This document shows positions 1 through 64,000 of a DNA stretch of 64,000 bases, in pieces. The notes beneath the pieces are model-generated. The model ran no database searches, had not been told where the DNA came from, and saw only the letters and a list, made by a program, of their open reading frames with translations. The number at the start of each line of letters is the position of its first letter. Within the stretch, counting starts at the first letter, position 1. Source of the DNA: an uncultured Methanosarcinaceae archaeon (GTDB lineage Archaea > Halobacteriota > Methanosarcinia > Methanosarcinales > Methanosarcinaceae); NCBI GenBank assembly GCA_963833425.1, contig CAWHXP010000003.1, positions 128,001 through 192,000 of the forward strand. Direction: 5' to 3'. Made by a program: the position numbers and the translations under genes.

Positions 1-1052
1 GTAAAATGAAATCAACCAAATAACAGAGGGCAATATATAAAATTAAAAAATTCTAATCAAAAGTAATCGAGAAGATTTAGCGCAATATTTTTCAGCGAAA
101 TGTTTTTCCATCCAAAAGCCTAAAAAAACTTGATAGATTAATGTGGACAAAAATACTCACTGTTGCTTTTTCACATAAGATATTTGTACCGCTTCTTTAC
201 AGTCAAATATTCAAATTTCTATTTTCCTGTATTCGCCTATTTAATTTTCCTAAATTACCTCTTAGTACTTTTGAAGTTACAAAATAGTAATTATAGCTAT
301 TATTTGGCAGCATAATTGCATTTAGAATTAAACCTCATTTTTTCGTTAAATCATTTGATACCTTCAAAAATTTCATCAAAACCATCTAGGATTTGTTAGT
401 TTTCACCCTACAAAGTAACAAAAAGATTTATTCCAGTCGAATACTTTGCAGCAAGCTGCCGAGATGGAAACTTCTCAGATAACCGGTGTTAAATAATTGA
501 GTTATATTTTAAGCTACATTTTTCATTATAAAAATGAAAGAAGTCATGCAAACAATTGCATCTCTAAAATAATATAAACTCTTTTTTAGGACGCATCGTA
601 CAAAATTTATTTAGAATATGAATTTATCAACTATTTAAAATATGTATGCTTTGGAATTGGTAAAAAAAAATACTATTTTGAGTTTGATACAATCTGTAAT
701 GTTGGCGTGCATATCATCTTTTCATTGGTGACAGGCAAAAAGCATTCTTCTTCAATAGTGATATAGATTATAAAAAGTATCGTAGTAAGTAAAATCTTAA
801 AATAACGCGGTGATAATTAAAACAATTGTGGAATTGTGAACTTGGGGATAAAGAATGTCACATTGGTACTGCAGAAGCTGTAACTTCCGACGTAATTAAA
901 GATTAAGTTAAAATCAAATAATCATGACGAAACAGAATTATATAAGAAAATGAAAATATTGTTGTTAAATAATTTCCTTATAACCGAAGCGATCCTCAAA
1001 TTGTAGTTTAGAGTCTCTTCTCACAGAAAAATAATCATATTAATTATGCTAG

Positions 1053-1141
1053 AAAAGATTTAGATAAAACCCCTTAATTTAGTTTTATGCATATAATTGA
1101 CATTAAATGACTCATAAAAGTCAAACATTTATCTAAACCTC
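1053..1141. mobile_element. Degenerate ~88-bp MITE (IS5-type TIRs)
   Basis: Ends aaaagatttagataaa / tttatctaaacctc resemble the TIR gag(a/g)atttcgataaac of the IS5 copies at 8449 and 49254; same length as other copies. Confidence 0.55.
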
Positions 1142-1558
1142 TATATTATATTAACTGAAAGGAAATATACATCTAGTCTTTCTGTAATAACATAGTTTAC
1201 CCTGGCTCCCACTTTCCGTATATGCACACAAAAAAGCTATCTATTTTTTCAATATAGAGCAGCTTAAGAATCAATCTAACTTTTCATGGATTATTAGTAG
1301 AAAACGGACAAACAAATTATGCATCTGAGAAGAGTAAGCTAATTATATAAAATTTATAGAAACCAAGATGTAGTTAAAAATGTCATCATGAAAGAGATTT
1401 AAAAACTAAATCGTTGGAAAGCTAATAAAAGCTGCACCACCAAATTAGAAAAAACAAAATTACCTATAAATCCCAACCCAAATGCAAATCCCCAATAAAT
1501 TTCGCAAAAAATATTTTATAAAGCAGAGAAATAAACAAAAATTCCCTAGGAATTTGAT

Positions 1559-1603
1559 TCCATAATGGTCGAATTTCCGAAAAGAATTTTCAGCCATTAT
1601 GGA
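1559..1603 (-). terminator. Stem-loop downstream of the regulator gene
   Basis: Inverted repeat tccataatgg (1559-1568) / ccattatgga (1594-1603), about 20 nt past the stop at 1624. Confidence 0.45.
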
Positions 1604-1623
1604 GCTAACTTGTTCAAAAGTCT

Positions 1624-2022
1624 TTACTTTGAGGGAGTTAATGGCACCTTTTTACTCATTACTTTCAGCTTCTTGATTGCTGAGATTGTTGCCTGGGATT
1701 CTTTGTAAATTTTATCCTCATAATAGCTTATAATCTCGTCAACAGGAGCTGCAAGGGCATAAATCTTAATCGGTCTCCCTTTTCCAGGCTTCTTTTCTGA
1801 ACGCACACTTACCCAGGACTGGTTACGCATTAACCTCATTGCGAGACTAACTTCGGGTTGCCTTAATCCAGTACTGATTTCAATTTCACGGGATGAAGCT
1901 TCGTCTACATTCATGAGATATGCCATAGTTGTAGCAACATTTCTTGACATCCCGAGATTTCTCAACGTTTCAATAAAAATGTGGTCGTTTTCGTCCAGCA
2001 CTTTTACTTCATAGTCTTTCAT
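1624..2022 (-). CDS. Winged-HTH transcriptional regulator (TrmB/ArsR-like archaeal family)
   Basis: 132 aa with SREIE..TGLRQPEVS helix-turn-helix and GKGRP wing; GGGGT RBS-like motif upstream. Confidence 0.85.
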   Translation of the reverse strand: MKDYEVKVLDENDHIFIETLRNLGMSRNVATTMAYLMNVDEASSREIEISTGLRQPEVSLAMRLMRNQSWVSVRSEKKPGKGRPIKIYALAAPVDEIISYYEDKIYKESQATISAIKKLKVMSKKVPLTPSK

Positions 2023-3231
2023 GATAACCCCTTTTTATACTTCTAGTTTAGTAGATAAGTTTGTCAGCTAAAAACTATCATGGTAATATTATTTACATCC
2101 TCAAATTATGCTTTGATAAGCACCTTATGCTTTTAAAATCACCTTTAAAGCTGACAACAATTAATAAATATGTATTTTGTATGCAGATTTATACGGCGAA
2201 TTATACCTTTTTGACATTTTGAAGAGAATAAAAAGCCTTTTTACTTTATGAATAAATTTTTCCCGTTTTCAGCCCAACAACCGATTATTAAATACAAGCC
2301 TTAAAATATATTCATAACTGCTACTAGAGCCAGTTTTATGAGATTGATTGGACGTTCAGTATAGTTTTAGCAATTAAAACCTGTATACGTATATAATTAG
2401 AAGGTTATTCATCTCCAACAATCAATAATGTATTCATACTATTTAAAGTTGTATATATTAAAAATGAATTTAAAAAGCTTCAATTAAGTTAAACGCAAAT
2501 TGGTCTCAAAAATAATCAAGTATCAGAGGCATGATTATACCCTGATTCAAATAAAAAGATTTGAGCTTTATATAAAAAGAGTATTATAAAGTAACTGATC
2601 AATAATTATGAAAATATATTTCTAGAGAAACCTAAACTTCATTTTTATAGAATATAAGTTACATTTAATATTTAAAGTGGAAAAAATAAAGATAAATTAG
2701 ACATATTAAATTGTATACTCTTCTCTAATATCCGGTTATTCTCTAAAAAAAAAAAATGGAAATTAATTTTATTTGCCTGTGTTTACCTTTCAAAGAAAAT
2801 TATAATTCAATTTAAATTTGTGCACTCGTTTAACTAAAAGAAACTATGCTTAATCTTTCCTATCTACTAAGATTAAAGACCTACTGATTTTGATCTTGTA
2901 AAGCTCTGATACATCCATGATGGAAGTAAGTCAAAAAAGTTAATATCTAATCTGCAGTAAATTTTATTAATAGTTTGACAATACCTTTGATAACTCGATC
3001 AACGTTTTAAGATTATTATAAATCATTCTGTGTTAGAGCATCAGGAGTCCTATATCTGATGAATGATACCATCGGATCGAAATTCTGTAGAATCTTGCCC
3101 TATATAGGGTGTTTACCTTATCACAATACAACATCATAAGTTTTGTTATTTTAATATCAACTACAATATTAACTATGAAAAATATATGGGTAAATATTAT
3201 ACTGGACTTCTAAGTATAAGGTAAGATTTTT

Positions 3232-4860
3232 ATGAAAGCTTCTGATCTTTTCGGCGCCCAACTCAAAGAAGAAGGCACATAATATATTTTTGAACTGCCA
3301 GGAGAAGAAAATCTGGACTTTCTAGAGTCATTGAGAATTTCAGAAATCAAACTAAGAGTAACAAGGCATGAACATGCTGCAGCTTTTATGGCCACAACCT
3401 ACTGAAGACTGACAGTAAAACCAGGGATTTGTTTTTCAATTCTGAGATCAGGAGCTACTAACCTGGTCACTGGCGTTGCCCAGGCACAGCATGTAGGTGC
3501 TCCTTTTATATCTATCTCCGGTTAGAAGGCACTGAATAACAACTGGCAGGGTCGTTTCCAGTTGTAGACGTTGCCAGGATGATGAAGCCACTCTGCAAAA
3601 ATTCCTTTGCAATAACTGATCCAGGAATGATTCCTACAGTAATCCGAAATGCCTTCAAACATGCAGAATCTGAAAGGCCAGGAGCTGTGCATATAGAACT
3701 CCCGGGAGATGTAGCTTAAGAAGAAACTGATGCAGTAGTACAAAAGAGAAGCTAAATAGGATTCTTACCCGAATTTAGAGGCCGTGGAGAAAGGTGCTTC
3801 TATGATCCGTGAAGCTAAAAATCCCTTGATAATGGTTTCTTCAGGAGCTAACAGAAAAGGAGTCGCTGAAGAGCTTGGGAACTTTGCCACAAAAACAGGC
3901 ATCTATCTGGTGCATACCCAGATGGGGAAAAGTGTTGTTCCGATGGCTGCATTTACAGTCTCTTTGCGATCGGAATCCATTCCAGAGATCATATCGACTG
4001 TGGAATCGATGGATCTGATGTGATAATCACCGTGGGGTACAACATTGCTGAATATCCTCCCTGTCTGTGGAATGGAAAACTGGATAAAAAGATCATAAAT
4101 TTAGATTTCGTGGGATATGTGCCTGAAAGATACTTTAACCCTACAGTAAAGATCATCGGAGGTGTCACCTCTTCAATCAGAGAACTTGCTGCAAATATTC
4201 AGGAGAAAAGGGAACTCCCTTTCTTTGAGAAGACCAGATATTTCATTGAGAAAAAAATAAATGCTACCCACCCCAAAATATCCTCCTTTGCCACAATCAG
4301 TAGTACACAGTGTCAGAAAAGTGTTCGGAAAGGAAGATATAATCATATTGAACAATGGAATTTATAAGCTGTGGTTTCCCCGCCTTTACAAGACATACGC
4401 CCTAAACACTGTACTTCTTGACAATGCCCCTGCAGTTATTGGAGGAGGCTCTCTGCAGGAATTACCACAAAACTTCTTCATCCTGAACGCCGAGTGCTTG
4501 CAATCTGCGGGAACCGGGGCTTTATGATAAATTGCCAGTAGCTTGAGACTGCAAAGTGTTATGGAATTCCTGTAGTTGTTCTTATTCTTAATGATAATGC
4601 CTTTGGTTTTATCAAATGGGAGCAGAAAAAGAAGCACTTTGAGGATTTTGGATTGGACTATGGAAATCCTGATTTTGCTCTTTTTGCGGAGACTTTTGGG
4701 GCTGCAGGCTTTAAGGTCAGATAAAGTGATAAACTTGCAGAAATTTTGGATATATCTTTTTCCTTAAATAAGTAGCTGTTATTGAATGCCCTATCGATTA
4801 TTCAGCAAATTATGATACCTTGTCGATAGAACTGAGAAACCTTATATGTGAATTCTTACC
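3232..4860 (+). pseudogene. Acetolactate synthase large subunit-like TPP enzyme, multiple stops and frameshifts
   Basis: Fragments MKASDLF..LKEEG, LPGEENLDFLESL, TRHEHAAAFMA, GATNLVTGVAQA, IITVGY, LDNG-like IILNNGIYKLWF, and ILNDNAFGFIKWEQ spread over several frames. Confidence 0.9.
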
Positions 4861-5441
4861 CTTTCTCCGCAGATATACACAAAAATTCCGTCTATTTTCT
4901 CAAGATGAAGTAGCTTAAAAATTAATCCAACTTTCAATGAATAAATAATGGCCAAATAGATAAACATATTCATAAACATGAATCATATAACTTTTTTATC
5001 CAGTTATTTAGTAATCCTGGGAGCAGAAGCTCTGAGATTTATCCTATTCTCAAGGTAGTAATAATTTTATCTAACCTCTAGGTAGAGACATCTTGTAGAT
5101 CAGATTCAGCTACAGTAGTTGAGATAGCCTTTAGATTCTCGAATACCAGATATATCATCTCAAAAGGGGATTCACATAATTGAGGCTTAAATAACACTGG
5201 TTTTCCGCTTTATAATCTTTGCCGTAAAAATCAACACGTGTAGATGAATAAAATATGTTTATTAATACATACATAAAGTATTTTCACTGATTTCAAACTA
5301 GAGATGAATCACAAAAAGCACGGAAACACAAGAGTAAGTATACCTGTGAACAATTTTTCCAAGTTTCCTGTGGTTATAAAATTTTCAGTGGCTTTAGTTA
5401 AGTAATTAAGTTAGAACTATACTTTATTCTTAAAAATGCAT

Positions 5442-6554
5442 TTAATTCGAATACTTACTAGACCTTTGAGTAATAATTGTGAGTATATCTTCATCCTGCA
5501 TTCTGTGATCGAGTCCTACTCGCTGTCCGGGATGCTTTGCGGAAGTACCCCATATCAGAGCATAACGGAATTTCCTTCGAAAATCTCTATGCAAGCGATC
5601 ACAGATCTTACCTATATTTGTTCCGCTCATAATTATCAGTGGTTCTTCAACATCTGCGAGCTGGCCCTGCGGTTTTAAATAGACTCGAATGAAACCAAGA
5701 CGATCATAAATTGCATCTTTGAGGGTTTCTATGTTGATTCCTTCATGAGCCGATATGAAGATTGAATTCGGGTATATATTTCTACATTCCTCAATCAGTT
5801 GGGGATAGGCCAAATCAACCTTGTTAACAACTATTAGCGCCCTTACATAACTCCTGTTGTTAAGGACGACATCAATAAGCTGGTCAACTGTTATATTTTC
5901 TCTTATAAGTACATTGGCATTATGAATCTTGTACTCATCCAGTACAGCTTTGATAGTTTCCTCATCCAGGTCAAGTTCAATAGTCGAGTTGATCTCGATT
6001 CCCCCTCTATCTTTCTTCTTTATAATCACATCAGGGATCTCTTCGTCAACACGAATTCCTGCCTGGTATAGTTCGTCCATGAGTACTTCATAATGCTTGG
6101 GTTGGAATACATCGAGCAAAAATATAACCATATCTGAATTCCGGATAACAGAAATGACTTCCTTTCCTCGTCCACGTCCAGAAGATGCACCTTTCACAAG
6201 TCCGGGAACGTCCAGGAACTGGATTGTTGCTCCTTTATGCTCGAGAACTCCTGGGACAACTGTAAGGGTGGTAAAGTCGTATGTACCAACTTCTGACTTG
6301 GCATCCGTGAGTTTGTTAAGAAGCGTGGATTTCCCTACTGATGGGAAACCCACAAGGGTCACAGTTCCATCTCCAGATTTTCTGATTGAGTATCCATCCC
6401 CTCCACCCTTTGAAGATGCTTTTTTTTCCACCTCGTCTCGCAAGCGAGCTATTTTAGCTTTCAACCTTCCGATATGATGGGAAGTTGCCTTGTTGTACTG
6501 CGTCTTGCGAATTTCATCTTCTACTTCCTGTATTTGCTCCTGTATACTGCTCAT
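5442..6554 (-). CDS. DRG/OBG-family GTP-binding protein with C-terminal TGS domain
   Basis: GFPSVGKST (G1), YDFTT (G2), DVPG (G3), NKVD (G4), TQYNKAT N-terminus. Confidence 0.95.
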   Translation of the reverse strand: MSSIQEQIQEVEDEIRKTQYNKATSHHIGRLKAKIARLRDEVEKKASSKGGGDGYSIRKSGDGTVTLVGFPSVGKSTLLNKLTDAKSEVGTYDFTTLTVVPGVLEHKGATIQFLDVPGLVKGASSGRGRGKEVISVIRNSDMVIFLLDVFQPKHYEVLMDELYQAGIRVDEEIPDVIIKKKDRGGIEINSTIELDLDEETIKAVLDEYKIHNANVLIRENITVDQLIDVVLNNRSYVRALIVVNKVDLAYPQLIEECRNIYPNSIFISAHEGINIETLKDAIYDRLGFIRVYLKPQGQLADVEEPLIIMSGTNIGKICDRLHRDFRRKFRYALIWGTSAKHPGQRVGLDHRMQDEDILTIITQRSSKYSN

Positions 6555-7253
6555 CTGGAACCTGCCGAGTTATGGACTGAATAAATTATTCTTATTTTAT
6601 CCGAAGAAAGAAAACACATAAATAATAATTTCTAAAAACTTTTTTGATCCAAAAACGATACTTCATCTTATTATTTTATCCTGAATAGTCGAATTCAATA
6701 TATATATCTATGGAATAATTTTATTTAATTATCCGAAAATGATAGGAATATTTTGTTAAATTTATATTTTTTAATAAGTATACTAATATTTAAAACTTAT
6801 TGAGAAAGGGGTCCGGAGAAATATCAGAGATAAAATTCATGTGATAGAACTAGAAAAAAAAAAATCAATAGCATTAAACCTTCAACCATCTAGTACTTTA
6901 TTAGTTAATACCAAGGTATTTTCATAATGAATTTCTGAGCTAGCGTAAGCTAATGCAACTACCAGATAGTCAGGAATTATTATTCCAATGTTATGGATGT
7001 GGTGAAGACTGGATACAAAATTAGGATGAGACATGACTGAGATGCGAATCTAACCGCTCCTTGTATGAGTCAGAATGATCTTAGAGATTCTGAAAAGGAG
7101 AATTTTGAAGCTTCATGAGGAGAAGGGAGGGATTATCGCTTTCTTGGAGAACATACAAGCTGTCAGGAAAGGGATTTTCGATATAATATCCAAGCTCGAA
7201 GGATTGAGTGTACTCAACAGTAGTCTCGGTTTCATAAAATAGAGGAAATAAAG

Positions 7254-8255
7254 GATCTGTAGAAATCCTTAATTTGACGCAAATTATTTCTATAACTTTT
7301 TTGTCTATGTTGTATATTATTAATTTAATTTTAATCTCTTTCACTTGACAACGAAATTTCCTTGCCCTAAGTGTTTCTCCTAATTTACTTTAACTACAGA
7401 AAACATTGTCTCCACGATATTTCTTTGATTATATTTAATTTAGTCAAAGACCAGATTCAACTGTTTTCTATATTTCCCCTTCTTTTCTTTCTTTTTCTCT
7501 CTCTTACAGGTATAATTGAATCTGCTTTGATTTCTTCTCTAATTATATAATGTATTTTTTTCTGAATCGTATCCTTTATCCATTACATAACAATCAGACG
7601 TTCTTATCTTGTTTAATTGCCTTATCAGAGCATTTGCATGTTTGATTTCATGGTCTGTTTCTGTTTTTTGACTAATTTTCCATCCCAATATTATCTTTTT
7701 ACTTGTGTCCACTGACATTGAAGTTCTCAGAAAGCTTCGAAGAAGCTTCCCTGTTCTTCTGGAATAATAATAGATTGCATATGAACTCGTAAATCCTGTT
7801 GCACCAATGCTGCAAAAGAGCCATTTTCTCCATATGAGTATAACAGCTTTAGAATCTTTGACAGAAGAAGGTTAAACAGAGAAGATGAAATCATGGTTAC
7901 AAACTTTTGAAGGGTAGTAAAATGTGGAATCTTATCAAGAGCAAGTTTTTCTTTTATATCGCTCATAAGGTCAATAAGTTCTACAAAATCTCGATAGGCT
8001 GTACTAATATACTTTTTCAATAAAACCAGTGCAAGAAGCGGATGCTGAATATAAATGTGTTTTGAATACCTGCAGGAATAAAACTTCAGTCTGAAGACTG
8101 AACAGTTTCAAGGCTGGTATCAACAAATTGAATGTACTTACTAAATTTCAATATCGAATGTTCCTTCGTTTTTAGCGAAAAAATAAGAAAATATTAGAAC
8201 GGAATAGTTATAATACTATAGTGTAAAAGTTCAATTTAGAGCATTTCTACAGAGC
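7254..8255 (-). mobile_element. IS5/IS4-superfamily DDE element with degraded transposase
   Basis: TIRs tctgtagaaatcct (7256-7269) and agcatttctacaga (8240-8253), 13/14 match; fragments KIPHFTTLQKF, MDKGYDSE, RNIVETMFSVVK in broken frames. Confidence 0.85.
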
Positions 8256-8448
8256 TGAAATAAAAGCTAAGACTAAAAAATATAGGTTATTTCAAAAATT
8301 TTCGGTTCCAAAATTTATCAGGCTATCAATTCCAAGTTATCCCTTTTACCTCGTTAGCTACAATTAATTTATATTAATTTATCATTCCAAAGTTTACTTA
8401 TCCGATTTTAAAATTCACTAATTATACAAGAGTTTTTTATTAACCATA

Positions 8449-9553
8449 GAGAATTTCGATAAACTCCATGCGCTTGAGCATGGTTGACTTTAAATTTGTC
8501 AATATTTATGTATATTCATGAAAACTCTTACTGATTTTGCTCTTAAAAATAGTATAAACTTCTTGAATCTGTTGGAGATAAGCTTGCTGAAATTTATTCC
8601 TGAATTGATTGGAAAACGTTTCGTATTATTCTTGAGTCTATGTATATTAACAAAACCGTTTCAGAAGGGAGATCTGAAACTGATGTCGTTGTGATGTTCA
8701 AAATGCTTGTTTTACAACAATGGCACAGGCTCTCTGATTTTAAACTTGAGAAACAGTGTATAGATCGAATTTCTTTTAGGAAATTCCTTGTATTTCCGGA
8801 ATACATACCTGACAATACTACTGTATGGCTATTTAGGGAGAGAATTATCGAGAATTTCAAAGAAAATATGGGGAAAGTTGCAAAGCCAACTTGATGCTCT
8901 GGGTTTACCGATAAAGCAGGGAATGATTCAGGATGCTACTTTTATCCATTCAGATCCAGGACATGCAAAAGCAGAGAGATGAGGCAAAAACAAGAAGAAG
9001 CAGAGACGGAACATGGACAAAGAAGAGAGGTAAATCTCACTTTGGATATAAGCTTCATAATATAATAGACAGAGATTATGAGCTGATCAGAAGATTCAAA
9101 ACAACAACTGCGTCAGTACATGATTCGTATGTAGATTTGACAGAGCATACTTTGGAGCAAAAACGAAAGGGTATAATGCAACAATGAAAAGAGCGGTCAA
9201 AGGACATACGTTGGGAATAAAGGATATATTAAGAAATAAGAGAATTAGCTCAAAAAGATTCCAAGGGGAAAGAGTTTATTCAGTAACGAAAGAAATTTTC
9301 AAAGCAGGAAGAGTTTTTGTTACTACTGTTAAAAGAGTAAATCTAAAAATGTTGTGTACGGCTTTTTGTTATAATCTCCATCAATTGAGGACATTGAAAA
9401 TAAAAAAACTATATTGAAGATAGCGGAAGCTATCTTTAAAATCAAAGAATTGAGACTAAGTAAAACCAAAAAGAGGACTTAAATAGAGAAATTGAGGGGA
9501 AGATCTTAGAAATTTCTGCTAAGAAATAAAATCCGAAGTTTATCGAAATCCTC
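8449..9553 (+). mobile_element. IS5-family element, defective transposase, copy 1
   Basis: TIRs gagaatttcgataaact / agtttatcgaaatcctc; 4-bp TSD CATA (8445-8448, 9554-9557); motifs MFKMLVLQQWH, DRISFRKFL, IQDATFI, HFGYKLH. Confidence 0.93.
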
Positions 9554-9918
9554 CATAGTTTAACAGTACAATTTCCCTTTACTGCGAGACTCAATCTTTT
9601 TGTCAAAAAGCATTAAAATCTTCCAAAATTTCATTCGGATCATCTAGGATGTGTCAGTTTTCAAGCATATTGTATTAAAATATTTTAGATGTATGCCGTT
9701 AATTCCATTTTAGAATTTTCACTATCTAATTTTGTAAACATAATTTAATATTTTTATCCATTATCCTATAATCTATCAAATTCAACATAAAGAATCAGAT
9801 CAAAGTGTAGGTGTAAAACCTCACTGCAAGCAATTGGGAGGTTTAAGCCATCGCTTTGTATCCAATTGGAATTACCCAAAATCAAATCTCCTCATTTTGA
9901 CATATAATTAGTACTATA

Positions 9919-10007
9919 GAATATTTCGATAAACCTCTTATTTTCATGAGTTATTTATATACCTATTATAAGCGTAAGACAAAATTTAAGGTTTTATCGA
10001 AATCCTC
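9919..10007. mobile_element. 89-bp MITE with IS5-type TIRs
   Basis: gaatatttcgataaacc ... ggttttatcgaaatcctc, flanked by TATA on both sides. Confidence 0.85.
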
Positions 10008-10251
10008 TATAGTCTCTTTGAAGGACAGCAATGGTCACAGTTAGATAAGGACAGCCACATTTCGAGAAAAAAGTATTAAATAATTGTCAGAATAGACATT
10101 TGAAAAATATTTCACTGTGAAATCGCGAAAAGTAAATCTGGTAAAAAGCCTATAATAACAGATATTTACCAAAAAAAAATATTAGTTGGAAGAGTCCCAC
10201 AAAATTTTATTTTGGCCTATTTTCCTCTTTCAATCTTCTGTGCCAGGCCTT

Positions 10252-11130
10252 TTATTTTTTGATGAGTTTACCTGTACTTTGAGTTATTTTTCCAAAAGCT
10301 TCAATGATCCTTTTTGTTATTGGCCCGATTTTGCCTGTGCCAATTGATCTTCCATCAAGTTTGGTCAAGGGAGCAGCTTCAGCTGCTGTGCCAGTAACAA
10401 ATATTTCATCTGCTGTGTAGAGATCAAATAGGCCCAGATTTGCTTCGATGGTTTTGTACCCTATTTCTTCTAGAAGTTCTATAGCTGTTGCTCTGGTGAT
10501 CCCTTTTAAGTTGCTTATTGTGAAGGGGGTGAACACTTTGTTGTTTTTGATAATAAAAATATTGTCTCCTGAGCCTTCGCACACAAAACCATTCTGGTCC
10601 AGGAAGATTGCTTCATCCCCTCCTTTCTCGTTTGCTTCTATCTTTGCCAGAATATTGTTCAGATAGTTCAGAGATTTGATATTCGGGGATAAGGCATCAG
10701 GAGCATTTCGTCGGATACAAACGCTGACTCCTGTGAGCCCGGTCTCATAAAGATCACCATACATAGCTCTCCAAGCCTGAGCTATAATGATCACGTTTGG
10801 CTTTCCACAATTACGGGGATCAAGCCCAAGATCTCCGATTCCCCTAGAGACTATTGGACGGATGTAAGCGTCTTTTAGATTGTTTTTCCTTAGGGTCTCA
10901 AGGATAATCTCAGTCATCTCATCCTTTGTGAGAGGGATATCCATTGCAATTGCCTTTGCTGAGTCATAAAGCCTGTCAACATGCTCCTTTAACTTAAAGA
11001 CACGCCCATTGTATGCCTTTATACCTTCAAACACACCATCACCATAGAGGAAACCATGGTCATAAACCGAAACCTTAGCTTCGGATTTGGGAACAAATTT
11101 CCCATCCAAGTAAATCAGCAATTCAGTCAT
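10252..11130 (-). CDS. ilvE: Branched-chain amino acid aminotransferase (PLP class IV)
   Basis: [23 protein letters not shown] (PLP lysine), [23 protein letters not shown]. Confidence 0.95.
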
Positions 11131-11434
11131 TTGCGAACAATCCTCTTCAATTTCACCAAATTATAGATTGCATCTGTTTTTAATATTTTCTTCTAACGTT
11201 ATCTCTAAAGCACAATTCTTACAGATAATCTCTTTTTTTCATTTATTCACAGTATCTAAACTTTATGCAGAAATCTTAAATTAATTTGAGGCTTCAGGGA
11301 AATTTCCCCTGCTGATAAATTCATACATAACACGCTGAATACGCGGATAGATACTGAATATATATTACGATTTCGCTTCTACATAAATATTTTAATATTT
11401 TTTATAGTTCACTTCTTACAGATTTGAACAGAAA

Positions 11435-11555
11435 TGTCATCTATTTCCTCAATATGACAACGGATTGAAAATTAATCTGACTCTCAATGATTAAAAGGAA
11501 GTAAATCGGAAAACAAAATATACATATGTATAAATATAGGAAACGTCGGATGAAA
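11435..11555 (+). repeat. Dispersed repeat, copy 1 (second copy at ~53995-54120)
   Basis: Shared core ctcaatatgacaa...aaaattaatctgact.tcaatga. Confidence 0.75.
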
Positions 11556-11568
11556 ACACATAAAATCA

Positions 11569-11717
11569 GGTTCCGTTGCAAAAAATCTGGCTATTTTACA
11601 AAACCAATGAAAAACATCACGAATAGGATATCTAGATGTTATGAACAAGTAAAAAATGATACAAAAAGCAACCATTATAGCCTAAAAAGGCAGTAAAATT
11701 ATTTTTGCAACGGAACC
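11569..11717. mobile_element. 149-bp MITE with IS6-type TIRs
   Basis: Perfect 16-bp inverted repeat ggttccgttgcaaaaa / tttttgcaacggaacc; resembles ends of the IS6 at 59885-60749. Confidence 0.85.
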
Positions 11718-12757
11718 GGTCGTCGAGTAGATTAGATGTATATCGGTATGCTAGTGGCCTATTCCACGCAGATCGAATTGACTTGGCTCGTCGATTTTCG
11801 ATGTCATTATTTATTTCATCCTTAACCTTTTGGTTATTGTTAAATTCTATCCTTACTCAACTCTATTCCCATTAGCTCTGCCCATTAGCACTATCTCCAT
11901 TTAATTTGCCGATGATTTACTGTCAAATTGTATCATTGACTCATTATCATGTGGACTATAATAGAATCAATGCATTAAGGCAATTCTTTATTTAATATAA
12001 CTTTCTGATCTATAAGTTTTCGTTAGTAACCTATTAATCTTCTTTGTAATTCAATAAATATTTGTAATTATTTATAATTAATTATAAATAATATAGTTTA
12101 TGAATGAAAATTTCTTTCTCATAATATATTTTAAAATCTAATACTAATTTAATATTTACTGTAGTTTGATATTTTAGGAAATTTTCACAAAGTTAGCATT
12201 TAACTTTTTTACTAAAAAAGCAATATATACTAACCTCAGATTAAATTTGAAATTTTAAAGGCCTGATAATAGGTATCTTCAACACTATATAGCAAAAGTA
12301 TATTTTTTAAAATATATTGTTATGTCTCTGGGTTATTGATCAAATTTGGTAAATGATTATATCACCCATTTTTGAGAAACTATAGTTTCACTGCAAAAAT
12401 GAAAATCTCAGAATTTTTGCCGATATTTAAAACAGTTATTGTTGTACCAGATAATCCAAAGCTCATGTTTTTCATACTCGCTTACGATAGAACATAATGT
12501 CCATAAGCCGACAGCTGCTTTTATATCCAAGGCCACTAGCATTGTAGCACCGTTTGTGACATTGTTGCAAAAATAGTTATTTTTCTGAGGTTTATCAGCA
12601 AATTATTTTCCCTAATTGACTTGTATTTATAATTCAAATAGAACAACACATTTCTTAAAGAAAACATTCGACCTAATAAATATAAATAAATATTTAAATA
12701 AAATTCATTAACCAGTTAATTGAAAAAATTGACTACAATTTAAAAAAAATTAAGTGT

Positions 12758-13333
12758 TTATATCGCGGTAGATATTTTATGGAAAAATAGCTTGATATAT
12801 CCGAGATAGGGAATCCGGTACTTTGCAGTCCCTATAATCCAACTGTCTTTTACAGGCATATCATAGCTAATCTGCCCTTCCTGGTCAAAGTGCTTGTTGG
12901 TTACAGTATTATCTCCCTTCGTTACATAGCCAGAATATGGGGCAGAAGGCCCTCCTAACCACATAGGTTCTCCCGTTTCTACCCTATACATTGCCCTATG
13001 AATAATAGGGGTTACCCCCTCCAGACCATAGGGACGGTAAAGAATCACATCTCCATAATTTTTAAAGGATTCATATCCCGATTTTTTTCCTTCTTCATTA
13101 GTGGTAACATTCACTCTATCGATACTTTTAACAAAAATAATGTCTCCTATCTGCATATGAGGTTCCATACTCCCTGACTCCACTACAACCATTGGCGTCC
13201 AGAGCCCGAATGCCAGCTTAGAAAGGACCATAAAAGTAATCAGGAAAGCTATGACCGACAAAATATCCTTTCCAAAGGAAACCCAGGTATTTTCCTCCCC
13301 CTGGGTACTGTTTTCATTCTCATTTGTGTTCAT
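12758..13333 (-). CDS. Signal peptidase I (S26, archaeal/ER Sec11 type)
   Basis: N-terminal TM helix, VVVESGSMEP (catalytic Ser), GD, PIIHR, TKGDN, IPYLG. Confidence 0.93.
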   Translation of the reverse strand: MNTNENENSTQGEENTWVSFGKDILSVIAFLITFMVLSKLAFGLWTPMVVVESGSMEPHMQIGDIIFVKSIDRVNVTTNEEGKKSGYESFKNYGDVILYRPYGLEGVTPIIHRAMYRVETGEPMWLGGPSAPYSGYVTKGDNTVTNKHFDQEGQISYDMPVKDSWIIGTAKYRIPYLGYIKLFFHKISTAI

Positions 13334-13470
13334 AATCAGCCTTTATTCTCTTGATTCTTTTCTTCTGTTGCTGCATAATTTTTCATTTGACCTTACCAAA
13401 ACTGAATATTTATTTGATCAAACTTATATGTTACAGCCCCTAGATTGAGTGATACGACTTCTGGATTATA

Positions 13471-13558
13471 GATGATTTCAATAAACCCCAATTTTGGGTT
13501 GGTCTTGTATAAAGCGTATAAAAACGAGTTGTCAAATAGGAGGTTTATCGAAATTCTT
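13471..13558. mobile_element. 88-bp MITE with IS5-type TIRs
   Basis: gatgatttcaataaacc ... ggtttatcgaaattctt. Confidence 0.75.
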
Positions 13559-13569
13559 TATGATATATA

Positions 13570-13685
13570 TAACTTACGCAGTCGAAACACATAATTAGCA
13601 GCCTATGACATAAAACTATTCAAAATTACTTACATTTCAAAAATTCGCATGTGCTTTATCGTTGATATCCAACTGTATAAATTCT
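13570..13685. repeat. Possible degenerate small inverted-repeat element
   Basis: aacttacgcagtcgaa ... tccaactgtataaattc imperfect inverted ends. Confidence 0.35.
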
Positions 13686-13823
13686 ATGAGTGATAACATT
13701 AATAATTTAATACAGTACTACACGAACTTTTAATCGATGATTTTCAAAAGAAAATCCACATTTTGTGTTTTATTAAAAGATCTGAGTAATATACATGCAA
13801 GTTCTCCAAATAAATCTAGTACA

Positions 13824-13914
13824 AAGAATTTTGATAAGCTTCTGATTTTCACTAGTGATTTGTACATACCATTTATTAGCCTATGACAAAATAGACGAGT
13901 TTATTGAAGTTCCT
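13824..13914. mobile_element. Degenerate ~90-bp MITE with IS5-type TIRs
   Basis: aagaattttgataagc ... gagtttattgaagttcc; interior similar to 9919-10007. Confidence 0.65.
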
Positions 13915-14277
13915 GTGTAAGACGCGAAGTTTTGAATTTGATGTCTATCAGAATGGCGTTAGAAACATCGAACATAGAACACTATAGGTATATCTTAGAG
14001 TCTCAGGGGCGTCTGTTAACCACTATGCAGACAATAATTTATTAGATATATCCTATACATGTTACTTCTATACTAGTGATTGACAAAGAGATAAGCTGAT
14101 GAAAAAATACATGAGCACCAGGTTCGAGAATTAAATTTCCATGACATATTATCTCAAGAAATAAAAAAGTCGTGTTAGAAAAACTGCTATAACGAAACTT
14201 ACACAATATGTTAGGAAATAAATACAACGAAGTATTTTTTTGTTTCATCTACTCTAAAAATAAGTGTAAGAAGCCTG

Positions 14278-14508
14278 TTATCTTTTCAAAATTCCTACAA
14301 CAGCAAAATTTTTCAAAACTTCATGCCCATGGGGTGCATCATCCATGGTTTTCGTAAGATCCTGTCCGGAATCATGAAGTCCCTGGTGGATGCCATCTTT
14401 CCATAAATAACTATCAGAGATATCATAAATTTGGCCGCTATAAGCCACATAAATTTTTCCATTTTTCCCATTCTGATCCGCAAGTTTTTCAAGTGTGTAT
14501 TCATTCAT
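14278..14508 (-). CDS. Cytochrome b5-like heme/steroid-binding domain protein
   Basis: YVAYSGQIYDIS, WKDGIHQGLHDSGQDLT, APHG; GGAGG RBS. Confidence 0.9.
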   Translation of the reverse strand: MNEYTLEKLADQNGKNGKIYVAYSGQIYDISDSYLWKDGIHQGLHDSGQDLTKTMDDAPHGHEVLKNFAVVGILKR

Positions 14509-14568
14509 TTTTATACCTCCATTTTGATATCAATTTTACTTCATGATCACTGAAAGTCTCACCTGCCA

Positions 14569-16704
14569 TCAAACATTCAAGATTTTCAACATTTCATCAA
14601 CTTCGGTGGTTGGAAGCTGACATTCATAGTCCCTGCATACGTATGCAGTAGCTTTTCCCTCAATTAGCACCTGCATTTTAGTATATGCCGCCAGAGTTGT
14701 AATTTCTGGATCCATTCCCTCTGGTCTGAAAACTAACACCTTGTTAGGGATGAAATGGGTCCAAAGCTCTTTAATCATGCGTCTCGTATCAGCAGCCTCA
14801 TGCTTTCCAACAATTACCACTTCATATGCAGGGCCTATCCTGAAGTCGAGAGCTGACAGGAACTGGGTATACCCAGATGATGTTTTTCGTATCAATTTTG
14901 AAAACGCGCATTCTAACCCATCAGCTGTATTTTTCAGTTCAAGATCAGCAATTATTCTGGAAAGCCTTAGAAGATTTGACATTTCTACTGAATTCCCCGA
15001 TGGTAGAGCCGTGTCAGCAAATTCTTTTGTTCTGAAGATGAGTGATTCGCTATCATCAGCAGTAAAGAAGAATCCACCATGTACACGATCCCAGAAATGC
15101 TCTATGAGTTCCCTATTTAGACAAATGGCTGCTTTAAGATAGCGCAGTTTGAATCCGGCCTCATAGAGGTCAAGAAGTCCATGAATAAGGAATGAATAGT
15201 CATCTACAGTTCCAGAAATGCCGGTTTCTCCATCCCTATAACGGTGAAACAATCTTTTGCCAGGATTATAAAGGGTTTTGAGAATAAAATCAGCGGCTTT
15301 CTCAGCAACCTTCAAATACTTTTTCTCACCAAAAGTCTGGAAACCCTTTGCAAGAGCTGCTATCATAAGCCCGTTCCAATCAGTAAGGATCTTATCATCT
15401 CTTGAAGGTCTTTTTCGTTTATTTCGGGCTTCCAAAAGTTTTTCTTTAGCTAATTTTACCCGCCGCTCGATTTCATCTGTCGAAATTTGGAGTTCGGCAG
15501 CGAGGACGTCAAAAGGTTGGGTCATATAAAGAATATTGTTGCCAGTCTTTTTATCACTAAATTCTTCTTCAAAGTTACCTCCTTCTTTCAAATTGAACAC
15601 TTTGTTGATTAGTTCGGATTCCTCAATATCAAGGATACTTGTTATCTCTTCTAACGTCCATAGATAATAAATTCCTTCTTCTCCTTCAACATCTGCATCT
15701 TCACCACAGTAAAACCCACCTTCAATGGACGTCAGGTCTCCTAGCACGTAATCCATTGTTCTCAGTGCTGTTTCCTTATAAATTTCTTTTCTGGTAACCT
15801 GATAGGCTTCTGTATATGCAACAGCAATAAGAGCCTGATCATATAACATTTTTTCAAAATGGGGGACAATCCACATATTGTCTGTTGAGTAACGATGGAA
15901 ACCCGACCCCAAATGATCCTGGATACCTCCTCGGTACATGTTATCCAGAGTAAATTCCACCATGTTTAGGGCTTCAGGGTTTCCACTGCGTCTCCAGTAT
16001 CGGAGTAAAAAGAATATTTTGTGCGGAGTCGGAAATTTAGGTGCCCTTCCAAAGCTCCCGTATTTACTGTCAAACGATCTCAGCAGTTCGTCGTAAGCCT
16101 TGTCCATTATTGCTTCCCCGAGTTTCACTCCTGAAGACTCTGGGATCATACTCTGCGCCCCGATTTCCTCTCCTGAAGACTCTGAGATCATATTCTGTAT
16201 GGTTAAAGTGATCTTTTCAGCCGAATCAATCACCTCTTTATTCTGCTTGTTCCAAATCTCCTCTATCTTAGGCACGAGCTCTAGCATCCCTATCTGACCT
16301 AAACGGGATTTTTTGGGGATATAAGTTCCTGCAAAGAAAGGCTTCATTTTCGGGGTCACAATTACACTAAGTGGCCAGCCTCCTCTTCCAAGGAAAATCT
16401 GACAAATTGTCATGTATAAGTTATCGATATCTGGTCTCTCTTCTCTATCTACTTTTATGCAAACAAAAGCCCTGTTCATAAGTTCTGCTACTTCTTCATC
16501 TTCGAAAGACTCATGTGCCATTACATGACACCAGTGACATGTAGAGTAACCAATTGAAAGAAAAATGGGTTTATTTTCTTTCATGGCTTTTTCAAAAGCT
16601 TCTTCTCCCCAAGGATACCAATATACAGGATTATATGCATGCTGTAGAAGGTATGGACTCTTTTCTTTGATCAAACGGTTAGTTTTTTTATTTTCTGTTC
16701 CCAA
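14569..16704 (-). CDS. Thioredoxin domain-containing protein (YyaL/SPATA20 family)
   Basis: [61 protein letters not shown]. Confidence 0.95.
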
Positions 16705-16896
16705 TAAAATCCCTTCGGTTCTATTTCAGGGTTATATTCCTCGCGAGGTATACACTCTACCTACCAAGACTTCACGTTATTAAAACACTCTTGGACATTT
16801 TAATTCCTACTAGCCTAAACCAGCGATACTGCAGAATATTAACTTTAAACAACTGTCAAAATTCTTTAGCGATTCTTTGCTGAAACTAAAATTATA

Positions 16897-16982
16897 GAGG
16901 ATTTTGATCTTTCTAAGTTTCTTCATAAGTTTATAAGGTATACAAATAACTCGTGAAAATCAGAGATTTATCTAAGTTCTTT
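16897..16982. mobile_element. Degenerate ~86-bp MITE (inverted relative to 17152-17240)
   Basis: gaggattttgat ... atttatctaagttct; interior tacaaataactcgtgaaaatcagag. Confidence 0.65.
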
Positions 16983-17151
16983 AGAATAACTTCTCATAAT
17001 TTCTGGAGAGTTTGCATAACAAAAAACAGATACGTCCAAATTTTCCCATGTTCGATGATCCTACCTTAAATATCGATATAGCGGCAACTAAGTTGTTTTC
17101 TCCAGTCCTTTTAAAATTTTGAGAAACAATTTTGGGACTAAAATTAATCGG

Positions 17152-17240
17152 AAAGTATTTCGATAAACCTCTGATCTTCACGAGTTATTTGTATAGCTTT
17201 TATGAGCATACATCAAATTTGGGGATTCATCTTAATCCTC
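17152..17240. mobile_element. 89-bp MITE with IS5-type TIRs
   Basis: aaagtatttcgataaacctctgatcttcacgagttatttgta ... ttcatcttaatcctc. Confidence 0.7.
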
Positions 17241-17649
17241 TTTCAGCAACAATATGCACTTATTCTCTTTATTATTTTAAATTAATGATAGAAATAATAG
17301 TTTTGGAATAAAACTTACTTTCACATGAAATATTTTAAAATCAAACAACAATTTAATATTAAATACTTATTATGAAAGTTTTTGAATAATTAATTAAAAA
17401 TAAATCCAATGGTTAGTTTACATTGTAGCCTAAAGCGAATAAATAAGAGTGAAGTCTGATTATCGATGTGTGAATAAACAGGATACACGCTCTAAGAAAA
17501 TACCTCTAAAAATCCGTCAGTAAAATTCTCGGCCACTTTTTCAGGCTCTAGTCCTATTAATCGATGCTAAAAGGCTGTATATCTGAATGTGATTTTGCCA
17601 GTTTTAGGATAAGCTCGATATCTAGTTTGCTAGGATAAGTTAATGTTTC

Positions 17650-17944
17650 GATGAGTTCATCGAAAATGATATCAGCACGATAAAAATCTGTAACGCAATA
17701 GAACATAAAAGCAGGAGGTAAAAAAGATTACTTTCAGGGCTTAAGAAGAATAAGCCCAAATGCGATTCGTCCAGCATATCGAAAGATATATCAAGCCAGT
17801 GGTGTCCTTTCAATAGATTCTTGATTTCTTGGCGCTCGAGGTCGAAGCCGTGGTACCAAGGACAATATGATCACCACCGGGATATCTCGTCCTGCTGAAG
17901 TGGTCATTAATTTCTTTGAGTAGTGTCCTTGCATCTACAGTCAT
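17650..17944 (-). pseudogene. Small immunity-like protein remnant (DUF6714-like), frameshifted
   Basis: Reconstructed MTVDARTLLKEINDHFSRTRYPGGDHIV / ERQEIKNLLKGHHWLDISFDMLDESHLGLFFLSPE / YLPAFM across two frameshifts. Confidence 0.5.
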
Positions 17945-17960
17945 TTTATTTACCTTGCTC

Positions 17961-18130
17961 TCATGGGACAGGTACGAAATCTCGTAGAGGGAAGAGTCGA
18001 CTACCTTCTGGAATAATCAAATAAAAAACCAGTGCCGCACTTGGGAGACCCGTGAGCTCTGCCATTCTATCCATGAAGCTTTTGTCTGTGATAGGCTTTT
18101 TTATCTGCTCAGCTTCAGATGTATGATCCA
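17961..18130 (-). pseudogene. Orphan C-terminal tip resembling polymorphic-toxin (RHS-type) C-termini
   Basis: KKPITDKSFMDRMAELTGLPSAALVFYLIIPEGSRLFPLRDFVPVP*; no start codon; stop 16 nt before the next ATG. Confidence 0.45.
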
Positions 18131-18169
18131 ACAATAAAAGGCAGTAAAGAACCTCATATGGAAATAGGT

Positions 18170-18470
18170 GATTTATTAAGAAACAAGAGTATCAGCTCAA
18201 AAAAAAGAGATTCAAAGCAGGAAAAATTCTTGTTACTAAACCCAAAAGTGAATTTGAAAATTTTGTGTTACAGCGTTATGTTATAATCCACATCATTTAA
18301 TGACTTTGGGAATAATAAAAGTATTTGAATTTAAGGAAGCTATCTATAAAATCAAAGAATAATGAACCAGAAAAGAAAAAAGGATCAAAATACAGAAATT
18401 AAAGAGAAAGATATGGGCAGGATTCCCTTGGGAAAAAACAAAGGGAAATCAGAATTTTCAGATATCTTCC
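18170..18470 (+). mobile_element. IS5-family 3' end remnant
   Basis: Similar to 9225-9553 (ttaagaaacaagagtatcagctcaaaa, ttcaaagcaggaa, ggaagctatctataaaatcaaagaat). Confidence 0.75.
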
Positions 18471-18560
18471 AACTGACTTTTGGCAAGCTAAAAGTTATCT
18501 TAAGTCGACTTTATTTCTAAGATTTTTGAGAGCAATGACCATGAGTCCCAAGCACCTTTT

Positions 18561-19916
18561 TTATCTTCTATCAACAAGCCTTTTAGGTCTACCCTTAATT
18601 TTGTTCAAATCGAGCCCTTTTGGAACTTGAAAATTAAATAAAATCTTGAAAGTACCTGCTTCGTAAGCTCTGAAAAGTGGAGAGTGAGACCTGAGGAAAG
18701 TACGAATAAAGTTTTCTTTTATAAGATCTCTGTCACAGGTATCGGGATTTTCACATTCCATGCTGACTCTCAGTATAGTTTCTCCATCTTCTTCTCCATA
18801 AAGAAAAGCCTCGTATTCTCCAGTTATATAATTCATGTTTTCACGCTGGAATATGCCCCTTTCTACATCAACGCGGTTAAAAGGAGTACCCTCAACCCAA
18901 ACAGTTTCTGCCTCACGTTGTGGGGTCATGATTTTCATATGAGTTCTCCCGCATGGACATTTTTTACGAGTAAGCACTAAAGTGGTATCCTCAGTATCAT
19001 AATTTAGCAGAATATTTCCTGTTCTTGCTCCAGTAGGCAAAAGTTTACTAAGGACTATTCTTCCACATTCTCCATCAGGTATGAAATTTTCGATGTGGGG
19101 CTCGTAAACGTCGATGTGGACAAAATCTTCTGGCACATGCAGGCCAGAAATCTCATTACACTCCCCACACATTGTTCCTTCTGTGCTCCCATAAATATTG
19201 TACACAGGGCAATTCCAAATTTCGGAAAGATAGTTTCTCGATTCATCAGCAAAAGCTTCCCCTCCCACAACCAATTTATCTACACCTGATTCTTGTGGAT
19301 CAATGCCTTCTGCCTGCATCCTTTTAGCGAGGTTAAGAAGTTTGAATACGCTACCCACTATACCTGTCGGCTTATAAATTTCAATGATACGAAGAGGAAA
19401 AGTACATTTGCCCTCAGGGATGATGGTCATTCCAAGCTGCTTGGCTGCAAGGGTCATTGTATTAGCTCCCACATTCATCCCGTAAGAAGTACAAACAACA
19501 ACTCTGTCCCCATGCCCGAAGCCCTGCGACATGAAAATACGAGAGTATTTTTCTGCATAGTTTACCCAGTCTTCCCATGTAAGGAAAAAGCTTTTCGGAG
19601 TTCCGCTAGTGCCACTGGTTTCATGGATCGTGAAAACATCTTCCCATTCAACACTCCGAAACATAAATTCAAGAGTCTTAGGTGGCTGGTTTTCTTGGAT
19701 AGTTTTCCCGGAGATCACTGGAAGATCCCGAAGATCTTCATGAGTCTTAATTTCAATAGGATTTATTCCATGCTTTTCAAACCATTTTCTGTAAAAAGGA
19801 GAATTTTCTATCGCATATCTTATGGTGTACTTCACACGTTCATCTATGAGTGCGTCAAGTTCACCTCTGTCCAATGTTTCAATTTCCGTGTTGAAATAAG
19901 ATCTTGAGATATCCAT
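18561..19916 (-). CDS. Coenzyme F390 synthetase / phenylacetate-CoA ligase family
   Basis: HETSGTSGTPK adenylation motif, YGSTEG, ends KGRPKRLVDRR. Confidence 0.9.
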   Translation of the reverse strand: MDISRSYFNTEIETLDRGELDALIDERVKYTIRYAIENSPFYRKWFEKHGINPIEIKTHEDLRDLPVISGKTIQENQPPKTLEFMFRSVEWEDVFTIHETSGTSGTPKSFFLTWEDWVNYAEKYSRIFMSQGFGHGDRVVVCTSYGMNVGANTMTLAAKQLGMTIIPEGKCTFPLRIIEIYKPTGIVGSVFKLLNLAKRMQAEGIDPQESGVDKLVVGGEAFADESRNYLSEIWNCPVYNIYGSTEGTMCGECNEISGLHVPEDFVHIDVYEPHIENFIPDGECGRIVLSKLLPTGARTGNILLNYDTEDTTLVLTRKKCPCGRTHMKIMTPQREAETVWVEGTPFNRVDVERGIFQRENMNYITGEYEAFLYGEEDGETILRVSMECENPDTCDRDLIKENFIRTFLRSHSPLFRAYEAGTFKILFNFQVPKGLDLNKIKGRPKRLVDRR

Positions 19917-21933
19917 TACTAGAACACCATCGCAGAAAATTTAGCTGAATCAATAGCCTTGTTGTTTATTGACGTCGGGTCATAAAACGATTAATAATTA
20001 TGTCCATACCTAAATAAACTCAGTCGATAATTATTGAATGCTCACCTCCATCGATACCACTAATTTCTTGTGGAGCTAGCCCCAGGCTCAAAGCCGATCG
20101 TTCTTGCTGTGCACTTTTAGCACTTTTCTGTGCCATGAAATCAGAGGGTGCCGTTGTCATTCGCACATTGGAACTTGTCTGTGAAGAACCCTGTGCTATC
20201 TCGAAGTGATTGTATAAACAATCATCTCCATAGCAGAAATCCGGCTATTTAAAGAACAAAGAAATAAAAACTTTTTTTATTGGCCTTGCACAACAATCCT
20301 CATTTTTAAGATTTAAGATGAACTTAGGAACATCTAAGTACTATAATCTTCAGATTTAATAAAATTTAATAGAATCTTTGGAAAAATATGTGCCTTTGAT
20401 CATTGAACTTAGCATTTGAGAGATCAACGATAAGCCTGTTACAGGAAAGAAGTATATTCAGATATTTGAGATACAATAAGTATTGAAACCGGCTATAAAG
20501 TCTCTTTTGAAGAAGAGTGTCGTCCAATAAACTACCCTAAATACCTATATTGTTTACAATTTTAGTTAATTATTACTTGAAAATTAAATAATATCTGATT
20601 AGTAAGATAATAATTATATATTTATTCTGTGACTTTGTAAGACAGCAAGTAGAATATATCCATTCAATATCTCTCTGAATTATGAATTTCTGTTTGACAG
20701 TATGTAATTGGTTAAATCTGGTTACGGTTTATGATGATAAAACTATAGGATCGATTTCATTTTTATCTCCAGGTAAGCGAAAACTCAAAGGAATCTTCTC
20801 TTTTACCTAATATCAGCCATGCTTGATTAAAGTTTCACCATCTTTTAACTTGTCCATGCATTTGAAAGAGATTCAGCTTGCTTCAAAAGTGAATATTTCT
20901 GAGCCCATAGCCTATCCAAAAAGTCACTTAATAGCATGGTGTAAAGTATTTAGACAGAGGAATAGGAAAGTTCTAGATAAATGTATGAGCTCATTAGAAG
21001 CTCACAGTGAGACTTAAATCATAAAATTAATAGGTTATTCATTAACTTATTAAAAATTATGCCTTAGATGAATTATAAGATTATATTTTTATAATTTTTA
21101 CACTATAAAGCATTTTCAAAATACCAAAGATGAAATTTTTTGGATTCCAAGAGTAGTATTCTTGAGTCAGAAGAATTTGATCCTATTTATGAGACTTGTT
21201 TAATAGACAAACTTAGATAAAATTCTAAAAGTATTTTATGCATTAAAAGTTGGTTTTTGAAATTCGTCGGGACGAGTCAAGAAAAAAGCACTATAAAAAT
21301 TTATCTAACAACGTAAAATTGCAGTGTAACTGACTAATCAGTCAATTATAGAGATAATGCATGAAAGAAATCCATGCCATTATAAAAGCCAGCTTTATTC
21401 TTTTTGAACGTTTCTATTATTACATATTAGCTAAATAAGAGTCTGCCATAAAGCTGGTCAACAAAAAAGCTAGTTTATCCCCTGGAAGCCGGTATAAGAT
21501 GCAAATTTTTTTACACTTATTGTATCAAGTTTTATTTTTTAGGAATTCGCGCTCTAATTCTTCATTACATTCAAAGCGTATCTTTCCATAGGCATTATTA
21601 ATCAAGTAGAATCCGAACCAACCTAAACCCACTAAAACAAAACTAAATATAAAGAGCAGATAAAGCTGGATAACCATCCATTCTTTGTGAATTACCAACT
21701 GCTCTCTTATGGAAATCAAAGTTTGTATAATAACTATAGAAGATACCACACAAGAAGCAAAAAAATCTAAACAACGTTGAGAAATGATATCTACTTAGAA
21801 CTATTAATCGAAAAAGATAAATAAGGTAAACTGGAAAGTTTCTGGCAATTTCTTGCTTTTACAAAATGAGGCTAAATTTAAAAAATAAACTTGAAAAAAG
21901 TAGTATTTGTTAGGACTATTAATAATTTTTAAG

Positions 21934-22005
21934 TGGACCGGTCGGGAATTGAACCCGAGGCCTCTACCATGCCAAGGTAGCGATCTTCCCCTGATCTACC
22001 GGCCC
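21934..22005 (-). tRNA. tRNA-Ala (GGC)
   Basis: Reverse complement GGGCCGG...CTACC-TTGGCAT-GGTAG...GGTTCAATTCC...CCGGTCC-A; G3:U70 alanine identity pair; no encoded CCA. Confidence 0.95.
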
Positions 22006-22043
22006 TTGTTAGTTTGTGCTTGTCAGCACATAAACTCAGTATC

Positions 22044-22060
22044 GTATATAAAACTGTCGC
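22044..22060 (-). promoter_or_regulatory. Putative BRE/TATA box for tRNA-Ala
   Basis: Minus strand reads gcgacagTTTTATATAcg about 40-50 nt upstream of the tRNA. Confidence 0.5.
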
Positions 22061-22170
22061 CATTCAGGCTTAGCGTTCTTAAAACTAATTATGTGCAGTT
22101 CGCCTGATGCAAGCAATGGAGTTTACTACTCCTCGTGATACAAAAAAATGATTTAAAATCAAATATAATA

Positions 22171-22925
22171 GAGGATCCAGATTTACCTATATTTTTTTTC
22201 TTCGCAGAAATCCTGTCCATCTCTTTCGCGCTAATTTCCGCATTTTACCCGATTTTTTTCGGGTCCATTATTCTTTGATTTTAAAGATAGCTTCCACATC
22301 CTTAGAATACTCTTTTATTACCAAAGTAATTAAACTATAGAGATTATAACGAAAAGCTGTACACAACATCTTCAGCCTCACTCTTTGAAAAGTCGTGACA
22401 TCAATTTATCGGGCTCTGAGTACTTTTTAGTTACTGCATAAACTCATTTCCTGAGAGCTTTTTTTGGACTGATCCCCTTGTTTCTTAATATATACTTCTT
22501 TCATGGATGACTTTCTAGGGGCTTATCTGCTTTTGCTTGTTGAATCTGACGAATAAAAATAGAATCCTTAATCATTTCTTTTTTATTTTCAAAACCAAGG
22601 ATATCAAGCTGGTTTTATAATTGTTTCAACATTTTGTCTTCATTGCAGTTATCAATAATTCTTTTCATCAATGTCCAGACTGTGGTATGTCTGGCATGTA
22701 CTACAAGAAAACTAAAAGATTTCCTGAAAGAAATTCGATAATACATTATTTCTCAATTTCAAAGCCTTAAAGACCATTTCATTGCTGTAAAATCAGCATT
22801 TTAAACATAATGATTATGTTAGCTTAAGTTATGCCTTTTGAAACTGTTTTGTTAAAAAATATGAACTCAAAATGATACGAAAAGATTTTCAATCAATTAA
22901 GAATCAATTTTCTCAACTACTAGCA
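22171..22925 (-). mobile_element. Heavily degraded IS5-family remnant
   Basis: Colinear similarity to 49254-50385 (ctttgattttaaagatagcttcc, ggagattataac-like, aagaaattcgat, ttgctgtaaaa). Confidence 0.75.
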
Positions 22926-22959
22926 CAGTATCATATCCGATCTGGAGATCCTTGCAGGA

Positions 22960-23420
22960 GATTTTTAAGGAGTCTTGTTATCTCATTGTGGTATCTAGGG
23001 TGGCTATTTTTATGTTATACCAAAGGCGGAAAGGTGCACTGGGCCCGCACCAAGTACATAAAGCAATTTATAACGTATAGTCAAATGAGAATATTCCTGT
23101 AGGAAGATGTTAACTCGGCTTCGAGTTTGAGGCGATCTATAAGCCGGATTTTGCTAATGTCAAGGCCTCACCTGGAATAGCAAGCTCTTTATAGATGTAA
23201 CGTTAGTCAATCAACTGGATGTATCTATGACGAGTACGTTTTCATTTGGACTAATCGAGATCACCTTTTGCACCCCTCATGGAGCACCAGTTATACCTAA
23301 TTATCAGCCTCCCTTTGAGTTTACAGGCAATATCATATCCATAGAGCGACCTTGGACGTGAGTGGCCAGCTGATATAAGACGAGGAAGCCAAGATGCGCA
23401 TTTTCAGGCCGACAGTAAGA
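22960..23420 (+). pseudogene. Arylsulfatase C-terminal remnant
   Basis: Broken frames give LGFEFEAIYKPDFANVKASPG, GAPVIPNYQPPFEFTG, TLDVSGQLI*DEEAKMRIF, typical of long arylsulfatase C-termini as recalled. Confidence 0.6.
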
Positions 23421-23698
23421 TTGAAAAGTCATATTGATGTCTTTGAATGGCTATCCTAAAACAGACATAATGTCTCGATAGCCAGCGTGAAGGCAACTAA
23501 CAGTTTAATAAATAAACTTCAGAGAAGCGAATTGATACTTCAGAGAATGCACAAGCTCGGGAAGTCATCATTTAACTGATACTTGCGATTCCAATTCTTT
23601 GTTGCAATGAACTTAAGATATGCTGGATACTAATCCTGATAGGAAGTAAAGATGGCACAAAATGATCATGAGACATTGAATTTGGAGGAGCGTCAACA

Positions 23699-24035
23699 GT
23701 GAACCGGGAGAGCCCAGCAAGACCCCATCTCGCAAATGAGAGAACGTTTCTCGCCTGGCTTCGGACTGGAATTTCCTTAATCGTCCTTGGCCTGGCAGCA
23801 GCCAAATTCCTAGACGTAGTCATACGCGGACTGCCCCTTGTACGGGTATATCGATCGTCATGGTTGTAACGGGAATCTAGATGGCAGTGACGGTGCTAGG
23901 CGGTATATTCGCTATTCAAAGCAAATCGAAGCGGGAGAATTCATAGTCACCACCCAAAGCGCTGAGGTCGTAGCAAGACTAGTGGTTCTACTGGGACTAA
24001 TGTCGATCGTTTTCATCCTGTTGCTCCGTCGGTAA
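23699..24035 (+). pseudogene. DUF202/YidH-family membrane protein, frameshifted
   Basis: GGAGG RBS then [26 protein letters not shown]-terminal TM segment in another frame. Confidence 0.8.
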
Positions 24036-24416
24036 TATGACCTAATTTTCACACCATTATCAACAGGCTCTCTACCTTTATAAAGTGGGAAACGCCAGCT
24101 ATAGCTATCTGGATATTTGGTAGTGCCTCCATAGGTGACCGTGGAACCAAGGCTAATGCTTATGAAATTATTAGTTCAAGCAGCAGCTGAGATTCCATTA
24201 TTCATCATCAAGCAGAAAGGTAACGAACTTGTAATTGAGAGAGCAAAAAATACCTTAAATCGTCCAGAATTGTTCATTTTTGGACTTACTAATCTAAACT
24301 AAGGCATATATATAGGAAAAACGATGGATATGCTAAAAATATATTAAAGCAAGTTTGAAACGAGTTCAATGATTAAAATGAGGGTTAATGCAGCTCCCAT
24401 ATCTCGATCTTTTTGC

Positions 24417-25855
24417 CTACACTACTTTCTGTACTTTTGGAATTTGATAAGTTCCATTTAATACCTTGGGACCTGGTTTATATATTCTCAATATCATATA
24501 AAAATCTCCATTTGGTGTTGGCAACCAATTTGATTCCTTTCCCACAGGCGCATTCTGCTGGATATAGATGCCCAGGGAACCGTCTGCGTTGTACATAAGT
24601 CCGGTTGTCTGATCGCCGAGAGAGAATGATTGATAGAATTTGGTACGAACAATAGTGTAGTCGCATTGTACATGCTCAATGACCAGAAGGCATCCGCAGG
24701 CGGCATATTCTCCTTATCAAAGTGCACTACGTACTTGTTGGTACCGTTAAGGGGTTGTCCGTCTATACTAGTCTGTGCCTTTGCGTAGATCGCTTCTTCA
24801 GGAACATTAGCTCCAAATACACCTTCAGTAACAGTTGTAAGTAGCAGATAATCATATCCATATGCGCCCCAGTTGGTATTATACGCCCAACCATTGATGT
24901 AGAACCCTTTAATGTCATTCCAAGAGCTCTTCACGATCTGATCGCCGTCCTTGATAGCCCGAGAAAGCCCATTAGCGATAGCTGGATCTAAATTTGTTCC
25001 ATAGAACGTTTCGTTCTTACTTAAGCCGATTCTGTTGAAGACTGCCATGAGAGCTGCTTCTTCTACAGTCGAGGGGTTATTCTTCAAAGCGACTCGAAGT
25101 TCTTCGAAGAATCTCAAGTTATTCTGTGCATTAGGTGAAGTTTCAGCTTTCTTAAAGTCGGTAAGCATTTCATTTTTCACTTCGATCGCTGGTTTCCCAT
25201 ACTGGCTTAGTGGTGTGAGAGTGAACTGTCTCTGTAGCTCCAACACGTTTGGCAGATCCGACTCCCCTTTAACCAGGATCCTGCCAATAATCCATACTGA
25301 ATTGGTCGGCGACTTTATCATCTGGAGTCCTGTGGGCAGGCTGCCACTCCAGTCAGGTCCTACAATGGCAAAATTGCCTTCTCCAGTGCCGGTGGTCCGC
25401 CGACCCATACTGTTGAAAGTATTCGTGTACGCGTCAAGCATCTGCTGTACATAGTAACGCCCATTTGTGTCCGGTACGTGTAGCACTATAGGCTCCTTCC
25501 CCAGTTCGAGCCATGCATTATTGTAAAGCGTATCTGCGTTAGGTGTAACGATATCTGTGAAGTTGGCAGTGAGAAGGTGTGTCAAGTAGCCCATCTTATT
25601 TATCGGAACGTATCCCATGCCTGGTGTTGTTACAGAGAGATTTTCAGCCTTTTGCATCATTACTGGAGCAAGACCGTAGATGTAAGCTTGGACGCCGATA
25701 GTATACGCATCGTTCTCACGGGCTTTGTAGTCCCCATCCGTCGTACTGATGGCATTGGTTAACGGTATTATCGACAGCAGAATAAGCAATGCGCACATAA
25801 AAATGTTTAGTGCCACTTTTGGTTCACTAAGGCTAATTTGTAGTCTTTCTGACAT
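24417..25855 (-). pseudogene. Secreted DUF1254/DUF1214 protein with a frameshift near 24625
   Basis: Signal-like N-terminus, IVTPNADTLY, PPADAFWSLSMY; conserved tail YNADGSLGIYIQ..KESNWLPTPNGDFYMILRIY continues in a shifted frame to stop 24417. Confidence 0.85.
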
Positions 25856-26400
25856 ATCTATTACCTTCCAATCTTGAATGTGCCAAAATAAATTATGTGA
25901 ACTTTTTTGGCTATAGATGCCTACAGCCTAATAAACAGTATGCTTAAACGAACTGGGAAACTCCAGGCTATAGCTGAACATAATATATTGTTATTTTGAT
26001 TTAATAATAAGAAAAATAATTTCCGAATAAAATACTATATACCAGTCTTCAATCTTTTTGATCTGTTCACTTCAAATTACATATACCCTACAAGACTCAA
26101 GAAAACATCTCAAAATAGCCTGAAAATGATTCATCTTTGATTTAACTAGTCTAAACTCCACTTCATGCCTAAGTAAATTAAAGGTTATGTGGAATCTTAG
26201 TTAGGTAAAAATATATGGAATCGATGTGCAATTTCGTTGGCCAGTAGCAACGCAAATAAATGTTGTAATCGAGCTTATTTATCATATTTTACATAAAATA
26301 TACGCACATAAAAATTGAAATTTGTGCATAAAGTCAAATTGGCATATTCACATAAATACATAAAATGCTTAATAATATCACCAAATATGTGGTGATCATT

Positions 26401-26793
26401 GTGGTTCAACAAGAAATCGAAATCAAAAATTCAAAAGAAAACTGGAATTATTACGATTTAGATGATGGGACTGTTCTAAAAATAAAAACTATTTTAATAT
26501 CAGTGTACGATGCTGGAAAAGATCCACAAGGAAATCCTGCAATCAATTTGCAAACAGCTAACGTTATAGGAGCTACACCACAAACATATCCCTTTGAACC
26601 ATGTGATTAAAAAAAGGATTTACAATTTAAAGAAAAACGCGATAATCCTTGGAATGAATATACGTTGGATAATGATTATGTTTTGATGTTAAAACCAACT
26701 ATCACGCAAGTAGATCGAACGGGAAATCATGATTTACGTGGCATTCCGTTATATATGATACAATCTCAAGTCACAGCAAAAATAAAAACTTGA
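26401..26793 (+). pseudogene. Small protein of two tandem ~60-aa repeats, split by in-frame TAA at 26608-26610
   Basis: WNYYDLDDGTVLKIK..DPQGNPAI and WNEYTLDNDYVLMLK..DLRGIPLY in the same frame; GGTGA RBS before GTG. Confidence 0.6.
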
Positions 26794-26806
26794 TCTAGGT
26801 GAAAGT

Positions 26807-27391
26807 ATGAGTTGTATCTCCATAGAGTCTATTGGTTCAACTCAAGTTAATTATCAGATTGGTACAATAGTATCATGTCAATTGACAAATAATGGACAAA
26901 TATTCTCAAGTTTTCCACAATTTAGTGCCAATTTACATCAACAATCTTTATCTTCCGGGAACTTAGATACATTAATACTTCAAAAAACGGGAGAATGTAT
27001 TTTAGTTTTTTGGGTAGAAGTTATTGGCTCTCTGTCAAATAGTTTCTTACCAACAAAATACATTGATACAATGAAAATTGATTCAGTTAAAATTGACATT
27101 GTTGATTTAATCGGGATTGAGTTTTGTATCGCTACTGAAGACGGGAGAAAACTATATGATGAAATCTCCCGCAACATAAAGGAAAAGAAAAAAGTGGTTA
27201 TTTCTTTTGATGGAGTGAAATTTTTAACACCTGCTTTTTTTAATGTATCAATTTGTCAATTATATGCGCAGTTTGAAGAAAATATTATAAATGAGTATTT
27301 AGTTGTCTCTGATCTAGAAGAAGTAGATAAGAAAATTCTATCCATACCTGTAACAAAGGCCAAACGTTATTTTAAAAATACATCACCATAA
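26807..27391 (+). CDS. STAS-like domain protein (DUF4325-like) with N-terminal extension
   Basis: CIATEDGRKLYDEI..KKVVISFDGVKFLTPAFFNVSICQLY; AGGTGA RBS. Confidence 0.75.
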   Translation: MSCISIESIGSTQVNYQIGTIVSCQLTNNGQIFSSFPQFSANLHQQSLSSGNLDTLILQKTGECILVFWVEVIGSLSNSFLPTKYIDTMKIDSVKIDIVDLIGIEFCIATEDGRKLYDEISRNIKEKKKVVISFDGVKFLTPAFFNVSICQLYAQFEENIINEYLVVSDLEEVDKKILSIPVTKAKRYFKNTSP

Positions 27392-27416
27392 GACACACAG
27401 CACAATACTTACTTTG

Positions 27417-28004
27417 GTGAAGGTTACGAATAATTCTAATAATGAGAACTTGTATAAGGATATCAATCGATGTGATTACACTGAAAGCTAAGGCTATCTA
27501 TTTGACGCAAATATTTGGATACGTACCATTTATATGCCAATTTATTATAAATTAACTGAATATACGGATATCTATACCAGAATGCTACGAAATATGACGA
27601 TTCGAAAGTGCAATATATATACTAATACTATGATAATTTCTGAAATTGCTACTAAAATTTTAAGATACGAATTCAACGTATATAAAAAAGAATTGGGCTT
27701 GAAAAGTACTGAATTTAAGGTTTTTCGCGATACAGATATTTATAAAGAAACAACTTCATTGGTTGCAAACTGTATCAGAAAAATAGCTAAATTATCTAAA
27801 ATATGCGATCTTAATAGAAACGATAACGATTTACTATATGAATTAGCAGATGACTTTGCAGCAGCTAACTACGATTTTAATTATATAGTCTTTGCAAAAA
27901 TTTGTAAGGAACATAATTTAACTTTTGTCACTCACGATAAAGATTTTAAGAATCATGGAATCAAAGTTATGACTGCAAATAAAAATTTACTAAAGTCTAT
28001 TTGA
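27417..28004 (+). pseudogene. PIN-domain nuclease, in-frame TAA at 27489-27491
   Basis: YLFDANIW just after the stop and in frame with the 27534 ORF; IISE, DFN, FVTHDKDF. Confidence 0.75.
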
Positions 28005-28553
28005 TTTATTGTTTAACAAATTAATTATTTTTAATCAAATACTTCTCATTGTTTTTCTCAATTTTCAATGTTTATCCAACGAAACTTCACAGTCACTTCT
28101 TAAACTGTCCAGTCGACGCAGGCTTCACATAACCAAACTAAAAATATATTAAATATAAGATTCAATTATATTTATTAAATAAAGTAAAGAAACGGAATCA
28201 TCATGGAAGACCTTCAAATTAACTCCCGATATAACACAGATAGTTGGTGACAATGTTGCTTTGGGACTTCCCATATGCTCTGGCTGCCGAATTCACAGGC
28301 ATAGCATATCAAATATTCAATGAGAACATCCGTGATCTAAGGGATATTTCCGATCGCAAAAAAGCAGAAGAATTACTGCGAAAGAGCTAGATGCGACTGC
28401 GTCAGTTTTAAGAATCTGGTATTGTGGGCGTGTTATTACGATATTGCAGAACTGAAAATCACAGGAGTAGACACACCCTGAGAAAGAGTTCTTCCGCAAT
28501 ATAGTTCTCAAGTACCTATCCTTATCGGAGTAGCTACATCGATGAGGCACGCA

Positions 28554-29380
28554 ATGAAGATGTAGTATTTGTTCTTGATGTAATTGACCGCAAAAATGCA
28601 GAAATAATGTTAAAATAGAAATTAGAAGAGCTTACCCGTTCAAATGAAGAATTCGAGTGATTTGCTTACGTTTCTTCTCATGATTTAGAAGAACCATTAA
28701 GGATGATAGCAAGTTATTGCAGCTTTTACAAAAGAGATATCAGGGTAATCTCGATGATAAGGCTGATAAATACATACACTTTGCTGTTGCTGGGGCTTCC
28801 CGTATGCAAAACTTGATAAATGATCTTTTAGATTTCTCTGAGTGACTAGAAATCCTAGAGAATCTGAAACTGTGAATTGTGAATTTATTTTGAATCAGGC
28901 ACTATCAAATCTAAAATTTAGAATAAGAGATAATAATGCCGCTGTACCTCATGATCCTTTACCTAATGTAATGGCAGATTCTAATCAGCTGGTTCAGGTA
29001 TTTCAGAATCTGATACTCAATGGAATAAAATTTCACAGTGAAGAAGCACCAAAAATATATATTTCCGCAGAGAAAAAGGAGGCAGAATAGATTTTTTCAG
29101 TTCAGAATAACGGGATTGGAATTGATCTACAACATTTTAAGAAGATAGTTGAAATTTTTAAAAGACTACATACCAGGGAAAAATATTTTGGAACTTGAAT
29201 AGAGCTTGCAGTTTGTAAGAAAATTATAGAAAGGCATGGTGGAGTATATGGGTTGAATCTGAACTAGGCGAAAGTTCAACTTCTTATTTCACTTTATCAA
29301 TCAACTCCACAAAATTTCAAAAACTAAGTTTTAACATATCAGAAAAACGCTTCCAAATTTTTATTGAAATTTATCGATTA
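28554..29380 (+). pseudogene. Sensor histidine kinase remnant (HisKA + HATPase, phytochrome-like class)
   Basis: EELTRSNEEFE*FAYVSSHDLEEPLRMI, QLVQVFQNLILNGIKF, VQNNGIGID, CKKIIERHGG with stops and frameshifts. Confidence 0.88.
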
Positions 29381-29469
29381 AAGAAATCTAAGGATGGAAA
29401 CATAATTTTTCTGGCTTGAATTTATGAAGTTACCATTGAAATTAAATCAATGTGACTCCATAATATGTG

Positions 29470-29580
29470 GTTCATTTGCTGTGACATCTTGCAGGTTCGC
29501 AGAAGGCTATAATATCTATTATTTTACGAAAAAAACCAATAATTAATTTCAAAGTAATACAAATTATAGTTGTAAAAAGT
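29470..29580 (+). repeat. Dispersed repeat, copy 1 (second copy at ~50520-50630)
   Basis: Shared ttgctgtgacatcttgcagg and tattattttac...aattaattt...tatagttgt. Confidence 0.75.
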
Positions 29581-30031
29581 ATAGGTAATTATAGTAGTTT
29601 ATCATCAACTAAAAGTTGTATATGATAGTCAACAGTACCGATTGAACCAAAATCTAGAAACTACATTTTACCAATTTTTAAGCATACATATTTAAAATAA
29701 TTTATTTTCTTACTGTGTTAAAAAATTTCTAGCGTTTTATAAAAAAAAACATTCTTTTTAATATCCACGGTAGTTTGCATGCCATAGTTCTATTTTTATA
29801 GTACAAAAGTATCTTAAAATAGAAGCCAGTTAGACAATAACAATTATTTGGGAATTTCCATCCCTGAGCAAGCTGAAGAACATTCGCCTGAAATAAACTT
29901 TTTGATCTATGAAATTTCAAAAATCCAAGCAAAAGTTATAAGTAGTAATTTGAGTATTAGAAGTGTTGTTTGATAAGGATGCATCCTTAAAAAAGCCTTT
30001 CAACGTCGATAATTTCAAAAAACTGGCAGAT

Positions 30032-30105
30032 GGGCCCGTAGCTTAGCCTGGTGGAGCGCACGGCTGATAACCGTGAGGTCCTGCGTTCGAATCGCAGCGG
30101 GCCCA
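30032..30105 (+). tRNA. tRNA-Ile (GAT)
   Basis: GGGCCCG acceptor stem, CACGG-CTGATAA-CCGTG anticodon arm, GTTCGAATC T-loop. Confidence 0.95.
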
Positions 30106-30179
30106 CTATATTTTCTTTGAATTCTTTTTATGGCAATCTCAAGTTTAGACAGAAAAAAATTCTCCGATAATAGATTCAT

Positions 30180-31318
30180 GAGGGTTACAATTTATATTTG
30201 ATTTTTTTTCCTTTGCGTGATTCCTGTCCAAATATTTCTTGCAACTTTTGTATTTTGACATTATTTTTTTATTTCTTGTCCATCATTCTTTGATTTTAAA
30301 GATAGTTTCTGTTATCCCTAAGATATTTATTCTATCTCCGATTTCATCAATAGATAGAGATTCTAACAAAAAGCTGTATACAATATCGTCAAATTCGTTC
30401 TTTGAGCAAAAGTGACAAGCCCTTTTCCTTCTTTGAATATCTTTTTAGTCTTTGCATAAACGCGTTCTTATGTATCTTTTTTAGCTGACACTCTTGTTTC
30501 TTGATACATCACTCATCTAGAGAGGTTCTTTTATTCTTCTTTTCATTGCTTTATCCTAAACTTTTGATTTTGCTTCAAAGTATCATCTGTTCATGCATAT
30601 AACTTCATTTTTTTTCTGAAATATCTTCATTCGAATCATGGAGTAATGAAGTTGTTGTTTTGAATCTTCTGGTCAGCTCATAGCCCTTCTCCATTATGCA
30701 ATGTAGTTTCGATCCAAAGTGTGGCTTACTACCTTTTTTATCGACCTCCAGTCACTGATGACCCTTTTTGTTTATTTTCTCGAGGTTTATCTGCTTTTGT
30801 ATGTTGAATTCAGATGAATAAAAGTAGAATCTTACTCATTTCTTTTTCTATTTTCAAAACCTAGGCTACCAAGTTAGTTTTACAACTGTTTCAACATTTC
30901 CTCTTCTTTTCGGTTATCAATAATTCTGTTCGTCGATGACTAGATTGTGATACTGTCGGTATGTACTCTGGAAAACAAAGAAGTTTCCTGAAAGACATTC
31001 TAGCGATAAACAATTATCAATTTAAAGCAGGGAAAACCATACATTGCTGTAAAATAAGCATTTTTAACGTAGTAATTAAGCAGCTTCAGGTCTGCCGCAG
31101 GAAATAGTTTTATTAAAAAATATTATGGATTCAAAAATGATACTAAAAGATTTTTCAATCAATTAAGGAATCAATTTCACAAGTTTGTCTCTAACTGGCT
31201 GGAGAAGTTTTGATTCATCTTTAAGAGCAAAACAGTAAGAGCTTTCATACGTAAAAATTGATACTACTAAATTTAAATTTTGCAATGATCAAATGCATGG
31301 GATTTATTGAAATTTTCC
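30180..31318 (-). mobile_element. Near full-length, heavily degraded IS5-family copy
   Basis: Colinear with 49254-50385 throughout; residual TIR gggatttattgaaattttcc. Confidence 0.8.
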
Positions 31319-31742
31319 ATTATATAATACGAGTTATAACACACAATGGTGTACTTTTAGAGCCCGAATTAACAGATTGAATTAATTCCTACAGTAGTGT
31401 ATCACAAAAAAGCTTCTTATAGGCATAAAATCATTTGGAAAAATGAAAAATCTCACAGTAAAGAAAAAGTAAGATATAAATTTGGATTGTCTGAAGAAAA
31501 CGGAGTTATTTAGCTTATTTATGAGGTATGAAATTTATGATTTCTTCAAATTATGATTATATTTAATTCATAAATAACGTGACATTTTATGTTTAATATA
31601 GGTCTCTCAATTTTTGTTATTGGATGATTATCATAACTCCTACCAACCTTCCGACAATGGTTAAGTGCACAATCATTCGCATGTACCGAACACAGTGCTG
31701 AAAGTACAAACGACATAAAATTCGCATGCAGAATAAAATGAA

Positions 31743-32768
31743 TTAAGAAAAATTTGAAATTAGTTTTTTTAGATGGATTCTTTCATTGGCAGCGTCCTTA
31801 AGGAGGACATCTGTTTCGGAAATATTTACAATAAAGCGAGCAATATTTTCATCATTTTCTCCTGAACATACGAGTGCTTCGGCAAGTCCTTCAAGAATTT
31901 CAACTCCCAAAAGCCCTTTTTCAACTATCATCTCGTCAATAAGTTGGCATCCTCTAGTAAAATTTCCTGCGAGAGCTGAATTTAGCAGTTCGTCTACAGT
32001 TTTATCAACAAATTGCATTATGGTTTCGTAAACCATCTCTTCAGTAATCTCGGAACCCTGTGGAAGCAGAGAAACAAGCTGGAGAGTCTGGACAGCTTTT
32101 GCCACGTTTCCTTTCGCAAAATAAAGGATCGCATCCAAAGCTCCATTTGAAAGATGTACATTTTCAGCACAAGCAATTTTCTCAAGATGGTTTTCCATAA
32201 TAGAATCAGAAATATATGTGAAAAATATTTGAAGACCCCTTGAACGGAGAGGAGAAATGAGTTTAGAAGGCTTCGTAGTGGACAGGATAAATCTGCATGT
32301 TGAACTGTATTTTTCCATAATTCGCCTGAGTGCGTTTTGTGCATATGAACTAAGGGATTCGGCACTATCGATATAGATTAACTTATAATCAGCATCAATA
32401 GAAGCCATCCCAGCATAATCATTGATAATTTCCTTGAATATATCTATTACACTTTTGTAAATTTTTTTAGGATCATCAACACCAAGAAAACGCACAAAAC
32501 GCTGATCTCGGACGATATAGCGTTTACCCTGGTCAAAAAAATCTGAAGCATTGAAGTATGTAAAATTGTTTTTCCATGTACTCCCATATATTTTCCGGGC
32601 AAGAGCAACAGAAGCCGTCGTTTTTCCTGAGTCCTCTGGGCCGTAAAAAATAAGGTGGGTGAGATTACCTGAATCAGCCAACTCGGAAAGCGTGGTTATT
32701 GCATGTTCATTGCCGAGAAACTCTTCCAGGGTACTTGGCCTATATTTTAAAGTCCATAGATCCTGCAT
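31743..32768 (-). CDS. rfcS: Replication factor C small subunit (divergent paralogue)
   Basis: LWTLKYRP, GPEDSGKT Walker A, FNASD, AQNALRRIME, PLRSR. Confidence 0.9.
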   Translation of the reverse strand: MQDLWTLKYRPSTLEEFLGNEHAITTLSELADSGNLTHLIFYGPEDSGKTTASVALARKIYGSTWKNNFTYFNASDFFDQGKRYIVRDQRFVRFLGVDDPKKIYKSVIDIFKEIINDYAGMASIDADYKLIYIDSAESLSSYAQNALRRIMEKYSSTCRFILSTTKPSKLISPLRSRGLQIFFTYISDSIMENHLEKIACAENVHLSNGALDAILYFAKGNVAKAVQTLQLVSLLPQGSEITEEMVYETIMQFVDKTVDELLNSALAGNFTRGCQLIDEMIVEKGLLGVEILEGLAEALVCSGENDENIARFIVNISETDVLLKDAANERIHLKKLISNFS

Positions 32769-32838
32769 CTATTCCACCTGTTTTTTTCAAATTTTGCCAA
32801 CAATTTCAAGGAACTCCATTTTCATTTTACCGAAATGC

Positions 32839-34575
32839 TTACTCAGCTAGACTTTCCTTTCCTCTAGCTACTTCTACTCTTGTTTCAATTTCTCCTTTTG
32901 CTTCAAGCAGTTCCTTTATAACCACACCGTAAACTGGTCTTGCAACAATTACACCAATGAATACTCCAATGATGGTAGTAATTGCAAAACCTTTCAGAGT
33001 TCCGAAACCCATTACGACGAGAGGAGCCATTGCAATAATATTCGTGGAAGCTGCACCTATAATTATCACGAAAGCCTTTCCTATTCTGGAAGAGAAGGCA
33101 TTCGTTGTTGAAGGAATTTTACCTTCATATAGCACCTCATCTGTGATGATTATAAGGTGGTCAATTCCGGTGCCTATGGAAGCGATGATACCTGCAATTG
33201 ACGACAAATCAAGCTGCCATTTGATAAGTGCCGCAACTCCAAGAATCATGATGATTTCACTGATGGAAGTTCCTACCATCGGTATCAAGATTTCAGGTCT
33301 CTTGTACCTGAAATAAACCACTGAAGCTACAGCAATCAGGGAAATCAGGCCTGCAATCACAGCTTCGGTTTTGAACTGTGCTCCAAGGCCTGCATCCACG
33401 TGCCCTGAACTTTCAAGCATGACATTGACAGGAAGAGCCCCTGCTCGAAGGTGGACCTCAAGAGCCTTTGCTTCTTTTTTTGCCGTGTCACCTGAGCCTG
33501 TGGAAGCTTCCCAGGAATATATAGGAGTTCCTCGCAATCTAGAGGCTGCATCAGGATTCAGAGGAGCTCCATATATTTTTACTTGATCTAGGTACATATT
33601 CAAATAATGTTGTTCTGGGTGATCAACGGCCCCGGTTTCGAGTGCTGCTTTTTGGAGTGCTCTGGCTCCTTCATCTGAAAGGGTGAAAGGAACATGCCAC
33701 TGATTATCATGATAGCTTATAATTTTGACATCTTCGATAGAATCACCATTAACCACATGCTGAGTTTCATTTCCTGTAGTCTGGATCCTAATCTCGAACT
33801 TACCCTGTTTATCGACTATTTCCTTGGCCGTTGCCAGATCAATGCCTGCAAAGTCGATCTGAATATAATCATCTCCTACAGTTCTGACAGGAATATCTTT
33901 CAGGCCAAATGCGTTGAGCTTATCATTAAGGATATCTCTTGTAAGGTCTCTTGTCTGAGGGCTGACCCCTTCTTTGTAAGTTGAAATTCCGTCCTGATTT
34001 TTGACAATAAACCCTCCAACTTTCTCCATAAGAGCTTCTAGATCCTTTTCAGAAATTGACTTTTTTATTTCGTAGACAGGCACATCCTTGTTACTCGTTT
34101 GAACTACTTCTGTGTCAAGAGATTTTGCGAGATAATTCCGAATAAGAAATTCTTTACTGGTAGATCCTATGGTTACTTGAGTTGTGTCTCTGCTCAGCTT
34201 GTCCACGCTTACATTGCCTCCTAATCCCAATCTCTCAATTTGGGATGCGTTAATCGGAGCAGAGGTCGTAAACGTGATATCTTTATTGGCAGATCCGCCG
34301 ACTTCTAAGTTACTATTTGTGATGTTAATAGGGGAGCCAATTGCAGGTTCTACTAACGCGCTGACTATCTTTCCAGGATTCGCATCTATCTGAGCAATCG
34401 CTCCCTCAAGTTTAATCTGAAGCCAAGATCCGCCTTCAAGGTCGAGTCCATAGTGCAGATGAGAAGTTGCTCCTTCACTGGTATAGCCGGGGTGGATAGC
34501 AAAGATAGCTACAAGAACTGCTAGTATAAAGATGATTATTCTTGGGTTTTTTAAAAGATTTTTTGCTTTATTCAT
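32839..34575 (-). CDS. secD: Protein translocase subunit SecD
   Basis: YGLDLEGGS, LRAGALPV, IGTGIDHLIIITDE, LKGFAITT. Confidence 0.95.
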   Translation of the reverse strand: MNKAKNLLKNPRIIIFILAVLVAIFAIHPGYTSEGATSHLHYGLDLEGGSWLQIKLEGAIAQIDANPGKIVSALVEPAIGSPINITNSNLEVGGSANKDITFTTSAPINASQIERLGLGGNVSVDKLSRDTTQVTIGSTSKEFLIRNYLAKSLDTEVVQTSNKDVPVYEIKKSISEKDLEALMEKVGGFIVKNQDGISTYKEGVSPQTRDLTRDILNDKLNAFGLKDIPVRTVGDDYIQIDFAGIDLATAKEIVDKQGKFEIRIQTTGNETQHVVNGDSIEDVKIISYHDNQWHVPFTLSDEGARALQKAALETGAVDHPEQHYLNMYLDQVKIYGAPLNPDAASRLRGTPIYSWEASTGSGDTAKKEAKALEVHLRAGALPVNVMLESSGHVDAGLGAQFKTEAVIAGLISLIAVASVVYFRYKRPEILIPMVGTSISEIIMILGVAALIKWQLDLSSIAGIIASIGTGIDHLIIITDEVLYEGKIPSTTNAFSSRIGKAFVIIIGAASTNIIAMAPLVVMGFGTLKGFAITTIIGVFIGVIVARPVYGVVIKELLEAKGEIETRVEVARGKESLAE

Positions 34576-35477
34576 CTGTTATACCTCCCTCCGAATTCTG
34601 GTTTCATTACATACCAGCGCAGAATTCCAGTATTCAGGAGCCAGGTATTCATAATATCTGCAAAAAGTCCTGCAATCAGCACTATCGAGATTTGAGAAAG
34701 TAGAGGAATCTGTGAGAAGGAAGGAATAATCAGATAAAGGTAAGTAGAGACTAAGTACATGACTACAAGTGCTACAAGAGCTGTGCTGGTCATTGTAACC
34801 CCTGTTTGTATAGCCCGAGAAACTTTCTCTTCTACGGTGCCTCGACGTTTAAGCACTCTATTAGTGAGCAAAATGTCACTGTCTACGGAATAACCTATAA
34901 GCATTAGCAGGGCGGCAAGTGTGCCCAAGGAAAGCTCGACCCCTGCAATCTTCATGAAACCAAGGGCAATTACGATGTCGGAAAAGGCAGAGAGTATTAC
35001 TGCAAAAGAAGGTACTGGACTTCTGAAGAGCAAGAATACTACAATGGACATTCCTATAAAGGAGATGATAAGGGCCCTAATAGCTTGTACCTGCAAAGCT
35101 TGGCCATAGACAGGCCCTATTTGGCTAATTTCCACATTCGAATATCGGCTCATGACATCTTTTTCCAGCTGGCGTTGTTTTTCGTTGTCCATGACACCAA
35201 AATCCATGATGATCCTGCTACCAGCCTGCCGAGCATCGATGATGTGGTAAGAAGAATACGCTTCTTTAAGCGCAGCAGGAGAATTGATCGTTTCTATAGA
35301 AACCTGTGTGCCGCCCTGGAATTCCATTCCCATAGTTACCGGCGACCCGCTGCTCAAAAAAGAAACTAGCAGTATAATTAGAGAAACTGCGAGTATCGCA
35401 AGAGGGAATGCCAGCAACTGGCGATTATCGTGATTTTTCACGAAATTATCTAAAAATTCAGTCAAACCTGTTGCCAT
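34572..35477 (-). CDS. secF: Protein translocase subunit SecF
   Basis: GMEFQGGT, LMLIGYSVDSDILLT, DIMNTWLLN; 4-bp overlap with secD. Confidence 0.95.
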   Translation of the reverse strand: MATGLTEFLDNFVKNHDNRQLLAFPLAILAVSLIILLVSFLSSGSPVTMGMEFQGGTQVSIETINSPAALKEAYSSYHIIDARQAGSRIIMDFGVMDNEKQRQLEKDVMSRYSNVEISQIGPVYGQALQVQAIRALIISFIGMSIVVFLLFRSPVPSFAVILSAFSDIVIALGFMKIAGVELSLGTLAALLMLIGYSVDSDILLTNRVLKRRGTVEEKVSRAIQTGVTMTSTALVALVVMYLVSTYLYLIIPSFSQIPLLSQISIVLIAGLFADIMNTWLLNTGILRWYVMKPEFGGRYNR

Positions 35478-35844
35478 AATTTAATACTCCGGATGCATGT
35501 ATCTATCGTTTATCAAACTTATCCGAATAACTTTTCACATCGAGATATCTGATTACAATGTATAATTCAGAATCATTGATATTCATAGTCAGATTTATTA
35601 GATTATTCTGAATAAGGTTTTATTAATAATCAAATTCAAATTTGGATATACTGTTATGGTATCTTAATGTTGTAACTGAGTAAATTTTTTAATTTTATAT
35701 TCTCAAAGATTAATATCAAATTTTTCTTTGAAAGGCAATTCTTCCCTATACACCGTTATTTCATTCCACTTAAATTTAACTCTTGAAAATGCTACAAGTT
35801 CTAACGTCACAGCTATATATACCAGTTACTGTTCATTAAAAATA

Positions 35845-36339
35845 ATGACAGAAAGACCTTCCCTTGACGAATATTTCCTTGAAATCGCCTTCGTGGTAGG
35901 AAAAAGAGCCACATGCCTCCGAAATAATGTAGGAGCAGTTGTTGTTAGAGATAAACGTATACTCTCAACTGGGTATAACGGCGCTCCAAGTGGCATGGAA
36001 CACTGCATTGAAATCGGATGTATCCGGGACCTGGAGAATATCCCTTCAGGCACTCGACACGAGAAATGTAGGGCAGTGCATGCGGAACAGAATGCCATCA
36101 TTCAGGCTGCAATCCACGGGGTGAGCATATCAGGGGCAACTATCTATTGCACACATCGACCTTGTATTCTTTGCACTAAAATGATTATCAATTCAAATAT
36201 CGAAAGGGTTGTATATGCAACTCTTTATCCTGATATCGATTCAGTTGATTTTTTCAAGGACGCATGTGTAAAAGTGGAACATTTACCTTTTGAAATTAAA
36301 TATGAAGATTCGGCAAAAATCAAACCTACAAGGTTATAA
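35845..36339 (+). CDS. dCMP deaminase (cytidine/deoxycytidylate deaminase family)
   Basis: [25 protein letters not shown]; start moved to ATG 35845. Confidence 0.92.
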
Positions 36340-36727
36340 CATACCTTTTGTACTCACCTATACAGAAGTAGTTCTCCGTGGGAGATCCTAAATGATTTAA
36401 TCAATTTTATGATTCATTAGACCAAGCTCAAAACCATTGGGCCTTCAGCTGAGTGGTAGTTTATATATATCTAAACTGACATTCCGCAAATTTACACAAA
36501 TGTAAATTTAGTTGTCCATTTGCACGCCTTTTAGCCATCGAAAGTTAAATTAATTTATAAGCTGCCATCACATTGAGAAAATAGATGGCATTGACGCATA
36601 CATCTGTAAAAAGTGGATTTAATTTTAATTATTCAAAATCATTTGTTTGATAAGATTTATTAACCCAAAATTCACCAAGTACATGCATTCATTATAATTA
36701 GTCAGAAATCTGAATTTTTTCTTTATA

Positions 36728-36815
36728 GAAAATTTAGATAAACCTCCTAAATTTATCATATATTTATAGAAGATACCTAACTACTGTGAAAATAAGAGGT
36801 TAATCGAAATTTATA
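36728..36815. mobile_element. Degenerate ~88-bp MITE just upstream of the aconitase-family gene
   Basis: gaaaatttagataaacc ... gtgaaaataagaggttaatcgaaattt. Confidence 0.65.
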
Positions 36816-36860
36816 ATACCCAATTTGGGATTATTTCGTCATCTTACAGGAGACTTACTT

Positions 36861-38105
36861 TTGGGAACGATTAGCGAAAAAATACTTTCCCGAGCATCGG
36901 GTACAGTGGCAAAGGCAAATGATTTCGTGATAGCAAATATAGACTATTCAATGGCGCATGATGGTACGTCGGTTCTTACCGTAAATGCTTTTAAGGAACT
37001 GGGGAGGGATAAAGTATGGGATCCGTCTAGGGTCATAATTCCTTTTGACCATATTTCACCTGCGAACAATGAGACATCAGCTACCTTGCAAAAAGAGATC
37101 CGGGAGTGGGTGAAGGAACAGGGTATCAATAATTTTTATGATGTTGGGGAGGGAATCTGCCATCAGTTACTCCCTGAAAAAGGCTTTGCCCTCCCTGGGA
37201 AATTGATCATAGGGGCTGACTCTCATTCCTGCACTTATGGAGCTTTCGGGGCTTTTGCTACAGGAGTTGGGGCTACTGATATGGCTGAGATTTTCGCTAC
37301 TGGTAAGCTCTGGTTCAAAGTACCAGAAAGTTTAAAGATTACTGTTGAAGGCAGTCTTAAAGTTGGGGTCTGTGCAAAAGACCTTATTCTTTACATCATC
37401 GGGAAGATCGGAATTGATGGTGCCACCTATAAAGCTGTCGAGTTCTATGGGCAAGCGGTTAACGAACTTTCGGTTGCTGGAAGGATGACACTCTGCAATA
37501 TGGCAATCGAGATGGGGGCAAAGTTAGGAATTGTCGCACCAGACGAAAAAATCTTCGAATTTTTGAAAAATAGAGCAGTTGCTTTTTACGAACCTATCTA
37601 TGCCGATCAAGATGCTTGTTATGTAGAAGAATTCACCTATCATGCTGATAATATTGAACCTCAGATAGCCTGTCCGCATCAGGTAGACAATGTAAAACCT
37701 GTTGGAGAGGTCGAAGGCACTCATATAGATCAGGTCTTTATCGGGACATGCACTAATGGTAGGCTTGAAGATATTGAAATAGTAGCAGCTATCCTGAAAG
37801 GGAAAAAGGTTGCAGTTAGGACTATTGTAATTCCTGCATCCCGCACTATTCTCCTTGAAGCAGTTGAAAATGGGACTATAGAAACTCTGCTGAAAGCAGG
37901 GGTGACTCTTGTAACTCCTGGATGTGGGCCCTGTCTTGGTGCTCATCAAGGAGTACTTGGGGAAAGCGAAGTTTGTATCTCAACAGCAAATCGAAATTTC
38001 AAAGGTCGGATGGGAAGAGATGGTTTTATTTATCTCGCGTCTCCCGCTACTGCAGCTGCTTCTTCGCTAACAGGCGAAATTACTGACCCAAGAAAAATTA
38101 ACTAG
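36861..38105 (+). CDS. 3-isopropylmalate dehydratase / homoaconitase large subunit (LeuC/HacA family)
   Basis: [55 protein letters not shown] before TTG 36861. Confidence 0.93.
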
Positions 38106-38236
38106 GAAATATTTGAATCGAAGGTCTTTTAATCTGAGATGTGTTGCAGAGCTTATTCAACGATTTAAAAATTTGATTTAAATCCAGTGGGGATTTATAG
38201 AATGAATTGCATATACCTGAACAGGAGGGACTAACT

Positions 38237-38455
38237 ATGACTGAAGAATGTAGTCATGAAAATCTTTCACATTTGATTGAACACTGGATTGAACATAACG
38301 AAAGCCATATCAAAAATTTTAAAGAATGGGCTCAGAAAGCCAAAAAAGATGGTTTTCTTGAAGCTTCTGAAGATATCCTTGAAGCTGCCGATAAAATCGA
38401 GGAAGCAAGTGAGTATCTTAAAAAGGCAAAAGAAGGACTTTTCCACATTCATTAA
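38237..38455 (+). CDS. Small His-rich helical protein, putative metal (Ni)-binding
   Basis: 72 aa, HLIEHWIEHNESH motif, C-terminal HIH; GGAGG RBS. Confidence 0.7.
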   Translation: MTEECSHENLSHLIEHWIEHNESHIKNFKEWAQKAKKDGFLEASEDILEAADKIEEASEYLKKAKEGLFHIH

Positions 38456-38790
38456 AATATACGAGAATCTAGTGATAGTAATTAACTATTTCATCTAACG
38501 TGCCGGAATTTTCTGGCACTATATTTTGTTTTTCGTTTTTTTATACAATTCATATTTCAGAATACTCCTCAAGCAGCAATTTCCTTTAATTTTTTAAATT
38601 TGGGTAAAATTTATAATTGTTAGTATATGCTTGATTTTGAGACTTCGTTTATTAATCACTGCTTTTTTCGGGAAAGAGTACAATTTCAATCTTTCATACT
38701 AAATGTGCGTTCCAGATTACAAGATTGACGTCTTAAAAGATTTAACGTCAGTAAATAATATAATATCAATTTTGAATCCATTATTTTATA

Positions 38791-38901
38791 GAGAATTTTG
38801 ATAAATTTCTGATGCTCAAGATTCATTTATTTATCATTCTAAGAACACGAATTTATTATTTATAAGGAGATGAATAAAGTTAGTGTTTATCTAAATTCCC
38901 T
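38791..38901. mobile_element. Longer (~110 bp) degenerate MITE with IS5-type TIRs
   Basis: gagaattttgataaat ... gtttatctaaattccc. Confidence 0.5.
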
Positions 38902-39498
38902 TTTATTCTCTTGCTGGTGTATTTTTGCATTTAACTTATTTTCGTTTTCATACACTAATCTACCGTGCTCTTCGCAAGGATTAAAATGGGTGAAGTCAAG
39001 CATCATTAGATTTATCAGGACTCTATTTTTAAAATGAGAATAAACTTCTTCGAATAACGGGCACAAACAAGTAAAAGTACTTTCATCTTACCCTTTTTAC
39101 TGCTGATTTCATCATTACCTTAGTAGGTAGATTGTTCTGGATTTGTTTTTTGAAAACTTTCGAAAACTGATCAGTGAATTGGCATCAATGGCTATATGAC
39201 TTTTATTAATGGTGTAAAATTCGTTTTTTTGGTAATTCCACTACCGAGTAAAATATTAGTTTAAATTGTCAGAAATAGTGGATAAGTCTTATGGTTTAGA
39301 CGTTACACTTTTTTTAAATTGCTACTATTTCTCAGTATATCGGGTGAAAAACAGTTGCAACTTTTCTAGATATATGATGATGGAATTTTAGCTCGTAAAA
39401 GTCGGGTTATACTATAAAATATGATGTTATTTGATATGAATCAACACCTGATTTTTAGTTTCCTGTTTAGGATTCATTGATAAAGCTTACCTGTCACA

Positions 39499-39586
39499 GA
39501 GAATTTCGATGAACCCGCATATTTCGTCATACACTTATGCTTGTGCATAAACGATTCGTTAAAATCAAAGTTTTATCGAAATCTTC
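39499..39586. mobile_element. 88-bp MITE with IS5-type TIRs
   Basis: gagaatttcgatgaac ... ttttatcgaaatcttc. Confidence 0.78.
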
Positions 39587-40241
39587 TATGGTTAGAAATT
39601 TTCGAGATATTGAGGCGCTTATGCATAAAAAACAGGTAAAGTATATTCGGAATTTATTGCACAATTTGAGCTTAATAATATTTATTCGGCCATCAAGAGT
39701 TTTCTCAAGATATCATCAAAATTTCGCTCCTATGTTCGACTTCGTTACAATTTTGTATATTTTGATGACATTAAAAATAAAAGGAGTATTTGAGGATGGC
39801 GGTAGCTATTTTTAAAATCAACGAATAACGAACCCGAACAGAAAATAAAATCGTGTCAAATACAAAAATTAGCAGAAAAATTTTAAACAGGATTCCAGGA
39901 AAAAATATCGGTAAATTGGAACTTATCCTTTCGTTCAGATTATAATCATCTCGACGATTAACTGCGCTTTTCAAAGTGTTGACTAAGATTATGTTGTCTA
40001 GATATGTGAATATTCCTTTGTCACCATAATTGCAATAAATTCAAAGCCAAGATATAAGAAAAAGTCTCAAATTGGTAGCAAAAAGTTCATAACTTTTATC
40101 CACGTTTGAGGCATGAAAAAAGTACTACTGCCTAATAGTTCATCTCATTATTTTCAATGAGTTTTTAAGTAGTTTATATATGTTGGTTACTCATACAATG
40201 GAAATTGCATAGGATAACATAAACCCACTTAAGGAGTTAAC

Positions 40242-40790
40242 ATGATCCCTAAAAAAGCGTTTGTGACAAAAGGTACCGGGGTGCATAAGGACAGATTAGC
40301 ATCTTTTGAGCTTGCACTGAGGGCTGCTGGAATAGAAAAATACAACCTTGTAAGTGTTTCAAGCATTCTACCTCCAAATTGTAAAATCGTACCTAAGGAA
40401 GAAGGACTTTTACAGCTAAAACCTGGTGGCATTGTCCATTGTGTGCTTGCAAGGAATGATACTAACGAACCACATCGTTTGATGGCTTCAGCTATAGGAA
40501 CTGCTCTTCCAGTAAATGAAGAAAATTACGGTTATATTTCTGAACATCATTCTTTTGGAGAAGAAGAAATTATTGCTGGAGAATATGCGGAAGACCTGGC
40601 AGCAACAATGCTTGCAACTACTTTAGGGATAGAGTTTAATGCTGAAATGGCCTGGCATGAGAGAGAGCAGGTGTATAAAGCTAGTGGTCACATATTTGAC
40701 TCTTTCCACATTTGTCAGACTGCAAAAGGCGATAAAGATGGTAAATGGACAACAGTAGTAGCTGCAATGGTCTTTGTTACTACAAACTAA
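40242..40790 (+). CDS. pdaD: Pyruvoyl-dependent arginine decarboxylase
   Basis: SFELALRAAGIEKYNLVSVSSILPP with SS self-cleavage site; AAGGAG RBS. Confidence 0.93.
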   Translation: MIPKKAFVTKGTGVHKDRLASFELALRAAGIEKYNLVSVSSILPPNCKIVPKEEGLLQLKPGGIVHCVLARNDTNEPHRLMASAIGTALPVNEENYGYISEHHSFGEEEIIAGEYAEDLAATMLATTLGIEFNAEMAWHEREQVYKASGHIFDSFHICQTAKGDKDGKWTTVVAAMVFVTTN

Positions 40791-41139
40791 AGAATGAGAC
40801 TAGTGGCATTATGCTTAATTTTCGATAAGATAAAAAATTTAAATAATTTGTTGAGTAGGTAATTTCAATATCGAAAGCCAAATTAGACACATAATGCAAA
40901 AATTTAATTTATAATTTACAGAAAATTCGAGACACTACCGAAAGAGGGAATTAAAGAAAAATATAGGGCTAGAATGGTAGCAGGCTTTGCACATTATTTC
41001 CCTCAACTTTTTCAATATCACAATCATAATTTCGATGTCTCATCAAACTGCAGTGGTTGGGTATGTTCACACCACTAATCCGAATATCTATAAATTGTTC
41101 AAAGTCAAATTATTTCATTTGCATGCATGCTTTTTTTGC

Positions 41140-41570
41140 GTCATTTTCTAGAGGTTTATCCGTTTTTGCATGGACAGTACGTTATGGATAAAAACATTCC
41201 AAAATTGTTCCCTTTTTTATTTTCAAACCAAAACAATTAAGTTAGCTTTGTAAATGCCCAAATATTCATTTCTTTTTTGCAGTTATCAATATTTTTTCCC
41301 CTGAATTACTAGTCTGTGGTACCGTGTGGTACGTACTCAGGAAAACAAATAAATTTACTGAAGAAATTCGATCAATATACCGTCATCAAGTTCAAAGTCG
41401 GAAAAATCCCTAACACTGCTGTAAAATAAGTATTTCAAGTATAATGATTAATCAGCTTCATGTCTGCCTCTGGAAACTTTTTTGTTAAAATATGAACTCA
41501 AAAATGATACAAAAAATTCCGATTAATTAAGGAATCAATTTCAGCAAGTTTATCTACAACTAACTAAATA
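41140..41570 (-). mobile_element. IS5-family 5' fragment, degraded
   Basis: Similar to 49860-50270 (aagaaattcgatc, caagttcaaagtc, atcaatttcagcaagtttatc). Confidence 0.7.
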
Positions 41571-41600
41571 TAAACCTGCATAAGTACCGCTGGAAACCCT

Positions 41601-42220
41601 AAAACCAGCCATAGAGAAATAAGGAATCTTTTCAAAACTTGTGTTCTTGGTGTTCAGTATGGACTTGGTGCAGAGGCTCTTGCATTAAAAATTAATAAAT
41701 CAACCCCATGTGCAAGGGAACTTTTGAGCCATCATAAGCGTTTATAAAAAAATTTGGATATGGGGTAATAGCGAATGGACTCAAGCGTGCCTTAGGAGAA
41801 CGATCGATACCTGTTTCAAATGGCGAATGGCTGTAAAAGGCCCCTGTAGAGAGGAATTGTTAACTGTAAGAAACTCTCCTGTTCAAGCAACAGGAGAAGA
41901 GATCTAAGAGTTGCCTGTTTTCGTCTCACTGAAAATAATATCAAATTAATTGCGCTGATCCATGATGCAATGATAATTGAATGTGAAGAAGAAACAGCAG
42001 ATGAAGGGATTTAAAAAGCTCGGAAAATAATGTCAGATGCTGCTGAAGTGGTGCTTGGATTAGGAAATCGGTTAAGAACTGAAGCTGAAATCACACTACC
42101 TGGACAGATACATAGTTAAAAAAGCAACTGAAACTTGGCGTTTGATCATGAAGATTTTAGAAGAGATTAAAGAAGAAAGAATATAGGGAAGACTAATTTC
42201 AATAATTTCCGTTTGGTCTA
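41601..42220 (+). pseudogene. Family-A DNA polymerase C-terminal remnant
   Basis: Motif B HREIRNLFKTCVLGVQYGLGAEALA, VRNSPVQATG, motif C LIALIHDAMIIE; several stops and frameshifts. Confidence 0.82.
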
Positions 42221-43201
42221 ATCTTTGAATTTAGCTGCAGAGCAATATTAATTAGCTGCGCAGCTAAATTCTAAAGCCTTCTAATACCTGTTTTACTACT
42301 TATATATCTCTAATATATCTCTTTTTTTCTTCTTGATATTTAAAAATAATATTAAACGGGGTAAAATGATTGTTGAATTCTAAAGATAAAATAAAAGGAT
42401 ATTTCATACCCCAGATGCCTTCAGAATGGATTGTAAAGTTACAGTCCACTTCAGTGGGGCATACATACAGAGTGGCTATGTATATTTGACACTTAAAAGG
42501 GTGAAGAAATCTAAAATTTAGTAGTCACCTTAAAAGGTATAAATTCATTTTTACCTATTCCAGATTGGGCTTGTCCGAAAGCATTGGACGAATTAGAAAA
42601 ATGTGAGATGAGAAAAACGATACGAAAGCGCGGTAAAATTCCCACTGTATCTGTTTTATGCGACAATTGTTATGAAGATTATCCCACTTTAAAAATCCAT
42701 GATAAGTTAGGATCACGCATTTGAAATAAGAATCAAATACTTTAGACATTGTAATGTAATCAAAAAAGAACAAGCACAATAAATGCTGCAGTTTAAATTT
42801 GAAAGTTAGATATATAAGGGTTCTTGCTATTAATTTTTTAGTCCAATTGCATAAATTCTATACCTATTATGTCATTTTTGTAAAATTTGACGTTTTTTTA
42901 TTTTTTAAGTTCCCATGTAAGCGTTACGTTGATATTAGCTTCTAGGCTTGCCTTAGTTATTAACGCATTTCCCTCGCTAGTGAGCTTTAGACCAAATGTT
43001 GACTCTACCTTAGATGGTCTGGTACTCTCAGGAACTTAATTCATTGTGGCTACTATGTATGTCGCCATTTGATGTATTGTATTCATTGCACTATTTAGAG
43101 CTTCAGCCGATTTATCTTCAATCTCTTTCAGTGAAATTATCGCATTAAATGTTATATTTAATTATTTGATGTGACTCTTAGTAAGCTAAAGTGGAAAAGA
43201 G

Positions 43202-43602
43202 GATGAAGTAAATAAGTCTTGAAGCATGCATTTTTCAAGTTATGGATTCTCAGGACATTGTCGGAGGTACGGGTTTTGTCCTCAGTCCAAATTTAGTTGT
43301 AACTTACGCCCATGTTGTGAAAGACTGCAACACCGGAATAGGTGAATTATTAACTTATTCTTCTATCCTAAAAAAACCAGGTTGGAAGCAGAGATATTAC
43401 GTGATGGTTGGAACGAGGAGGAGATGTTGCTTTCCTACGATTGAATAATTTTTCTCTTCTTAATAACCATGTGGCTAAAAAGCTAGGAACATTAGGATCT
43501 ACAAATGAACTCCAACAGGGTTTTCACCTCTATGGCTATCCAGATATAAGAACAGATTTAAAGGGTACTTTGGGTAGGTCAGATCATAGGACAAGTTCAT
43601 AA
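43202..43602 (+). pseudogene. Trypsin-like serine protease domain remnant
   Basis: GGTGFVLSPNLVVTYAHVV, DVAFLRL, FHLYGYP. Confidence 0.75.
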
Positions 43603-43689
43603 AAAACTACTTAATGGGCAGCTATTAGGTCTTTTAGAGTTCTTTTCCGAAACTGAAATTAAGTTACTTCTGGGGTAATACGAGTACAT

Positions 43690-44045
43690 AGGGAGGGAAT
43701 AAGAATTTTACCTTTAACTGGCAATTTGACACCAGTTGTTGGGCCGTTATTACGCACTTTAGAAAGTAATTCTGATCCGGGAACTGCAGTTTCGGTTACA
43801 TTTGATGGGAATTATGCTGTTTCAGATTCCGGTGACGACAAACTAAAGTTTGGGATCTTAAAACAGGAAATGAATACACACATTAAAAGGTCATTCTGAT
43901 CGAGTTTCATCAGTTTCCCTCACCTCCGATGGAAATTTGGCTGTCTCAGCTTCATGGGATAAAACGCTTAAAGTCTGGGATCTTAAAACAAGGGCAGAAG
44001 TCAGAACCTTAGCAGGTCATTTCAATTGTAGAAATGGTTTGAATT
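43690..44045 (+). pseudogene. WD40-repeat remnant of an NLR/APAF-like protein
   Basis: PLTGNLTPVVGPLLRTLE, TLKGHSDRVSSVSLTSDGNLAVSASWDKTLKVWDLKT, RTLAGH. Confidence 0.85.
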
Positions 44046-44070
44046 TTAAATTTTGTAGAGGATGTTAGTA

Positions 44071-44958
44071 ATGCCAAATCAACTGGAAGATGAGGATTGG
44101 GACCTCCTTCTTCGGAGAATCAAGGATAAAAAGTGTACTCCCTTTCTTTGGACCCGGAGCTTGTGCTGGAAAGATCCCTGTTGGTTCCCAGATTGCAAGT
44201 GAATGGGCAAAAAAGTATGACTACCCAATGGAAGACTCTGATGACTTGATAAAGGTGGCTCAGTTTGTGGCTGTGACCAAAGACGCTATGATTCCAAAGG
44301 AGGAGATGTGTAGAAAAATCAATGAACTGTTAAAAAAGTCCCACAAAAATACTTTGAAACTTCTGATGAACTTCATGGAGTGCTAGCCGATCTCCCATTG
44401 CCAGTTTATGTCACCACAAATTACGATGACCTTATGGTGCGAGCTCTTAAAAGCCGTGGCAAAACACCAATCCAGGAAATATGTCGGTGGAATGAATACT
44501 TCAAGCGACGCAAACCAACGTCAGACTATGTTCCTACTCCAGAAAAACCTTTAATATATCACCTCCATGGCTGCTATGAAATGCCAGAGTCGCTGGTTCT
44601 AACAGAGGACTACTATCTGGACTTCCTTGTTGCCACCTCAATGAAACAAAACCTGCTTCCTCCGCGTATTCAGAAGGCATTTACAGATTCATCTCTTCTT
44701 TTTCTAGGCTACAGGATAGCTGATTTGGGTTCCCAAGTTCTTTTCCGGATTCTTGCTGAATACTTAGAAATAGGTGATAGAATGCACTATTCCATGCAGC
44801 TTGTGACAGAGAATGTTCATGAGGCAAAAGAAGAAAGAGCTCAGAAATATCTGGATCGCTATTTTGAGGAGTCTAATATCAAGGTACACTGACACGATTG
44901 CCGTGAATTTGCCGTAGAATTGAGAAAACTATGGGAGGCTTTCAATCGTGGTCCTTGA
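44071..44958 (+). pseudogene. SIR2-like domain protein, frameshifted
   Basis: EDWDLLLRRIKDKKCTPF / GPGAC, VYVTTNYDDLM, YHLHG, LVLTEDYY, LLFLGY; premature TGA at 44890-44892. Confidence 0.85.
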
Positions 44959-46158
44959 ATTCCAGGCTTACGTGGGCCCTCTACCTTTTGAAGAGAAACA
45001 TAAAGCCATTTTTTTCGGGAGACCGTGAAGCTCGAGATCTCCGGTCCTTAGTCATTGCGCATCGTTTGGTTCTCGTCTATGCCCAGCCGGGTGCAGGTAA
45101 GACTTCACTTATCACTGCAGGGCTTATTTATCTCCTGAAAGAAAAACAGTTTGAAGTTCTCCTTGTGGCGAGAGTTAAAGGCACACTTTTTGGAAATATA
45201 AAATCTGAAGAGATCTCAAACATATTTGTCTTTAATACTCTTACAAGCTTGGCTAAAGATGAGCATGATGTTGAGCGCCTTGCTAAAATTAAACTTGTTG
45301 AGTTTATGAAAGAACAGAAGCATATGCATGATGACAATGGTATGGCATTACTCCATGTCATCATCTTCGATCAGTTTGAGGAAATATTCACTTCGTATCA
45401 AGACCGCTGGAAAGATAGAGAGGAATTCTTTGAGCAAGTAAACATTGCTCTGGAAGCAGATCCCCTTTTAAGGGTAGTTTTTGTCATAAGGGAGGATTTC
45501 ATATCTCAGCTAGATCCTTATGAAGATCATCTACCCGAAAAAATGTGGTTGAGTTATCACATAGAGCGCCTGCGCCGTAATGCTGCCCTGCAAGCAATCG
45601 AAAGGCCATTGAGAGATACTAGTCGCTCTTTTGCGGAAGGCGTGGCAAAAAAAACTTGTCGATGATTTGCTGGAGAGTCGAGTTGAGACAATGAACGGCG
45701 AGATCGCTGAGATAACAGGAGAATTCATAGAAGCTGTGCAACTTCAGGTAGTATGCAAGAACATCTGGCGGGATTTACCATTAAATGAAAAACTAATCAC
45801 GTTTCAGCATCTGAAAAAATATGGTAATTTTTAAGAGGTACTTTACAGGTTTTACGAAGAGGCTATAAAGGCAGCGGTAGAGGAGACAGGCATTGATGAG
45901 TAGAGCCTGCGCAGATTTTGCAATGAAAAGTTAATAACGAAAATAAGGATGCGGGGGACGGAGTACCGGGCTCCAGAGTTCACTTGTGGTATTTCCAATC
46001 CAGCTATTGACGTTCTTGAAAGCAGGCACCTTATTAGAGCAGAGTCGCGGGCAAATGCGCTCTGGTATGAACTGGCACACGACATTATACACCGGACCAT
46101 CATGTTTGAGAGGATTTCAATTTTTTATAAGACCTGGAAATACCATTCCATAGCATAA
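44948..46158 (+). pseudogene. STAND NTPase (nSTAND1-like), frameshifted and 3'-truncated
   Basis: YVGPLPFEEKHKAIFFGR, Walker A AQPGAGKTSL, Walker B IIFDQFEEIF, VIREDF, QLQVVC, YELAHD; overlaps the SIR2 stop. Confidence 0.85.
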
Positions 46159-46246
46159 TCTAAGAGTTATTTGCTTTGATATCACTCTTTCTCTGCTTCC
46201 TTTCTCTACCTTACCAACTGGGATTCCAAAGATGTTTGATGCAGTC

Positions 46247-46540
46247 AACATTATGAAGGAAAAATTATCTCATTAAATGTAAGATGGTACCTAAAATATT
46301 CATTGAGCTATAAAAATTTAGAGGAGATGATGGCAGAAAGAGGAATAAAAGTTGATCACACTACTATAATTAGATGGGTACATCGATATTCTTCTGAGAT
46401 GGAAAAGAAGGTGCTTAGACATTTAAAGCCAACTAATGACTCTTGGAGAGTGGACGAAACCTGCATCAAAGTAAAAGGTGAATGAAAATATCTTTATCGT
46501 GCAGTTGATTCAGCTGGGAATACAGTTGAATTTATGCTAA
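46247..46540 (+). mobile_element. IS6-family transposase fragment
   Basis: HYEGKII, WYLKYSLSYKNLEEMMAERGIKVDHTTIIRWV, SWRVDETCIKVKGE*KYLYRAVDS. Confidence 0.88.
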
Positions 46541-46664
46541 GGAATTGTAACGAAATAACTTAAGTAATCAATTATTCTGTTTGAAGAAAATCGGTTAAGA
46601 CATCCATAAAAACGGTTAGGTACATTGCAAAAATTGACTTAAGGTATTTCGCGGCAAGCACTAA

Positions 46665-46788
46665 GATCCTATCCGAAAAGTCTGTAATGCATGTTGAGAA
46701 GTCACAATAGGTTTATAATATCCGGCCCCGGTTTTGCATATTGCATATCGTAAAAGTTATAGCAGGTAACTACTTTTTGGATAGGCTC
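46665..46788. mobile_element. 124-bp MITE with 3-bp TAA target duplication
   Basis: TIRs gatcctatccgaaaagt / actttttggataggctc; TAA at 46662-46664 and 46789-46791. Confidence 0.75.
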
Positions 46789-47224
46789 TAAAATGTAATT
46801 TTAAACCATAATGTTTAATGTACTTAAATTTAAAGCTTTTTTTATTTCAAGAATACACGGTTGATTCCATTTTGTGACCTTTTTTAGGGTTCATTTTTGC
46901 AAAAATCGTTTGTTTAGTTGAGTATTAGATGCAACATATAGGAAAAGGTAGTATTTGACCGATAACCGATGACGGTTATCGGCCATAGAGCCTGTATTCC
47001 CGTGGTCAATGGAATGAACAACTCAACAAACGACTTTCATGAAACTAAATGTATAAAAATCACATCAAATAGTCACACCGCTTATATTGTAGCATGGAAA
47101 TCACGATAGTCACCATAACCCTCTGCATGATGGCAATATTCGTAGTCTTGGTCATACTAGGCAATGTGGTAGGCTTTGACAAAATTTTAAGGCTCATTCG
47201 CCTTCGCTAAACAATTGGATTGCA

Positions 47225-47400
47225 GCGCGACCGCTTAAACATCTCCGACAGCAGGATAGCCTACATCATGGCAGACTCAGAAATGAATAAGAGGTCGCTC
47301 TTTATGTAACCGGTTACATGCGAAAGGGAAAGACAATCAGAAAAACGCTACTCTGAATGGGGACACATCGAAAGCTCACGTTGAACAACGTCAAAAGTAT
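47225..47400 (+). ncRNA. Probable group II intron 5' (domain I) fragment
   Basis: GCGCG start (GUGCG-like), palindrome atgtaaccggttacat, gaaagac, ctgaatgggg, resembling recalled Methanosarcina intron 5' ends; no domain V/VI or RT seen. Confidence 0.45.
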
Positions 47401-48479
47401 ACGCTTTAACGTCTGAACGATTCACTTCTTCGAGGCAGGAAGACGAATAATCTTTGACATTCCAAAGATCCAGTAATTTTGAATACCTCTTGAAGAGGCA
47501 AAGTATCCGGCGCTTTTCCAAAGTATATTTGAAAGATATGAGAGAAATCCCACAGAGAGTTTGTAGTGGCTAGGATACTTTCACCCATTGGATCGAATAA
47601 AAACCTTATTTAGAGACTATCAGTGACCTATTCCGTGTTTATTTAAGTAGCCATTACCCCATTTTAATGGTGGACAGACGTTGTATGAAAAGGACTAGAT
47701 ACTAAGTGAGTTGATGCCTTTTTTAGATTGAAATATTGGAACTTTAATCGATTACGACTTATCTTAGAATAAACTAAGCTAGTAAAAATGAAAGATGCTT
47801 TGAACAAAAATTTGGATGCCTGAGGAGAGTATTCTCTATAAGCTATATAGCTCGGTAGGTGAAGCTTACGAACATCCGGAACCACACAGGCTTGAGGTTG
47901 AAAATAAAAGCGGTTTAAGCCAGGAGGGCTCGGAAAATCCTTTTTTATCTGCAGAGAAGCAGGCTGCAGCAGTCGAGAAATAATATCCTTCTAAACCAGA
48001 AACAGAGGAAGAGAGCGGTTAATTCAGGCTTATATCATTTTATTCGGTTTATTGATTTCTTATGATTGTGATCCGGCACTACGTGGTCTTCTACTGTACT
48101 TATTTTTATCATTTATGAAATAATTTCTTTAGCGTTTTATGTGTGCTTATTACGTTTTTAGAAACATATAAATAGAATATTTTTTAACGTATTAGCTTTT
48201 GTGACATCTTTTACTTTTTGTTTAGCTGGTTTTAAGTCTGGATATAAGTTCTCAGAATCCCTATCTAATTTTTTAGGTTGGTTTATCCCATCTTCTTTCT
48301 TTTCTATTAGTTTTGTTAATACTTTTTTATTTATTATGATTCAATTTATCAATTGGGACATTAGAGGTATTGATATTTATTTTTTCATTTTTACTGCAAT
48401 TGTTTTTTTTGTCATTGGCTGTTTGGTTTATATATTTGAGTTTGGCGATAGATAAAAGAGATTGATTTTTATGGAATAT

Positions 48480-48985
48480 TATAGCTTATCACTTTACTTG
48501 TCCCTAAAGGACTACAATTGTCTCTAATAGAGTCTATCTGTAGACAAGTTTGAGCCTTCTCTGGCTCATATCCTTTTCGCGCTTTTATCCAGTTTTCCTT
48601 ACCCCATTTTTTACCGTACATCATTTCCATTGAGAAGGAAAGCATCAACTCTTCAAAAGTGTCTACATCTTTATATCCCCCTCAATGTACCAGATCATGT
48701 TGTGTACCTCCCGCAACCAGCTTGAATAAGAATCCAATAACCTGATGAAAGCTTCGTATTCTGACATACCCATAATCCGTATAAAGAAATCGATACATAA
48801 TTCTTGAAGCTGATCTTGCCTAGGTAACCATACACAATCGCTTACATCTTTTGAGTGATGCCAATACCACACTCCAGCATCATCGTCTATTGTATCGTAA
48901 ATGTAATCTCCGTTTTCGTAGCTCCACTTAAGCTGGATTTCCTTCGCAAGCGAACACATTTTAATATATTTATCTGGTAGTCCAT
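48480..48985 (-). pseudogene. Hypothetical protein with WLPRQDQLQE motif, frameshifted at both ends
   Basis: GAGG RBS and ATG 48985 are out of frame with the 98-aa core; the tail continues in another frame after ~48665. Confidence 0.55.
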
Positions 48986-49253
48986 TTTACCATCCTCGAA
49001 ATGAATTGTCTATTAATGGGTTAAAAGGATACCCTGAGCTATGTGAAAGTATTCAAATACTATCTTTAATTTAGTTTATTATATTTATTAAAATTTTTTT
49101 CTGTTATGTTCCAGAAATATTGACGTATTTTATAATGACAGTTTTTGTGGTGAAAACAAAGAGTACAGAGCCATTCAGAATACACATAGCTTTCGGTACA
49201 CAGCCGATTTTAGTTTTAGTGCTAACTTATAGACTATTTTTAAAAATACTGTA

Positions 49254-50385
49254 GAGGATTTCGATAAACTTCGGATTTTATTTCTTAGCAGTAATTTCTC
49301 AGATCTTCCCCTCAATTTCTCTATTTAATCCCTCTTTTTGGCTCTACTATTCTCAATTCTTTGATTTTAAAGATAGCTTCCGCTATCTTCAATATACTTT
49401 TTTTATTTCCAATGTCCTCAATTGATGGAGATTATAACAAAAAGCCGTACACAACATTTTTAGATTTACTCTTTTAACAGTAGTAACAAAAACTCTTCCT
49501 GCTTTGAAAATTTCTTTCGTTACTGAATAAACTCTTTCCCCTGGGACTCTTTTTGAGCTAATTCTCTTATTTCTTAATATATCCTTTATTCCCAACGTAT
49601 GTCCTTTGACCGCTCTTTTCATTGTTATATTATACCCTTTCGTTTTTGCTCCAAAGTATCCTCTGTCCTTATAAACCACTTCATTTTCCTCTGTCAAATC
49701 TACATACGAATCATGTACTGACGCAGTTGTTGTTTGAATCTTCTGATCAGCTCATAATCTCTGTCTATTATATTATGAAGCTTATATCCAAAGTGAGACT
49801 TACCTCCCTTCTTTGTCCAGGTTCCGTCTCTGTTTCTTCTTGTTTTTGCCTCATCTCTCTGCTTTTGCATGTCATGGATCTGAATGGATAAAAGTAACAT
49901 CCTGAATCAGTCCATGCTTTATCTGGAAACCCAGAGTATCAAGTTGGCTTTGCAACTTTTCCCATATTTTCTTTGAAATGCTCGATAATTCTCTCCCTAA
50001 ATAGCCATACAGTAGTACTGTAAGGTATGTATTCCGGAAATCCAAGGAATTTCCTAAAAGAAATTCGATCTATACACTGTTTGTCAAGTTCAAAATCAGA
50101 GAGCACATGCCATTGTTGTAAAACAAGCATTTTGAACATCACAATGACATCAGTTTCGGATCTCCCTCCTGAAACGGTTTTGTTAATATACATAGACTCA
50201 AGAATAATACGAAACGCTTTCCAATCAATTCATGAATAAATTTCAGCAAGCTTACCTCCAACAGATTCAAGACGTTTATACTCTTCTTTAAGAGCAAAAT
50301 CAGTAAGAGTTTTCATGAATATACATAAATATTGACAAATTTAAAGTCAACCATGCTCATGAGCATGGAGTTTATCGAAATTCTC
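49254..50385 (-). mobile_element. IS5-family element, defective transposase, copy 2
   Basis: Same TIRs as copy 1; TSD TGTA (49250-49253, 50386-50389); retains VYKDRGYFG. Confidence 0.93.
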
Positions 50386-50519
50386 TGTAGAATACAATTT
50401 AAACATTTGTATGCTTGGAGTTCTCGTCTTTCAAAAACAAGATATAATATCAACCAAATACTACATAGGACCAAAAAATTCAATATTTAGATATCAGATC
50501 CTGAAAATTACAAATCGTT

Positions 50520-50630
50520 CCTACAATTGCTGTGACATCTTGCAGGGTCACAGAAAGGATTACATAATTATTATTTTACTAGATAAACATTAATTAATTT
50601 TAAGTAGTGACAAATAATATAGTTGTTTTG
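50520..50630 (+). repeat. Dispersed repeat, copy 2 (see 29470-29580)
   Basis: ttgctgtgacatcttgcaggg...tattattttac...tatagttgt. Confidence 0.75.
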
Positions 50631-51359
50631 GGTCTTTACTGTAGTTATTAAATTACTAAGTATGCTTATATTCGCCTTTAAGAACAAGATCAACAAAGGT
50701 CTCCATAAGTAATAATTATTGTCAATAGGTTTAAAGATCTCCCATATTCAAATAATAGGAGTCCATAAGGATTCTCTATGAAATTTAAGCGAAAAAGATC
50801 TCTAGCGCTTCTATCACTATTAATGAATATATAAACTTAAAGATATACTTCAAAAAACAAAAAAAAAAAATCATAACATCATTTCGTGGAGAATAAACAT
50901 AATTCCTCTTATAATTTCAAAATGTGGAATATTGTAGAGCGATTACACAAATTTGAATTAAGGTTTATGGATGATTTTTGTGAACTATTGAGGTAAAATT
51001 TTAATTGAATAAGAATGATCTTTTTTGGCTCAGCAAATCTGAACCACTGTTTTAACATTAAATTAAATTGTTAAATTAGGACTGAATCAAATTTTTCCTA
51101 GGTAAAAGATAAAATTGTTTAGCTTTCAAAAGAGTAGGTGAATAGTCACATTTTCGCTATTATCAAAAGCAGTGAAAATTTAAATATAAATAAAAAATAA
51201 TTATAGTAATATATCTGTTTTGTGAAATAAAGTAGAATGGATTTCCAAAATGAAAGTTTTCACAATCAAACAATTGTAAAACAAATAAAGGACAGTTTGT
51301 ACCGCTTAATATAATAAGCAACTTAATATACATGATTTACACAAATATTTTCGATCACC

Positions 51360-52850
51360 GTGTCAGAGCAAAGAAGTATACCTCTAAAAGAGCATCTATT
51401 AACCCTGAAGTCCTGCAAGCATGGAGGGCTAATTCAGGAAACTTCTGAGACTTACGGGATTCCTGAAAGCGAAATTCTTGACTTCAGTACAAACTTAAAT
51501 CCCCTAGGAAATCCCTTTGAGAATAAGGAAAGCGGATTAAACTTGGATAGCCTTCTCAAAAAGAGTATCGGAAAACTTATGGAGTATCCAGATAATAGGT
51601 ATCTCGAGTTTAGGGAAGCTGCTGCAAGGTTTATAGGGCTCGGAGTAACTCCACTGAATATTATTCCGGGTAACGGTTCCACGGAAATCATCAGGCTTTT
51701 AGTCGAATGCCTGGTTGAAAAAGGGGATAGCGTTCTTCTCCCATGGCCCACTTTTGGGGAATATGAAACGCAATGCCAAATTATGGGAGCAAGACTCGAA
51801 TATCCCAAACAGGAAGATATAGAAACACTTCCGAATGAGGTTCTTGAGAGAGCAAAAATCCTTTTTATTTGTAACCCGAATAACCCAACCGGAAAGCTCC
51901 GTACCAAAGAAGAAATTAAAGCTCTTGCAGAGCGTTGCAGAAATTATGGAACGCTTCTTTTCGTAGACGAGGCTTTTATCGAACTCTCTGCCCCATCTCA
52001 GAGTGTTGCAGATCTAGCAGCAATAAATAACTACGTTTTTGTTCTTCGCTCCCTTACGAAGGATTTTGCAATTCCAGGAATAAGGATGGGCTTCGGAATA
52101 GCTTCCTCTGAAATGGCTGAAATCCTAAATGCCTCAAGGCTCTCCTGGAACCTTGGTACCGTGGCAAATGCTATAGGAACTGCTCTTCTTAACATCGAAG
52201 GCGGTATAAATAATCCATATCTAGAAAAAGCAAGAGCTTTAATCAGAGAAGAAGGAGGAAAACTCAAAGCTAAACTCGACAAAATTAGGGGATTCGAAGC
52301 AGGGGAAGCAAATGTAAATTTTATTTTTGTTGATATCAGCAAATTCATTCTTGATTCCAGCAAATTGAGTGCATGCCTTGCAGCTCGTGGAGTTCTTATC
52401 CGGGACTGTGTCTCTTTCCGGGGCCTTGGAAAAGGATACATAAGAATCGCAGTCCGGACAGCAGAAGAAAATGACAAGCTCATTGCTGCAATAGGGGATG
52501 TTGTTTCCCAGTGGGGCAAAGAACAGGCAAAGAATGAACTACAGAATGTAATTGAAAAAGCCTCTGAAATAGAAATTGAAGGTAGAAAGACCTGTGAATA
52601 CTATCCCTGTCATTTTGAAGGCCAAAACTGTACTTTCTGCTTCTGTCCTTTTTATCCGTGTGAGAACGAATGCACAAGGGGGAAGTGGATAACAAGTTCA
52701 GGGGGCAGCAAAGTATGGAGTTGTATAGACTGCCATATTGTTCACAATAAGGAAATAGCCCGAAAAATTCTTGACAGCCTCATGCAGAAAGGAGATGCCG
52801 ATGAACTTGTGAAAATAGCCTGGAAAAAAGTGGTGGAGCCGAGGTTATGA
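51360..52850 (+). CDS. cobD: L-threonine-O-3-phosphate decarboxylase with C-terminal Cys-rich domain
   Basis: HGG, LDFSTNLNPLG, CNPNNPTG, VDEAFIEL, RSLTKDFAIPGIRMG; tail CEYYPCHFEGQNCTFCFCPFYPC...CIDC. Confidence 0.92.
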   Translation: MSEQRSIPLKEHLLTLKSCKHGGLIQETSETYGIPESEILDFSTNLNPLGNPFENKESGLNLDSLLKKSIGKLMEYPDNRYLEFREAAARFIGLGVTPLNIIPGNGSTEIIRLLVECLVEKGDSVLLPWPTFGEYETQCQIMGARLEYPKQEDIETLPNEVLERAKILFICNPNNPTGKLRTKEEIKALAERCRNYGTLLFVDEAFIELSAPSQSVADLAAINNYVFVLRSLTKDFAIPGIRMGFGIASSEMAEILNASRLSWNLGTVANAIGTALLNIEGGINNPYLEKARALIREEGGKLKAKLDKIRGFEAGEANVNFIFVDISKFILDSSKLSACLAARGVLIRDCVSFRGLGKGYIRIAVRTAEENDKLIAAIGDVVSQWGKEQAKNELQNVIEKASEIEIEGRKTCEYYPCHFEGQNCTFCFCPFYPCENECTRGKWITSSGGSKVWSCIDCHIVHNKEIARKILDSLMQKGDADELVKIAWKKVVEPRL

Positions 52851-53833
52851 TTATACCAGATAGCGGCCACTTGGCTCTGGTACTTTTGCTGGCAACAACT
52901 ATAGACATCGTTTTTGGAGAACCTCCGGCTGCTGTGCACCCGGTTGTATGGATGGGAAAATTAATTAATTTTCTTAAAAATATAGCTCCAAAAATCCACA
53001 GAAAATTTTATGGAATTATAATGGCTCTCTGTTGTGTTTTTTTCGCAGCTTCACTTGGTTATTTGGTTCTATACATTGCAGCTCTCCCTGGAATTCCAAG
53101 TATTATTGCACTCTTTATAGAAGCTTATTTCTTGAAGGCTACATTTGCCATCAAAAGTCTCCTTAGTCCGGCAAGGGAGATTTACAAGCACCTTGAAGAA
53201 AACAGGCTTGAAAAAGTCCGGGAACTACTCCCTATATACGTAAGCCGGAACACTTCCAAACTGACCAAGACCCAGATGTCTTCTGCAGTTATCGAATCCG
53301 TATCCGAGAATTACGTAGACTGCATCTTGAGCCCCATTTTATATTATGTTCTTTTCGGAGAATTCGGACTTGTCGCTGCATATGCATTCAAAGCTATAAG
53401 TACCCTAGATTCCATGGTTGGATATACTACCAAACAGTATAAGGAACTTGGGTACTTCTCGGCAAAATCAGATGATGCATTGAATTGGATTCCGGCTCGA
53501 ATATCTGTTATATTTATTCTTGCAGCAGCTCTTATAGTAGCTATAATCCCGAAAAAGCAAGGAAAGATAAACCCCTTTAATAGTATCAGGAGTGTCCTGG
53601 AAGATGGCATGAAAACCCCGTCTCCTAATTCCGGTTACCCTATGGCTGCGACTGCAGGAGCTCTCGGAGTCAAACTCGAAAAACCTGATCATTACATTTT
53701 GGGAGCATTATACCCTCCCACTGAAATAAAGGATATAAAAAGAGTATCCCAATTAATAGCAATTGCTTCAGGATTCTCACTTGCTGCCTTTATGGCAGTA
53801 ATTCAGATAGCAGAGATTCATTCATGCCTATAA
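52847..53833 (+). CDS. cbiB: Adenosylcobinamide-phosphate synthase
   Basis: GEPPAAVHPVVWMG, ESVSEN, TLDSMVGY, NWIPAR, SPNSGYPMAA. Confidence 0.93.
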   Translation: MIIPDSGHLALVLLLATTIDIVFGEPPAAVHPVVWMGKLINFLKNIAPKIHRKFYGIIMALCCVFFAASLGYLVLYIAALPGIPSIIALFIEAYFLKATFAIKSLLSPAREIYKHLEENRLEKVRELLPIYVSRNTSKLTKTQMSSAVIESVSENYVDCILSPILYYVLFGEFGLVAAYAFKAISTLDSMVGYTTKQYKELGYFSAKSDDALNWIPARISVIFILAAALIVAIIPKKQGKINPFNSIRSVLEDGMKTPSPNSGYPMAATAGALGVKLEKPDHYILGALYPPTEIKDIKRVSQLIAIASGFSLAAFMAVIQIAEIHSCL

Positions 53834-53994
53834 TTCCTTCTTTATTTTGTCAGAGCCGAGTGTTGTCACGATATGGATTTTGTGCCGAAATAAAATTTTG
53901 AGAAAAGCGGAGCAAGCCGAAGAACGCTAATCTACCAGAAGCATTAAAATCCATCCATAAACAATAAATTCACTACTATAGATGTATACAAAAG

Positions 53995-54120
53995 TGCCAT
54001 CCATTTTCTCAATATGACAATTAGCTTCAAAATTAATCTGACTTTCAATGAATATATGGTAGGCAAATAGGCAAACAAATTCTACATCTGTGTATAATAT
54101 GCAGAATGTAGGATAAATCA
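53995..54120 (+). repeat. Dispersed repeat, copy 2 (see 11435-11555), inside the cob cluster
   Basis: ctcaatatgacaa...aaaattaatctgactttcaatga. Confidence 0.75.
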
Positions 54121-54200
54121 GAATGAAGTTAAACTCGATTTATAGAATCAATAACTTACTAAAGTTTACCTAGGCAGGATAAAAATCACAATGTGATCTT

Positions 54201-54764
54201 ATGAAGTTATCAGATATTGATGAAAGGAACCTGAAAAAAGAGAAGTCTGAAAAAGTAGAGGGTAGAGCTATAATTGATATACTCGATGTCCTTTCTGAAG
54301 AGGGTATCAGTATCCAGGATCTTGTAGATACTGCTCTCGAAATGTATATCCCACATCCTGGGCTTGAAACAAGGGAAAAAGCTGAATATTTATTTAAAAG
54401 AGAACTCAAATATGCTCTTTCGGACCCAAATCTATGTATTTTGATTTATTCAGGGATTCTGCTTGAGAGGGAAGGCAGGATAGGAAATCTTCCGAATATT
54501 AGTAAAAATTCCTATGAAAAAGACATGAGTTTCATAATTGCAGACGAAGTTCTTGGAACAAGTATTGCAACCTACATCAGTGGCTCCAAAGGAGCATTCG
54601 AGTTTGTAAGGTACGACAAACAAAAGCCAGGAATTCTTTCAAACCTGGGACCATTTATTGATGATGTGATAGGGGGTCTTATAGGGGGGGTATCCTCCAG
54701 TATGTATTCAAGAGGTCTGGCAGAATTCGGAAAGAAAAATTGGGAATCAGGCGAAGCCCTATGA
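54201..54764 (+). CDS. cobZ: Alpha-ribazole-phosphate phosphatase, archaeal type
   Basis: [38 protein letters not shown]; cob cluster context. Confidence 0.85.
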
Positions 54765-55561
54765 ATTCATTTTTACTTGCTTTTAAATCAAGTTTGGGGT
54801 TCCTGTCCACTATTCCTGTGGGAATCAGTATGGAGGGGATTAATGAGCTTATGGGGAAAATATATTTATACCCCATTGCAGGAGCAGTGCTTGGTTTTCT
54901 CATAGGAACAGTAGCATACGTAGGGCAGATAATTATTCCGGGAGCTATTCTTGCAGCCCTTATCATGGGATTCATATATTATATAACGGGTTTTAATCAT
55001 CTTGACGGAGTCACTGATATAGGTGACGGTTTTATGGCTCACGGGTCACTTGAAAAAAAAATAAAGGCTTTGAAGGACACGAACCTCGGAACTGGGGGAG
55101 TTTCCTTCTGCATTCTGCTGTTACTTACTTTGTACGGTTCGATAAGAGCAATCCAAGAAGAAGGTTCAGTTGTCGGATATAAACTCCCAACGTTGATGTT
55201 CGCATCAATGTTTATCGCAGAGGTTAGTGCAAAGCAATCCATGCTTACAATCGCTGCTTTTGGAAAGCCTATACCTCTCCAGGGAAACAAGGCTTATCCG
55301 AGCCTTGGAACAATGACTATAAACGGAGCAACCAAACAAAATTTCCTTATAGGACTTGTGTTCGGAGCTATTTTGTGTTCTCTGCCTTTTGGGTGGATAG
55401 GTCTATTCCCCTATCTGGGGGCATGTGTCTCTGCTCTGGCAATTCTTAACAGGAGCTATGCCCATTTTGGCGGTTTAAACGGAGACGGGATAGGTGTTGC
55501 TAACGAAATAGGTAGGGTGACTGCCCTGAGTATTATCGCAGTTATCCTGAAATTTCATTAA
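54761..55561 (+). CDS. cobS: Adenosylcobinamide-GDP ribazoletransferase (cobalamin synthase)
   Basis: [43 protein letters not shown] 54761 overlaps the cobZ stop. Confidence 0.93.
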
Positions 55562-55583
55562 ATAGATACATGAGAGATTTGGA

Positions 55584-56195
55584 ATGGATGCTATTGTAAT
55601 GGCAGGAGGATTGGGACAACGGCTTGGAATGGGGGAAAAACCGTGTGTTGAATTACTTGGAAAACCACTCATAAGCTATGTGATAGATACCCTCATAACC
55701 ACAAAGAATATAGATCGTGTCTTTGTAGCAGTATCTCCTGCAACCCCTAAGACCGAAATTATGATTCAGGAATATTATAAAGGAGAAATTCAAGTAATCA
55801 GGACCTTTGGAGGGAACTACGTAGGGGATATGATTTATGCAGTAGAAATTTCGCAAACAACTGGTTCAGTAATGATTATTATGTCAGATCTTCCCCTGAT
55901 AGATTCAGAGCTTATAGATTCGATAATTGAGAAATACTGGGAAGCAGAAAAACCGGCACTTTCAGTATATGTCCCAATAAATATCTGCAAGGGAGCTGGA
56001 ATCAGGCCTGGAACGGTTTTCAACAAGGACGGCAAACTAATTGTACCTACCGGGATTAATATTCTGGACAGTTCTCAAATCAGAAACGAACAGGAAGACT
56101 TTAATCTTATACTTGAGGATCCCAAATTAGCAACAAACGTGAATACTGTACAAGACCTCCAACGCTGCAGGAATTTACTGCAGTGCAAAAACTAA
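55584..56195 (+). CDS. cobY: GTP:adenosylcobinamide-phosphate guanylyltransferase
   Basis: MAGGLGQRLGMGEKP, SDLP, PTGINI, NVNT..DL. Confidence 0.88.
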   Translation: MDAIVMAGGLGQRLGMGEKPCVELLGKPLISYVIDTLITTKNIDRVFVAVSPATPKTEIMIQEYYKGEIQVIRTFGGNYVGDMIYAVEISQTTGSVMIIMSDLPLIDSELIDSIIEKYWEAEKPALSVYVPINICKGAGIRPGTVFNKDGKLIVPTGINILDSSQIRNEQEDFNLILEDPKLATNVNTVQDLQRCRNLLQCKN

Positions 56196-56499
56196 AATTT
56201 GCTAGAAATATCATGTATTCTATCTTTTAAAAACCTAAAATTCAAAATCTGTTTCATGATCAACAAATCTCCCACTAAATAATGGATCTATTTGGGAATC
56301 GAAGCACTATTTTTGGGAAGGCTCGGAAATTAAGAGCTTTAAAGTATTTTGTTGCATTTTGTCATGGAAATTTAATCATTGAACATGGTACTTGGATAGT
56401 TCTTCGTTAGCATAAGGGGTTCACAGCTTATTTAGGTGGTCCATGATTAAATTTTTAGGACACGTTAATATCTTAATCCGTTTCTAAAGTGATCTCAAT

Positions 56500-57706
56500 C
56501 TAAGAGGGAAAGATGTAAGCTATATTCATTGGAACATAATTCCACAACCTCCATGTGCCATCGCCTTGCCAGTCGAGGACTCGTCCATCGTGCATAGGGA
56601 CTAGGGTATGCCCAGCTACAATAGACTCCCACTTCCCCTTTCGGGGACACTTATATGGCGGTGGACCACTTGGACTGACCGACATGATCTTAAGTAGATT
56701 TCGATAGGTATTCAACACCTGACTAGTCTGAGTATAATCTGGGTCATAAACAACGGATACACCTAACGACCTGGTAAAGACCGAAGCATTGGTCGGAATC
56801 GGTACTGCTGTAGGGTCTCCCTACGCTCCTTTCCAGGCTATTTCAGTCACAGGAACGTTGAAAATCGAGGGATCGATTACCAGGATACCTGATCCGGGCA
56901 CCTGCACAGTCGGCGCCACATGCCACCCCCAAGAAACTATACAGTTTGGGTTGTTAATGGTTGGGGTATTCAGGTCACCGTAGATCCATACCTTATCAGG
57001 CTCGACACCCGCTGCAATCATCAGCCTGCACATCTCATGAGCTCGTACCCAGCATCCATCGTCAGGGTACATAAAAGGAATACATGGCGCTGCCGCGCTG
57101 GCAGGACTGCAGGTCTTGGTGCTGACTAAGTCAAAAAGCTCTTGAACCTTTTGTGGTGATATCGAGACTAATTTTGAGGCTTCACTCACCGGCTTGGCGC
57201 ATCACCTCAGCCAGTGCCATAGGATTTGGGTTGGGCTTGATATCTATGATATCATGAGTGTTTAGTGCCTCTGTAACCAGTACATCCTTATCTTCATCCT
57301 TTGCTTTTTTCAAGGCATCCGATAACTTCTGGAAATCCGGGTTTGACCGCTTTATATAGTGCTTGGCATGAGAGACTATCAGCTCTACTTCGAAATCAGC
57401 ATTTTCTAAAGGTGTGACGATCCCTACTTTCACGGACAGCGGAACTAACACTTCTGTTATAACATTAGTTTGAGGATCGATCTCCACATAGACGGCCTGG
57501 TTTGAATGGCTTATGTTGTCAAGTACCTCCTTCCATACGAACGATCTGTGATCTTTCAACTCTAGGTTACCGGATCCTCCACCCTTAAAATTCACCTCAA
57601 TAACCTCAACTGACGGCTTTCCTGGCAATGCGGCTGCGGCTTCATTCGGTGAAGAAATGCCCCTCACCCCGTCCACAACCACATTTGGCTTTGCCATCTT
57701 TTCCAT
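56500..57706 (-). pseudogene. Protein-glutaminase (protein-glutamine deamidase) domain protein, split
   Basis: CIPFMYPDDGCWVRAHEMC, WGWHVAP, VIDPS catalytic Cys/His/Asp motifs; frame break at 57182-57189, in-frame TAG at 56821-56823. Confidence 0.75.
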
Positions 57707-58465
57707 TCTTTATGCCCCCTCAAATTGGATCTTCGATTCAAGACTTATTCAAACATTTTATCCAAAATACTTAGCAAGATGTCATTCTGTATTATTTTGT
57801 TGTGTTCATGAGTTATTGATTAAATTTGACAAAGAGAGTAGACTCACATTATTTGTCCAGGTTGAGATGTTCTTTTTGGTTTGTGGTTTTCAGTAACTTG
57901 CTCCACGATCCGTAAGTTTCATCTCCTTTAAGTGCTTTCGTTTAGGACTTAAGCACTTGAGGTGCAAAAACAAGTACAATAAACATCCCGATTTAAATCA
58001 ACAATTAACCGGTAAAGGTTCAATGCTATCTATTATTTAGTAAATTGTTAAGTCCTACTATAATCTGTATTTATGTAATGATCAATAATGAAAAACCAAT
58101 ATATATCTATGACGACAGGTTATAACACTACGCGAATAAATTTGGAAACTTTTATTATCTTCATGCCTTCGATTTTTACTTGAAACGAACATGAAATTCT
58201 TCGAATAACAGGCACAAAAAATGAAAGTACTTTTTAGAGCCATATGTATCATTCATTTTAGGTAATCACGAGTAAAGACCTAAAACAGCTTCTTTAGATC
58301 GGTTTTGATTGTGTGATACAAAAGTTTCATCATGGTTCATGACATATTTTAAAATATAAATGCCCTCTAAACTATTCTTTGCAATTAAAGTAACGTACTG
58401 CAAAATAAGATAGTTAGCAAATCTGCAAAAGAATAAGATCCTGATTTTTTAAGAGGTGTGTAGAA

Positions 58466-58954
58466 GTGTATCAGGAAACTAAAAAGCAAATTGAAGACTT
58501 GATTTCCGAATCCGATATCCTGATGGAATCTTTGCGTAAATTTTTATATTTAGTACCCATTCAGTACGACCCTTTCCTTAGCTTTGGGCCCTTTAGCATA
58601 TCTGACCTGCCTAAAATGTGGGATTATGACCTTGAAGTCAATACCAACCCTTATGATGGGGAGCCAATTCCTCTACATTATAGGTGGTTTAAATTGACTA
58701 ACGACCAGTTTATTGAGCAAGATGAACTATTTAGAAGATACATAACCTGGGCTGCGTCCGCCAGAAACCTAATTGAGAAATTTTTGCCTGAAAAATTGGC
58801 TTTTTTTGATGAAAAGTCCGAAATCGTTAGAAAATGGATCGAAATGAGCGAACCTTTACCTTCGGATGACAGTGCAGAAATGTTTTTTAGATTTAGAAAA
58901 CACTTTGTAAGCCAGCAAACTATTGTTTCCGCTTTATTGAAGCAAATTAAATAA
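58466..58954 (+). CDS. Hypothetical protein
   Basis: 162-aa ORF with GAGGTG RBS before GTG; no motif recognised. Confidence 0.6.
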   Translation: MYQETKKQIEDLISESDILMESLRKFLYLVPIQYDPFLSFGPFSISDLPKMWDYDLEVNTNPYDGEPIPLHYRWFKLTNDQFIEQDELFRRYITWAASARNLIEKFLPEKLAFFDEKSEIVRKWIEMSEPLPSDDSAEMFFRFRKHFVSQQTIVSALLKQIK

Positions 58955-59884
58955 TAAATATTTTTCAAACTAAAATAACGAATGAGCTCCTTGCAGAAAA
59001 TGTCAGTCTTGCTTTATCGATAGATTAAACTAGGATCTATTTTCAAAAATGATTGGAGTCGTATTAATTGGGGTGACTGTTTTCTATTAAAGTGAAAACC
59101 TATCAACGGAATTACGTCTCCAATCGAGCTGTTCTGAATCGGCCCACCTATAAGAAATGAAACTTGTTCTTTCTCGTTCAATTCAACCCAAATTTAAAAG
59201 GAACATACATTTTAGAATGTATGAATAGCTTCATGCTTCTGTTTTGGGATCCTATTGTGGAAATAAGTCAACATTTATACTAATTTATAATTAAATATCT
59301 GTTGGGTTAGAATATGTTAATATGGTATGTTTTTACCAATATATATAGAATGAAACTATTAGATATATTTATGATTAAAATTTCATAATTTTAAAATATT
59401 AATCTAAAAGTCCAAATTTATGAAAAAAGTAAGAGAGAACTAATTCTAAAGTGTTTATATAGGAGTGGGAAATTGATGGTCGAATATCGTTCTTTTGATA
59501 TGAAGCAAAACTCAAGTGGTAGAGACATAATACTTGAAGAATTCAATAAGTTGTTTGAGGATTTCATAGAAAAAGTAATAATGCTCAGGATTTGGAGATT
59601 TTGAAATCCCTGGAACTGGAAAAATTACTTTCAACAATATAGTTATTGCAGAAAGTGGTGCCTACACCTGGAAGCCACACGGACGGTATACATATAACTA
59701 ACTTGATTAGATAGTTGTAACCGTCTTTCGACTAAAGGGACCAGGAAAAGAAGAATTTATAGAAAAGGTCCTTGACTTTGCTTGTAATATTCAATATGGA
59801 AATTTAAGGCTCCAAACTCTTGACTACTTGTTCCGATTCTGGAGGGACAAAAAAAGTAGAATTTATAGAAAAGGCTATTTATTC

Positions 59885-60749
59885 GGTTATGTTGCATAAA
59901 ATCATAATATTGAAGCAAAAATTTAGTTTCACAGCAAAGAACATAAAAAAGCAGAATATTTCTCAGATAACATCTAGATTTAGGCAGCTATTCCGAATAA
60001 CTTATTTAAAAAATTGACTTCAGCGAGAACAAATCGATTTAAAGTGTCAACCTATTTTTTTCTTATCATATGCATGATTTCAATTCCTTTTAAAGTCTTA
60101 CTGGCCGTATAAAAAGAGTGAAAGCTTAACATTGGACGAACTATTCGTTTTATAGATCCATGATTCTGTTCAACAATGTTATTCAAATACTTGATTTGTC
60201 GAAGGCTTACATTTTTAGGTAATATTTTTTCAGCTTTAAGTTCATATATAGCAGGTGGATAGGCTGAATTTTTCTCAACAATCATTACCTTTGGAATTTG
60301 ATTATGATTGTAACTCAAAGCTTTCTTAAATAAACGTTTTGCAGCAATTCTATCACGTTTTTCATTTAGCATAAAATCAACTGTATTTCCAGTTGAATCA
60401 ACTGCAAGATACAGATATTTCCATTCACCTTTTACCTTGATGTAGGTTTAGTCCAGTCTCCAAGAGTCATTGGTCGGTTTTAAATATTTATGTATCTTTT
60501 TTTCAATCTCAGGAGAATACTGATGTACCCATCTCATTAGAGTAGTGTGATCAATTTTTTTCCTCTTTCTGCCGTCATTTCCTTTAAATTTCTATAACTA
60601 ACTGGATATTTTAGATACCACCTTACGTATAAATAGGATAATTTCTCCTTCATAATGTTTCCACTTAAAGGCATTAGATAGCATACTATCATTATCTTGA
60701 TTTTCTCTTTATTTATTGTACATTTATGATGAATTTTTGCAACATAACC
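59885..60749 (-). mobile_element. IS6-family element with inactivated transposase
   Basis: TIRs ggttatgttgcataaa / tttttgcaacataacc; ATG 60684 MLSNAFKWKHYEGEII, KYLNNIVEQNHGSIK, GIEIMHMIRK; internal stop and frameshifts. Confidence 0.92.
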
Positions 60750-61091
60750 CTTTTTTGCATTTACTGTGCATCAATCGACCAAATACTCTCCATTCCTTTA
60801 AATGTTGGAGCGTCCAAGTTTTCAAACAGTAGGAAGAATAAATAGAAATTTTCAAAAGTATTAGAACTCATGTACTTGAGGTATAGAATCAAGGCTAAAG
60901 GGACTAAATGAGATAGTATGCCAGCTTAATGACTGGCTTCAAAAAAGACTGTAATCATGCAATTTTCATCTATTTTACTCACAAAATTGATGTGTTTCCC
61001 CCTTCAAAATCGAGGTTATTGTGATCTTCTTTTGCTTTTGACCATTCAATAAATCATATTTATTTGTGAGAAGTTAATTCGTTGAATTAAT

Positions 61092-62201
61092 TTAAATTTT
61101 AACTAAATTATAATCCCGGCTTCCAAGCCCGATTTTTTCTCCATACTTAAGTTGGTGAGTTCCATCTACCATAGGCCAAATGCCCCTGAATTTATCTGCC
61201 CCTTTTTCAAGGTTCGAATGTAGAGAGGAATTGGCAAGCCCTTTCTGCTTGTTCACAAGATCGTAGCTTGCCTGATCAAGGGCAACTGGGTCTTTCGAGG
61301 CAAGGATCCCTACATCTGGAACAATAGAGGCATCACTCCAGGGCACACAATCACAGTCAGGAGTAATCCTAAGAAGGAAGTTGATATAACCTACTCTACC
61401 CTTTTTTCCTTTTACAGCACCATATGCATATTCTGTAAGGCATTCAAGGAATTTCGAGATATCGTGTTCCCAGTCTATGTCGATGGCATTTACAGGGCAT
61501 GCTTCCATGCACTGTCCACAGCTGATACAGATATTAGGTTCGATCCTCGAAACATCCTCTAAAAGTGACGCAGCTCCGACAGGACACACCTCGACGCATT
61601 TTCCACAAGCTATACATTTTTCTTCAACAATATGTGGACTTGTACTTAGGTGCTGGTCCTTCTTGCCAGCCGTAGGGGCACAGCCCATTGCCAGATTCTT
61701 AATAGCTCCTCCAAAGCCGGCTACAATGTGACCTTTAAAGTGTGACACTACAATCATGGAATCTGCTGCAACAATGTCTGCACCTATCTTTACTGACTTA
61801 AAATTTTTTTGTCCGATCTCAATTTCTAATATATTTTGGCTCTTCAAACCATCCGAGATAATAAGCGGAGCCCTGACAACGGAATAATCAAAACCATGTT
61901 CTATTGCTGTTGTCAGGTGATCAACTGCGTTATGTCGGCTTCCGGAGTACAAGGTATTCGTATCTGTGATAAATGGCTTTGATCCGGCTGCCCTAATCAT
62001 TTCTACGATCTGCCTGACAAAAACAGGATTAATGTATCCATCATTTCCATACTCTCCAAAATGGATTTTGATCGCAGTTAGGTCATCTACGCCCAGAAGC
62101 TCGACAAAACCTGCCTTCTCAAAGAGCTTCTGAATTTTGCTTACCGTATTTTCCTGAGGATTTTTTGCCCTAAAATCTGTGAAATAGACATTACTTGTCG
62201 T
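61092..62201 (-). CDS. DUF362-domain iron-sulfur protein with 2x[4Fe-4S] ferredoxin insert; apparent ACG start
   Basis: Frame open from ACG 62201 (TSNVYFTDFRA, AIKIHFGEYGN), SHFKGH, two CxxCxxCxxxCP motifs, PDCDC. Confidence 0.85.
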   Translation of the reverse strand, partial: TTSNVYFTDFRAKNPQENTVSKIQKLFEKAGFVELLGVDDLTAIKIHFGEYGNDGYINPVFVRQIVEMIRAAGSKPFITDTNTLYSGSRHNAVDHLTTAIEHGFDYSVVRAPLIISDGLKSQNILEIEIGQKNFKSVKIGADIVAADSMIVVSHFKGHIVAGFGGAIKNLAMGCAPTAGKKDQHLSTSPHIVEEKCIACGKCVEVCPVGAASLLEDVSRIEPNICISCGQCMEACPVNAIDIDWEHDISKFLECLTEYAYGAVKGKKGRVGYINFLLRITPDCDCVPWSDASIVPDVGILASKDPVALDQASYDLVNKQKGLANSSLHSNLEKGADKFRGIWPMVDGTHQLKYGEKIGLGSRDYNLVKI

Positions 62202-63105
62202 TTGAGTCCCTCCTTGCGAGATCTAATTGAGTTAATGCATTATCCATAATAACAACATAGTTGAGAAAGTATTTTTTATTTTTTGTATTGCGCTACGGAC
62301 GGTAATTCTCAGAGAAAGACTGATTTATCAAGCTAGATAGTTATTCCAAAAGTGATATAGAGTATTGTTAATGTGCCCTACAGTTTTAAATTGACCTATT
62401 AAGCTGATCAAAAAGTTAATATAGTTATTAATATAAAATTTTTCTATAAACTAAATGTGCTTGATATATCATTCAGTTTGCTTCGATTCACAAATTTATT
62501 TTATCGATCTATAGGGGTATACAACTATATATAAAAATATATTAACTCTTATTATTAAAGCCATATTTAAATAATTATCTTGAAAATCGTTATGAAATAA
62601 ATACTTTATTTTGAGCAAAACATCTGTTTCCTATTCAATTCAGGATTAAGTATAGCTAGATATGAAGGTAATGATTCATAATTCTGGAAGAACAATGTAA
62701 CCTACGTTTGATAGATTCTGTGAATTGATATAGGATTTTATTACCACAGACGCATTTACCGTACAATGTTTTAGAAAAAATGAAAAAAATAAGAAAAACT
62801 TATTCACGATATCACTTTGAATCGTAAGAAGAAAATAGAAGCTGAACTTATCTATACATTAAGCTGTATATGCTTATTTCAAGATTATGGATAAATGAAT
62901 TTTCAGTTTGGAAAGATCTTTACTTAGCAATGCTTAGTGAATTTCACTTTTCTTGCTTATAGATGTCTTGGAAATACACTTTCTAAATAATAGTATAAGA
63001 ATTATTATTTTCAATTTACAATTTATGATTTGTAATTTAGATGAAACAAATCTAAATTGCGTTATATGATTATCGTTAACATTATAAATATACGGAGTCA
63101 CTAAT

Positions 63106-64000
63106 ATGCGAATCGGAGTTTATATTTGCCATTGCGGACTGAATGTTGCGGGAGTTATAGACGTTGTGGCATTGCAGGAAATGGTAACTAAACTGGAAGA
63201 TGTGGTGCTTGCTCGAGAAATTCAATTTTTATGTTCCGATTCTGGACAAGAAGGTATCGTCAAAGATATAAAGGAAAACAAAATAGATCGGGTGGTGATA
63301 GCTGCCTGTTCCCCTAGACTCCACGAAAATACCTTCAGGCATGTAATGGAAAAGGCAGATTTAAATCCTTATCTTATGGAAATGGTGAACATAAGAGAAC
63401 AGTGTTCCTGGGTGCACGCTGGAGATCCACAGATGGCAACTCAGAAAGCTTTTGATCTAATTAGAATGGGAGTTGCAAAGGCCAGGTTCCTGAAGGAATT
63501 GAGCGCTACAAGCTCTAAAGTCAGCAGAAATGTCCTTATTATAGGTGGAGGTGTCGCCGGAATTGAGGCTGCTCTGAACCTTGCAGAAGCTGGCTTCCTC
63601 GTAACAATGGTGGAAAGGGAGTCTACAATTGGGGGTAAAATGGCCCTTATGAATGAAGTATTCCCCACAAACGATTGTTCAATCTGCGTACTTGCTCCAA
63701 AAATGACTGAAGTTCAGAATCATCCGAACATCACTCTTTATACATATTCCGAAGTAACTGACATTTCAGGGTCTGTTGGGAAATTTCACGTAAAAATTAA
63801 ACGCAAACCTAGGTTCGTGCTCGAAAAAAAATGTAAAGGTTGTGTGGATCTCTGTTCAGTTGTCTGTCCTGTGGAAATCGAGAACCCTATGGACTATGGG
63901 GTAGGAAAGACCAAAGCAATATATATGCCAATTCCTCAAGCCGTTCCTCAGGTAGTGCTTATCGACCCTGATCACTGCGTAGGCTGTGGACTCTGTTCGC
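63106..64000 (+). CDS. hdrA: CoB-CoM heterodisulfide reductase subunit A (runs off the window end)
   Basis: MRIGVYICHCGLNVAG, AACSPRLHE, NIREQCSWVH, IIGGGVAG, FPTNDCSICVLAP. Confidence 0.95.
   Translation, partial: MRIGVYICHCGLNVAGVIDVVALQEMVTKLEDVVLAREIQFLCSDSGQEGIVKDIKENKIDRVVIAACSPRLHENTFRHVMEKADLNPYLMEMVNIREQCSWVHAGDPQMATQKAFDLIRMGVAKARFLKELSATSSKVSRNVLIIGGGVAGIEAALNLAEAGFLVTMVERESTIGGKMALMNEVFPTNDCSICVLAPKMTEVQNHPNITLYTYSEVTDISGSVGKFHVKIKRKPRFVLEKKCKGCVDLCSVVCPVEIENPMDYGVGKTKAIYMPIPQAVPQVVLIDPDHCVGCGLCS

Follow-up and report, generated by a model that had tools for sequence, protein, structure and literature searches.

The question raised by this locus is why so little of a 64,000-nucleotide stretch of an archaeal chromosome (hereafter the window) encodes intact genes. 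A preliminary description had seen strong erosion here and suggested a bottlenecked or symbiotic methanogen in early genome reduction. Our analysis points to another reading, to which we assign a probability of roughly 75%: the window would be representative of a Methanosarcina lineage, comprising at least four or five species, whose genomes have long consisted of about half non-functional DNA.

The genome carrying the window (G000, 4.07 Mb) was placed in the same genus as all 18 drawn Methanosarcina relatives, in line with the chromosome having been called Methanosarcina-like, and its mcrA is whole. The intact-looking genes of the window, added up by hand, account for about 22 kb (34%) of its length, close to the earlier estimate of about 20 kb (32%). 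The following genes and small ORFs were found:

1624-2022, minus strand, intact MreA-family transcriptional regulator (NCBIfam NF053756, E 2.3e-45)
5442-6554, minus strand, intact Obg/DRG-type GTPase (Pfam MMR_HSR1, MMR_HSR1_Xtn, TGS)
10252-11130, minus strand, intact branched-chain aminotransferase ilvE (Pfam Aminotran_4, E 5.9e-60)
12758-13333, minus strand, intact archaeal signal peptidase I (TIGR02228, E 3.3e-16)
14281-16704, minus strand, intact cytochrome-b5-like gene and DUF255 thioredoxin-domain gene of 711 aa (Pfam Cyt-b5, Thioredox_DsbH)
18561-19916, minus strand, intact coenzyme F390 synthetase (TIGR03335, E 7e-238)
31743-35477, minus strand, intact rfcS, secD and secF (Pfam)
35728-38105, plus strand, intact dCMP deaminase and homoaconitase large subunit (Pfam; NCBIfam hacA family)
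40242-40790, plus strand, intact pyruvoyl-dependent arginine decarboxylase (Pfam PvlArgDC, E 5e-61)
51360-56195, plus strand, intact cobD-cbiB-cobZ-cobS-cobY for late cobamide synthesis (Pfam, NCBIfam)
56503-57706, minus strand, three small ORFs, one protein-glutamine glutaminase-like, without alignment in sister genome G031
61092-62000, minus strand, intact DUF362 Fe-S protein (Pfam)
63106-63999, plus strand, start of hdrA2, cut by the window end (NF040770 HdrA2, E 1e-158)

Core genes had been described as free of frameshifts, and secD, secF, rfcS, the cob operon, hdrA2 and ilvE all revealed open frames with end-to-end family matches (Pfam/NCBIfam). SecD was open in all 31 genomes searched, the cob genes were 90–92% alike to the sister species, and a metagenome contig over 33425-35803 in the rfcS/secD/secF region differed by 41 substitutions and 0 gaps. 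Apart from transposases, at least six loci of gene remnants were identified in the window:

3245-4764, plus strand, old pseudogene of an acetolactate-synthase-like (ALS-like) TPP enzyme, stop-rich and spread over three frames (Pfam TPP_enzyme_M, TPP_enzyme_C; NCBIfam)
23672-23866, DUF202 piece (family match)
24420-25855, minus strand, DUF1254/DUF1214 gene, frameshifted once near 24626 (family match)
28842-29087, HATPase_c piece (Pfam)
43212-44065, trypsin/WD40 pieces (Pfam)
44326-45662, SIR2_2 and nSTAND1 pieces (Pfam)

Thus, defence-like (SIR2/STAND/WD40) and signalling (HATPase_c) genes are indeed among the remnants, while the "more than a dozen pseudogenes" counted earlier are reached with the eight transposase remnants included and not with the six other loci. 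In relative G036, the SIR2/STAND pieces match unbroken ORFs (860 and 452 aa), and the DUF1254/DUF1214 family was broken independently in G000, G031 and G046. In all, 257 ORFs of relative G013 had a G000 match of at least 45% identity (203 intact, 25 broken, 20 partial, 9 unclear); 249 of 602 G013 ORFs had no match, a share that may also occur between ordinary species.

Mobile-element remnants and short repeated elements were distributed as follows:

4850-4980, short multi-copy element (65 genome matches)
7084-8107, minus strand, IS5-family transposase remnant in three frames (NCBIfam transpos_IS5_2; 66 genome matches, of which 25 nearly complete at about 90%)
8360-9574, plus strand, IS remnant with DUF772 and DDE_Tnp_1 in three frames (Pfam frames 8604-8891, 8927-9184, 9124-9414; more than 100 genome matches)
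9900-10031, MITE-like element (86 genome matches; terminal inverted repeats of about 21 bases, ends 14-34 / 94-114 at 90%)
11551-11752, MITE-like element (41 genome matches; 16-base perfect inverted repeats)
17137-17392, short multi-copy element (77 genome matches)
22152-23486, DNA copy of the DUF772+DDE_Tnp_1 family (repeat match)
30154-31341, DNA copy of the same family (repeat match)
41130-41572, DNA copy of the same family (repeat match)
46240-46558, IS66 piece (Pfam)
49132-50626, minus strand, DUF772+DDE_Tnp_1 IS remnant (Pfam)
53953-54118, short multi-copy element between cbiB and cobZ (86 genome matches)
59266-60770, minus strand, IS6/IS240 transposase remnant (Pfam DDE_Tnp_IS240, E 1.4e-38; NCBIfam IS6)

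The eight transposase remnants match the "about 8" reported before, and the "many MITEs" correspond to five short multi-copy elements of 131–256 bp with 41–86 genome matches each, two of which (9900-10031 and 11551-11752) displayed terminal inverted repeats. Element 4850-4980, in which such a repeat was looked for and none was seen, belongs to the same family as 53953-54118 (79.6% alike), and 17137-17392 has one end in common with 9900-10031 (79% alike). Altogether, 25,598 window bases match elsewhere in G000. In 14 random 64-kb windows of this genome, 42.9% of all sequence and 52% of the non-ORF space did so, and in equal 800-kb samples the repeated fraction was 27.7% in G000 versus 9.0% in G013. 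DDE_Tnp_1 yielded 54 matches in G000 versus 19, 4, 13 and 1 in four relatives; 28 of the 54 contained internal stops, and just 4 had stop-free frames of at least 288 aa. Recurrent stop-free transposase frames of 172 aa may represent two-ORF elements that still work, in which case it might not hold for this family that most copies are dead.

Coding density was determined as coverage by ORFs of at least 100 aa, not as gene-caller output. By this measure, the window reached 0.388 and all of G000 0.502, and the window ranked 8th lowest among 191 overlapping 64-kb windows (range 0.329–0.632). It is thus no outlier, and the strong erosion is real and genome-wide. Three ordinary closed Methanosarcina, measured in the same way from samples of 180–800 kb each rather than whole genomes, gave 0.712, 0.693 and 0.664, so that the premise of free-living Methanosarcina being mostly coding was too strong. 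The GC effect on ORF coverage amounts to about 3 points (shuffles 0.011 versus 0.043). The median inter-ORF gap was 669 bases in G000 versus 285 in G013.

At least three sister species share this architecture, with an ORF coverage of 0.507 in G046 (10 pieces of 20 kb), 0.506 in G031 (9 pieces) and 0.451 in G044 (1 piece) and a GC content of 0.36 in each, as in G000. Furthermore, contigs from four metagenome runs of four independent studies matched window positions 24301-44300 colinearly in 28 of 30 bins, non-coding stretches included, and all indels listed for them lay outside genes. The low coding density, which the sisters share and whose non-coding stretches these contigs reproduce, is therefore not an assembly artefact. 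Synteny with the sisters delimited three further regions:

20490-30414, mosaic of about 10 kb, non-syntenic with the sisters, with repeats, an IS copy, DUF202, DUF1254/DUF1214, DUF4325 and an uncharacterised ORF (26807-28004, plus strand) and HATPase_c
38450-40241, 1.8 kb stretch kept in the sisters at 81–87% identity
41569-50654, 9.1 kb island with trypsin/WD40, SIR2_2, nSTAND1, IS66 and DUF772/DDE pieces

The flanks of the mosaic lie on two contigs in G031, and its part 26286-30207 is covered by contigs of all four runs. The 1.8 kb stretch, for which ORF, Pfam and NCBIfam searches resulted in no ORF or family match, is likewise spanned by metagenome contigs, those of three of the four runs skipping 91 bases (38753-38845). 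The island is absent from G031, G044, G046 and G048; in G048 its flanks directly adjoin each other (query positions 3116 and 12206), a jump that recurs in the other sisters. Private to G000 are the IS5 insertion (sisters' syntenic DNA skips 7253-8256), the IS insertion 8360-9574 (skipped at 8450-9552), positions 59885-60750 of the IS6/IS240 remnant and the stretch 11478-12643, unaligned in the sisters, in which element 11551-11752 sits. Such species-own IS copies and accessory islands atop the backbone would make up about 23 kb of the window.

Other lesions are shared. The ALS-like pseudogene, in which one frame of 3760-4764 contains 9 stops, persists in four species with a single deletion seen, and its stops at 3369, 3459 and 3537 are common to G000, G031, G046 and G044. 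The IS remnant 30415-31341 lies at the same place in G031 within an unbroken 9.5 kb alignment (G031:C1:30212-39766 to window 30415-39922, 88% identity) and is an old insertion common to sister species. Several species thus have the trait in common, and it arose before they split at a dS of about 0.25; it is therefore not recent. This bears on the proposal of early reductive evolution, by which a bottlenecked or host-restricted methanogen underwent IS expansion and mass pseudogenisation after its effective population size had recently fallen, with shrinkage pending. The IS expansion resembles known cases, about 18% of detectable homologs are broken or partial, AT-rich junk accompanies retained core genes, the dN/dS of 0.15 lies on the upper side of the controls, and the best sister genomes are just 92% complete by markers. 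Besides the age of the trait and the pseudogene kept across four species, however, repeat copies are 70–95% alike with none identical, and hence old, at odds with a recent IS expansion; genomes of 3.5–4.1 Mb in the clade (4.07 Mb for G000) are not reduced. As to a symbiotic lifestyle, closely similar contigs (90–99% alike) came from four metagenome studies, three labelled peat, and no sign of a host was seen, although these labels are silent on protist association either way. Taken together, we consider host-driven reduction unlikely; the erosion is an old trait of the whole lineage and does not signal a recently adopted host-bound life.

Genome decay in recently host-restricted bacteria is known from Mycobacterium leprae, Sodalis glossinidius and Serratia symbiotica (for the last, PMC3056288). 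In these bacteria, roughly half of the DNA does not code, pseudogenes are numerous, IS elements have expanded and base composition has shifted towards AT, whereas core functions persist; G000 is like them in all these respects. Unlike these bacteria, G000 is archaeal, has no known host and no clear rise in dN/dS, and its state is old and common to several species with diverged repeat copies (70–95%).

The alignment between G000 and G031 comprised 36,381 window bases. Identity was 0.952, 0.967 and 0.852 at codon positions 1, 2 and 3, and 0.847 in non-coding DNA, which thus diverges as fast as third codon positions. Over similar lengths, 599 gap columns were found in non-coding DNA versus 13 in genes (21 genes, 19.4 kb), so that indels are about 46 times commoner outside genes. 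The 21 genes had a dN/dS of 0.149 (0.013 for the MreA-family regulator, 0.073 for the Obg/DRG-type GTPase), and the core genes are kept under purifying selection. SecD, SecF and RFC together gave about 0.15–0.17 versus 0.11–0.14 in ordinary Methanosarcina pairs; with three genes and a clade pair at lower dS than the controls, this may indicate some relaxation of selection in the clade and is no clear rise. These rates also speak against the extra DNA being functional, i.e., regulatory regions, non-coding RNAs or small proteins under selection that extend the large intergenic regions typical of Methanosarcina. Small genes or RNAs could lie within the non-coding half, ordinary Methanosarcina reach just 0.66–0.71, and stretches such as 38450-40241 remain alignable between species at 81–87%. 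But non-coding identity equals that of third positions, indels are frequent, repeats can be recognised in half of the non-ORF space, and large parts are present or absent between sisters, which makes this reading rather improbable.

Trichodesmium, a free-living cyanobacterium, is said to retain abundant non-coding DNA (as Walworth and colleagues reportedly described in 2015), much of it reportedly expressed, with a coding share of roughly 60%. The G000 clade is similar in being apparently free-living and repeat-rich with a stable low coding density across relatives, while it differs in domain of life, habitat, a lower coverage (0.50) and non-coding DNA evolving at the synonymous rate. Closer to home, the M. 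barkeri chromosome reportedly has a gene-poor, transposase-rich half (Maeder and colleagues, 2006). With ordinary Methanosarcina (0.66–0.71) G000 shares its genus, a large genome, a coding density low for a prokaryote and IS elements, but its clade lies 16–21 points below them in ORF coverage, exceeds them 3- to 8-fold in repeat content for samples of the same size, has about 36% GC versus 39–42% in those sampled, and most G000 transposase frames are broken.

For a lineage with long-standing, half non-functional genomes, the data show the following course. IS families (IS5/IS4-type, IS6, IS66) and short non-autonomous elements multiplied to tens or more than 100 copies, most of which then decayed in situ. 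Inactivated genes likewise stayed in the genome, one pseudogene having identical stops in four species. The junk changes at the third-codon-position rate and gains indels without restraint, in contrast to the surviving genes, on which purifying selection acts as usual. Deletion of useless DNA may be slow, or selection against it weak, and junk would therefore accumulate rather than the genome shrink. The GC content of 36% would be low because this junk is AT-rich (31% GC).

Indel errors of a noisy assembly as the source of both low coding density and broken genes are very improbable, though they probably explain some lesions. G000 consists of 21 large contigs, yet its completeness is 80%, and essential-looking genes carry private frameshifts: AhaA (ATP synthase subunit A), AckA, NadE, UvrA and TatC are broken in G000, whole in G031 (5/5) and clean in four of five cases in G046, where TatC has one TAG inside the match and a 264-aa open frame. 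In AhaA of G000, a gene otherwise conserved, three 1-base indels fall within a span of 200 bases, and among orthologs at least 90% alike, frameshifts occurred in 6 of 79 in G000 versus 0 of 91 in the reverse direction. Because the sister species lack them, these private frameshifts are probably consensus errors, judged from the assembled sequence rather than its reads; they could also be real and recent. Polishing would probably remove only these lesions and leave the remaining erosion. Sisters with whole AhaA, AckA and NadE are equally low in ORF coverage, remnants compared with intact relatives show many substitutions and all three kinds of stops (in a set including some false positives), repeat copies differ by 5–30%, non-coding stretches recur in short-read metagenome contigs of four studies, and the window genes show almost no gaps against G031. 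One frameshift per 10–13 kb of coding sequence would split ORFs but barely reduce their coverage.

Finally, a genetic code in which one stop is read as an amino acid, e.g., TAG as pyrrolysine on a wide scale, has a precedent in the few Methanosarcina genes where TAG is so read, but its probability is close to nil, as broken homologs contained TAA 31, TGA 29 and TAG 20 times (a set including some false positives) and coverage with one stop as sense stayed far lower in G000 than in G013, at 0.542/0.777 for TAG, 0.572/0.834 for TGA and 0.710/0.900 for TAA.

ORF coverage, the share of DNA inside open reading frames of at least 100 aa, served as a proxy for coding density and amounted to 0.502 over the whole genome under study (G000; 4,070,660 bases in 21 contigs, about 36% GC). 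Closed Methanosarcina genomes, sampled in pieces, gave 0.712 (G013, 40 pieces of 20 kb), 0.693 (G042, 10 pieces), and 0.664 (G004, 10 pieces), so that the erosion proposed from a single window in the preliminary description was confirmed genome-wide against related Methanosarcina. Nor is the window (bases 128,001–192,000 of contig C3), with an ORF coverage of 0.388, an outlier in an otherwise normal genome, since it ranks eighth lowest among 191 overlapping windows of 64 kb ranging from 0.329 to 0.632. Shuffled sequence retained an ORF coverage of 0.011 with the composition of G000 and 0.043 with that of G013, and base composition therefore accounts for only about three points of the difference. 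The median gap between ORFs was 669 bases in G000 compared to 285 in G013, and gaps of at least 1 kb held 74% and 27% of the gap bases, respectively. The GC content of G000 was 0.405 within ORFs and 0.311 outside, and roughly a quarter of its sequence (0.236) could be assigned neither to ORFs nor to recognisable repeats. Regarding its placement, G000 fell into the same genus as all 18 Methanosarcina relatives drawn, and mcrA is whole (above the family cut-off, no stops). The nearest named matches of its homoaconitase HacA were from Methanosarcina (83–85% amino-acid identity); relatives found through HacA on genome contigs showed little synteny outside hacA itself, and the closest metagenome contig among the matches listed reached 84%.

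Within the window, intact-looking genes with an end-to-end family match sum by hand to about 22 kb. They comprise a MreA-type regulator, a GTPase, ilvE, signal peptidase I, a cytochrome-b5-like gene, a DUF255 protein, F390 synthetase, rfcS, secD, secF, dCMP deaminase, hacA, arginine decarboxylase, the cluster cobD-cbiB-cobZ-cobS-cobY, a DUF362 protein, hdrA2, and a few small ORFs. One small ORF directly after hacA (38207–38449, an 84-aa frame) had no family match in Pfam or NCBIfam; ORFs of 84–132 aa with 74–81% identity sit at the corresponding position in two further Methanosarcina. Gap remnants were sought by comparing natural frames of at least 60 codons with NCBIfam and by DNA searches in relatives. 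Eight transposase remnants (IS5/IS4, IS66, and IS6 types) were identified, each either split between frames or recognisable by DNA similarity only, as well as six other gene-remnant loci, namely an acetolactate-synthase-like (ALS-like) enzyme, DUF202, DUF1254/DUF1214, a histidine-kinase ATPase piece, trypsin/WD40 pieces, and SIR2 and STAND NTPase pieces. Sequence with a match elsewhere in the genome makes up 25,598 bases of the window in all. Together with five short repeated elements, this inventory bears out the earlier account of the window, apart from its figure of more than a dozen pseudogenes, which is reached when transposase remnants are counted and falls to six loci otherwise.

A different genetic code was rejected, as the frames were not rescued by reassigning any single stop codon. 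Assembly error was weighed as well. When 40 relatives within the genus were searched at the DNA level, four sister species (G031, G044, G046, and G048) proved to share the repeat families of the window; they are syntenic with it and gave 376–561 first-look candidates compared to 39–198 in the other 36 relatives. Samples from three of these sisters had a GC content of 0.36 and ORF coverages of 0.507, 0.506, and 0.451. The same low coverage in separate genomes speaks against assembly errors as its source and likewise against a state peculiar to one changed lineage, with pseudogene lesions also held in common. Public metagenomes were searched as well: candidate sequencing runs, labelled peat, soil, or wetland, had small shares (0.05–0.13), and contigs from the four runs used (four studies, three labelled peat) covered 28 of 30 bins of 24301–44300, with almost no cover in the bins of 41643–44300. 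These contigs are 90–99% like the window and colinear with it across non-coding stretches such as 26286–29303 and 37463–40215; all listed indels lie outside genes, and one piece across secD/secF showed 41 substitutions and no gaps. At 38753–38845, contigs of three of the four runs lack these 91 bases and carry TTAGC instead, a non-coding indel between natural relatives. Many substitutions separate the remnants from intact relatives, and copies of the repeats diverge by 5–30%, which indel errors could not have brought about. The erosion is real and not an assembly artefact.

Apart from that, a set of frameshifts was private to G000, i.e., absent from its sisters. In ahaA, encoding ATP synthase subunit A (contig C9, 155,919–157,666), three single-base indels lie within 200 bases; the remainder shows 97% protein identity to a whole 583-aa metagenome protein (P0002), and the gene is whole in three sister genomes. 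The ATP synthase operon also runs off a contig end, and a search of the whole assembly for subunit I found none. G031 carries whole versions of the five genes for AhaA, AckA, NadE, UvrA, and TatC; in G046 they are also whole except for tatC, which has one TAG inside the match and an open frame of 264 aa, and four of the five are whole in G044. In G000 the private lesions fall at C9:157,150–157,400 (AhaA), C2:57.9 kb (AckA), C11:74.2–74.6 kb (NadE), C3:416.7–417.2 kb (UvrA), and C4:61.5 kb (TatC). Among orthologs at least 90% alike, 6 of 79 sister ORFs were frameshifted in G000, while none of 91 G000 ORFs was frameshifted in the sisters, an asymmetry fitting the lower marker-based completeness of G000 (80%, contamination 1.35%) compared to G031 and G046 (92%). 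At 70–90% identity, the broken shares were similar both ways (20 of 86 and 41 of 165), a class blurred by multi-copy families, so that only the class of at least 90% is informative. We infer that these private frameshifts are quite likely consensus errors of the G000 assembly; as the low ORF coverage is common to the sisters, they do not explain it. The frameshift near 24626 in the DUF1254/DUF1214 remnant of the window, which the listed metagenome pieces do not span, could be either a real lesion or a consensus error.

For a genome-wide view of pseudogenes, 602 non-overlapping ORFs of at least 100 aa from 800 kb of G013 were searched in G000.

Fate of 602 G013 ORFs in G000
Intact: 203
Broken: 25
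Partial: 20
Unclear: 9
Weak match only: 96
No match: 249

Thus, 45 of 257 detectable homologs were broken or partial, which amounts to mass pseudogenisation, though a share of these 45 is probably due to assembly error; in the subset of at least 70% identity, 152 were intact, 11 broken, 3 partial, and 2 unclear. Among the broken genes are transposases, an asparagine synthase, a malic enzyme, a CobW-like gene, and those for AhaA, AckA, NadE, UvrA, TatC, and Trm56. ArgG, NikR, GFPS, and GalU were rejected as broken because their apparent stops precede the true start codon, the reference ORFs having begun too early; the tally of stop codons in broken homologs was made on the set before this correction. 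In the CobW-like GTPase gene (contig C3, 68,235–71,283), about 3 kb separate two matching parts, which probably reflects an insertion into the gene, and further stops and frameshifts are present. On contig C12 (45,400–49,300), four adjoining G031 ORFs (104–511 aa, 70–96% alike) are all broken in G000 by stops or frameshifts, and a weak match resembling the ATPase alpha subunit suggests that an F-type ATPase operon may be decaying here.

Comparison with the sisters dates the decay. Alignment with syntenic G031 DNA across 36,381 bases revealed identities of 0.952, 0.967, and 0.852 at first, second, and third codon positions and of 0.847 in non-coding DNA; of the gap columns, 599 fall outside genes and 13 within. 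Since non-coding identity approaches that of third positions and the gaps lie mostly outside genes, the non-coding half evolves in a neutral manner, with constraint acting on the genes. The dN/dS ratio was 0.149 over 21 genes compared with G031 and 0.145 over 17 genes compared with G046 (dS about 0.25–0.27). For SecD, SecF, and RFC, hand-pooled values of about 0.15–0.17 compare with 0.11–0.14 in ordinary Methanosarcina pairs at higher dS (0.39–0.6); any relaxation of selection on core genes would be slight at most. Stops at 3369, 3459, and 3537 in the ALS-like pseudogene are common to G000, G031, G046, and G044, and the gene was therefore dead before these four species split. The IS remnant at 30415–31341 lies within an unbroken 9.5-kb alignment to G031, and the DUF1254/DUF1214 family is differently broken in G000, G031, and G046, with one whole copy in G044. 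The decay is old. G044 (contig C66, 148,116) has moreover lost a stretch equal to 3757–5323 of the window, part of the ALS-like pseudogene, a clean case in which an old pseudogene was later deleted.

Repeats make up much of the remaining space. In 14 random 64-kb windows of G000, 42.9% of the sequence and 52% of the non-ORF space matched elsewhere in the genome; in equal samples of 800 kb, the repeated share was 27.7% in G000 and 9.0% in G013, and that of sequence with at least ten copies 6.0% and 0.7%. DDE_Tnp_1 matches numbered 54 in G000 compared to 1–19 in four relatives, and the repeat families of the window have 41–206 genome matches each, so that an IS expansion is present. Its copies are only 70–95% alike, and for 14 window families no identical second copy was found among copies of at least 90% length, in disagreement with the recent expansion of near-identical copies expected in early host restriction. 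Several DDE_Tnp_1 matches occupy stop-free frames of exactly 172 aa; these may represent the second ORF of a still functional two-ORF IS, in which case some copies would be alive. The five short non-coding elements (131–256 bases, 41–86 genome matches) are short and of many copies, as MITEs are. When these and one IS66 piece were compared, terminal inverted repeats were seen in two of the six (9900–10031 and 11551–11752) and not in the other four.

Taken together, the erosion is genuine, yet it is old and extends across the clade. The genomes are not small, their genes seem to be under ordinary selection, and nothing in the data, run labels included, points to a host. In the best reading, bursts of IS and MITE activity, along with the inactivation of genes, have left debris in this lineage that is cleared only slowly. 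A bolder reading, tentative at a probability of roughly 45%, is that a free-living archaeal lineage of several peat-type Methanosarcina species has kept about half of a genome of about 4 Mb as neutral junk, stably across speciations and with removal being rare. An early reductive, host-restricted genome, as first proposed, agrees with the IS expansion and the mass pseudogenisation; the recent copies and the lineage-specific state belonging to it were not found. Of the nearest analogues, recently host-restricted bacteria with decaying genomes present the same picture, but theirs is recent and lineage-specific, while here it is old and clade-wide. A review (PMC7289037) describes known archaeal symbionts as densely coding, with few pseudogenes. 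A bottleneck or a link to a host early in the history of the clade is still conceivable as the origin. Ordinary Methanosarcina, already gene-poor for prokaryotes, are another near analogue. A further one is Trichodesmium, which is free-living with stable non-coding DNA. The compactness of prokaryotic genomes is ascribed to rapid deletion of useless DNA, and to our knowledge nearly all exceptions are recent host-restricted bacteria heading for tiny genomes. No published account of this clade, or of any Methanosarcina at about 50% coding density, was found in a literature search that covered few subscription journals.

If the bolder reading holds, no known free-living archaeal group would have a lower gene density than these species, in which the usual prokaryotic deletion bias or selection for compactness would largely have failed without any host. 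Methanogen species holding about 50% neutral non-coding DNA through several speciations under ordinary gene selection would be a rare natural system, possibly of use for measuring how fast DNA is deleted, what junk DNA costs, and how IS families pass through their life cycle in Archaea. They would also advise caution in taking IS expansion plus pseudogenes as a mark of symbiosis. On the practical side, marker-based completeness comes out too low for such genomes, gene callers split or invent genes, and assemblies like G000 should be polished before a loss of housekeeping genes is claimed.

Several segments of the window were added in G000 itself:

7253–8256, IS copy
8450–9552, IS copy
11478–12643, repeats
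20490–30414, mosaic of about 10 kb
41569–50654, island of 9.1 kb
59885–60750, IS6 copy

The 9.1-kb island is absent from all four sisters and contains degraded SIR2, STAND NTPase, WD40, and trypsin-like pieces beside IS remnants, a putative gene set that, judged from these family matches, would be typical of anti-phage NLR-like systems. At the place matching the SIR2/STAND pieces, another relative, G036, carries two ORFs that are whole, with 860 and 452 aa.

Follow-up and report, generated by a model that had tools for sequence, protein, structure and literature searches.

The window analysed here, a 64,000-nucleotide stretch of the genome of an uncultured Methanosarcinaceae archaeon, carries at 41601-42186 on the plus strand the remains of a family A DNA polymerase (PolA) gene. 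In blastx and tblastn comparisons with an intact 589-residue paralogue, residues ~396-589 alone are covered (E = 7.6e-34; 8.0e-38 against the intact C18 copy), in five collinear plus-strand pieces at 41601-41744, 41740-41904, about 41910-42011, 42015-42092 and about 42100-42183. The fourth piece follows an in-frame TAA at 42012, and the fifth ends at the natural stop TAG (42184-42186). The damage comprises at least three frameshifts and at least one internal stop, this TAA. A three-frame translation places motif B (R..FK.CVLGVQYG, readable as REIRNLFKTCVLGVQYG) at about 41610-41670 and motif C (LIHDA) at about 41955-41970 in a different frame, which bears out a sequence-only reading of the locus that had recognised PolA motifs B and C in a broken frame. 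Motif A (DYSQxE), invariant in the intact relatives (D343, Q346 and E348 of our alignment A2), belongs to the part that the relic has lost. One of seven relic pieces matches the Pfam profile DNA_pol_A (PF00476) with an E of 0.019 and 14.3 bits, and translations carried through the stops score 15.1 and 10.7 bits, so that the relic alone stays under the cut-off of 34.3 bits. The intact paralogues at C5:68388-70157 and C18:4529-6283 score 95.5 and 97.8 bits, and the profile search by which the sequence-only reading had proposed to judge its assignment thus succeeds with the homologues. Because the relic itself hardly reaches the profile, its identity as PolA rests on homology to these paralogues. 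Judged by its sequence, the segment preserves, in non-functional form, the C-terminal third of a CHEAP-type, proofreading family A polymerase. The relic is inert, ordinary debris.

The spacer that follows polA (42187-42369, plus strand, 27.9% G+C) was studied in an alignment of 12 genomic copies. It contains GAATTTAGCTGC at 42227-42238, whose exact reverse complement GCAGCTAAATTC lies at 42260-42271, and the perfect 16-bp palindrome TTAGCTGCGCAGCTAA at 42252-42267; the sequence and a script check place these exactly where they had been described before. Perfect palindromes of 16 bp occur seven times in the window against 2.2 ± 1.6 expected from 100 first-order Markov simulations, and the palindrome by itself is not beyond chance. 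Three TTAGCTG half-sites are found in the spacer, at 42231 and 42252 on the plus strand and at 42261 on the minus strand, with a T/A-rich promoter-like stretch after them. Folded as single-stranded DNA, the spacer reaches −16.3 kcal/mol (z = −4.5), and a search of 38000-48000 against Rfam gave no match at E ≤ 1.

Downstream of the spacer lies a pseudogene for a small winged-helix protein (42370-42724, plus strand), the gene that follows PolA in the element family described below. A TGA replaces a Trp codon at 42487-42489, and the frame shifts near 42505; blastx aligns the two parts with an intact 122-residue C5 paralogue (C5:67767-68135) at 84% and 81% identity (E = 2.9e-42). The predicted fold of the paralogue is a winged helix (pLDDT 81.8). 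Foldseek ranks the CodY DNA-binding domain first (E = 2.3e-3, probability 1.00), followed by MarR (including AbfR) and ArsR proteins, the N-terminal domain of pSK41 RepA, and ORC. Its PHROG matches are weak (E = 0.0016-0.0098) and are to replication initiators and DnaD-like loaders; Pfam, NCBIfam and PADLOC give none.

The polymerase relic heads a 9.1-kb block (41572-50663) that also carries SIR2/STAND debris and interrupts an IS5-like copy. The left part of this copy, the N-terminal DUF772 region of a decayed transposase on the minus strand, occupies 41133-41568 and is interrupted at 41568/41572. The right part, the start of the transposase gene, lies at 50666-50725 on the same strand and aligns with G019:C1 from 41783 onward and with the IS consensus. 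The IS5-like fragment has 135 blastn matches in the genome at E ≤ 1e-10, and the best genomic copy contains a 182-residue ORF matching DUF772 (PF05598, 2e-18), of which the window fragment is a decayed homologue. In the sister genome G019 the site is empty (CAACTAACTGAAGAGGTTTGTATTC): window positions 41568 and 50666 are adjacent on C1, and the IS5-like copy is contiguous. The upstream neighbour had been identified correctly as an IS5-type fragment, but the proposal that this fragment had cut off the 5′ side of the polymerase must be reversed, because the IS is uninterrupted in G019 and it is the relic-headed block that was inserted into the IS. A 9-bp direct repeat flanks the block, with the left copy ACTAAATAT at 41563-41571 and the right copy ACTAAGTAT at 50655-50663; it is short and imperfect.

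Behind the winged-helix pseudogene the block contains a broken defence-type cassette (43242-46200, plus strand), in which Pfam searches with ORF pieces identify trypsin-like (Trypsin_2, 5.8e-4), WD40-type (1.7e-5), SIR2_2 (4.3e-24) and nSTAND1 (3.9e-23) fragments. A copy-number map shows the right half of the insertion (46249-50624) to be repeat and IS debris, including a second IS5-like copy (49252-50389) and the two halves of another repeated element (47592-47813 and 50414-50624). We considered the latter as the right end of an integrated element and rejected it: only 2 of its 15 other copies adjoin a terminase-like gene.

Two intact and about seven broken copies of the polymerase gene, ~9 together, are present in the source genome. 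The intact copies sit in elements of ~7 kb with the order tyrosine integrase, regulator, a protein of ~190 residues that we call X, PolA and small winged-helix protein. The regulator and a small-terminase-like HTH protein (phrog_4102, 4.9e-25 in this genome) are additional genes of the archaeal elements. The element integrases of the same genome match PF00589 (4.3e-11 and 1e-21), and intact paralogues on C5, C18 and C21 have a tyrosine integrase with them. We then defined the core of the family from 100 public loci, 80 from genomes and 20 from IMG/VR; the latter needed an alignment as query, since a scan of viral contigs with a single protein gave no match. A PolA ORF of at least 450 residues is present in 91 loci, X in 85, a small protein downstream of PolA in 87 and a tyrosine integrase in 57, and these are the only four gene clusters common to more than half of the 100. 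In 72 of the 80 loci that have both, the stop codon of X abuts or overlaps the start of PolA. The conserved core of these loci includes no recognisable helicase or primase, and the search for protein families in the archaeal elements returned no helicase.

The distribution of the polymerase is sporadic: it occurs in 2 of 24 other genomes of the genus and in none of 16 genomes from other families of the order. The sequence-only reading had derived the relic from an integrated virus or plasmid-like element, and this origin is upheld by intact homologues that lie in sporadic, integrase-bearing elements rather than being stable chromosomal genes. It had also suggested looking for intact homologues next to an integrase and the same downstream palindrome; both were found, the palindrome in the closest subfamily. 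Cultured phages contain no close homologue of the polymerase (best match 28.7% identity), nor do plasmids (22-26%). No tRNA gene adjoins the element in 20 archaeal loci, one of which has a tRNA-Ser 4 kb from the integrase, and none lies near the window relic. The intact archaeal elements yielded no convincing att sites, the longest direct repeats being 11-13 bp. An attP inside polA is ruled out because the intact integrated copies have an unbroken polA, and ORFs downstream of the element in L032, considered as virus head genes, belong by Pfam to the host anf/vnf nitrogenase operon. The intact relatives of the relic are a large, little-described family of small mobile elements.

Comparison with these relatives places the palindrome in an array. 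As TTAGCTGTACAGCTAA, it is perfect in four loci of the closest subfamily (L040, L041, L042 and L052) and in C15 of the same genome, and on this sequence comparison it forms the last, conserved site in an array of TTAGCTG repeats. The window array retains three half-sites where five or six are usual in the subfamily, and 44 bp that separate two 12-bp direct repeats (ATTAATTAGCTG) in relatives are missing from the spacer. Subfamily A has TTAGCTG sites at the array position, and subfamily B has a 22-bp unit repeated two to three times. At the same position L038 carries five units (22-23 bp each), and L036 and C18 carry three each, of 21 bp and 22 bp respectively; in L034, L035 and L037, AACTGGTGACA is repeated three to four times. 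The repeat sequence thus differs by lineage, and it does so along with a divergent winged-helix protein. Because the two change together, we infer that the array is bound by the winged-helix protein, as a putative origin or operator. The earlier idea of a possible origin hairpin is amended accordingly: the palindrome is one site of an iteron or operator array upstream of the winged-helix gene and not a lone hairpin.

The array resembles iteron-type plasmid origins, in which a Rep gene lies beside direct repeats of 17-22 bp. Shared features are the head-to-tail repeats of 21-23 bp, in two to five copies with additional inverted copies, directly upstream of the winged-helix gene, the A+T-rich stretch after the repeats, and the change of repeat sequence with protein lineage. 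The differences are that the protein has a single winged-helix domain of ~100 residues and that the window subfamily has 7-bp half-sites in mixed orientation instead of regular tandem iterons. An origin role is putative. An alternative that retains a good deal of plausibility, although we lean away from it, is that the array, palindrome included, serves only as an operator or promoter for self-repression by the winged-helix protein, or as a terminator of polA, and not as a replication origin. The array precedes the promoter-like stretch and is located 100-130 bp upstream of where the winged-helix gene starts, the best Foldseek matches of the protein are the transcriptional repressors CodY, the MarR-type AbfR and ArsR, and its one domain contrasts with the two winged-helix domains of classical iteron initiators. 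However, head-to-tail units of 21-23 bp repeated three to five times, as in L038, L036 and C18, are typical of iteron origins, and the array is located within the replication module. The weak PHROG matches and the presence of pSK41 RepA and ORC among the fold matches also point beyond a pure operator, whereas the terminator variant is opposed by the finding of no terminator-like site in 41900-42900. The roles of operator and origin are, moreover, mutually compatible.

The reading that best accommodates the locus, and that we consider very probable, is that the relic is the remnant of a small integrative element with an X–PolA–array–winged-helix core and a tyrosine integrase, which was inserted into the IS5-like copy and decayed. 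The element, or a block carrying its remnant, would have entered the IS5-like copy between pdaD and a cobalamin gene cluster once the lineage had separated from its sister species. The part from the integrase to the PolA N-terminus would have been lost later while the remainder decayed, and the nested palindrome would be what is left of the TTAGCTG array after a 44-bp deletion between the 12-bp direct repeats. In live elements, the array is presumably bound by the winged-helix protein as a replication origin and/or an autoregulatory operator, and PolA, perhaps with X, would copy the excised element. In the window none of these functions survives.

The history of the block itself allows another account, which we regard as unlikely: a truncated fragment entered the IS5 copy by IS-mediated or composite transposition, with the SIR2/STAND cassette and other debris arriving in separate events. 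The break in the polymerase gene lies no more than about 15-30 bp from the insertion boundary, the short direct repeat flanking the block is reminiscent of a target-site duplication, and the block contains three or more kinds of repeated or IS debris. No remnant of integrase, X or PolA N-terminus is detectable in the right-half debris (all tblastn E > 0.2). Because no integrase, X, PolA N-terminus or terminase-like gene is left anywhere in the 9.1-kb block, the block may be a composite of separate insertions. On the other hand, we recognised no transposase or terminal inverted repeats able to move the block as a unit, and its order of PolA, array, winged-helix gene and cargo is that of intact relatives (L040, L078 and L034). 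Three further relics in the genome start in PolA codons 323-360, which suggests a recurring mode of loss of the left part. The SIR2/STAND cassette, which the sequence-only reading had suggested the element may have carried, lies inside the same insertion and in the position that cargo occupies behind the winged-helix gene in these relatives, but neither of its two paralogues elsewhere in the genome has element genes within 15 kb; cargo status is plausible for it.

The element reading also changes how the polymerase subfamily itself is seen. CHEAPs are cluster #15 of the family A DNA polymerases, with a reference enzyme from Ideonella dechloratans and known members in Proteobacteria and Methanomicrobia; they have been described as ‘cellular’ auxiliary polymerases of a kind that ‘does not replace Pol I’ and has ‘no known partners’ (Czernecki et al. 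2023, NAR, PMC10201439). Our proteins agree in size (about 580 residues) and in combining a 3′-5′ exonuclease with a polymerase domain and no 5′-3′ exonuclease. Leucine at motif B position B3, a CHEAP feature (PMC10201439, section 26), is shared, as CVLGVQYG, by the relic and all 17 rows of A2. In the same alignment D14/E16 of the exonuclease are nearly invariant and Y150/D154 invariant (this part is gone from the relic), and motif C is invariantly HDA across the family in place of HDE. The first 400 residues of the I. dechloratans reference, taken from the supplement, agree block by block with the A2 consensus as judged by eye only. The taxonomic range, mainly Proteobacteria plus Methanomicrobia-type archaea, matches as well: the 80 genome loci kept comprise 13 from Methanosarcinaceae or Methanoregula and 67 from bacteria, most of them Pseudomonadota. 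The difference lies in context. The accessible text of PMC10201439 gives neither gene context nor partners, whereas here the polymerase is flanked by X, the winged-helix gene and the integrase, in many copies that are often dead. Our literature search turned up nothing published on the gene neighbourhood of CHEAP polymerases or on PolA-bearing integrative elements of methanogens. That the relic is instead a cellular auxiliary or repair polymerase, as the name implies and the published description (PMC10201439) would have it, or a defence component, as a match to the PADLOC model RTasPolA (DRT; 5.9e-30) and the defence genes adjoining the polymerase in the window and on C5 might suggest, and decayed in place, is highly improbable and largely refuted already by the ~9 genome copies, integrase linkage in 57 of 100 loci and the empty site in the sister genome, to which are added its presence in just 2 of 24 congeneric genomes, a PADLOC score of the size that any PolA would give (Pfam already gives 98 bits) and no adjoining reverse transcriptase.

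The core gene X offers a possible clue to how such a polymerase might start synthesis. Its predicted structure (pLDDT 93) is most similar to gp32 of T4 and RB69 (Z = 4.8 and 4.0), followed by OB folds; none of 48,161 chains reaches a Z of 5, and the gp32 match is weak. Foldseek returns nothing at E ≤ 0.001, PDB sequences nothing at E ≤ 1, and Pfam, NCBIfam, PHROGs and PADLOC no match; ESM Atlas scores stay below 0.9 and are uninformative. On the modelled structure, X is perhaps a single-strand-binding partner of PolA in copying the excised element.

A related system is the PolA–SSB primase module CcPol–MP–Cch2 of SCCmec and its relatives in Bacillota islands (Bebel 2020, PMC7581432; Rice 2023, PMC10061031), and CcPols were placed closest to CHEAPs by Czernecki et al. 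(PMC10201439). To the extent that the accessible text of these papers describes them, both systems have a family A polymerase on an integrative element beside a small partner gene, a site-specific recombinase and an iteron-type site, and X is tightly coupled to PolA and has single-strand DNA-binding proteins as its weak structural matches. They differ in that the exonuclease domain is complete here and truncated in CcPol; the candidate partner X lies upstream and has ~190 residues, whereas MP is an OB barrel of ~100 residues encoded downstream; and the small downstream protein here is a winged helix and not an OB fold. In addition, the conserved core has no counterpart of the Cch2 helicase, the recombinase is a tyrosine and not a large serine enzyme, and the hosts are Proteobacteria, Planctomycetota and methanogens instead of Bacillota. 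Pipolins and casposons are likewise small integrative elements with their own DNA polymerase and recombinase, but theirs is a PolB and not a full-length proofreading PolA, and casposons use Cas1 in place of a tyrosine integrase.

A wider reading, which we put forward tentatively and with considerable doubt, is that CHEAPs are the replicases of a very large family of integrative mini-replicons of 4.5-9 kb in Bacteria and methanogenic Archaea, with X as a gp32-like single-strand-binding partner, a winged-helix protein that reads an iteron origin, and relics that are scars of abortive excision. By analogy with MP and CcPol, X would let the proofreading PolA start synthesis without a separate primase or helicase, and the origin would consist of lineage-specific iterons read by the single-domain winged-helix protein. 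Four of the nine copies in the genome are relics that start in PolA codons ~323-405, flush with the left junction, and these might be scars of abortive excision mediated by the integrase.

The relic itself does nothing, and its value is as a pointer. For annotation, it accounts for 9.1 kb of debris and sets the succession of insertions right: the element block interrupted the IS, not the other way round. For the polymerases, it leads to the finding that a biochemically characterised subfamily that had lacked a context, CHEAP, is carried by small integrative elements with a fixed four-gene core. Elements of this kind, with lineage-specific iteron arrays, have colonised methanogen genomes repeatedly and left ~9 copies, mostly dead, in this one. 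If X and PolA together form a primase-polymerase, priming based on PolA would exist in a second, independent system, and Methanosarcina genetics would gain a minimal replicon.

A pseudogene of a mobile-element polymerase had been proposed within 41601–42271 from family A DNA polymerase (PolA) motifs in a broken frame, and three-frame translation places motif B (REIRNLFKTCVLGVQYG) and motif C (LIHDA) in different frames. The DNA_pol_A profile (PF00476) detects the relic only below threshold, with one of seven stop-to-stop pieces matching (E 0.019, 14.3 bits, cut-off 34.3); across the whole assembly (4.07 Mb, 21 contigs) the profile has 18 matches, of which eight exceed the cut-off. Because Pfam is weak on the relic itself, we identify it by homology to the genome's own copies. 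Residues 396–589 of the intact 589-aa polymerase at C5:68388–70157 align to 41601–42177 (tblastn, E 7.6e-34 and 2.6e-17), and comparison with the intact copy on contig C18 gives E 8.0e-38. By blastx, the relic consists of five collinear pieces with at least three frameshifts between them, an in-frame TAA at 42012 and the natural stop at 42184. Downstream, 42370–42724 is a pseudogene of the small winged-helix protein that follows the polymerase (81–84% identity to a 122-aa paralogue), with a TGA in place of a Trp codon and one frameshift. Motif C is HDA, with an invariant alanine, in all 17 members of the family-wide alignment and in the relic; Pol I has a glutamate (HDE).

Genes for archaeal housekeeping functions occur in the window, namely those for an RFC-type clamp loader, SecD/F, a pyruvoyl-dependent arginine decarboxylase and cobalamin metabolism, and the nearest named polymerase homologues come from Methanosarcina and other Methanosarcinaceae. 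The relic lies inside a 10.5-kb ORF-poor zone (40800–51360) with pdaD on one side and a cobalamin-cluster aminotransferase on the other. The sequence-only reading had an IS5 fragment cutting the polymerase. The neighbor at 41133–41568 is indeed a decayed IS5-type transposase fragment, but the IS copy at the orthologous locus of the sister genome G019 is uninterrupted, and 41572–50663 (9092 bp) is therefore an insertion into the IS copy. Window 36197–41568 corresponds to 36000–41777 of G019 contig C1 (84–87% identity), 50666–50857 to 41783–41973 and 51148–55995 to 42563–47403 (92% identity). The insertion is flanked by ACTAAATAT at 41563–41571 and ACTAAGTAT at 50655–50663, and the transposase start missing from the left part of the IS is found at 50666–50725. 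The block starts within about 15–30 bp of the polymerase break and contains the relic, a repeat array, the winged-helix pseudogene, a broken trypsin/WD40/SIR2_2/nSTAND1 cassette and IS or repeat debris; no trace of an integrase, of the polymerase N-terminus or of X, a ~190-aa protein otherwise encoded upstream of PolA, was found in its 9092 bp. With paralogues intact in integrase-bearing cassettes and the G019 site free of the insertion, the mobile-element origin of the pseudogene had been correctly recognized.

The IS5-like family gives 135 blastn matches at E ≤ 1e-10 over all large contigs. In the 41 copies matching at least 400 bp, transposase ORFs reach 182 aa at most and fall short of 50 aa in 34; the best copy scores 2e-18 against DUF772. 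The pattern suggests an old burst of the IS, after which its copies decayed wholesale. A further copy lies at window 49252–50389, and dozens are present in G019. Separately, a ~500-bp repeated element with about 15 other copies is broken in two here, its halves at 47592–47813 and 50414–50624 lying either side of a nested 2.6-kb insertion in which an IS5-like copy is present.

The polymerase is present at about nine places in the genome. The C5 copy (589 aa) and the C18 copy (584 aa) are intact, frameshifts affect two more (C21 and C1), one is heavily decayed across most of its length (C8:366137–367643) and four are 3′ fragments (the window, C15, C7:23085–23720 and C8:410643–410997). Five more loci retain just the end of the polymerase gene or the spacer with the small downstream gene. 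The order in the intact cassettes is fixed: a tyrosine integrase (PF00589, 1e-21 and 4.3e-11), a divergent regulator, X (189–190 aa, its stop overlapping the polymerase start), PolA (95.5 and 97.8 bits) and the small protein. The C18-type cassette ends with a 140-aa protein of the small-terminase family phrog_4102 (4.9e-25), and since host DNA resumes ~40–140 bp past this gene in related Methanosarcinaceae genomes, the basic element is ~7 kb. The phrog_4102 gene, an HTH gene, occurs at about 25 loci of the source genome (e.g. C10:94992–95405, C5:159740–160153 and C9:52793–53203); because it far outnumbers the polymerase, several element families must carry it. The PolA element is found directly upstream of an iron-only/vanadium-type nitrogenase operon (anf/vnf; NifH, P-II, AnfD/G/K, AnfO) in three Methanosarcinaceae genomes, although with differing integrases (L032:13073–21244, L041:13546–21703 and L042:7242–14794). 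In 20 archaeal loci, no element adjoins a tRNA gene.

The four 3′ relics begin within codons ~323–405 of the 589-codon gene by local DNA alignment, a pattern noticed after the fact: codon 405 in the window (396 at the protein level; break at 41601), 323 on C15 (93048), 360 on C7 (23720) and 330 on C8 (410643). The window break is flush with the insertion boundary, the C15 break abuts a host gene, and high-copy repeats adjoin the break in just three of nine relics. Recombination at the best-conserved stretch of the gene could account for these starts, as could abortive excision. Two further PolA loci are unlike these. At C8:402849–406881, a second, unrelated element encodes an NrS-1-like primase-polymerase of 791 aa that includes a DUF3987 helicase domain, then a broken 3′–5′ exonuclease and a PolA of more canonical type (147 bits), with an integrase fragment alongside; a relic of the present family and a terminase-like gene lie 4 kb beyond it. 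The genome's best PF00476 match (C7:286300–287034, 177 bits, one internal TGA) covers a C-terminal part of a PolA of canonical appearance and lacks recognized neighbors.

The SIR2/STAND cassette may have been cargo of the PolA element. It lies inside the same insertion as the relic, at the position where relatives hold cargo: several carry genes between the small protein and the terminase-like gene, such as the sulfatases of L040 and L078, and the intact C5 element likewise adjoins a Trypco2, trypsin-TIR and TIR-NB-ARC-TPR cassette. However, neither of the cassette's two paralogues (C8:432456–434177 and C20:60063–61545) has element genes within 15 kb, and the inserted block contains nested repeats. 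A contiguous copy of the ~500-bp repeat (C8:431281–431734) sits beside a paralogous SIR2/STAND cassette. The defence-type cassette on C5 (57370–68480), which includes a 1354-aa TIR-NB-ARC-TPR protein, is itself intact; on either side of it lies a copy, in direct orientation, of the segment that joins polymerase 3′ end, TTAGCTG array and winged-helix gene, one from the intact element and the other a solo relic.

A word-based search with the polymerase scored 8000 candidates, of which 5758 proteins match at E ≤ 1e-5; archaeal matches include Methanosarcina, Methanolobus, Methanosalsum, Methanocalculus and Methanoregula, and bacterial matches show about 50% identity. No close homologue was found among cultured phages and plasmids. 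The polymerase occurs in two of 24 other genomes of the genus and in none of 16 from other families of the order. In a FastTree phylogeny of 85 full-length sequences, rooted at the midpoint only, the 10 archaeal sequences cluster together among bacterial ones, with a local support of 96. A pattern scan of species-representative genomes confirmed 570 loci, of which 80 (13 archaeal, 67 bacterial) were kept and joined by 20 from IMG/VR for context counts. The X profile matches the ORF just upstream of PolA in 85 of these 100 loci, and where both genes are present (80 loci) they abut or overlap in 72, mostly by 1 or 4 bases; the small protein follows PolA in 87 of the 100. A tyrosine integrase accompanies the polymerase outside the source genome as well, in 57 of the 100 loci (about 0.6 kb downstream or 3.3–5.9 kb upstream), many contigs being too short to reveal one.

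An exhaustive library contains 4249 representatives of X at E ≤ 0.001, and searches of Pfam, NCBIfam, PHROGs and PADLOC assigned it to no family. Its predicted structure is of high confidence (pLDDT 93.0, pTM 0.83), and Foldseek found no PDB match at E ≤ 0.001. In an all-against-representatives alignment no chain reached Z 5; T4 gp32 came top (Z 4.8, 138 residues, rmsd 4.5 Å), followed by RB69 gp32 (Z 4.0) and then BRCA2, HIN and RPA OB folds. These folds offer a lead, making X a candidate for a single-strand-binding role. The small protein is predicted to be a winged helix (pLDDT 81.8) resembling the CodY DNA-binding domain (Foldseek probability about 1.0, E 2.3e-3), with other matches to MarR and ArsR regulators, the pSK41 RepA N-terminal domain and ORC.

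The inverted repeat GAATTTAGCTGC (42227–42238)/GCAGCTAAATTC (42260–42271) and the perfect palindrome TTAGCTGCGCAGCTAA (42252–42267) lie exactly where they had been reported. The palindrome alone is not beyond chance, as the window holds seven perfect 16-bp palindromes versus 2.2 ± 1.6 expected; four others with at least four G/C bases lie at 14633, 29974, 47304 and 50352. The single-stranded DNA fold of the region has an energy of −16.3 kcal/mol (z −4.5), and no terminator-like site was found in 41900–42900. We aligned 12 genomic copies of the polymerase-to-winged-helix spacer and tabulated repeats for 23, including 13 public archaeal loci. Every lineage has a repeat array in this spacer. Arrays of the window's subfamily contain 5–6 TTAGCTG half-sites, arranged as two ATTTAGCTGTAGAG direct repeats, ATTAATTAGCTGCACAGC, an inverted copy and a terminal palindrome. 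The last of these, TTAGCTGTACAGCTAA, is perfect in L040, L041, L042, L052 and C15; that of the window differs in the central two bases alone and is still perfect. The nested arrangement in the window results from a deletion, since this copy and one other relic (C7:186 kb) have lost the 44 bp that separate two 12-bp direct repeats (ATTAATTAGCTG). Elsewhere the repeat is TGACTATTTACATCGGAATCTG (C18 type, 2–3 times, 22-bp period), TACCTATACAACTTTGTCCT (L038, Methanosalsum, five times, 22–23-bp period), ACGGACAAATTGTC (L036, Methanolobus, three times, 21-bp period) or AACTGGTGACA (L034, L035 and L037, 3–4 times). Because the repeat sequence varies together with the adjacent winged-helix protein, this indirect evidence suggests that the protein may bind the repeats. 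The array is a candidate origin, operator or both.

The relic itself is without function, and its polymerase probably belongs to a published subfamily. We file it with the CHEAPs (PolA cluster #15) because the first 400 residues of the I. dechloratans reference CHEAP, the part available in the supplement, agree block by block with the family consensus when compared by eye. According to the defining paper (Czernecki et al. 2023, PMC10201439), CHEAPs are found mainly in Proteobacteria and, surprisingly, in Methanomicrobia, keep all motifs of both the exonuclease and the polymerase, with leucine at B3, do not stand in for Pol I and lack any known partner; the enzyme from I. dechloratans shows very high polymerase and exonuclease activity, and the closest relatives are the CcPols of SCCmec. 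CcPol and its small partner MP form a primase that works with an iteron-binding helicase (Bebel 2020, PMC7581432), and PolA–SSB pairs extend to other Bacillota islands (Rice 2023, PMC10061031). A 2026 survey of bacterial polymerases places a 'PolA3' group in prophage regions and does not name CHEAPs. The literature searched yielded no description of CHEAP gene context, and the element context and iteron arrays of these polymerases appear to be new to it.

Follow-up and report, generated by a model that had tools for sequence, protein, structure and literature searches.

Do the broken genes that lie side by side in the chromosome of an uncultured Methanosarcinaceae archaeon descend from one defence operon, and what would they do where they are intact? 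Between 43203 and 46158, the plus strand of the window (the whole stretch of 64,000 nucleotides analysed here, from contig CAWHXP010000003.1) carries remnants of a trypsin-like protease, of about 2.3 WD40 repeats, of a SIR2_2 protein and of an nSTAND1 NTPase. These four co-oriented remnants had been proposed by a sequence-only reading; all are present on the plus strand, where they were placed, and their domain calls are right. Beyond these four, a further remnant, of Trypco1/Pepco, was identified on the minus strand (42901-43161). As had also been proposed, the locus is made of pseudogenes, every remnant being dead through frameshifts, nonsense codons or truncations. The features are as follows:

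42901..43161, minus strand: Trypco1 (Pepco) remnant (Pfam PF19493; tblastn)
43203..43675 (3′ end approximate), plus strand: trypsin-like serine protease remnant (Trypsin_2 below cutoff; alignment with P0245 and P0242)
43735..44022, plus strand: WD40 remnant (Pfam WD40; internal repeat; edge of the locus homology)
44071..44958, plus strand: SIR2_2 pseudogene (Pfam PF13289; end-to-end alignment with relatives)
44948..46158, plus strand: nSTAND1 NTPase pseudogene (Pfam PF20703; alignment of relatives)
46247..46540, plus strand: transposase fragment, given as context, 160 bp past the point where nSTAND1 is truncated

The region probably represents two separate, adjacent and decayed STAND-type (NLR-like) immune modules, both non-functional, and not one operon; when intact, the second of them would be a SIR2 NADase switched by an nSTAND1 sensor. 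Module A (42901-44022) fits the leftovers of a Trypco1/Pepco gene and of a trypsin-protease-STAND-WD40 gene, which are of a known kind. Module B (44023-46084) corresponds to two kilobases at the 5′ end of a conserved operon of two genes.

The SIR2 and nSTAND1 pseudogenes

The proposal of a stand-alone SIR2 gene with its own ATG at 44071 is borne out by the Pfam SIR2_2 match (PF13289, E 6e-24, 85 bits for a cutoff of 24.5) and by an end-to-end alignment with free SIR2 proteins of about 297 residues. The frame is broken by a +1 frameshift near 44149, by a -1 frameshift near 44332-38 and by a TGA at 44890-92 that replaces a nearly invariant tryptophan, the natural stop being the TGA at 44956-58. 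The window copy keeps the motifs TTNYDD and HLHG, which are invariant or nearly so in 30 relatives, and has ADLGS in place of the conserved ADWDF. The defence-like nature of the locus also holds, since the best solved relatives of the SIR2 profile in the PDB are the defence NADases ThsA (7uxt, 6lhx, 8bto), KomC and DSR2. The asparagine of TTNYD and the histidine of the HG motif align with ThsA N112 and H152, which we take to be catalytic. Judged on the profile match and on these two residues (Asn in TTNYD, His in HxHG), the window copy would belong to the defence-type SIR2_2 proteins. The PADLOC ThsA model also matches three intact stand-alone SIR2 relatives (5.6e-21 to 5.9e-23) and a SIR2-CHAT fusion (1.7e-16).

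The GTG of the nSTAND1 gene (44948-50) overlaps the SIR2 stop TGA (44956-58) by 11 nt, as reported in the first reading, and nSTAND1 relatives begin at the same place with V/M-V-P-E-F-Q-A-Y-V-G-P. Family membership is given by a match to PF20703 over 44907-45662 (E 4.3e-23, 83 bits, cutoff 27.1); intact relatives reach 122-141 bits on the same model. The Walker A motif (GAGKTS) and the Walker B motif (IIFDQFEE) have both survived. The gene is disrupted by frameshifts near 45022 and in an A8 run at 45647-54 and by stops at 45832-34 and 45901-03. Homology ends at 46084, around residue 385 of the roughly 1000-1300 found in relatives, and the TM segment and WD40 sensor, which make up about 500-900 residues in relatives, are absent from the window nSTAND1. 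Searching by sequence, we detected no solved structure for the nSTAND1 NTPase.

A SIR2 and nSTAND1 gene pair in archaea and bacteria

A search for related loci with a single SIR2 piece returned nothing and an alignment profile was used instead. It found 383 relatives, so that at least this number exists in species-representative genomes; the best 80 were kept and 78 loci could be fetched. In 69 of these 78, an nSTAND1 gene lies directly downstream on the same strand and starts at most 60 bp from the SIR2 stop. The nSTAND1 gene is more than 300 bp away in five of the others, missing despite sufficient room in two, and not assessable in the last two. Short overlaps between the two genes (-4 to -14 nt) recur in related loci, and one protein is an nSTAND1-SIR2 fusion (P0026, 770 aa). 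The pair is not specific to Archaea: the 78 loci span Methanosarcinales and many bacterial phyla, and 66 of them are bacterial. Host groups are rich in Anaerolineae, Acidobacteriota, Planctomycetota and Methanosarcinales.

At the DNA level, blastn of the window against three related loci (L007, L001, L002) gave 85-87% identity, only over 44023/44055-46084. This confinement indicates that the SIR2-nSTAND1 block is a unit that abuts a cut WD40 repeat. An intact pair is present in the cultured archaeon Methanosarcina hadiensis TD41E1-1 (L011) as well as in bacteria, which makes its function testable. In the archaeon it occupies about 1,040,066-1,044,911 of NZ_CP136241.1 (9974-14819 of L011); a bacterial example is the pair of a Geomonas MAG (L015). 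Predictions of a complex between SIR2 and the nSTAND1 NTPase domain (residues 1-400) scored 0.10, 0.42 and 0.00 in three runs made without controls, and count neither way. In the full texts and supplements that were searched, we found neither a description of a SIR2 → nSTAND1 operon nor, for any member of the pair, a report of experiments.

Proposed function and membrane topology

In intact relatives, a single hydrophobic, membrane-type segment comes after the NTPase, and a WD40 (or TPR) sensor after that segment. We can propose the following working for an intact module B, in which a free SIR2 NADase of about 297 residues would be translationally coupled to nSTAND1 through the 11-nt overlap. 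The repeat domain would bind an invader-derived ligand and the nSTAND1 NTPase would oligomerise; the separately encoded SIR2 would thereby be recruited or activated and would hydrolyse NAD+, so that the infected cell arrests or dies. In modules like A, Pepco is turned into an active membrane pore through cleavage by the sensor-linked protease. Pepco (that is, Trypco1/2) is described as a protease-activated pore in the accessible part of a preprint from the Gao lab (PMC12642450).

A single hydrophobic segment was detected in 24 of 29 nSTAND1 partners. Lysines and arginines total 146 ahead of this segment and 51 behind it, a distribution that locates the repeats outside the cytoplasm. On a transmembrane reading, a WD40 propeller in this position would imply sensing at the envelope, be it of infection or of another cell. 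It is possible, if somewhat doubtful, that the free SIR2 and nSTAND1 form a distinct, widespread and unnamed NLR-like immune system of Archaea and Bacteria. Its sensor would be single-pass, with the WD40 propeller outside, and the signal would cross the membrane to the NTPase and on to the separately encoded NADase; a Methanosarcinales sub-variant would add Pepco and SIR2-CHAT. If true, the pair would give the Avs/NLR logic a transmembrane form, and the Methanosarcinales sub-variant would join NAD+ depletion to protease-gated pore formation.

The same topology also suits another function. The intact pair might not be antiviral but a membrane receptor for cell-cell or environmental signals (for example in regulated cell death or kin recognition among microbes that form aggregates), with SIR2 as its output. 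The single hydrophobic segment and the charge pattern that puts the repeats outside the cytoplasm are in line with such a role, as are the host groups in which the pair abounds and the link drawn by Kaur 2020, in its accessible part, between related conflict systems and a multicellular habit, Methanosarcina mazei included. We nonetheless regard a receptor of this kind as unlikely: among solved structures, the nearest relatives of the SIR2 are without exception phage-defence NADases, and the loci vary in gene content, with tandem paralogues and IS-mediated decay of the sort typical of defence loci.

An immune role thus remains our preferred reading of the pair. To our knowledge, each of the characterised STAND defences (Avs1-5, Avs7) is one cytosolic protein to which the effector is fused. 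A version that has a separate effector and probably spans the membrane would help to show by what means an effector is activated in trans by a STAND oligomer, and if NLR-like sensors of prokaryotes are able to look outward.

Comparison with known defence systems

The nearest described architectures are the operons “TIR+DrHyd-> nSTAND1+TM+BetaPropeller” and “EACC1-> CASPASE+nSTAND1+TM+BetaPropeller”, as catalogued in the accessible part of a supplement (Kaur, Burroughs, Iyer & Aravind 2021, eLife 10:e70394, fig2-data1). They share with the pair the NTPase family PF20703, a hydrophobic segment followed by a beta-propeller/WD40 or TPR, and an effector that targets NAD+ and has its own gene directly upstream; they differ in the effector, which is TIR/DrHyd there and SIR2_2 here. 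The SIR2 + nSTAND1(-TM-WD40/TPR) pair amounts to a catalogued “TIR -> nSTAND1+TM+BetaPropeller” operon with its effector swapped. In the accessible part of the same supplement, none of eight “SIR2” occurrences is the immediate upstream neighbour of nSTAND1, and no Methanosarcina nSTAND1 entry is listed.

Avs5 (AVAST type 5) also joins an NADase effector, SIR2 (PF13289), to a STAND NTPase that carries repeats at its C-terminus, according to the accessible parts of two reports (PMC12931631, PMC11897194). However, Avs5 is one polypeptide with an N-terminal SIR2, an nSTAND3 NTPase (PF20720; this type is given for PaAvs5 in the accessible part of PMC12931631) and TPR/Sel1/PPR repeats, whereas here SIR2 is a separate gene, the NTPase is of the nSTAND1 type and the sensor is a WD40 domain behind a TM-type segment. 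The window genes are not fused, SIR2 ending at 44956-58 and nSTAND1 having its own GTG at 44948, and separate ORFs are found in 69 of the 78 loci. PF20720 matched with an E-value of 0.0012 and 19 bits, below its cutoff of 27.2. None of the Avs models of PADLOC-DB v2.0.0 matched the window pieces at E<=0.1, or the intact nSTAND1 partners from three loci (L001, L012, L015) at E<=1e-3.

Thoeris ThsA, Kongming KomC and DSR2 resemble the SIR2 protein as the best solved matches of its profile. Unlike ThsA, it has no SLOG/STALD domain: only the SIR2 half of the ThsA model was matched (profile positions 11-237 of 478). The Thoeris partner ThsB/TIR is also lacking, the neighbour being a STAND NTPase, nSTAND1, and not TIR.

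Module A recalls the Pepco-protease modules fused to Avs/STAND sensors (PMC12642450, in its accessible part) and Avs1b: Trypco1 adjoins a trypsin-like protease whose relatives are N-terminal domains of STAND or KAP NTPases with repeat sensors. The window copy differs in lacking an NTPase and in its inverted and shortened Trypco1. Likeness to Avs1b (AVAST type 1 protease) consists of a weak match of the relative P0245 (NCBIfam E 9e-6). On NCBIfam NF041810, for which AVAST type 1 calls for a score of at least 1500, P0245, the closest relative, scores 23 bits and is thus no member.

The window locus is a decayed copy of a modestly new variation on a known design. It is a pointer to a two-gene module, a free SIR2 beside nSTAND1-TM-WD40/TPR, that is found across Archaea and many bacterial phyla and for which PADLOC v2 has no model.

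The protease, WD40 and Trypco1 remnants

The trypsin-like protease call is upheld. Pfam Trypsin_2 matches weakly (E 5.8e-4, 21 bits, cutoff 27.6), but four relatives of a 68-residue piece (P0242, P0243, P0245, P0246) align over 43203-43566 in three frames; P0245 is 68% identical over 50 residues and the joined alignment has an E-value of 4e-24. These four come from a search of representative proteins with the first trypsin piece, which gave eight matches: the protein itself, the four true relatives and three that were dropped (P0244, P0247, P0248), which look like low-complexity or repeat false positives. The second piece (43405-43599) found no homologue at E<=10. The remnant has a stop at codon 3 (43209-11), an ATA in place of the second methionine codon and at least three frameshifts, with frame changes near 43350-55, 43421-23 and 43566. 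The His motif (TYAHVV) and the Asp motif (DVAFLRL) are visible, and the Ser motif was not securely identified.

The WD40 repeats that had been noticed are also confirmed (Pfam WD40 over 43874-44065, E 3.6e-12). The remnant comprises two repeats and the beginning of another (RTLAGH...), is broken by one frameshift near 43874-96 and contains an internal direct repeat of 116 bp (43751-43865 and 43875-43990, 71.6% identical). It breaks off at about 44022; from there on, the DNA is homologous to the leader that precedes SIR2 in related loci. We found no evidence for the APAF-like linker described in the first reading. The piece 43663-43896 has no Pfam family. We also considered whether the WD40 remnant had once formed the C-terminal part that the downstream nSTAND1 now lacks, or had ended a tandem nSTAND1-WD40 gene lying upstream. 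Both are unlikely: in sequence, its repeats (GHSDRVSSVSLTSDG...DKTLKVWDL) are unlike those found in the closest nSTAND1 partners (NHDGPVNNVVFSPDGKY...), identity to P0015 is only 37-42% over 33-40 residues, and the conserved tail ...EEWKKYMGDEPYHKTFPNLP is absent from it.

In the window, the protease is followed by WD40 repeats and the NTPase is gone, while relatives carry an NB-ARC-like P-loop, KAP or nSTAND1. Indeed, P0245 runs on into a P-loop (weak NB-ARC match, E 0.004) and another relative of the trypsin piece (L023) into HEAT and KAP_NTPase. The Streptomyces plasmid pSLUN1 has an intact Trypco1 → Trypsin_2-nSTAND1-WD40 pair, whose 1416-residue trypsin protein is about 30% identical to P0245. 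In a protein-cluster search with P0245, all scores were below 0.9 and Trypsin_2 occurred with nSTAND1, NACHT, iSTAND or EAD9, which we treat as leads only. Searched against the window by tblastn, the pSLUN1 Trypsin-nSTAND1-WD40 protein gave nothing significant in 43200-44070, L079 had no significant match to the window, and no trace of an NTPase was seen between protease and WD40. The large internal deletion that had been proposed here is plausible, as relatives continue into NTPases, but it is unproven, no full-length orthologue of the trypsin gene having been retrieved. For the same reason, the view that trypsin and WD40 were once in one gene, as they may well have been, draws on the architecture of distant relatives.

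Trypco1 is supported by a Pfam match on 42901-43035 of the minus strand (PF19493, E 3.9e-11, 43.9 bits, cutoff 24.6) and by tblastn of residues 38-107 of the Trypco1 of L006 onto 43128-42910 (E 1e-4). About 70 C-terminal residues survive, with an in-frame stop at 43036-38, and the missing 5′ part would lie across the trypsin start on the opposite strand. As in Trypco1/Pepco-protease modules, the gene adjoins the trypsin remnant (43203, plus strand), both being broken; the two are divergent in the window, but co-oriented in L006 and pSLUN1. In its present state, module A has lost its NTPase and most of its repeats, and its Trypco1 is inverted and cut at the 5′ end.

One operon or two modules

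The four remnants had been explained as one operon, in which a trypsin-NLR-WD40 sensor and an nSTAND1 sensor flanked and shared the free SIR2 between them. The pieces are indeed co-oriented and contiguous, and in the Methanosarcinales loci L004 and L006 Trypco1 and a trypsin remnant stand upstream of SIR2-CHAT, followed by nSTAND1-WD40. This explanation is nevertheless quite improbable. SIR2 pairs only with the downstream nSTAND1 (69/78), and an intact locus with the gene order of the window, the check set beforehand, was not found: no locus of the 78 carries a window-type trypsin upstream, tblastn of the trypsin pieces or of the first WD40 piece finding no match within 10 kb of SIR2. The trypsin of L006 shares no more than 30-35% identity with the window-type relatives, and it is followed by neither STAND nor WD40. 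Moreover, the left edge of the block of DNA homology, at 44023, falls within the would-be third WD40 repeat, and the inverted Trypco1 overlaps the trypsin start. We thus favour two modules. Trypco1 lies directly upstream of SIR2(-CHAT) in five Methanosarcinales loci (L004, L006, L008, L009, L010), two of which, as mentioned, also have the trypsin remnant, so that in this lineage the SIR2 module may be tied, more loosely, to protease/Pepco genes.

Decay of the locus

Neither module is functional, given the frameshifts, nonsense codons and deletions and the nearby transposase fragment. A Pfam scan of the pieces gave no family at E<=0.1 for 9 of 15. Clean matches, several of them full-length, were obtained for 21 of the 29 other ORFs of the window. 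With the four nonsense codons and two truncations among the breaks of the locus, this shows that the decay is not an assembly artefact. For two frameshifts, which fall within homopolymer runs, a sequencing error is possible in principle. That all the breaks are sequencing or assembly errors in a live defence island is most improbable: frameshifts do fall in A-runs (A6 at 44332-37, A8 at 45647-54) and the closest locus (L007), from a MAG, is likewise fragmented, but there are four in-frame stops (43209, 44890, 45832, 45901), a start codon has gone, nSTAND1 breaks off at 46084 and nowhere downstream of it is there a WD40, the module A NTPase is absent and housekeeping ORFs elsewhere in the window are intact. 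The window copy, inactive now, documents how defence modules pile up side by side and then decay in a Methanosarcinaceae chromosome.

The transposase fragment at 46247-46540 looks IS6-like by eye, Pfam giving only a weak IS66/HTH match, and a copy that is 85% identical lies at 60366-60659 on the minus strand. On the other side of the locus, ORFs at 41.5-42.1 kb look polymerase-like by eye; they have no Pfam match and were set aside.

Remnants of two modules and genuineness of their decay

Two separate STAND modules have left dead copies in the window. One, Pepco-protease-STAND, belongs to a known kind; the other, widespread but apparently without a name, is a SIR2 variant of operons in which a free effector accompanies an nSTAND1-TM-propeller protein. 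The interest of the finding rests with the intact relatives and not with the window's own locus.

The region 43150-46320 was read in three frames and its stop-free pieces were scanned against Pfam. The four co-oriented remnants described in the sequence-only reading (trypsin-like, WD40, SIR2, nSTAND1) were recovered, and a fifth, Trypco1, was absent from that reading.

Remnants and nearest transposase fragment
42901-43035, minus strand: Trypco1 remnant (Pfam E 3.9e-11, above gathering score)
from 43203, plus strand: trypsin-like protease remnant (Pfam Trypsin_2 E 5.8e-4, below cutoff)
43874-44065, plus strand: WD40 repeats (Pfam E 3.6e-12)
ATG 44071 to stop 44956-58, plus strand: SIR2_2 pseudogene (Pfam E 6e-24)
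from GTG 44948, plus strand: nSTAND1 pseudogene (Pfam E 4.3e-23)
46247-46540, plus strand: transposase fragment, with an 85% identical copy at 60366-60659 (minus strand)

The third codon of the trypsin gene is a stop (43209), and ATA stands at the position of its relatives' Met. The Trypco1 match extends to 43161, crossing one stop; since the missing 5′ part of this gene would overlap the start of the opposite-strand trypsin gene, a rearrangement must have its breakpoint between 43161 and 43203. The WD40 remnant carries a 116-bp internal repeat (43751-43865 pairs with 43875-43990). With its breaks read through, SIR2 matches free-standing SIR2 proteins of about 297 aa over their entire length; its own ATG lies at 44071, as claimed from the sequence alone. 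It is broken by two frameshifts (+1 near 44149, -1 within the A-run 44332-37) and by a TGA at 44890 in place of a nearly invariant Trp. The overlap of the nSTAND1 GTG with the SIR2 stop, also claimed earlier, amounts to 11 nt, and this start agrees with the relatives' N-termini (V/M-V-P-E-F-Q-A-Y-V-G-P). The nSTAND1 gene has two frameshifts (near 45022 and within the A8 run 45647-54) and two in-frame stops (45832, 45901), and its homology ends at 46084, around residue 385.

Could these breaks be sequencing artefacts? Read errors are conceivable for the two frameshifts that fall in homopolymer runs, but four nonsense codons, a lost start codon, an NTPase missing from the first (trypsin) gene and the cut of the second (nSTAND1) gene at 46084 all argue against it. 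So do the clean Pfam matches, several full-length, of 21 of the 29 larger ORFs elsewhere in the window, including PvlArgDC, CobD, SecD/F and an aconitase-family protein.

SIR2 and nSTAND1 form a unit of their own

As a query, the SIR2 piece matched 1203 proteins (103-329 aa, typically about 297 aa). Scanning its alignment against one genome per species gave 383 relatives, of which the best 80 were retained; they correspond to 78 loci, 12 from Methanosarcinales or Methanoperedens and 66 from many bacterial phyla. When the window pieces were compared with these loci by local tblastn, nSTAND1 matched 76/78, whereas none of the three trypsin pieces, nor the first WD40 piece, matched any (0/78); the second WD40 piece matched only repeat regions of downstream genes, in 22/78. 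The nSTAND1 gene starts at most 60 bp from the SIR2 stop, on the same strand, in 69/78 loci, and overlaps of 4-14 nt are recurrent. It lies more than 300 bp away in five (L004, L005, L008, L010, L013) and is absent despite sufficient downstream room in two (L003, L009); the remaining two (L035, L072) end too early for its position to be judged. These distributions do not support the single ancestral operon, with two sensors flanking a free SIR2, that had been proposed.

The loci closest by DNA (L007, 87%; L001 and L002, 85% each) match the window only over 44023/44055-46084. Because the homology is limited to this interval, the SIR2-nSTAND1 block is a unit. Its left edge falls inside the third WD40 repeat (after RTLAGH); its right edge, at 46084 in every locus, is 160 bp short of the transposase fragment at 46247-46540. 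This fragment and its copy are IS6-like by reading, with weak IS66/HTH matches only in Pfam. IS5-type transposase fragments at 49392-50229 (minus strand), split into at least three ORFs, match DUF772 (E 3.9e-15) and, weakly, DDE_Tnp_1. Besides the remnants themselves, the 41-51 kb region lacks intact genes of at least 120 aa; short ORFs at 41574-42119 (plus strand) looked polymerase-like by eye, an impression left unsupported by Pfam, in which no family matched at E≤0.01.

The protease module

The 68-aa trypsin piece, searched against 1.84 billion representative sequences, gave eight matches: four true relatives (P0242, P0243, P0245, P0246), the window's own protein, and three that were discarded as repeat or low-complexity. 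The relatives align to 43203-43566 in three frames, with 68% identity over the first 50 residues of P0245, and form the N-terminal domain in larger proteins. In P0245, a 276-aa fragment, the protease leads into a P-loop that weakly matches NB-ARC (E 0.004); P0242 consists of two proteases in tandem, and the protein of locus L023 reads Trypsin_2-HEAT-KAP_NTPase. Against plasmids, tblastn with P0245 returned 18 records (15 from Streptomyces). The match on the Streptomyces plasmid pSLUN1 is a 1416-aa Trypsin_2-nSTAND1-WD40 protein, with a co-oriented 118-aa Trypco1 gene directly upstream.

Sections of Kaur et al. 2020 (PMC7159879) name Trypco1/2 as genes co-occurring with trypsin-like peptidases in conflict systems. 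Passages of a 2025 preprint (PMC12642450) report Pepco (Trypco1/2) as a beta-barrel pore toxin, activated via cleavage by the associated protease, in modules often fused to STAND sensors. Because of the pSLUN1 pair and these reports, the window's Trypco1, trypsin and WD40 pieces appear to fit the Pepco-protease-STAND kind, with the NTPase deleted. The large internal deletion between protease and WD40 suggested by the sequence-only reading is likely, as relatives run into NTPases; no NTPase trace is detectable between the two in the window and no full-length orthologue of the trypsin gene was retrieved, and the deletion is therefore not proven.

The intact SIR2-nSTAND1 module

The intact module consists of two translationally coupled genes. 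By sequence its SIR2 belongs with the defence NADases, and its catalytic motifs are conserved. The SIR2 profile matches ThsA, KomC and DSR2 among solved structures, and the TTNYD Asn and HG His line up with ThsA N112 and H152, which we take to be catalytic. Of the PADLOC v2 ThsA model, the SIR2 half is matched by the window piece (4.4e-15), by three intact stand-alone relatives (5.6e-21 to 5.9e-23) and by a SIR2-CHAT fusion (1.7e-16); PDC-S25, LmuA and Dsr1/2 are weaker PADLOC v2 matches.

With the nSTAND1 piece, 351 longer proteins were matched. The closest (66-76% identity, about 800-1200 aa, one annotated from Methanosarcina sp. UBA5) have WD40 repeats and begin at the NTPase, without an N-terminal effector domain. 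In the partner protein, variable repeats come after a P-loop STAND NTPase. Of 29 partner ORFs, 24 have a single strongly hydrophobic segment of 19 residues (threshold 1.8) between NTPase and repeats, for example at residues 448-466 of L001:10881-14552. Four of the five below threshold score at most 1.45 (L012, L025, L045, L047); Pfam assigns L012 to the TPR type, and L025 and L045 look TPR-like in sequence. L011 has a weaker segment (1.36) resembling those of other partners. Lys and Arg total 146 in the 15 residues before the segment and 51 in the 15 after it across the 24 partners. From this bias and the single segment we infer an N-in/C-out single-pass topology, which would place the NTPase in the cytoplasm and the WD40 propeller outside it. 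Ligand binding would then drive NTPase oligomerisation, the oligomer would activate SIR2 in trans, and NAD+ would drop and the cell arrest.

No PADLOC v2 Avs model matches the nSTAND1 protein, whether the window piece or three intact partners, and its profile has no match among solved structures at E≤0.01. NCBIfam gave no match above cutoff (P0245 against Avs1b: 23 bits, cutoff 1500). Avs5 differs in being a single SIR2-nSTAND3-TPR polypeptide, according to the passages on it in PMC12931631. The nearest catalogued match is in supplement fig2-data1 of Kaur et al. 2021, where 'nSTAND1+TM' occurs 461 times (e.g. 'nSTAND1+TM+BetaPropeller') and which lists operons such as 'TIR+DrHyd-> nSTAND1+TM+BetaPropeller' and 'EACC1-> CASPASE+nSTAND1+TM+BetaPropeller'; within that file, 0/8 'SIR2' occurrences immediately neighbour nSTAND1. 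The text parts of the supplements of a 2026 Nature STAND survey do not mention nSTAND, SIR2 or Methanosarcina, and full-text searches found no description or experimental study of the SIR2 + nSTAND1 operon. From these comparisons, the SIR2 version is a variant, with its effector swapped, of a type of operon already catalogued by Kaur et al. 2021.

Variants among the related loci

In the protein P0026 an nSTAND1 NTPase is fused to a C-terminal SIR2 in place of repeats. Its longest contig is as long (6827) as that of the nSTAND1-WD40 protein P0038; a common contig, inferred from this length, would suggest a sensor/effector pair of two nSTAND1 proteins.

Five Methanosarcinales loci (L004, L006, L008, L009, L010) have a Trypco1/Pepco gene directly upstream of a SIR2-CHAT fusion (e.g. 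L006:8952-11596), and L006 and L004 retain a trypsin remnant between them. The fusion (507-544 aa) joins SIR2_2 to a caspase-like CHAT domain and usually precedes another SIR2 gene, or pieces of one, and then nSTAND1-TM-WD40; CHAT also occurs in L002, L003, L005 and L011. Pepco adjoining a CHAT protease that carries a fused NADase seems to be a combination not described before.

On one Methanosarcinaceae MAG contig, three SIR2 modules stand in tandem (L002:459-11376). A transposase-like ORF (4665-5483) splits the first nSTAND1-WD40 gene there, the WD40 tail of which lies at 5953-6402, a pattern of pile-up and decay that is the same as the window's.
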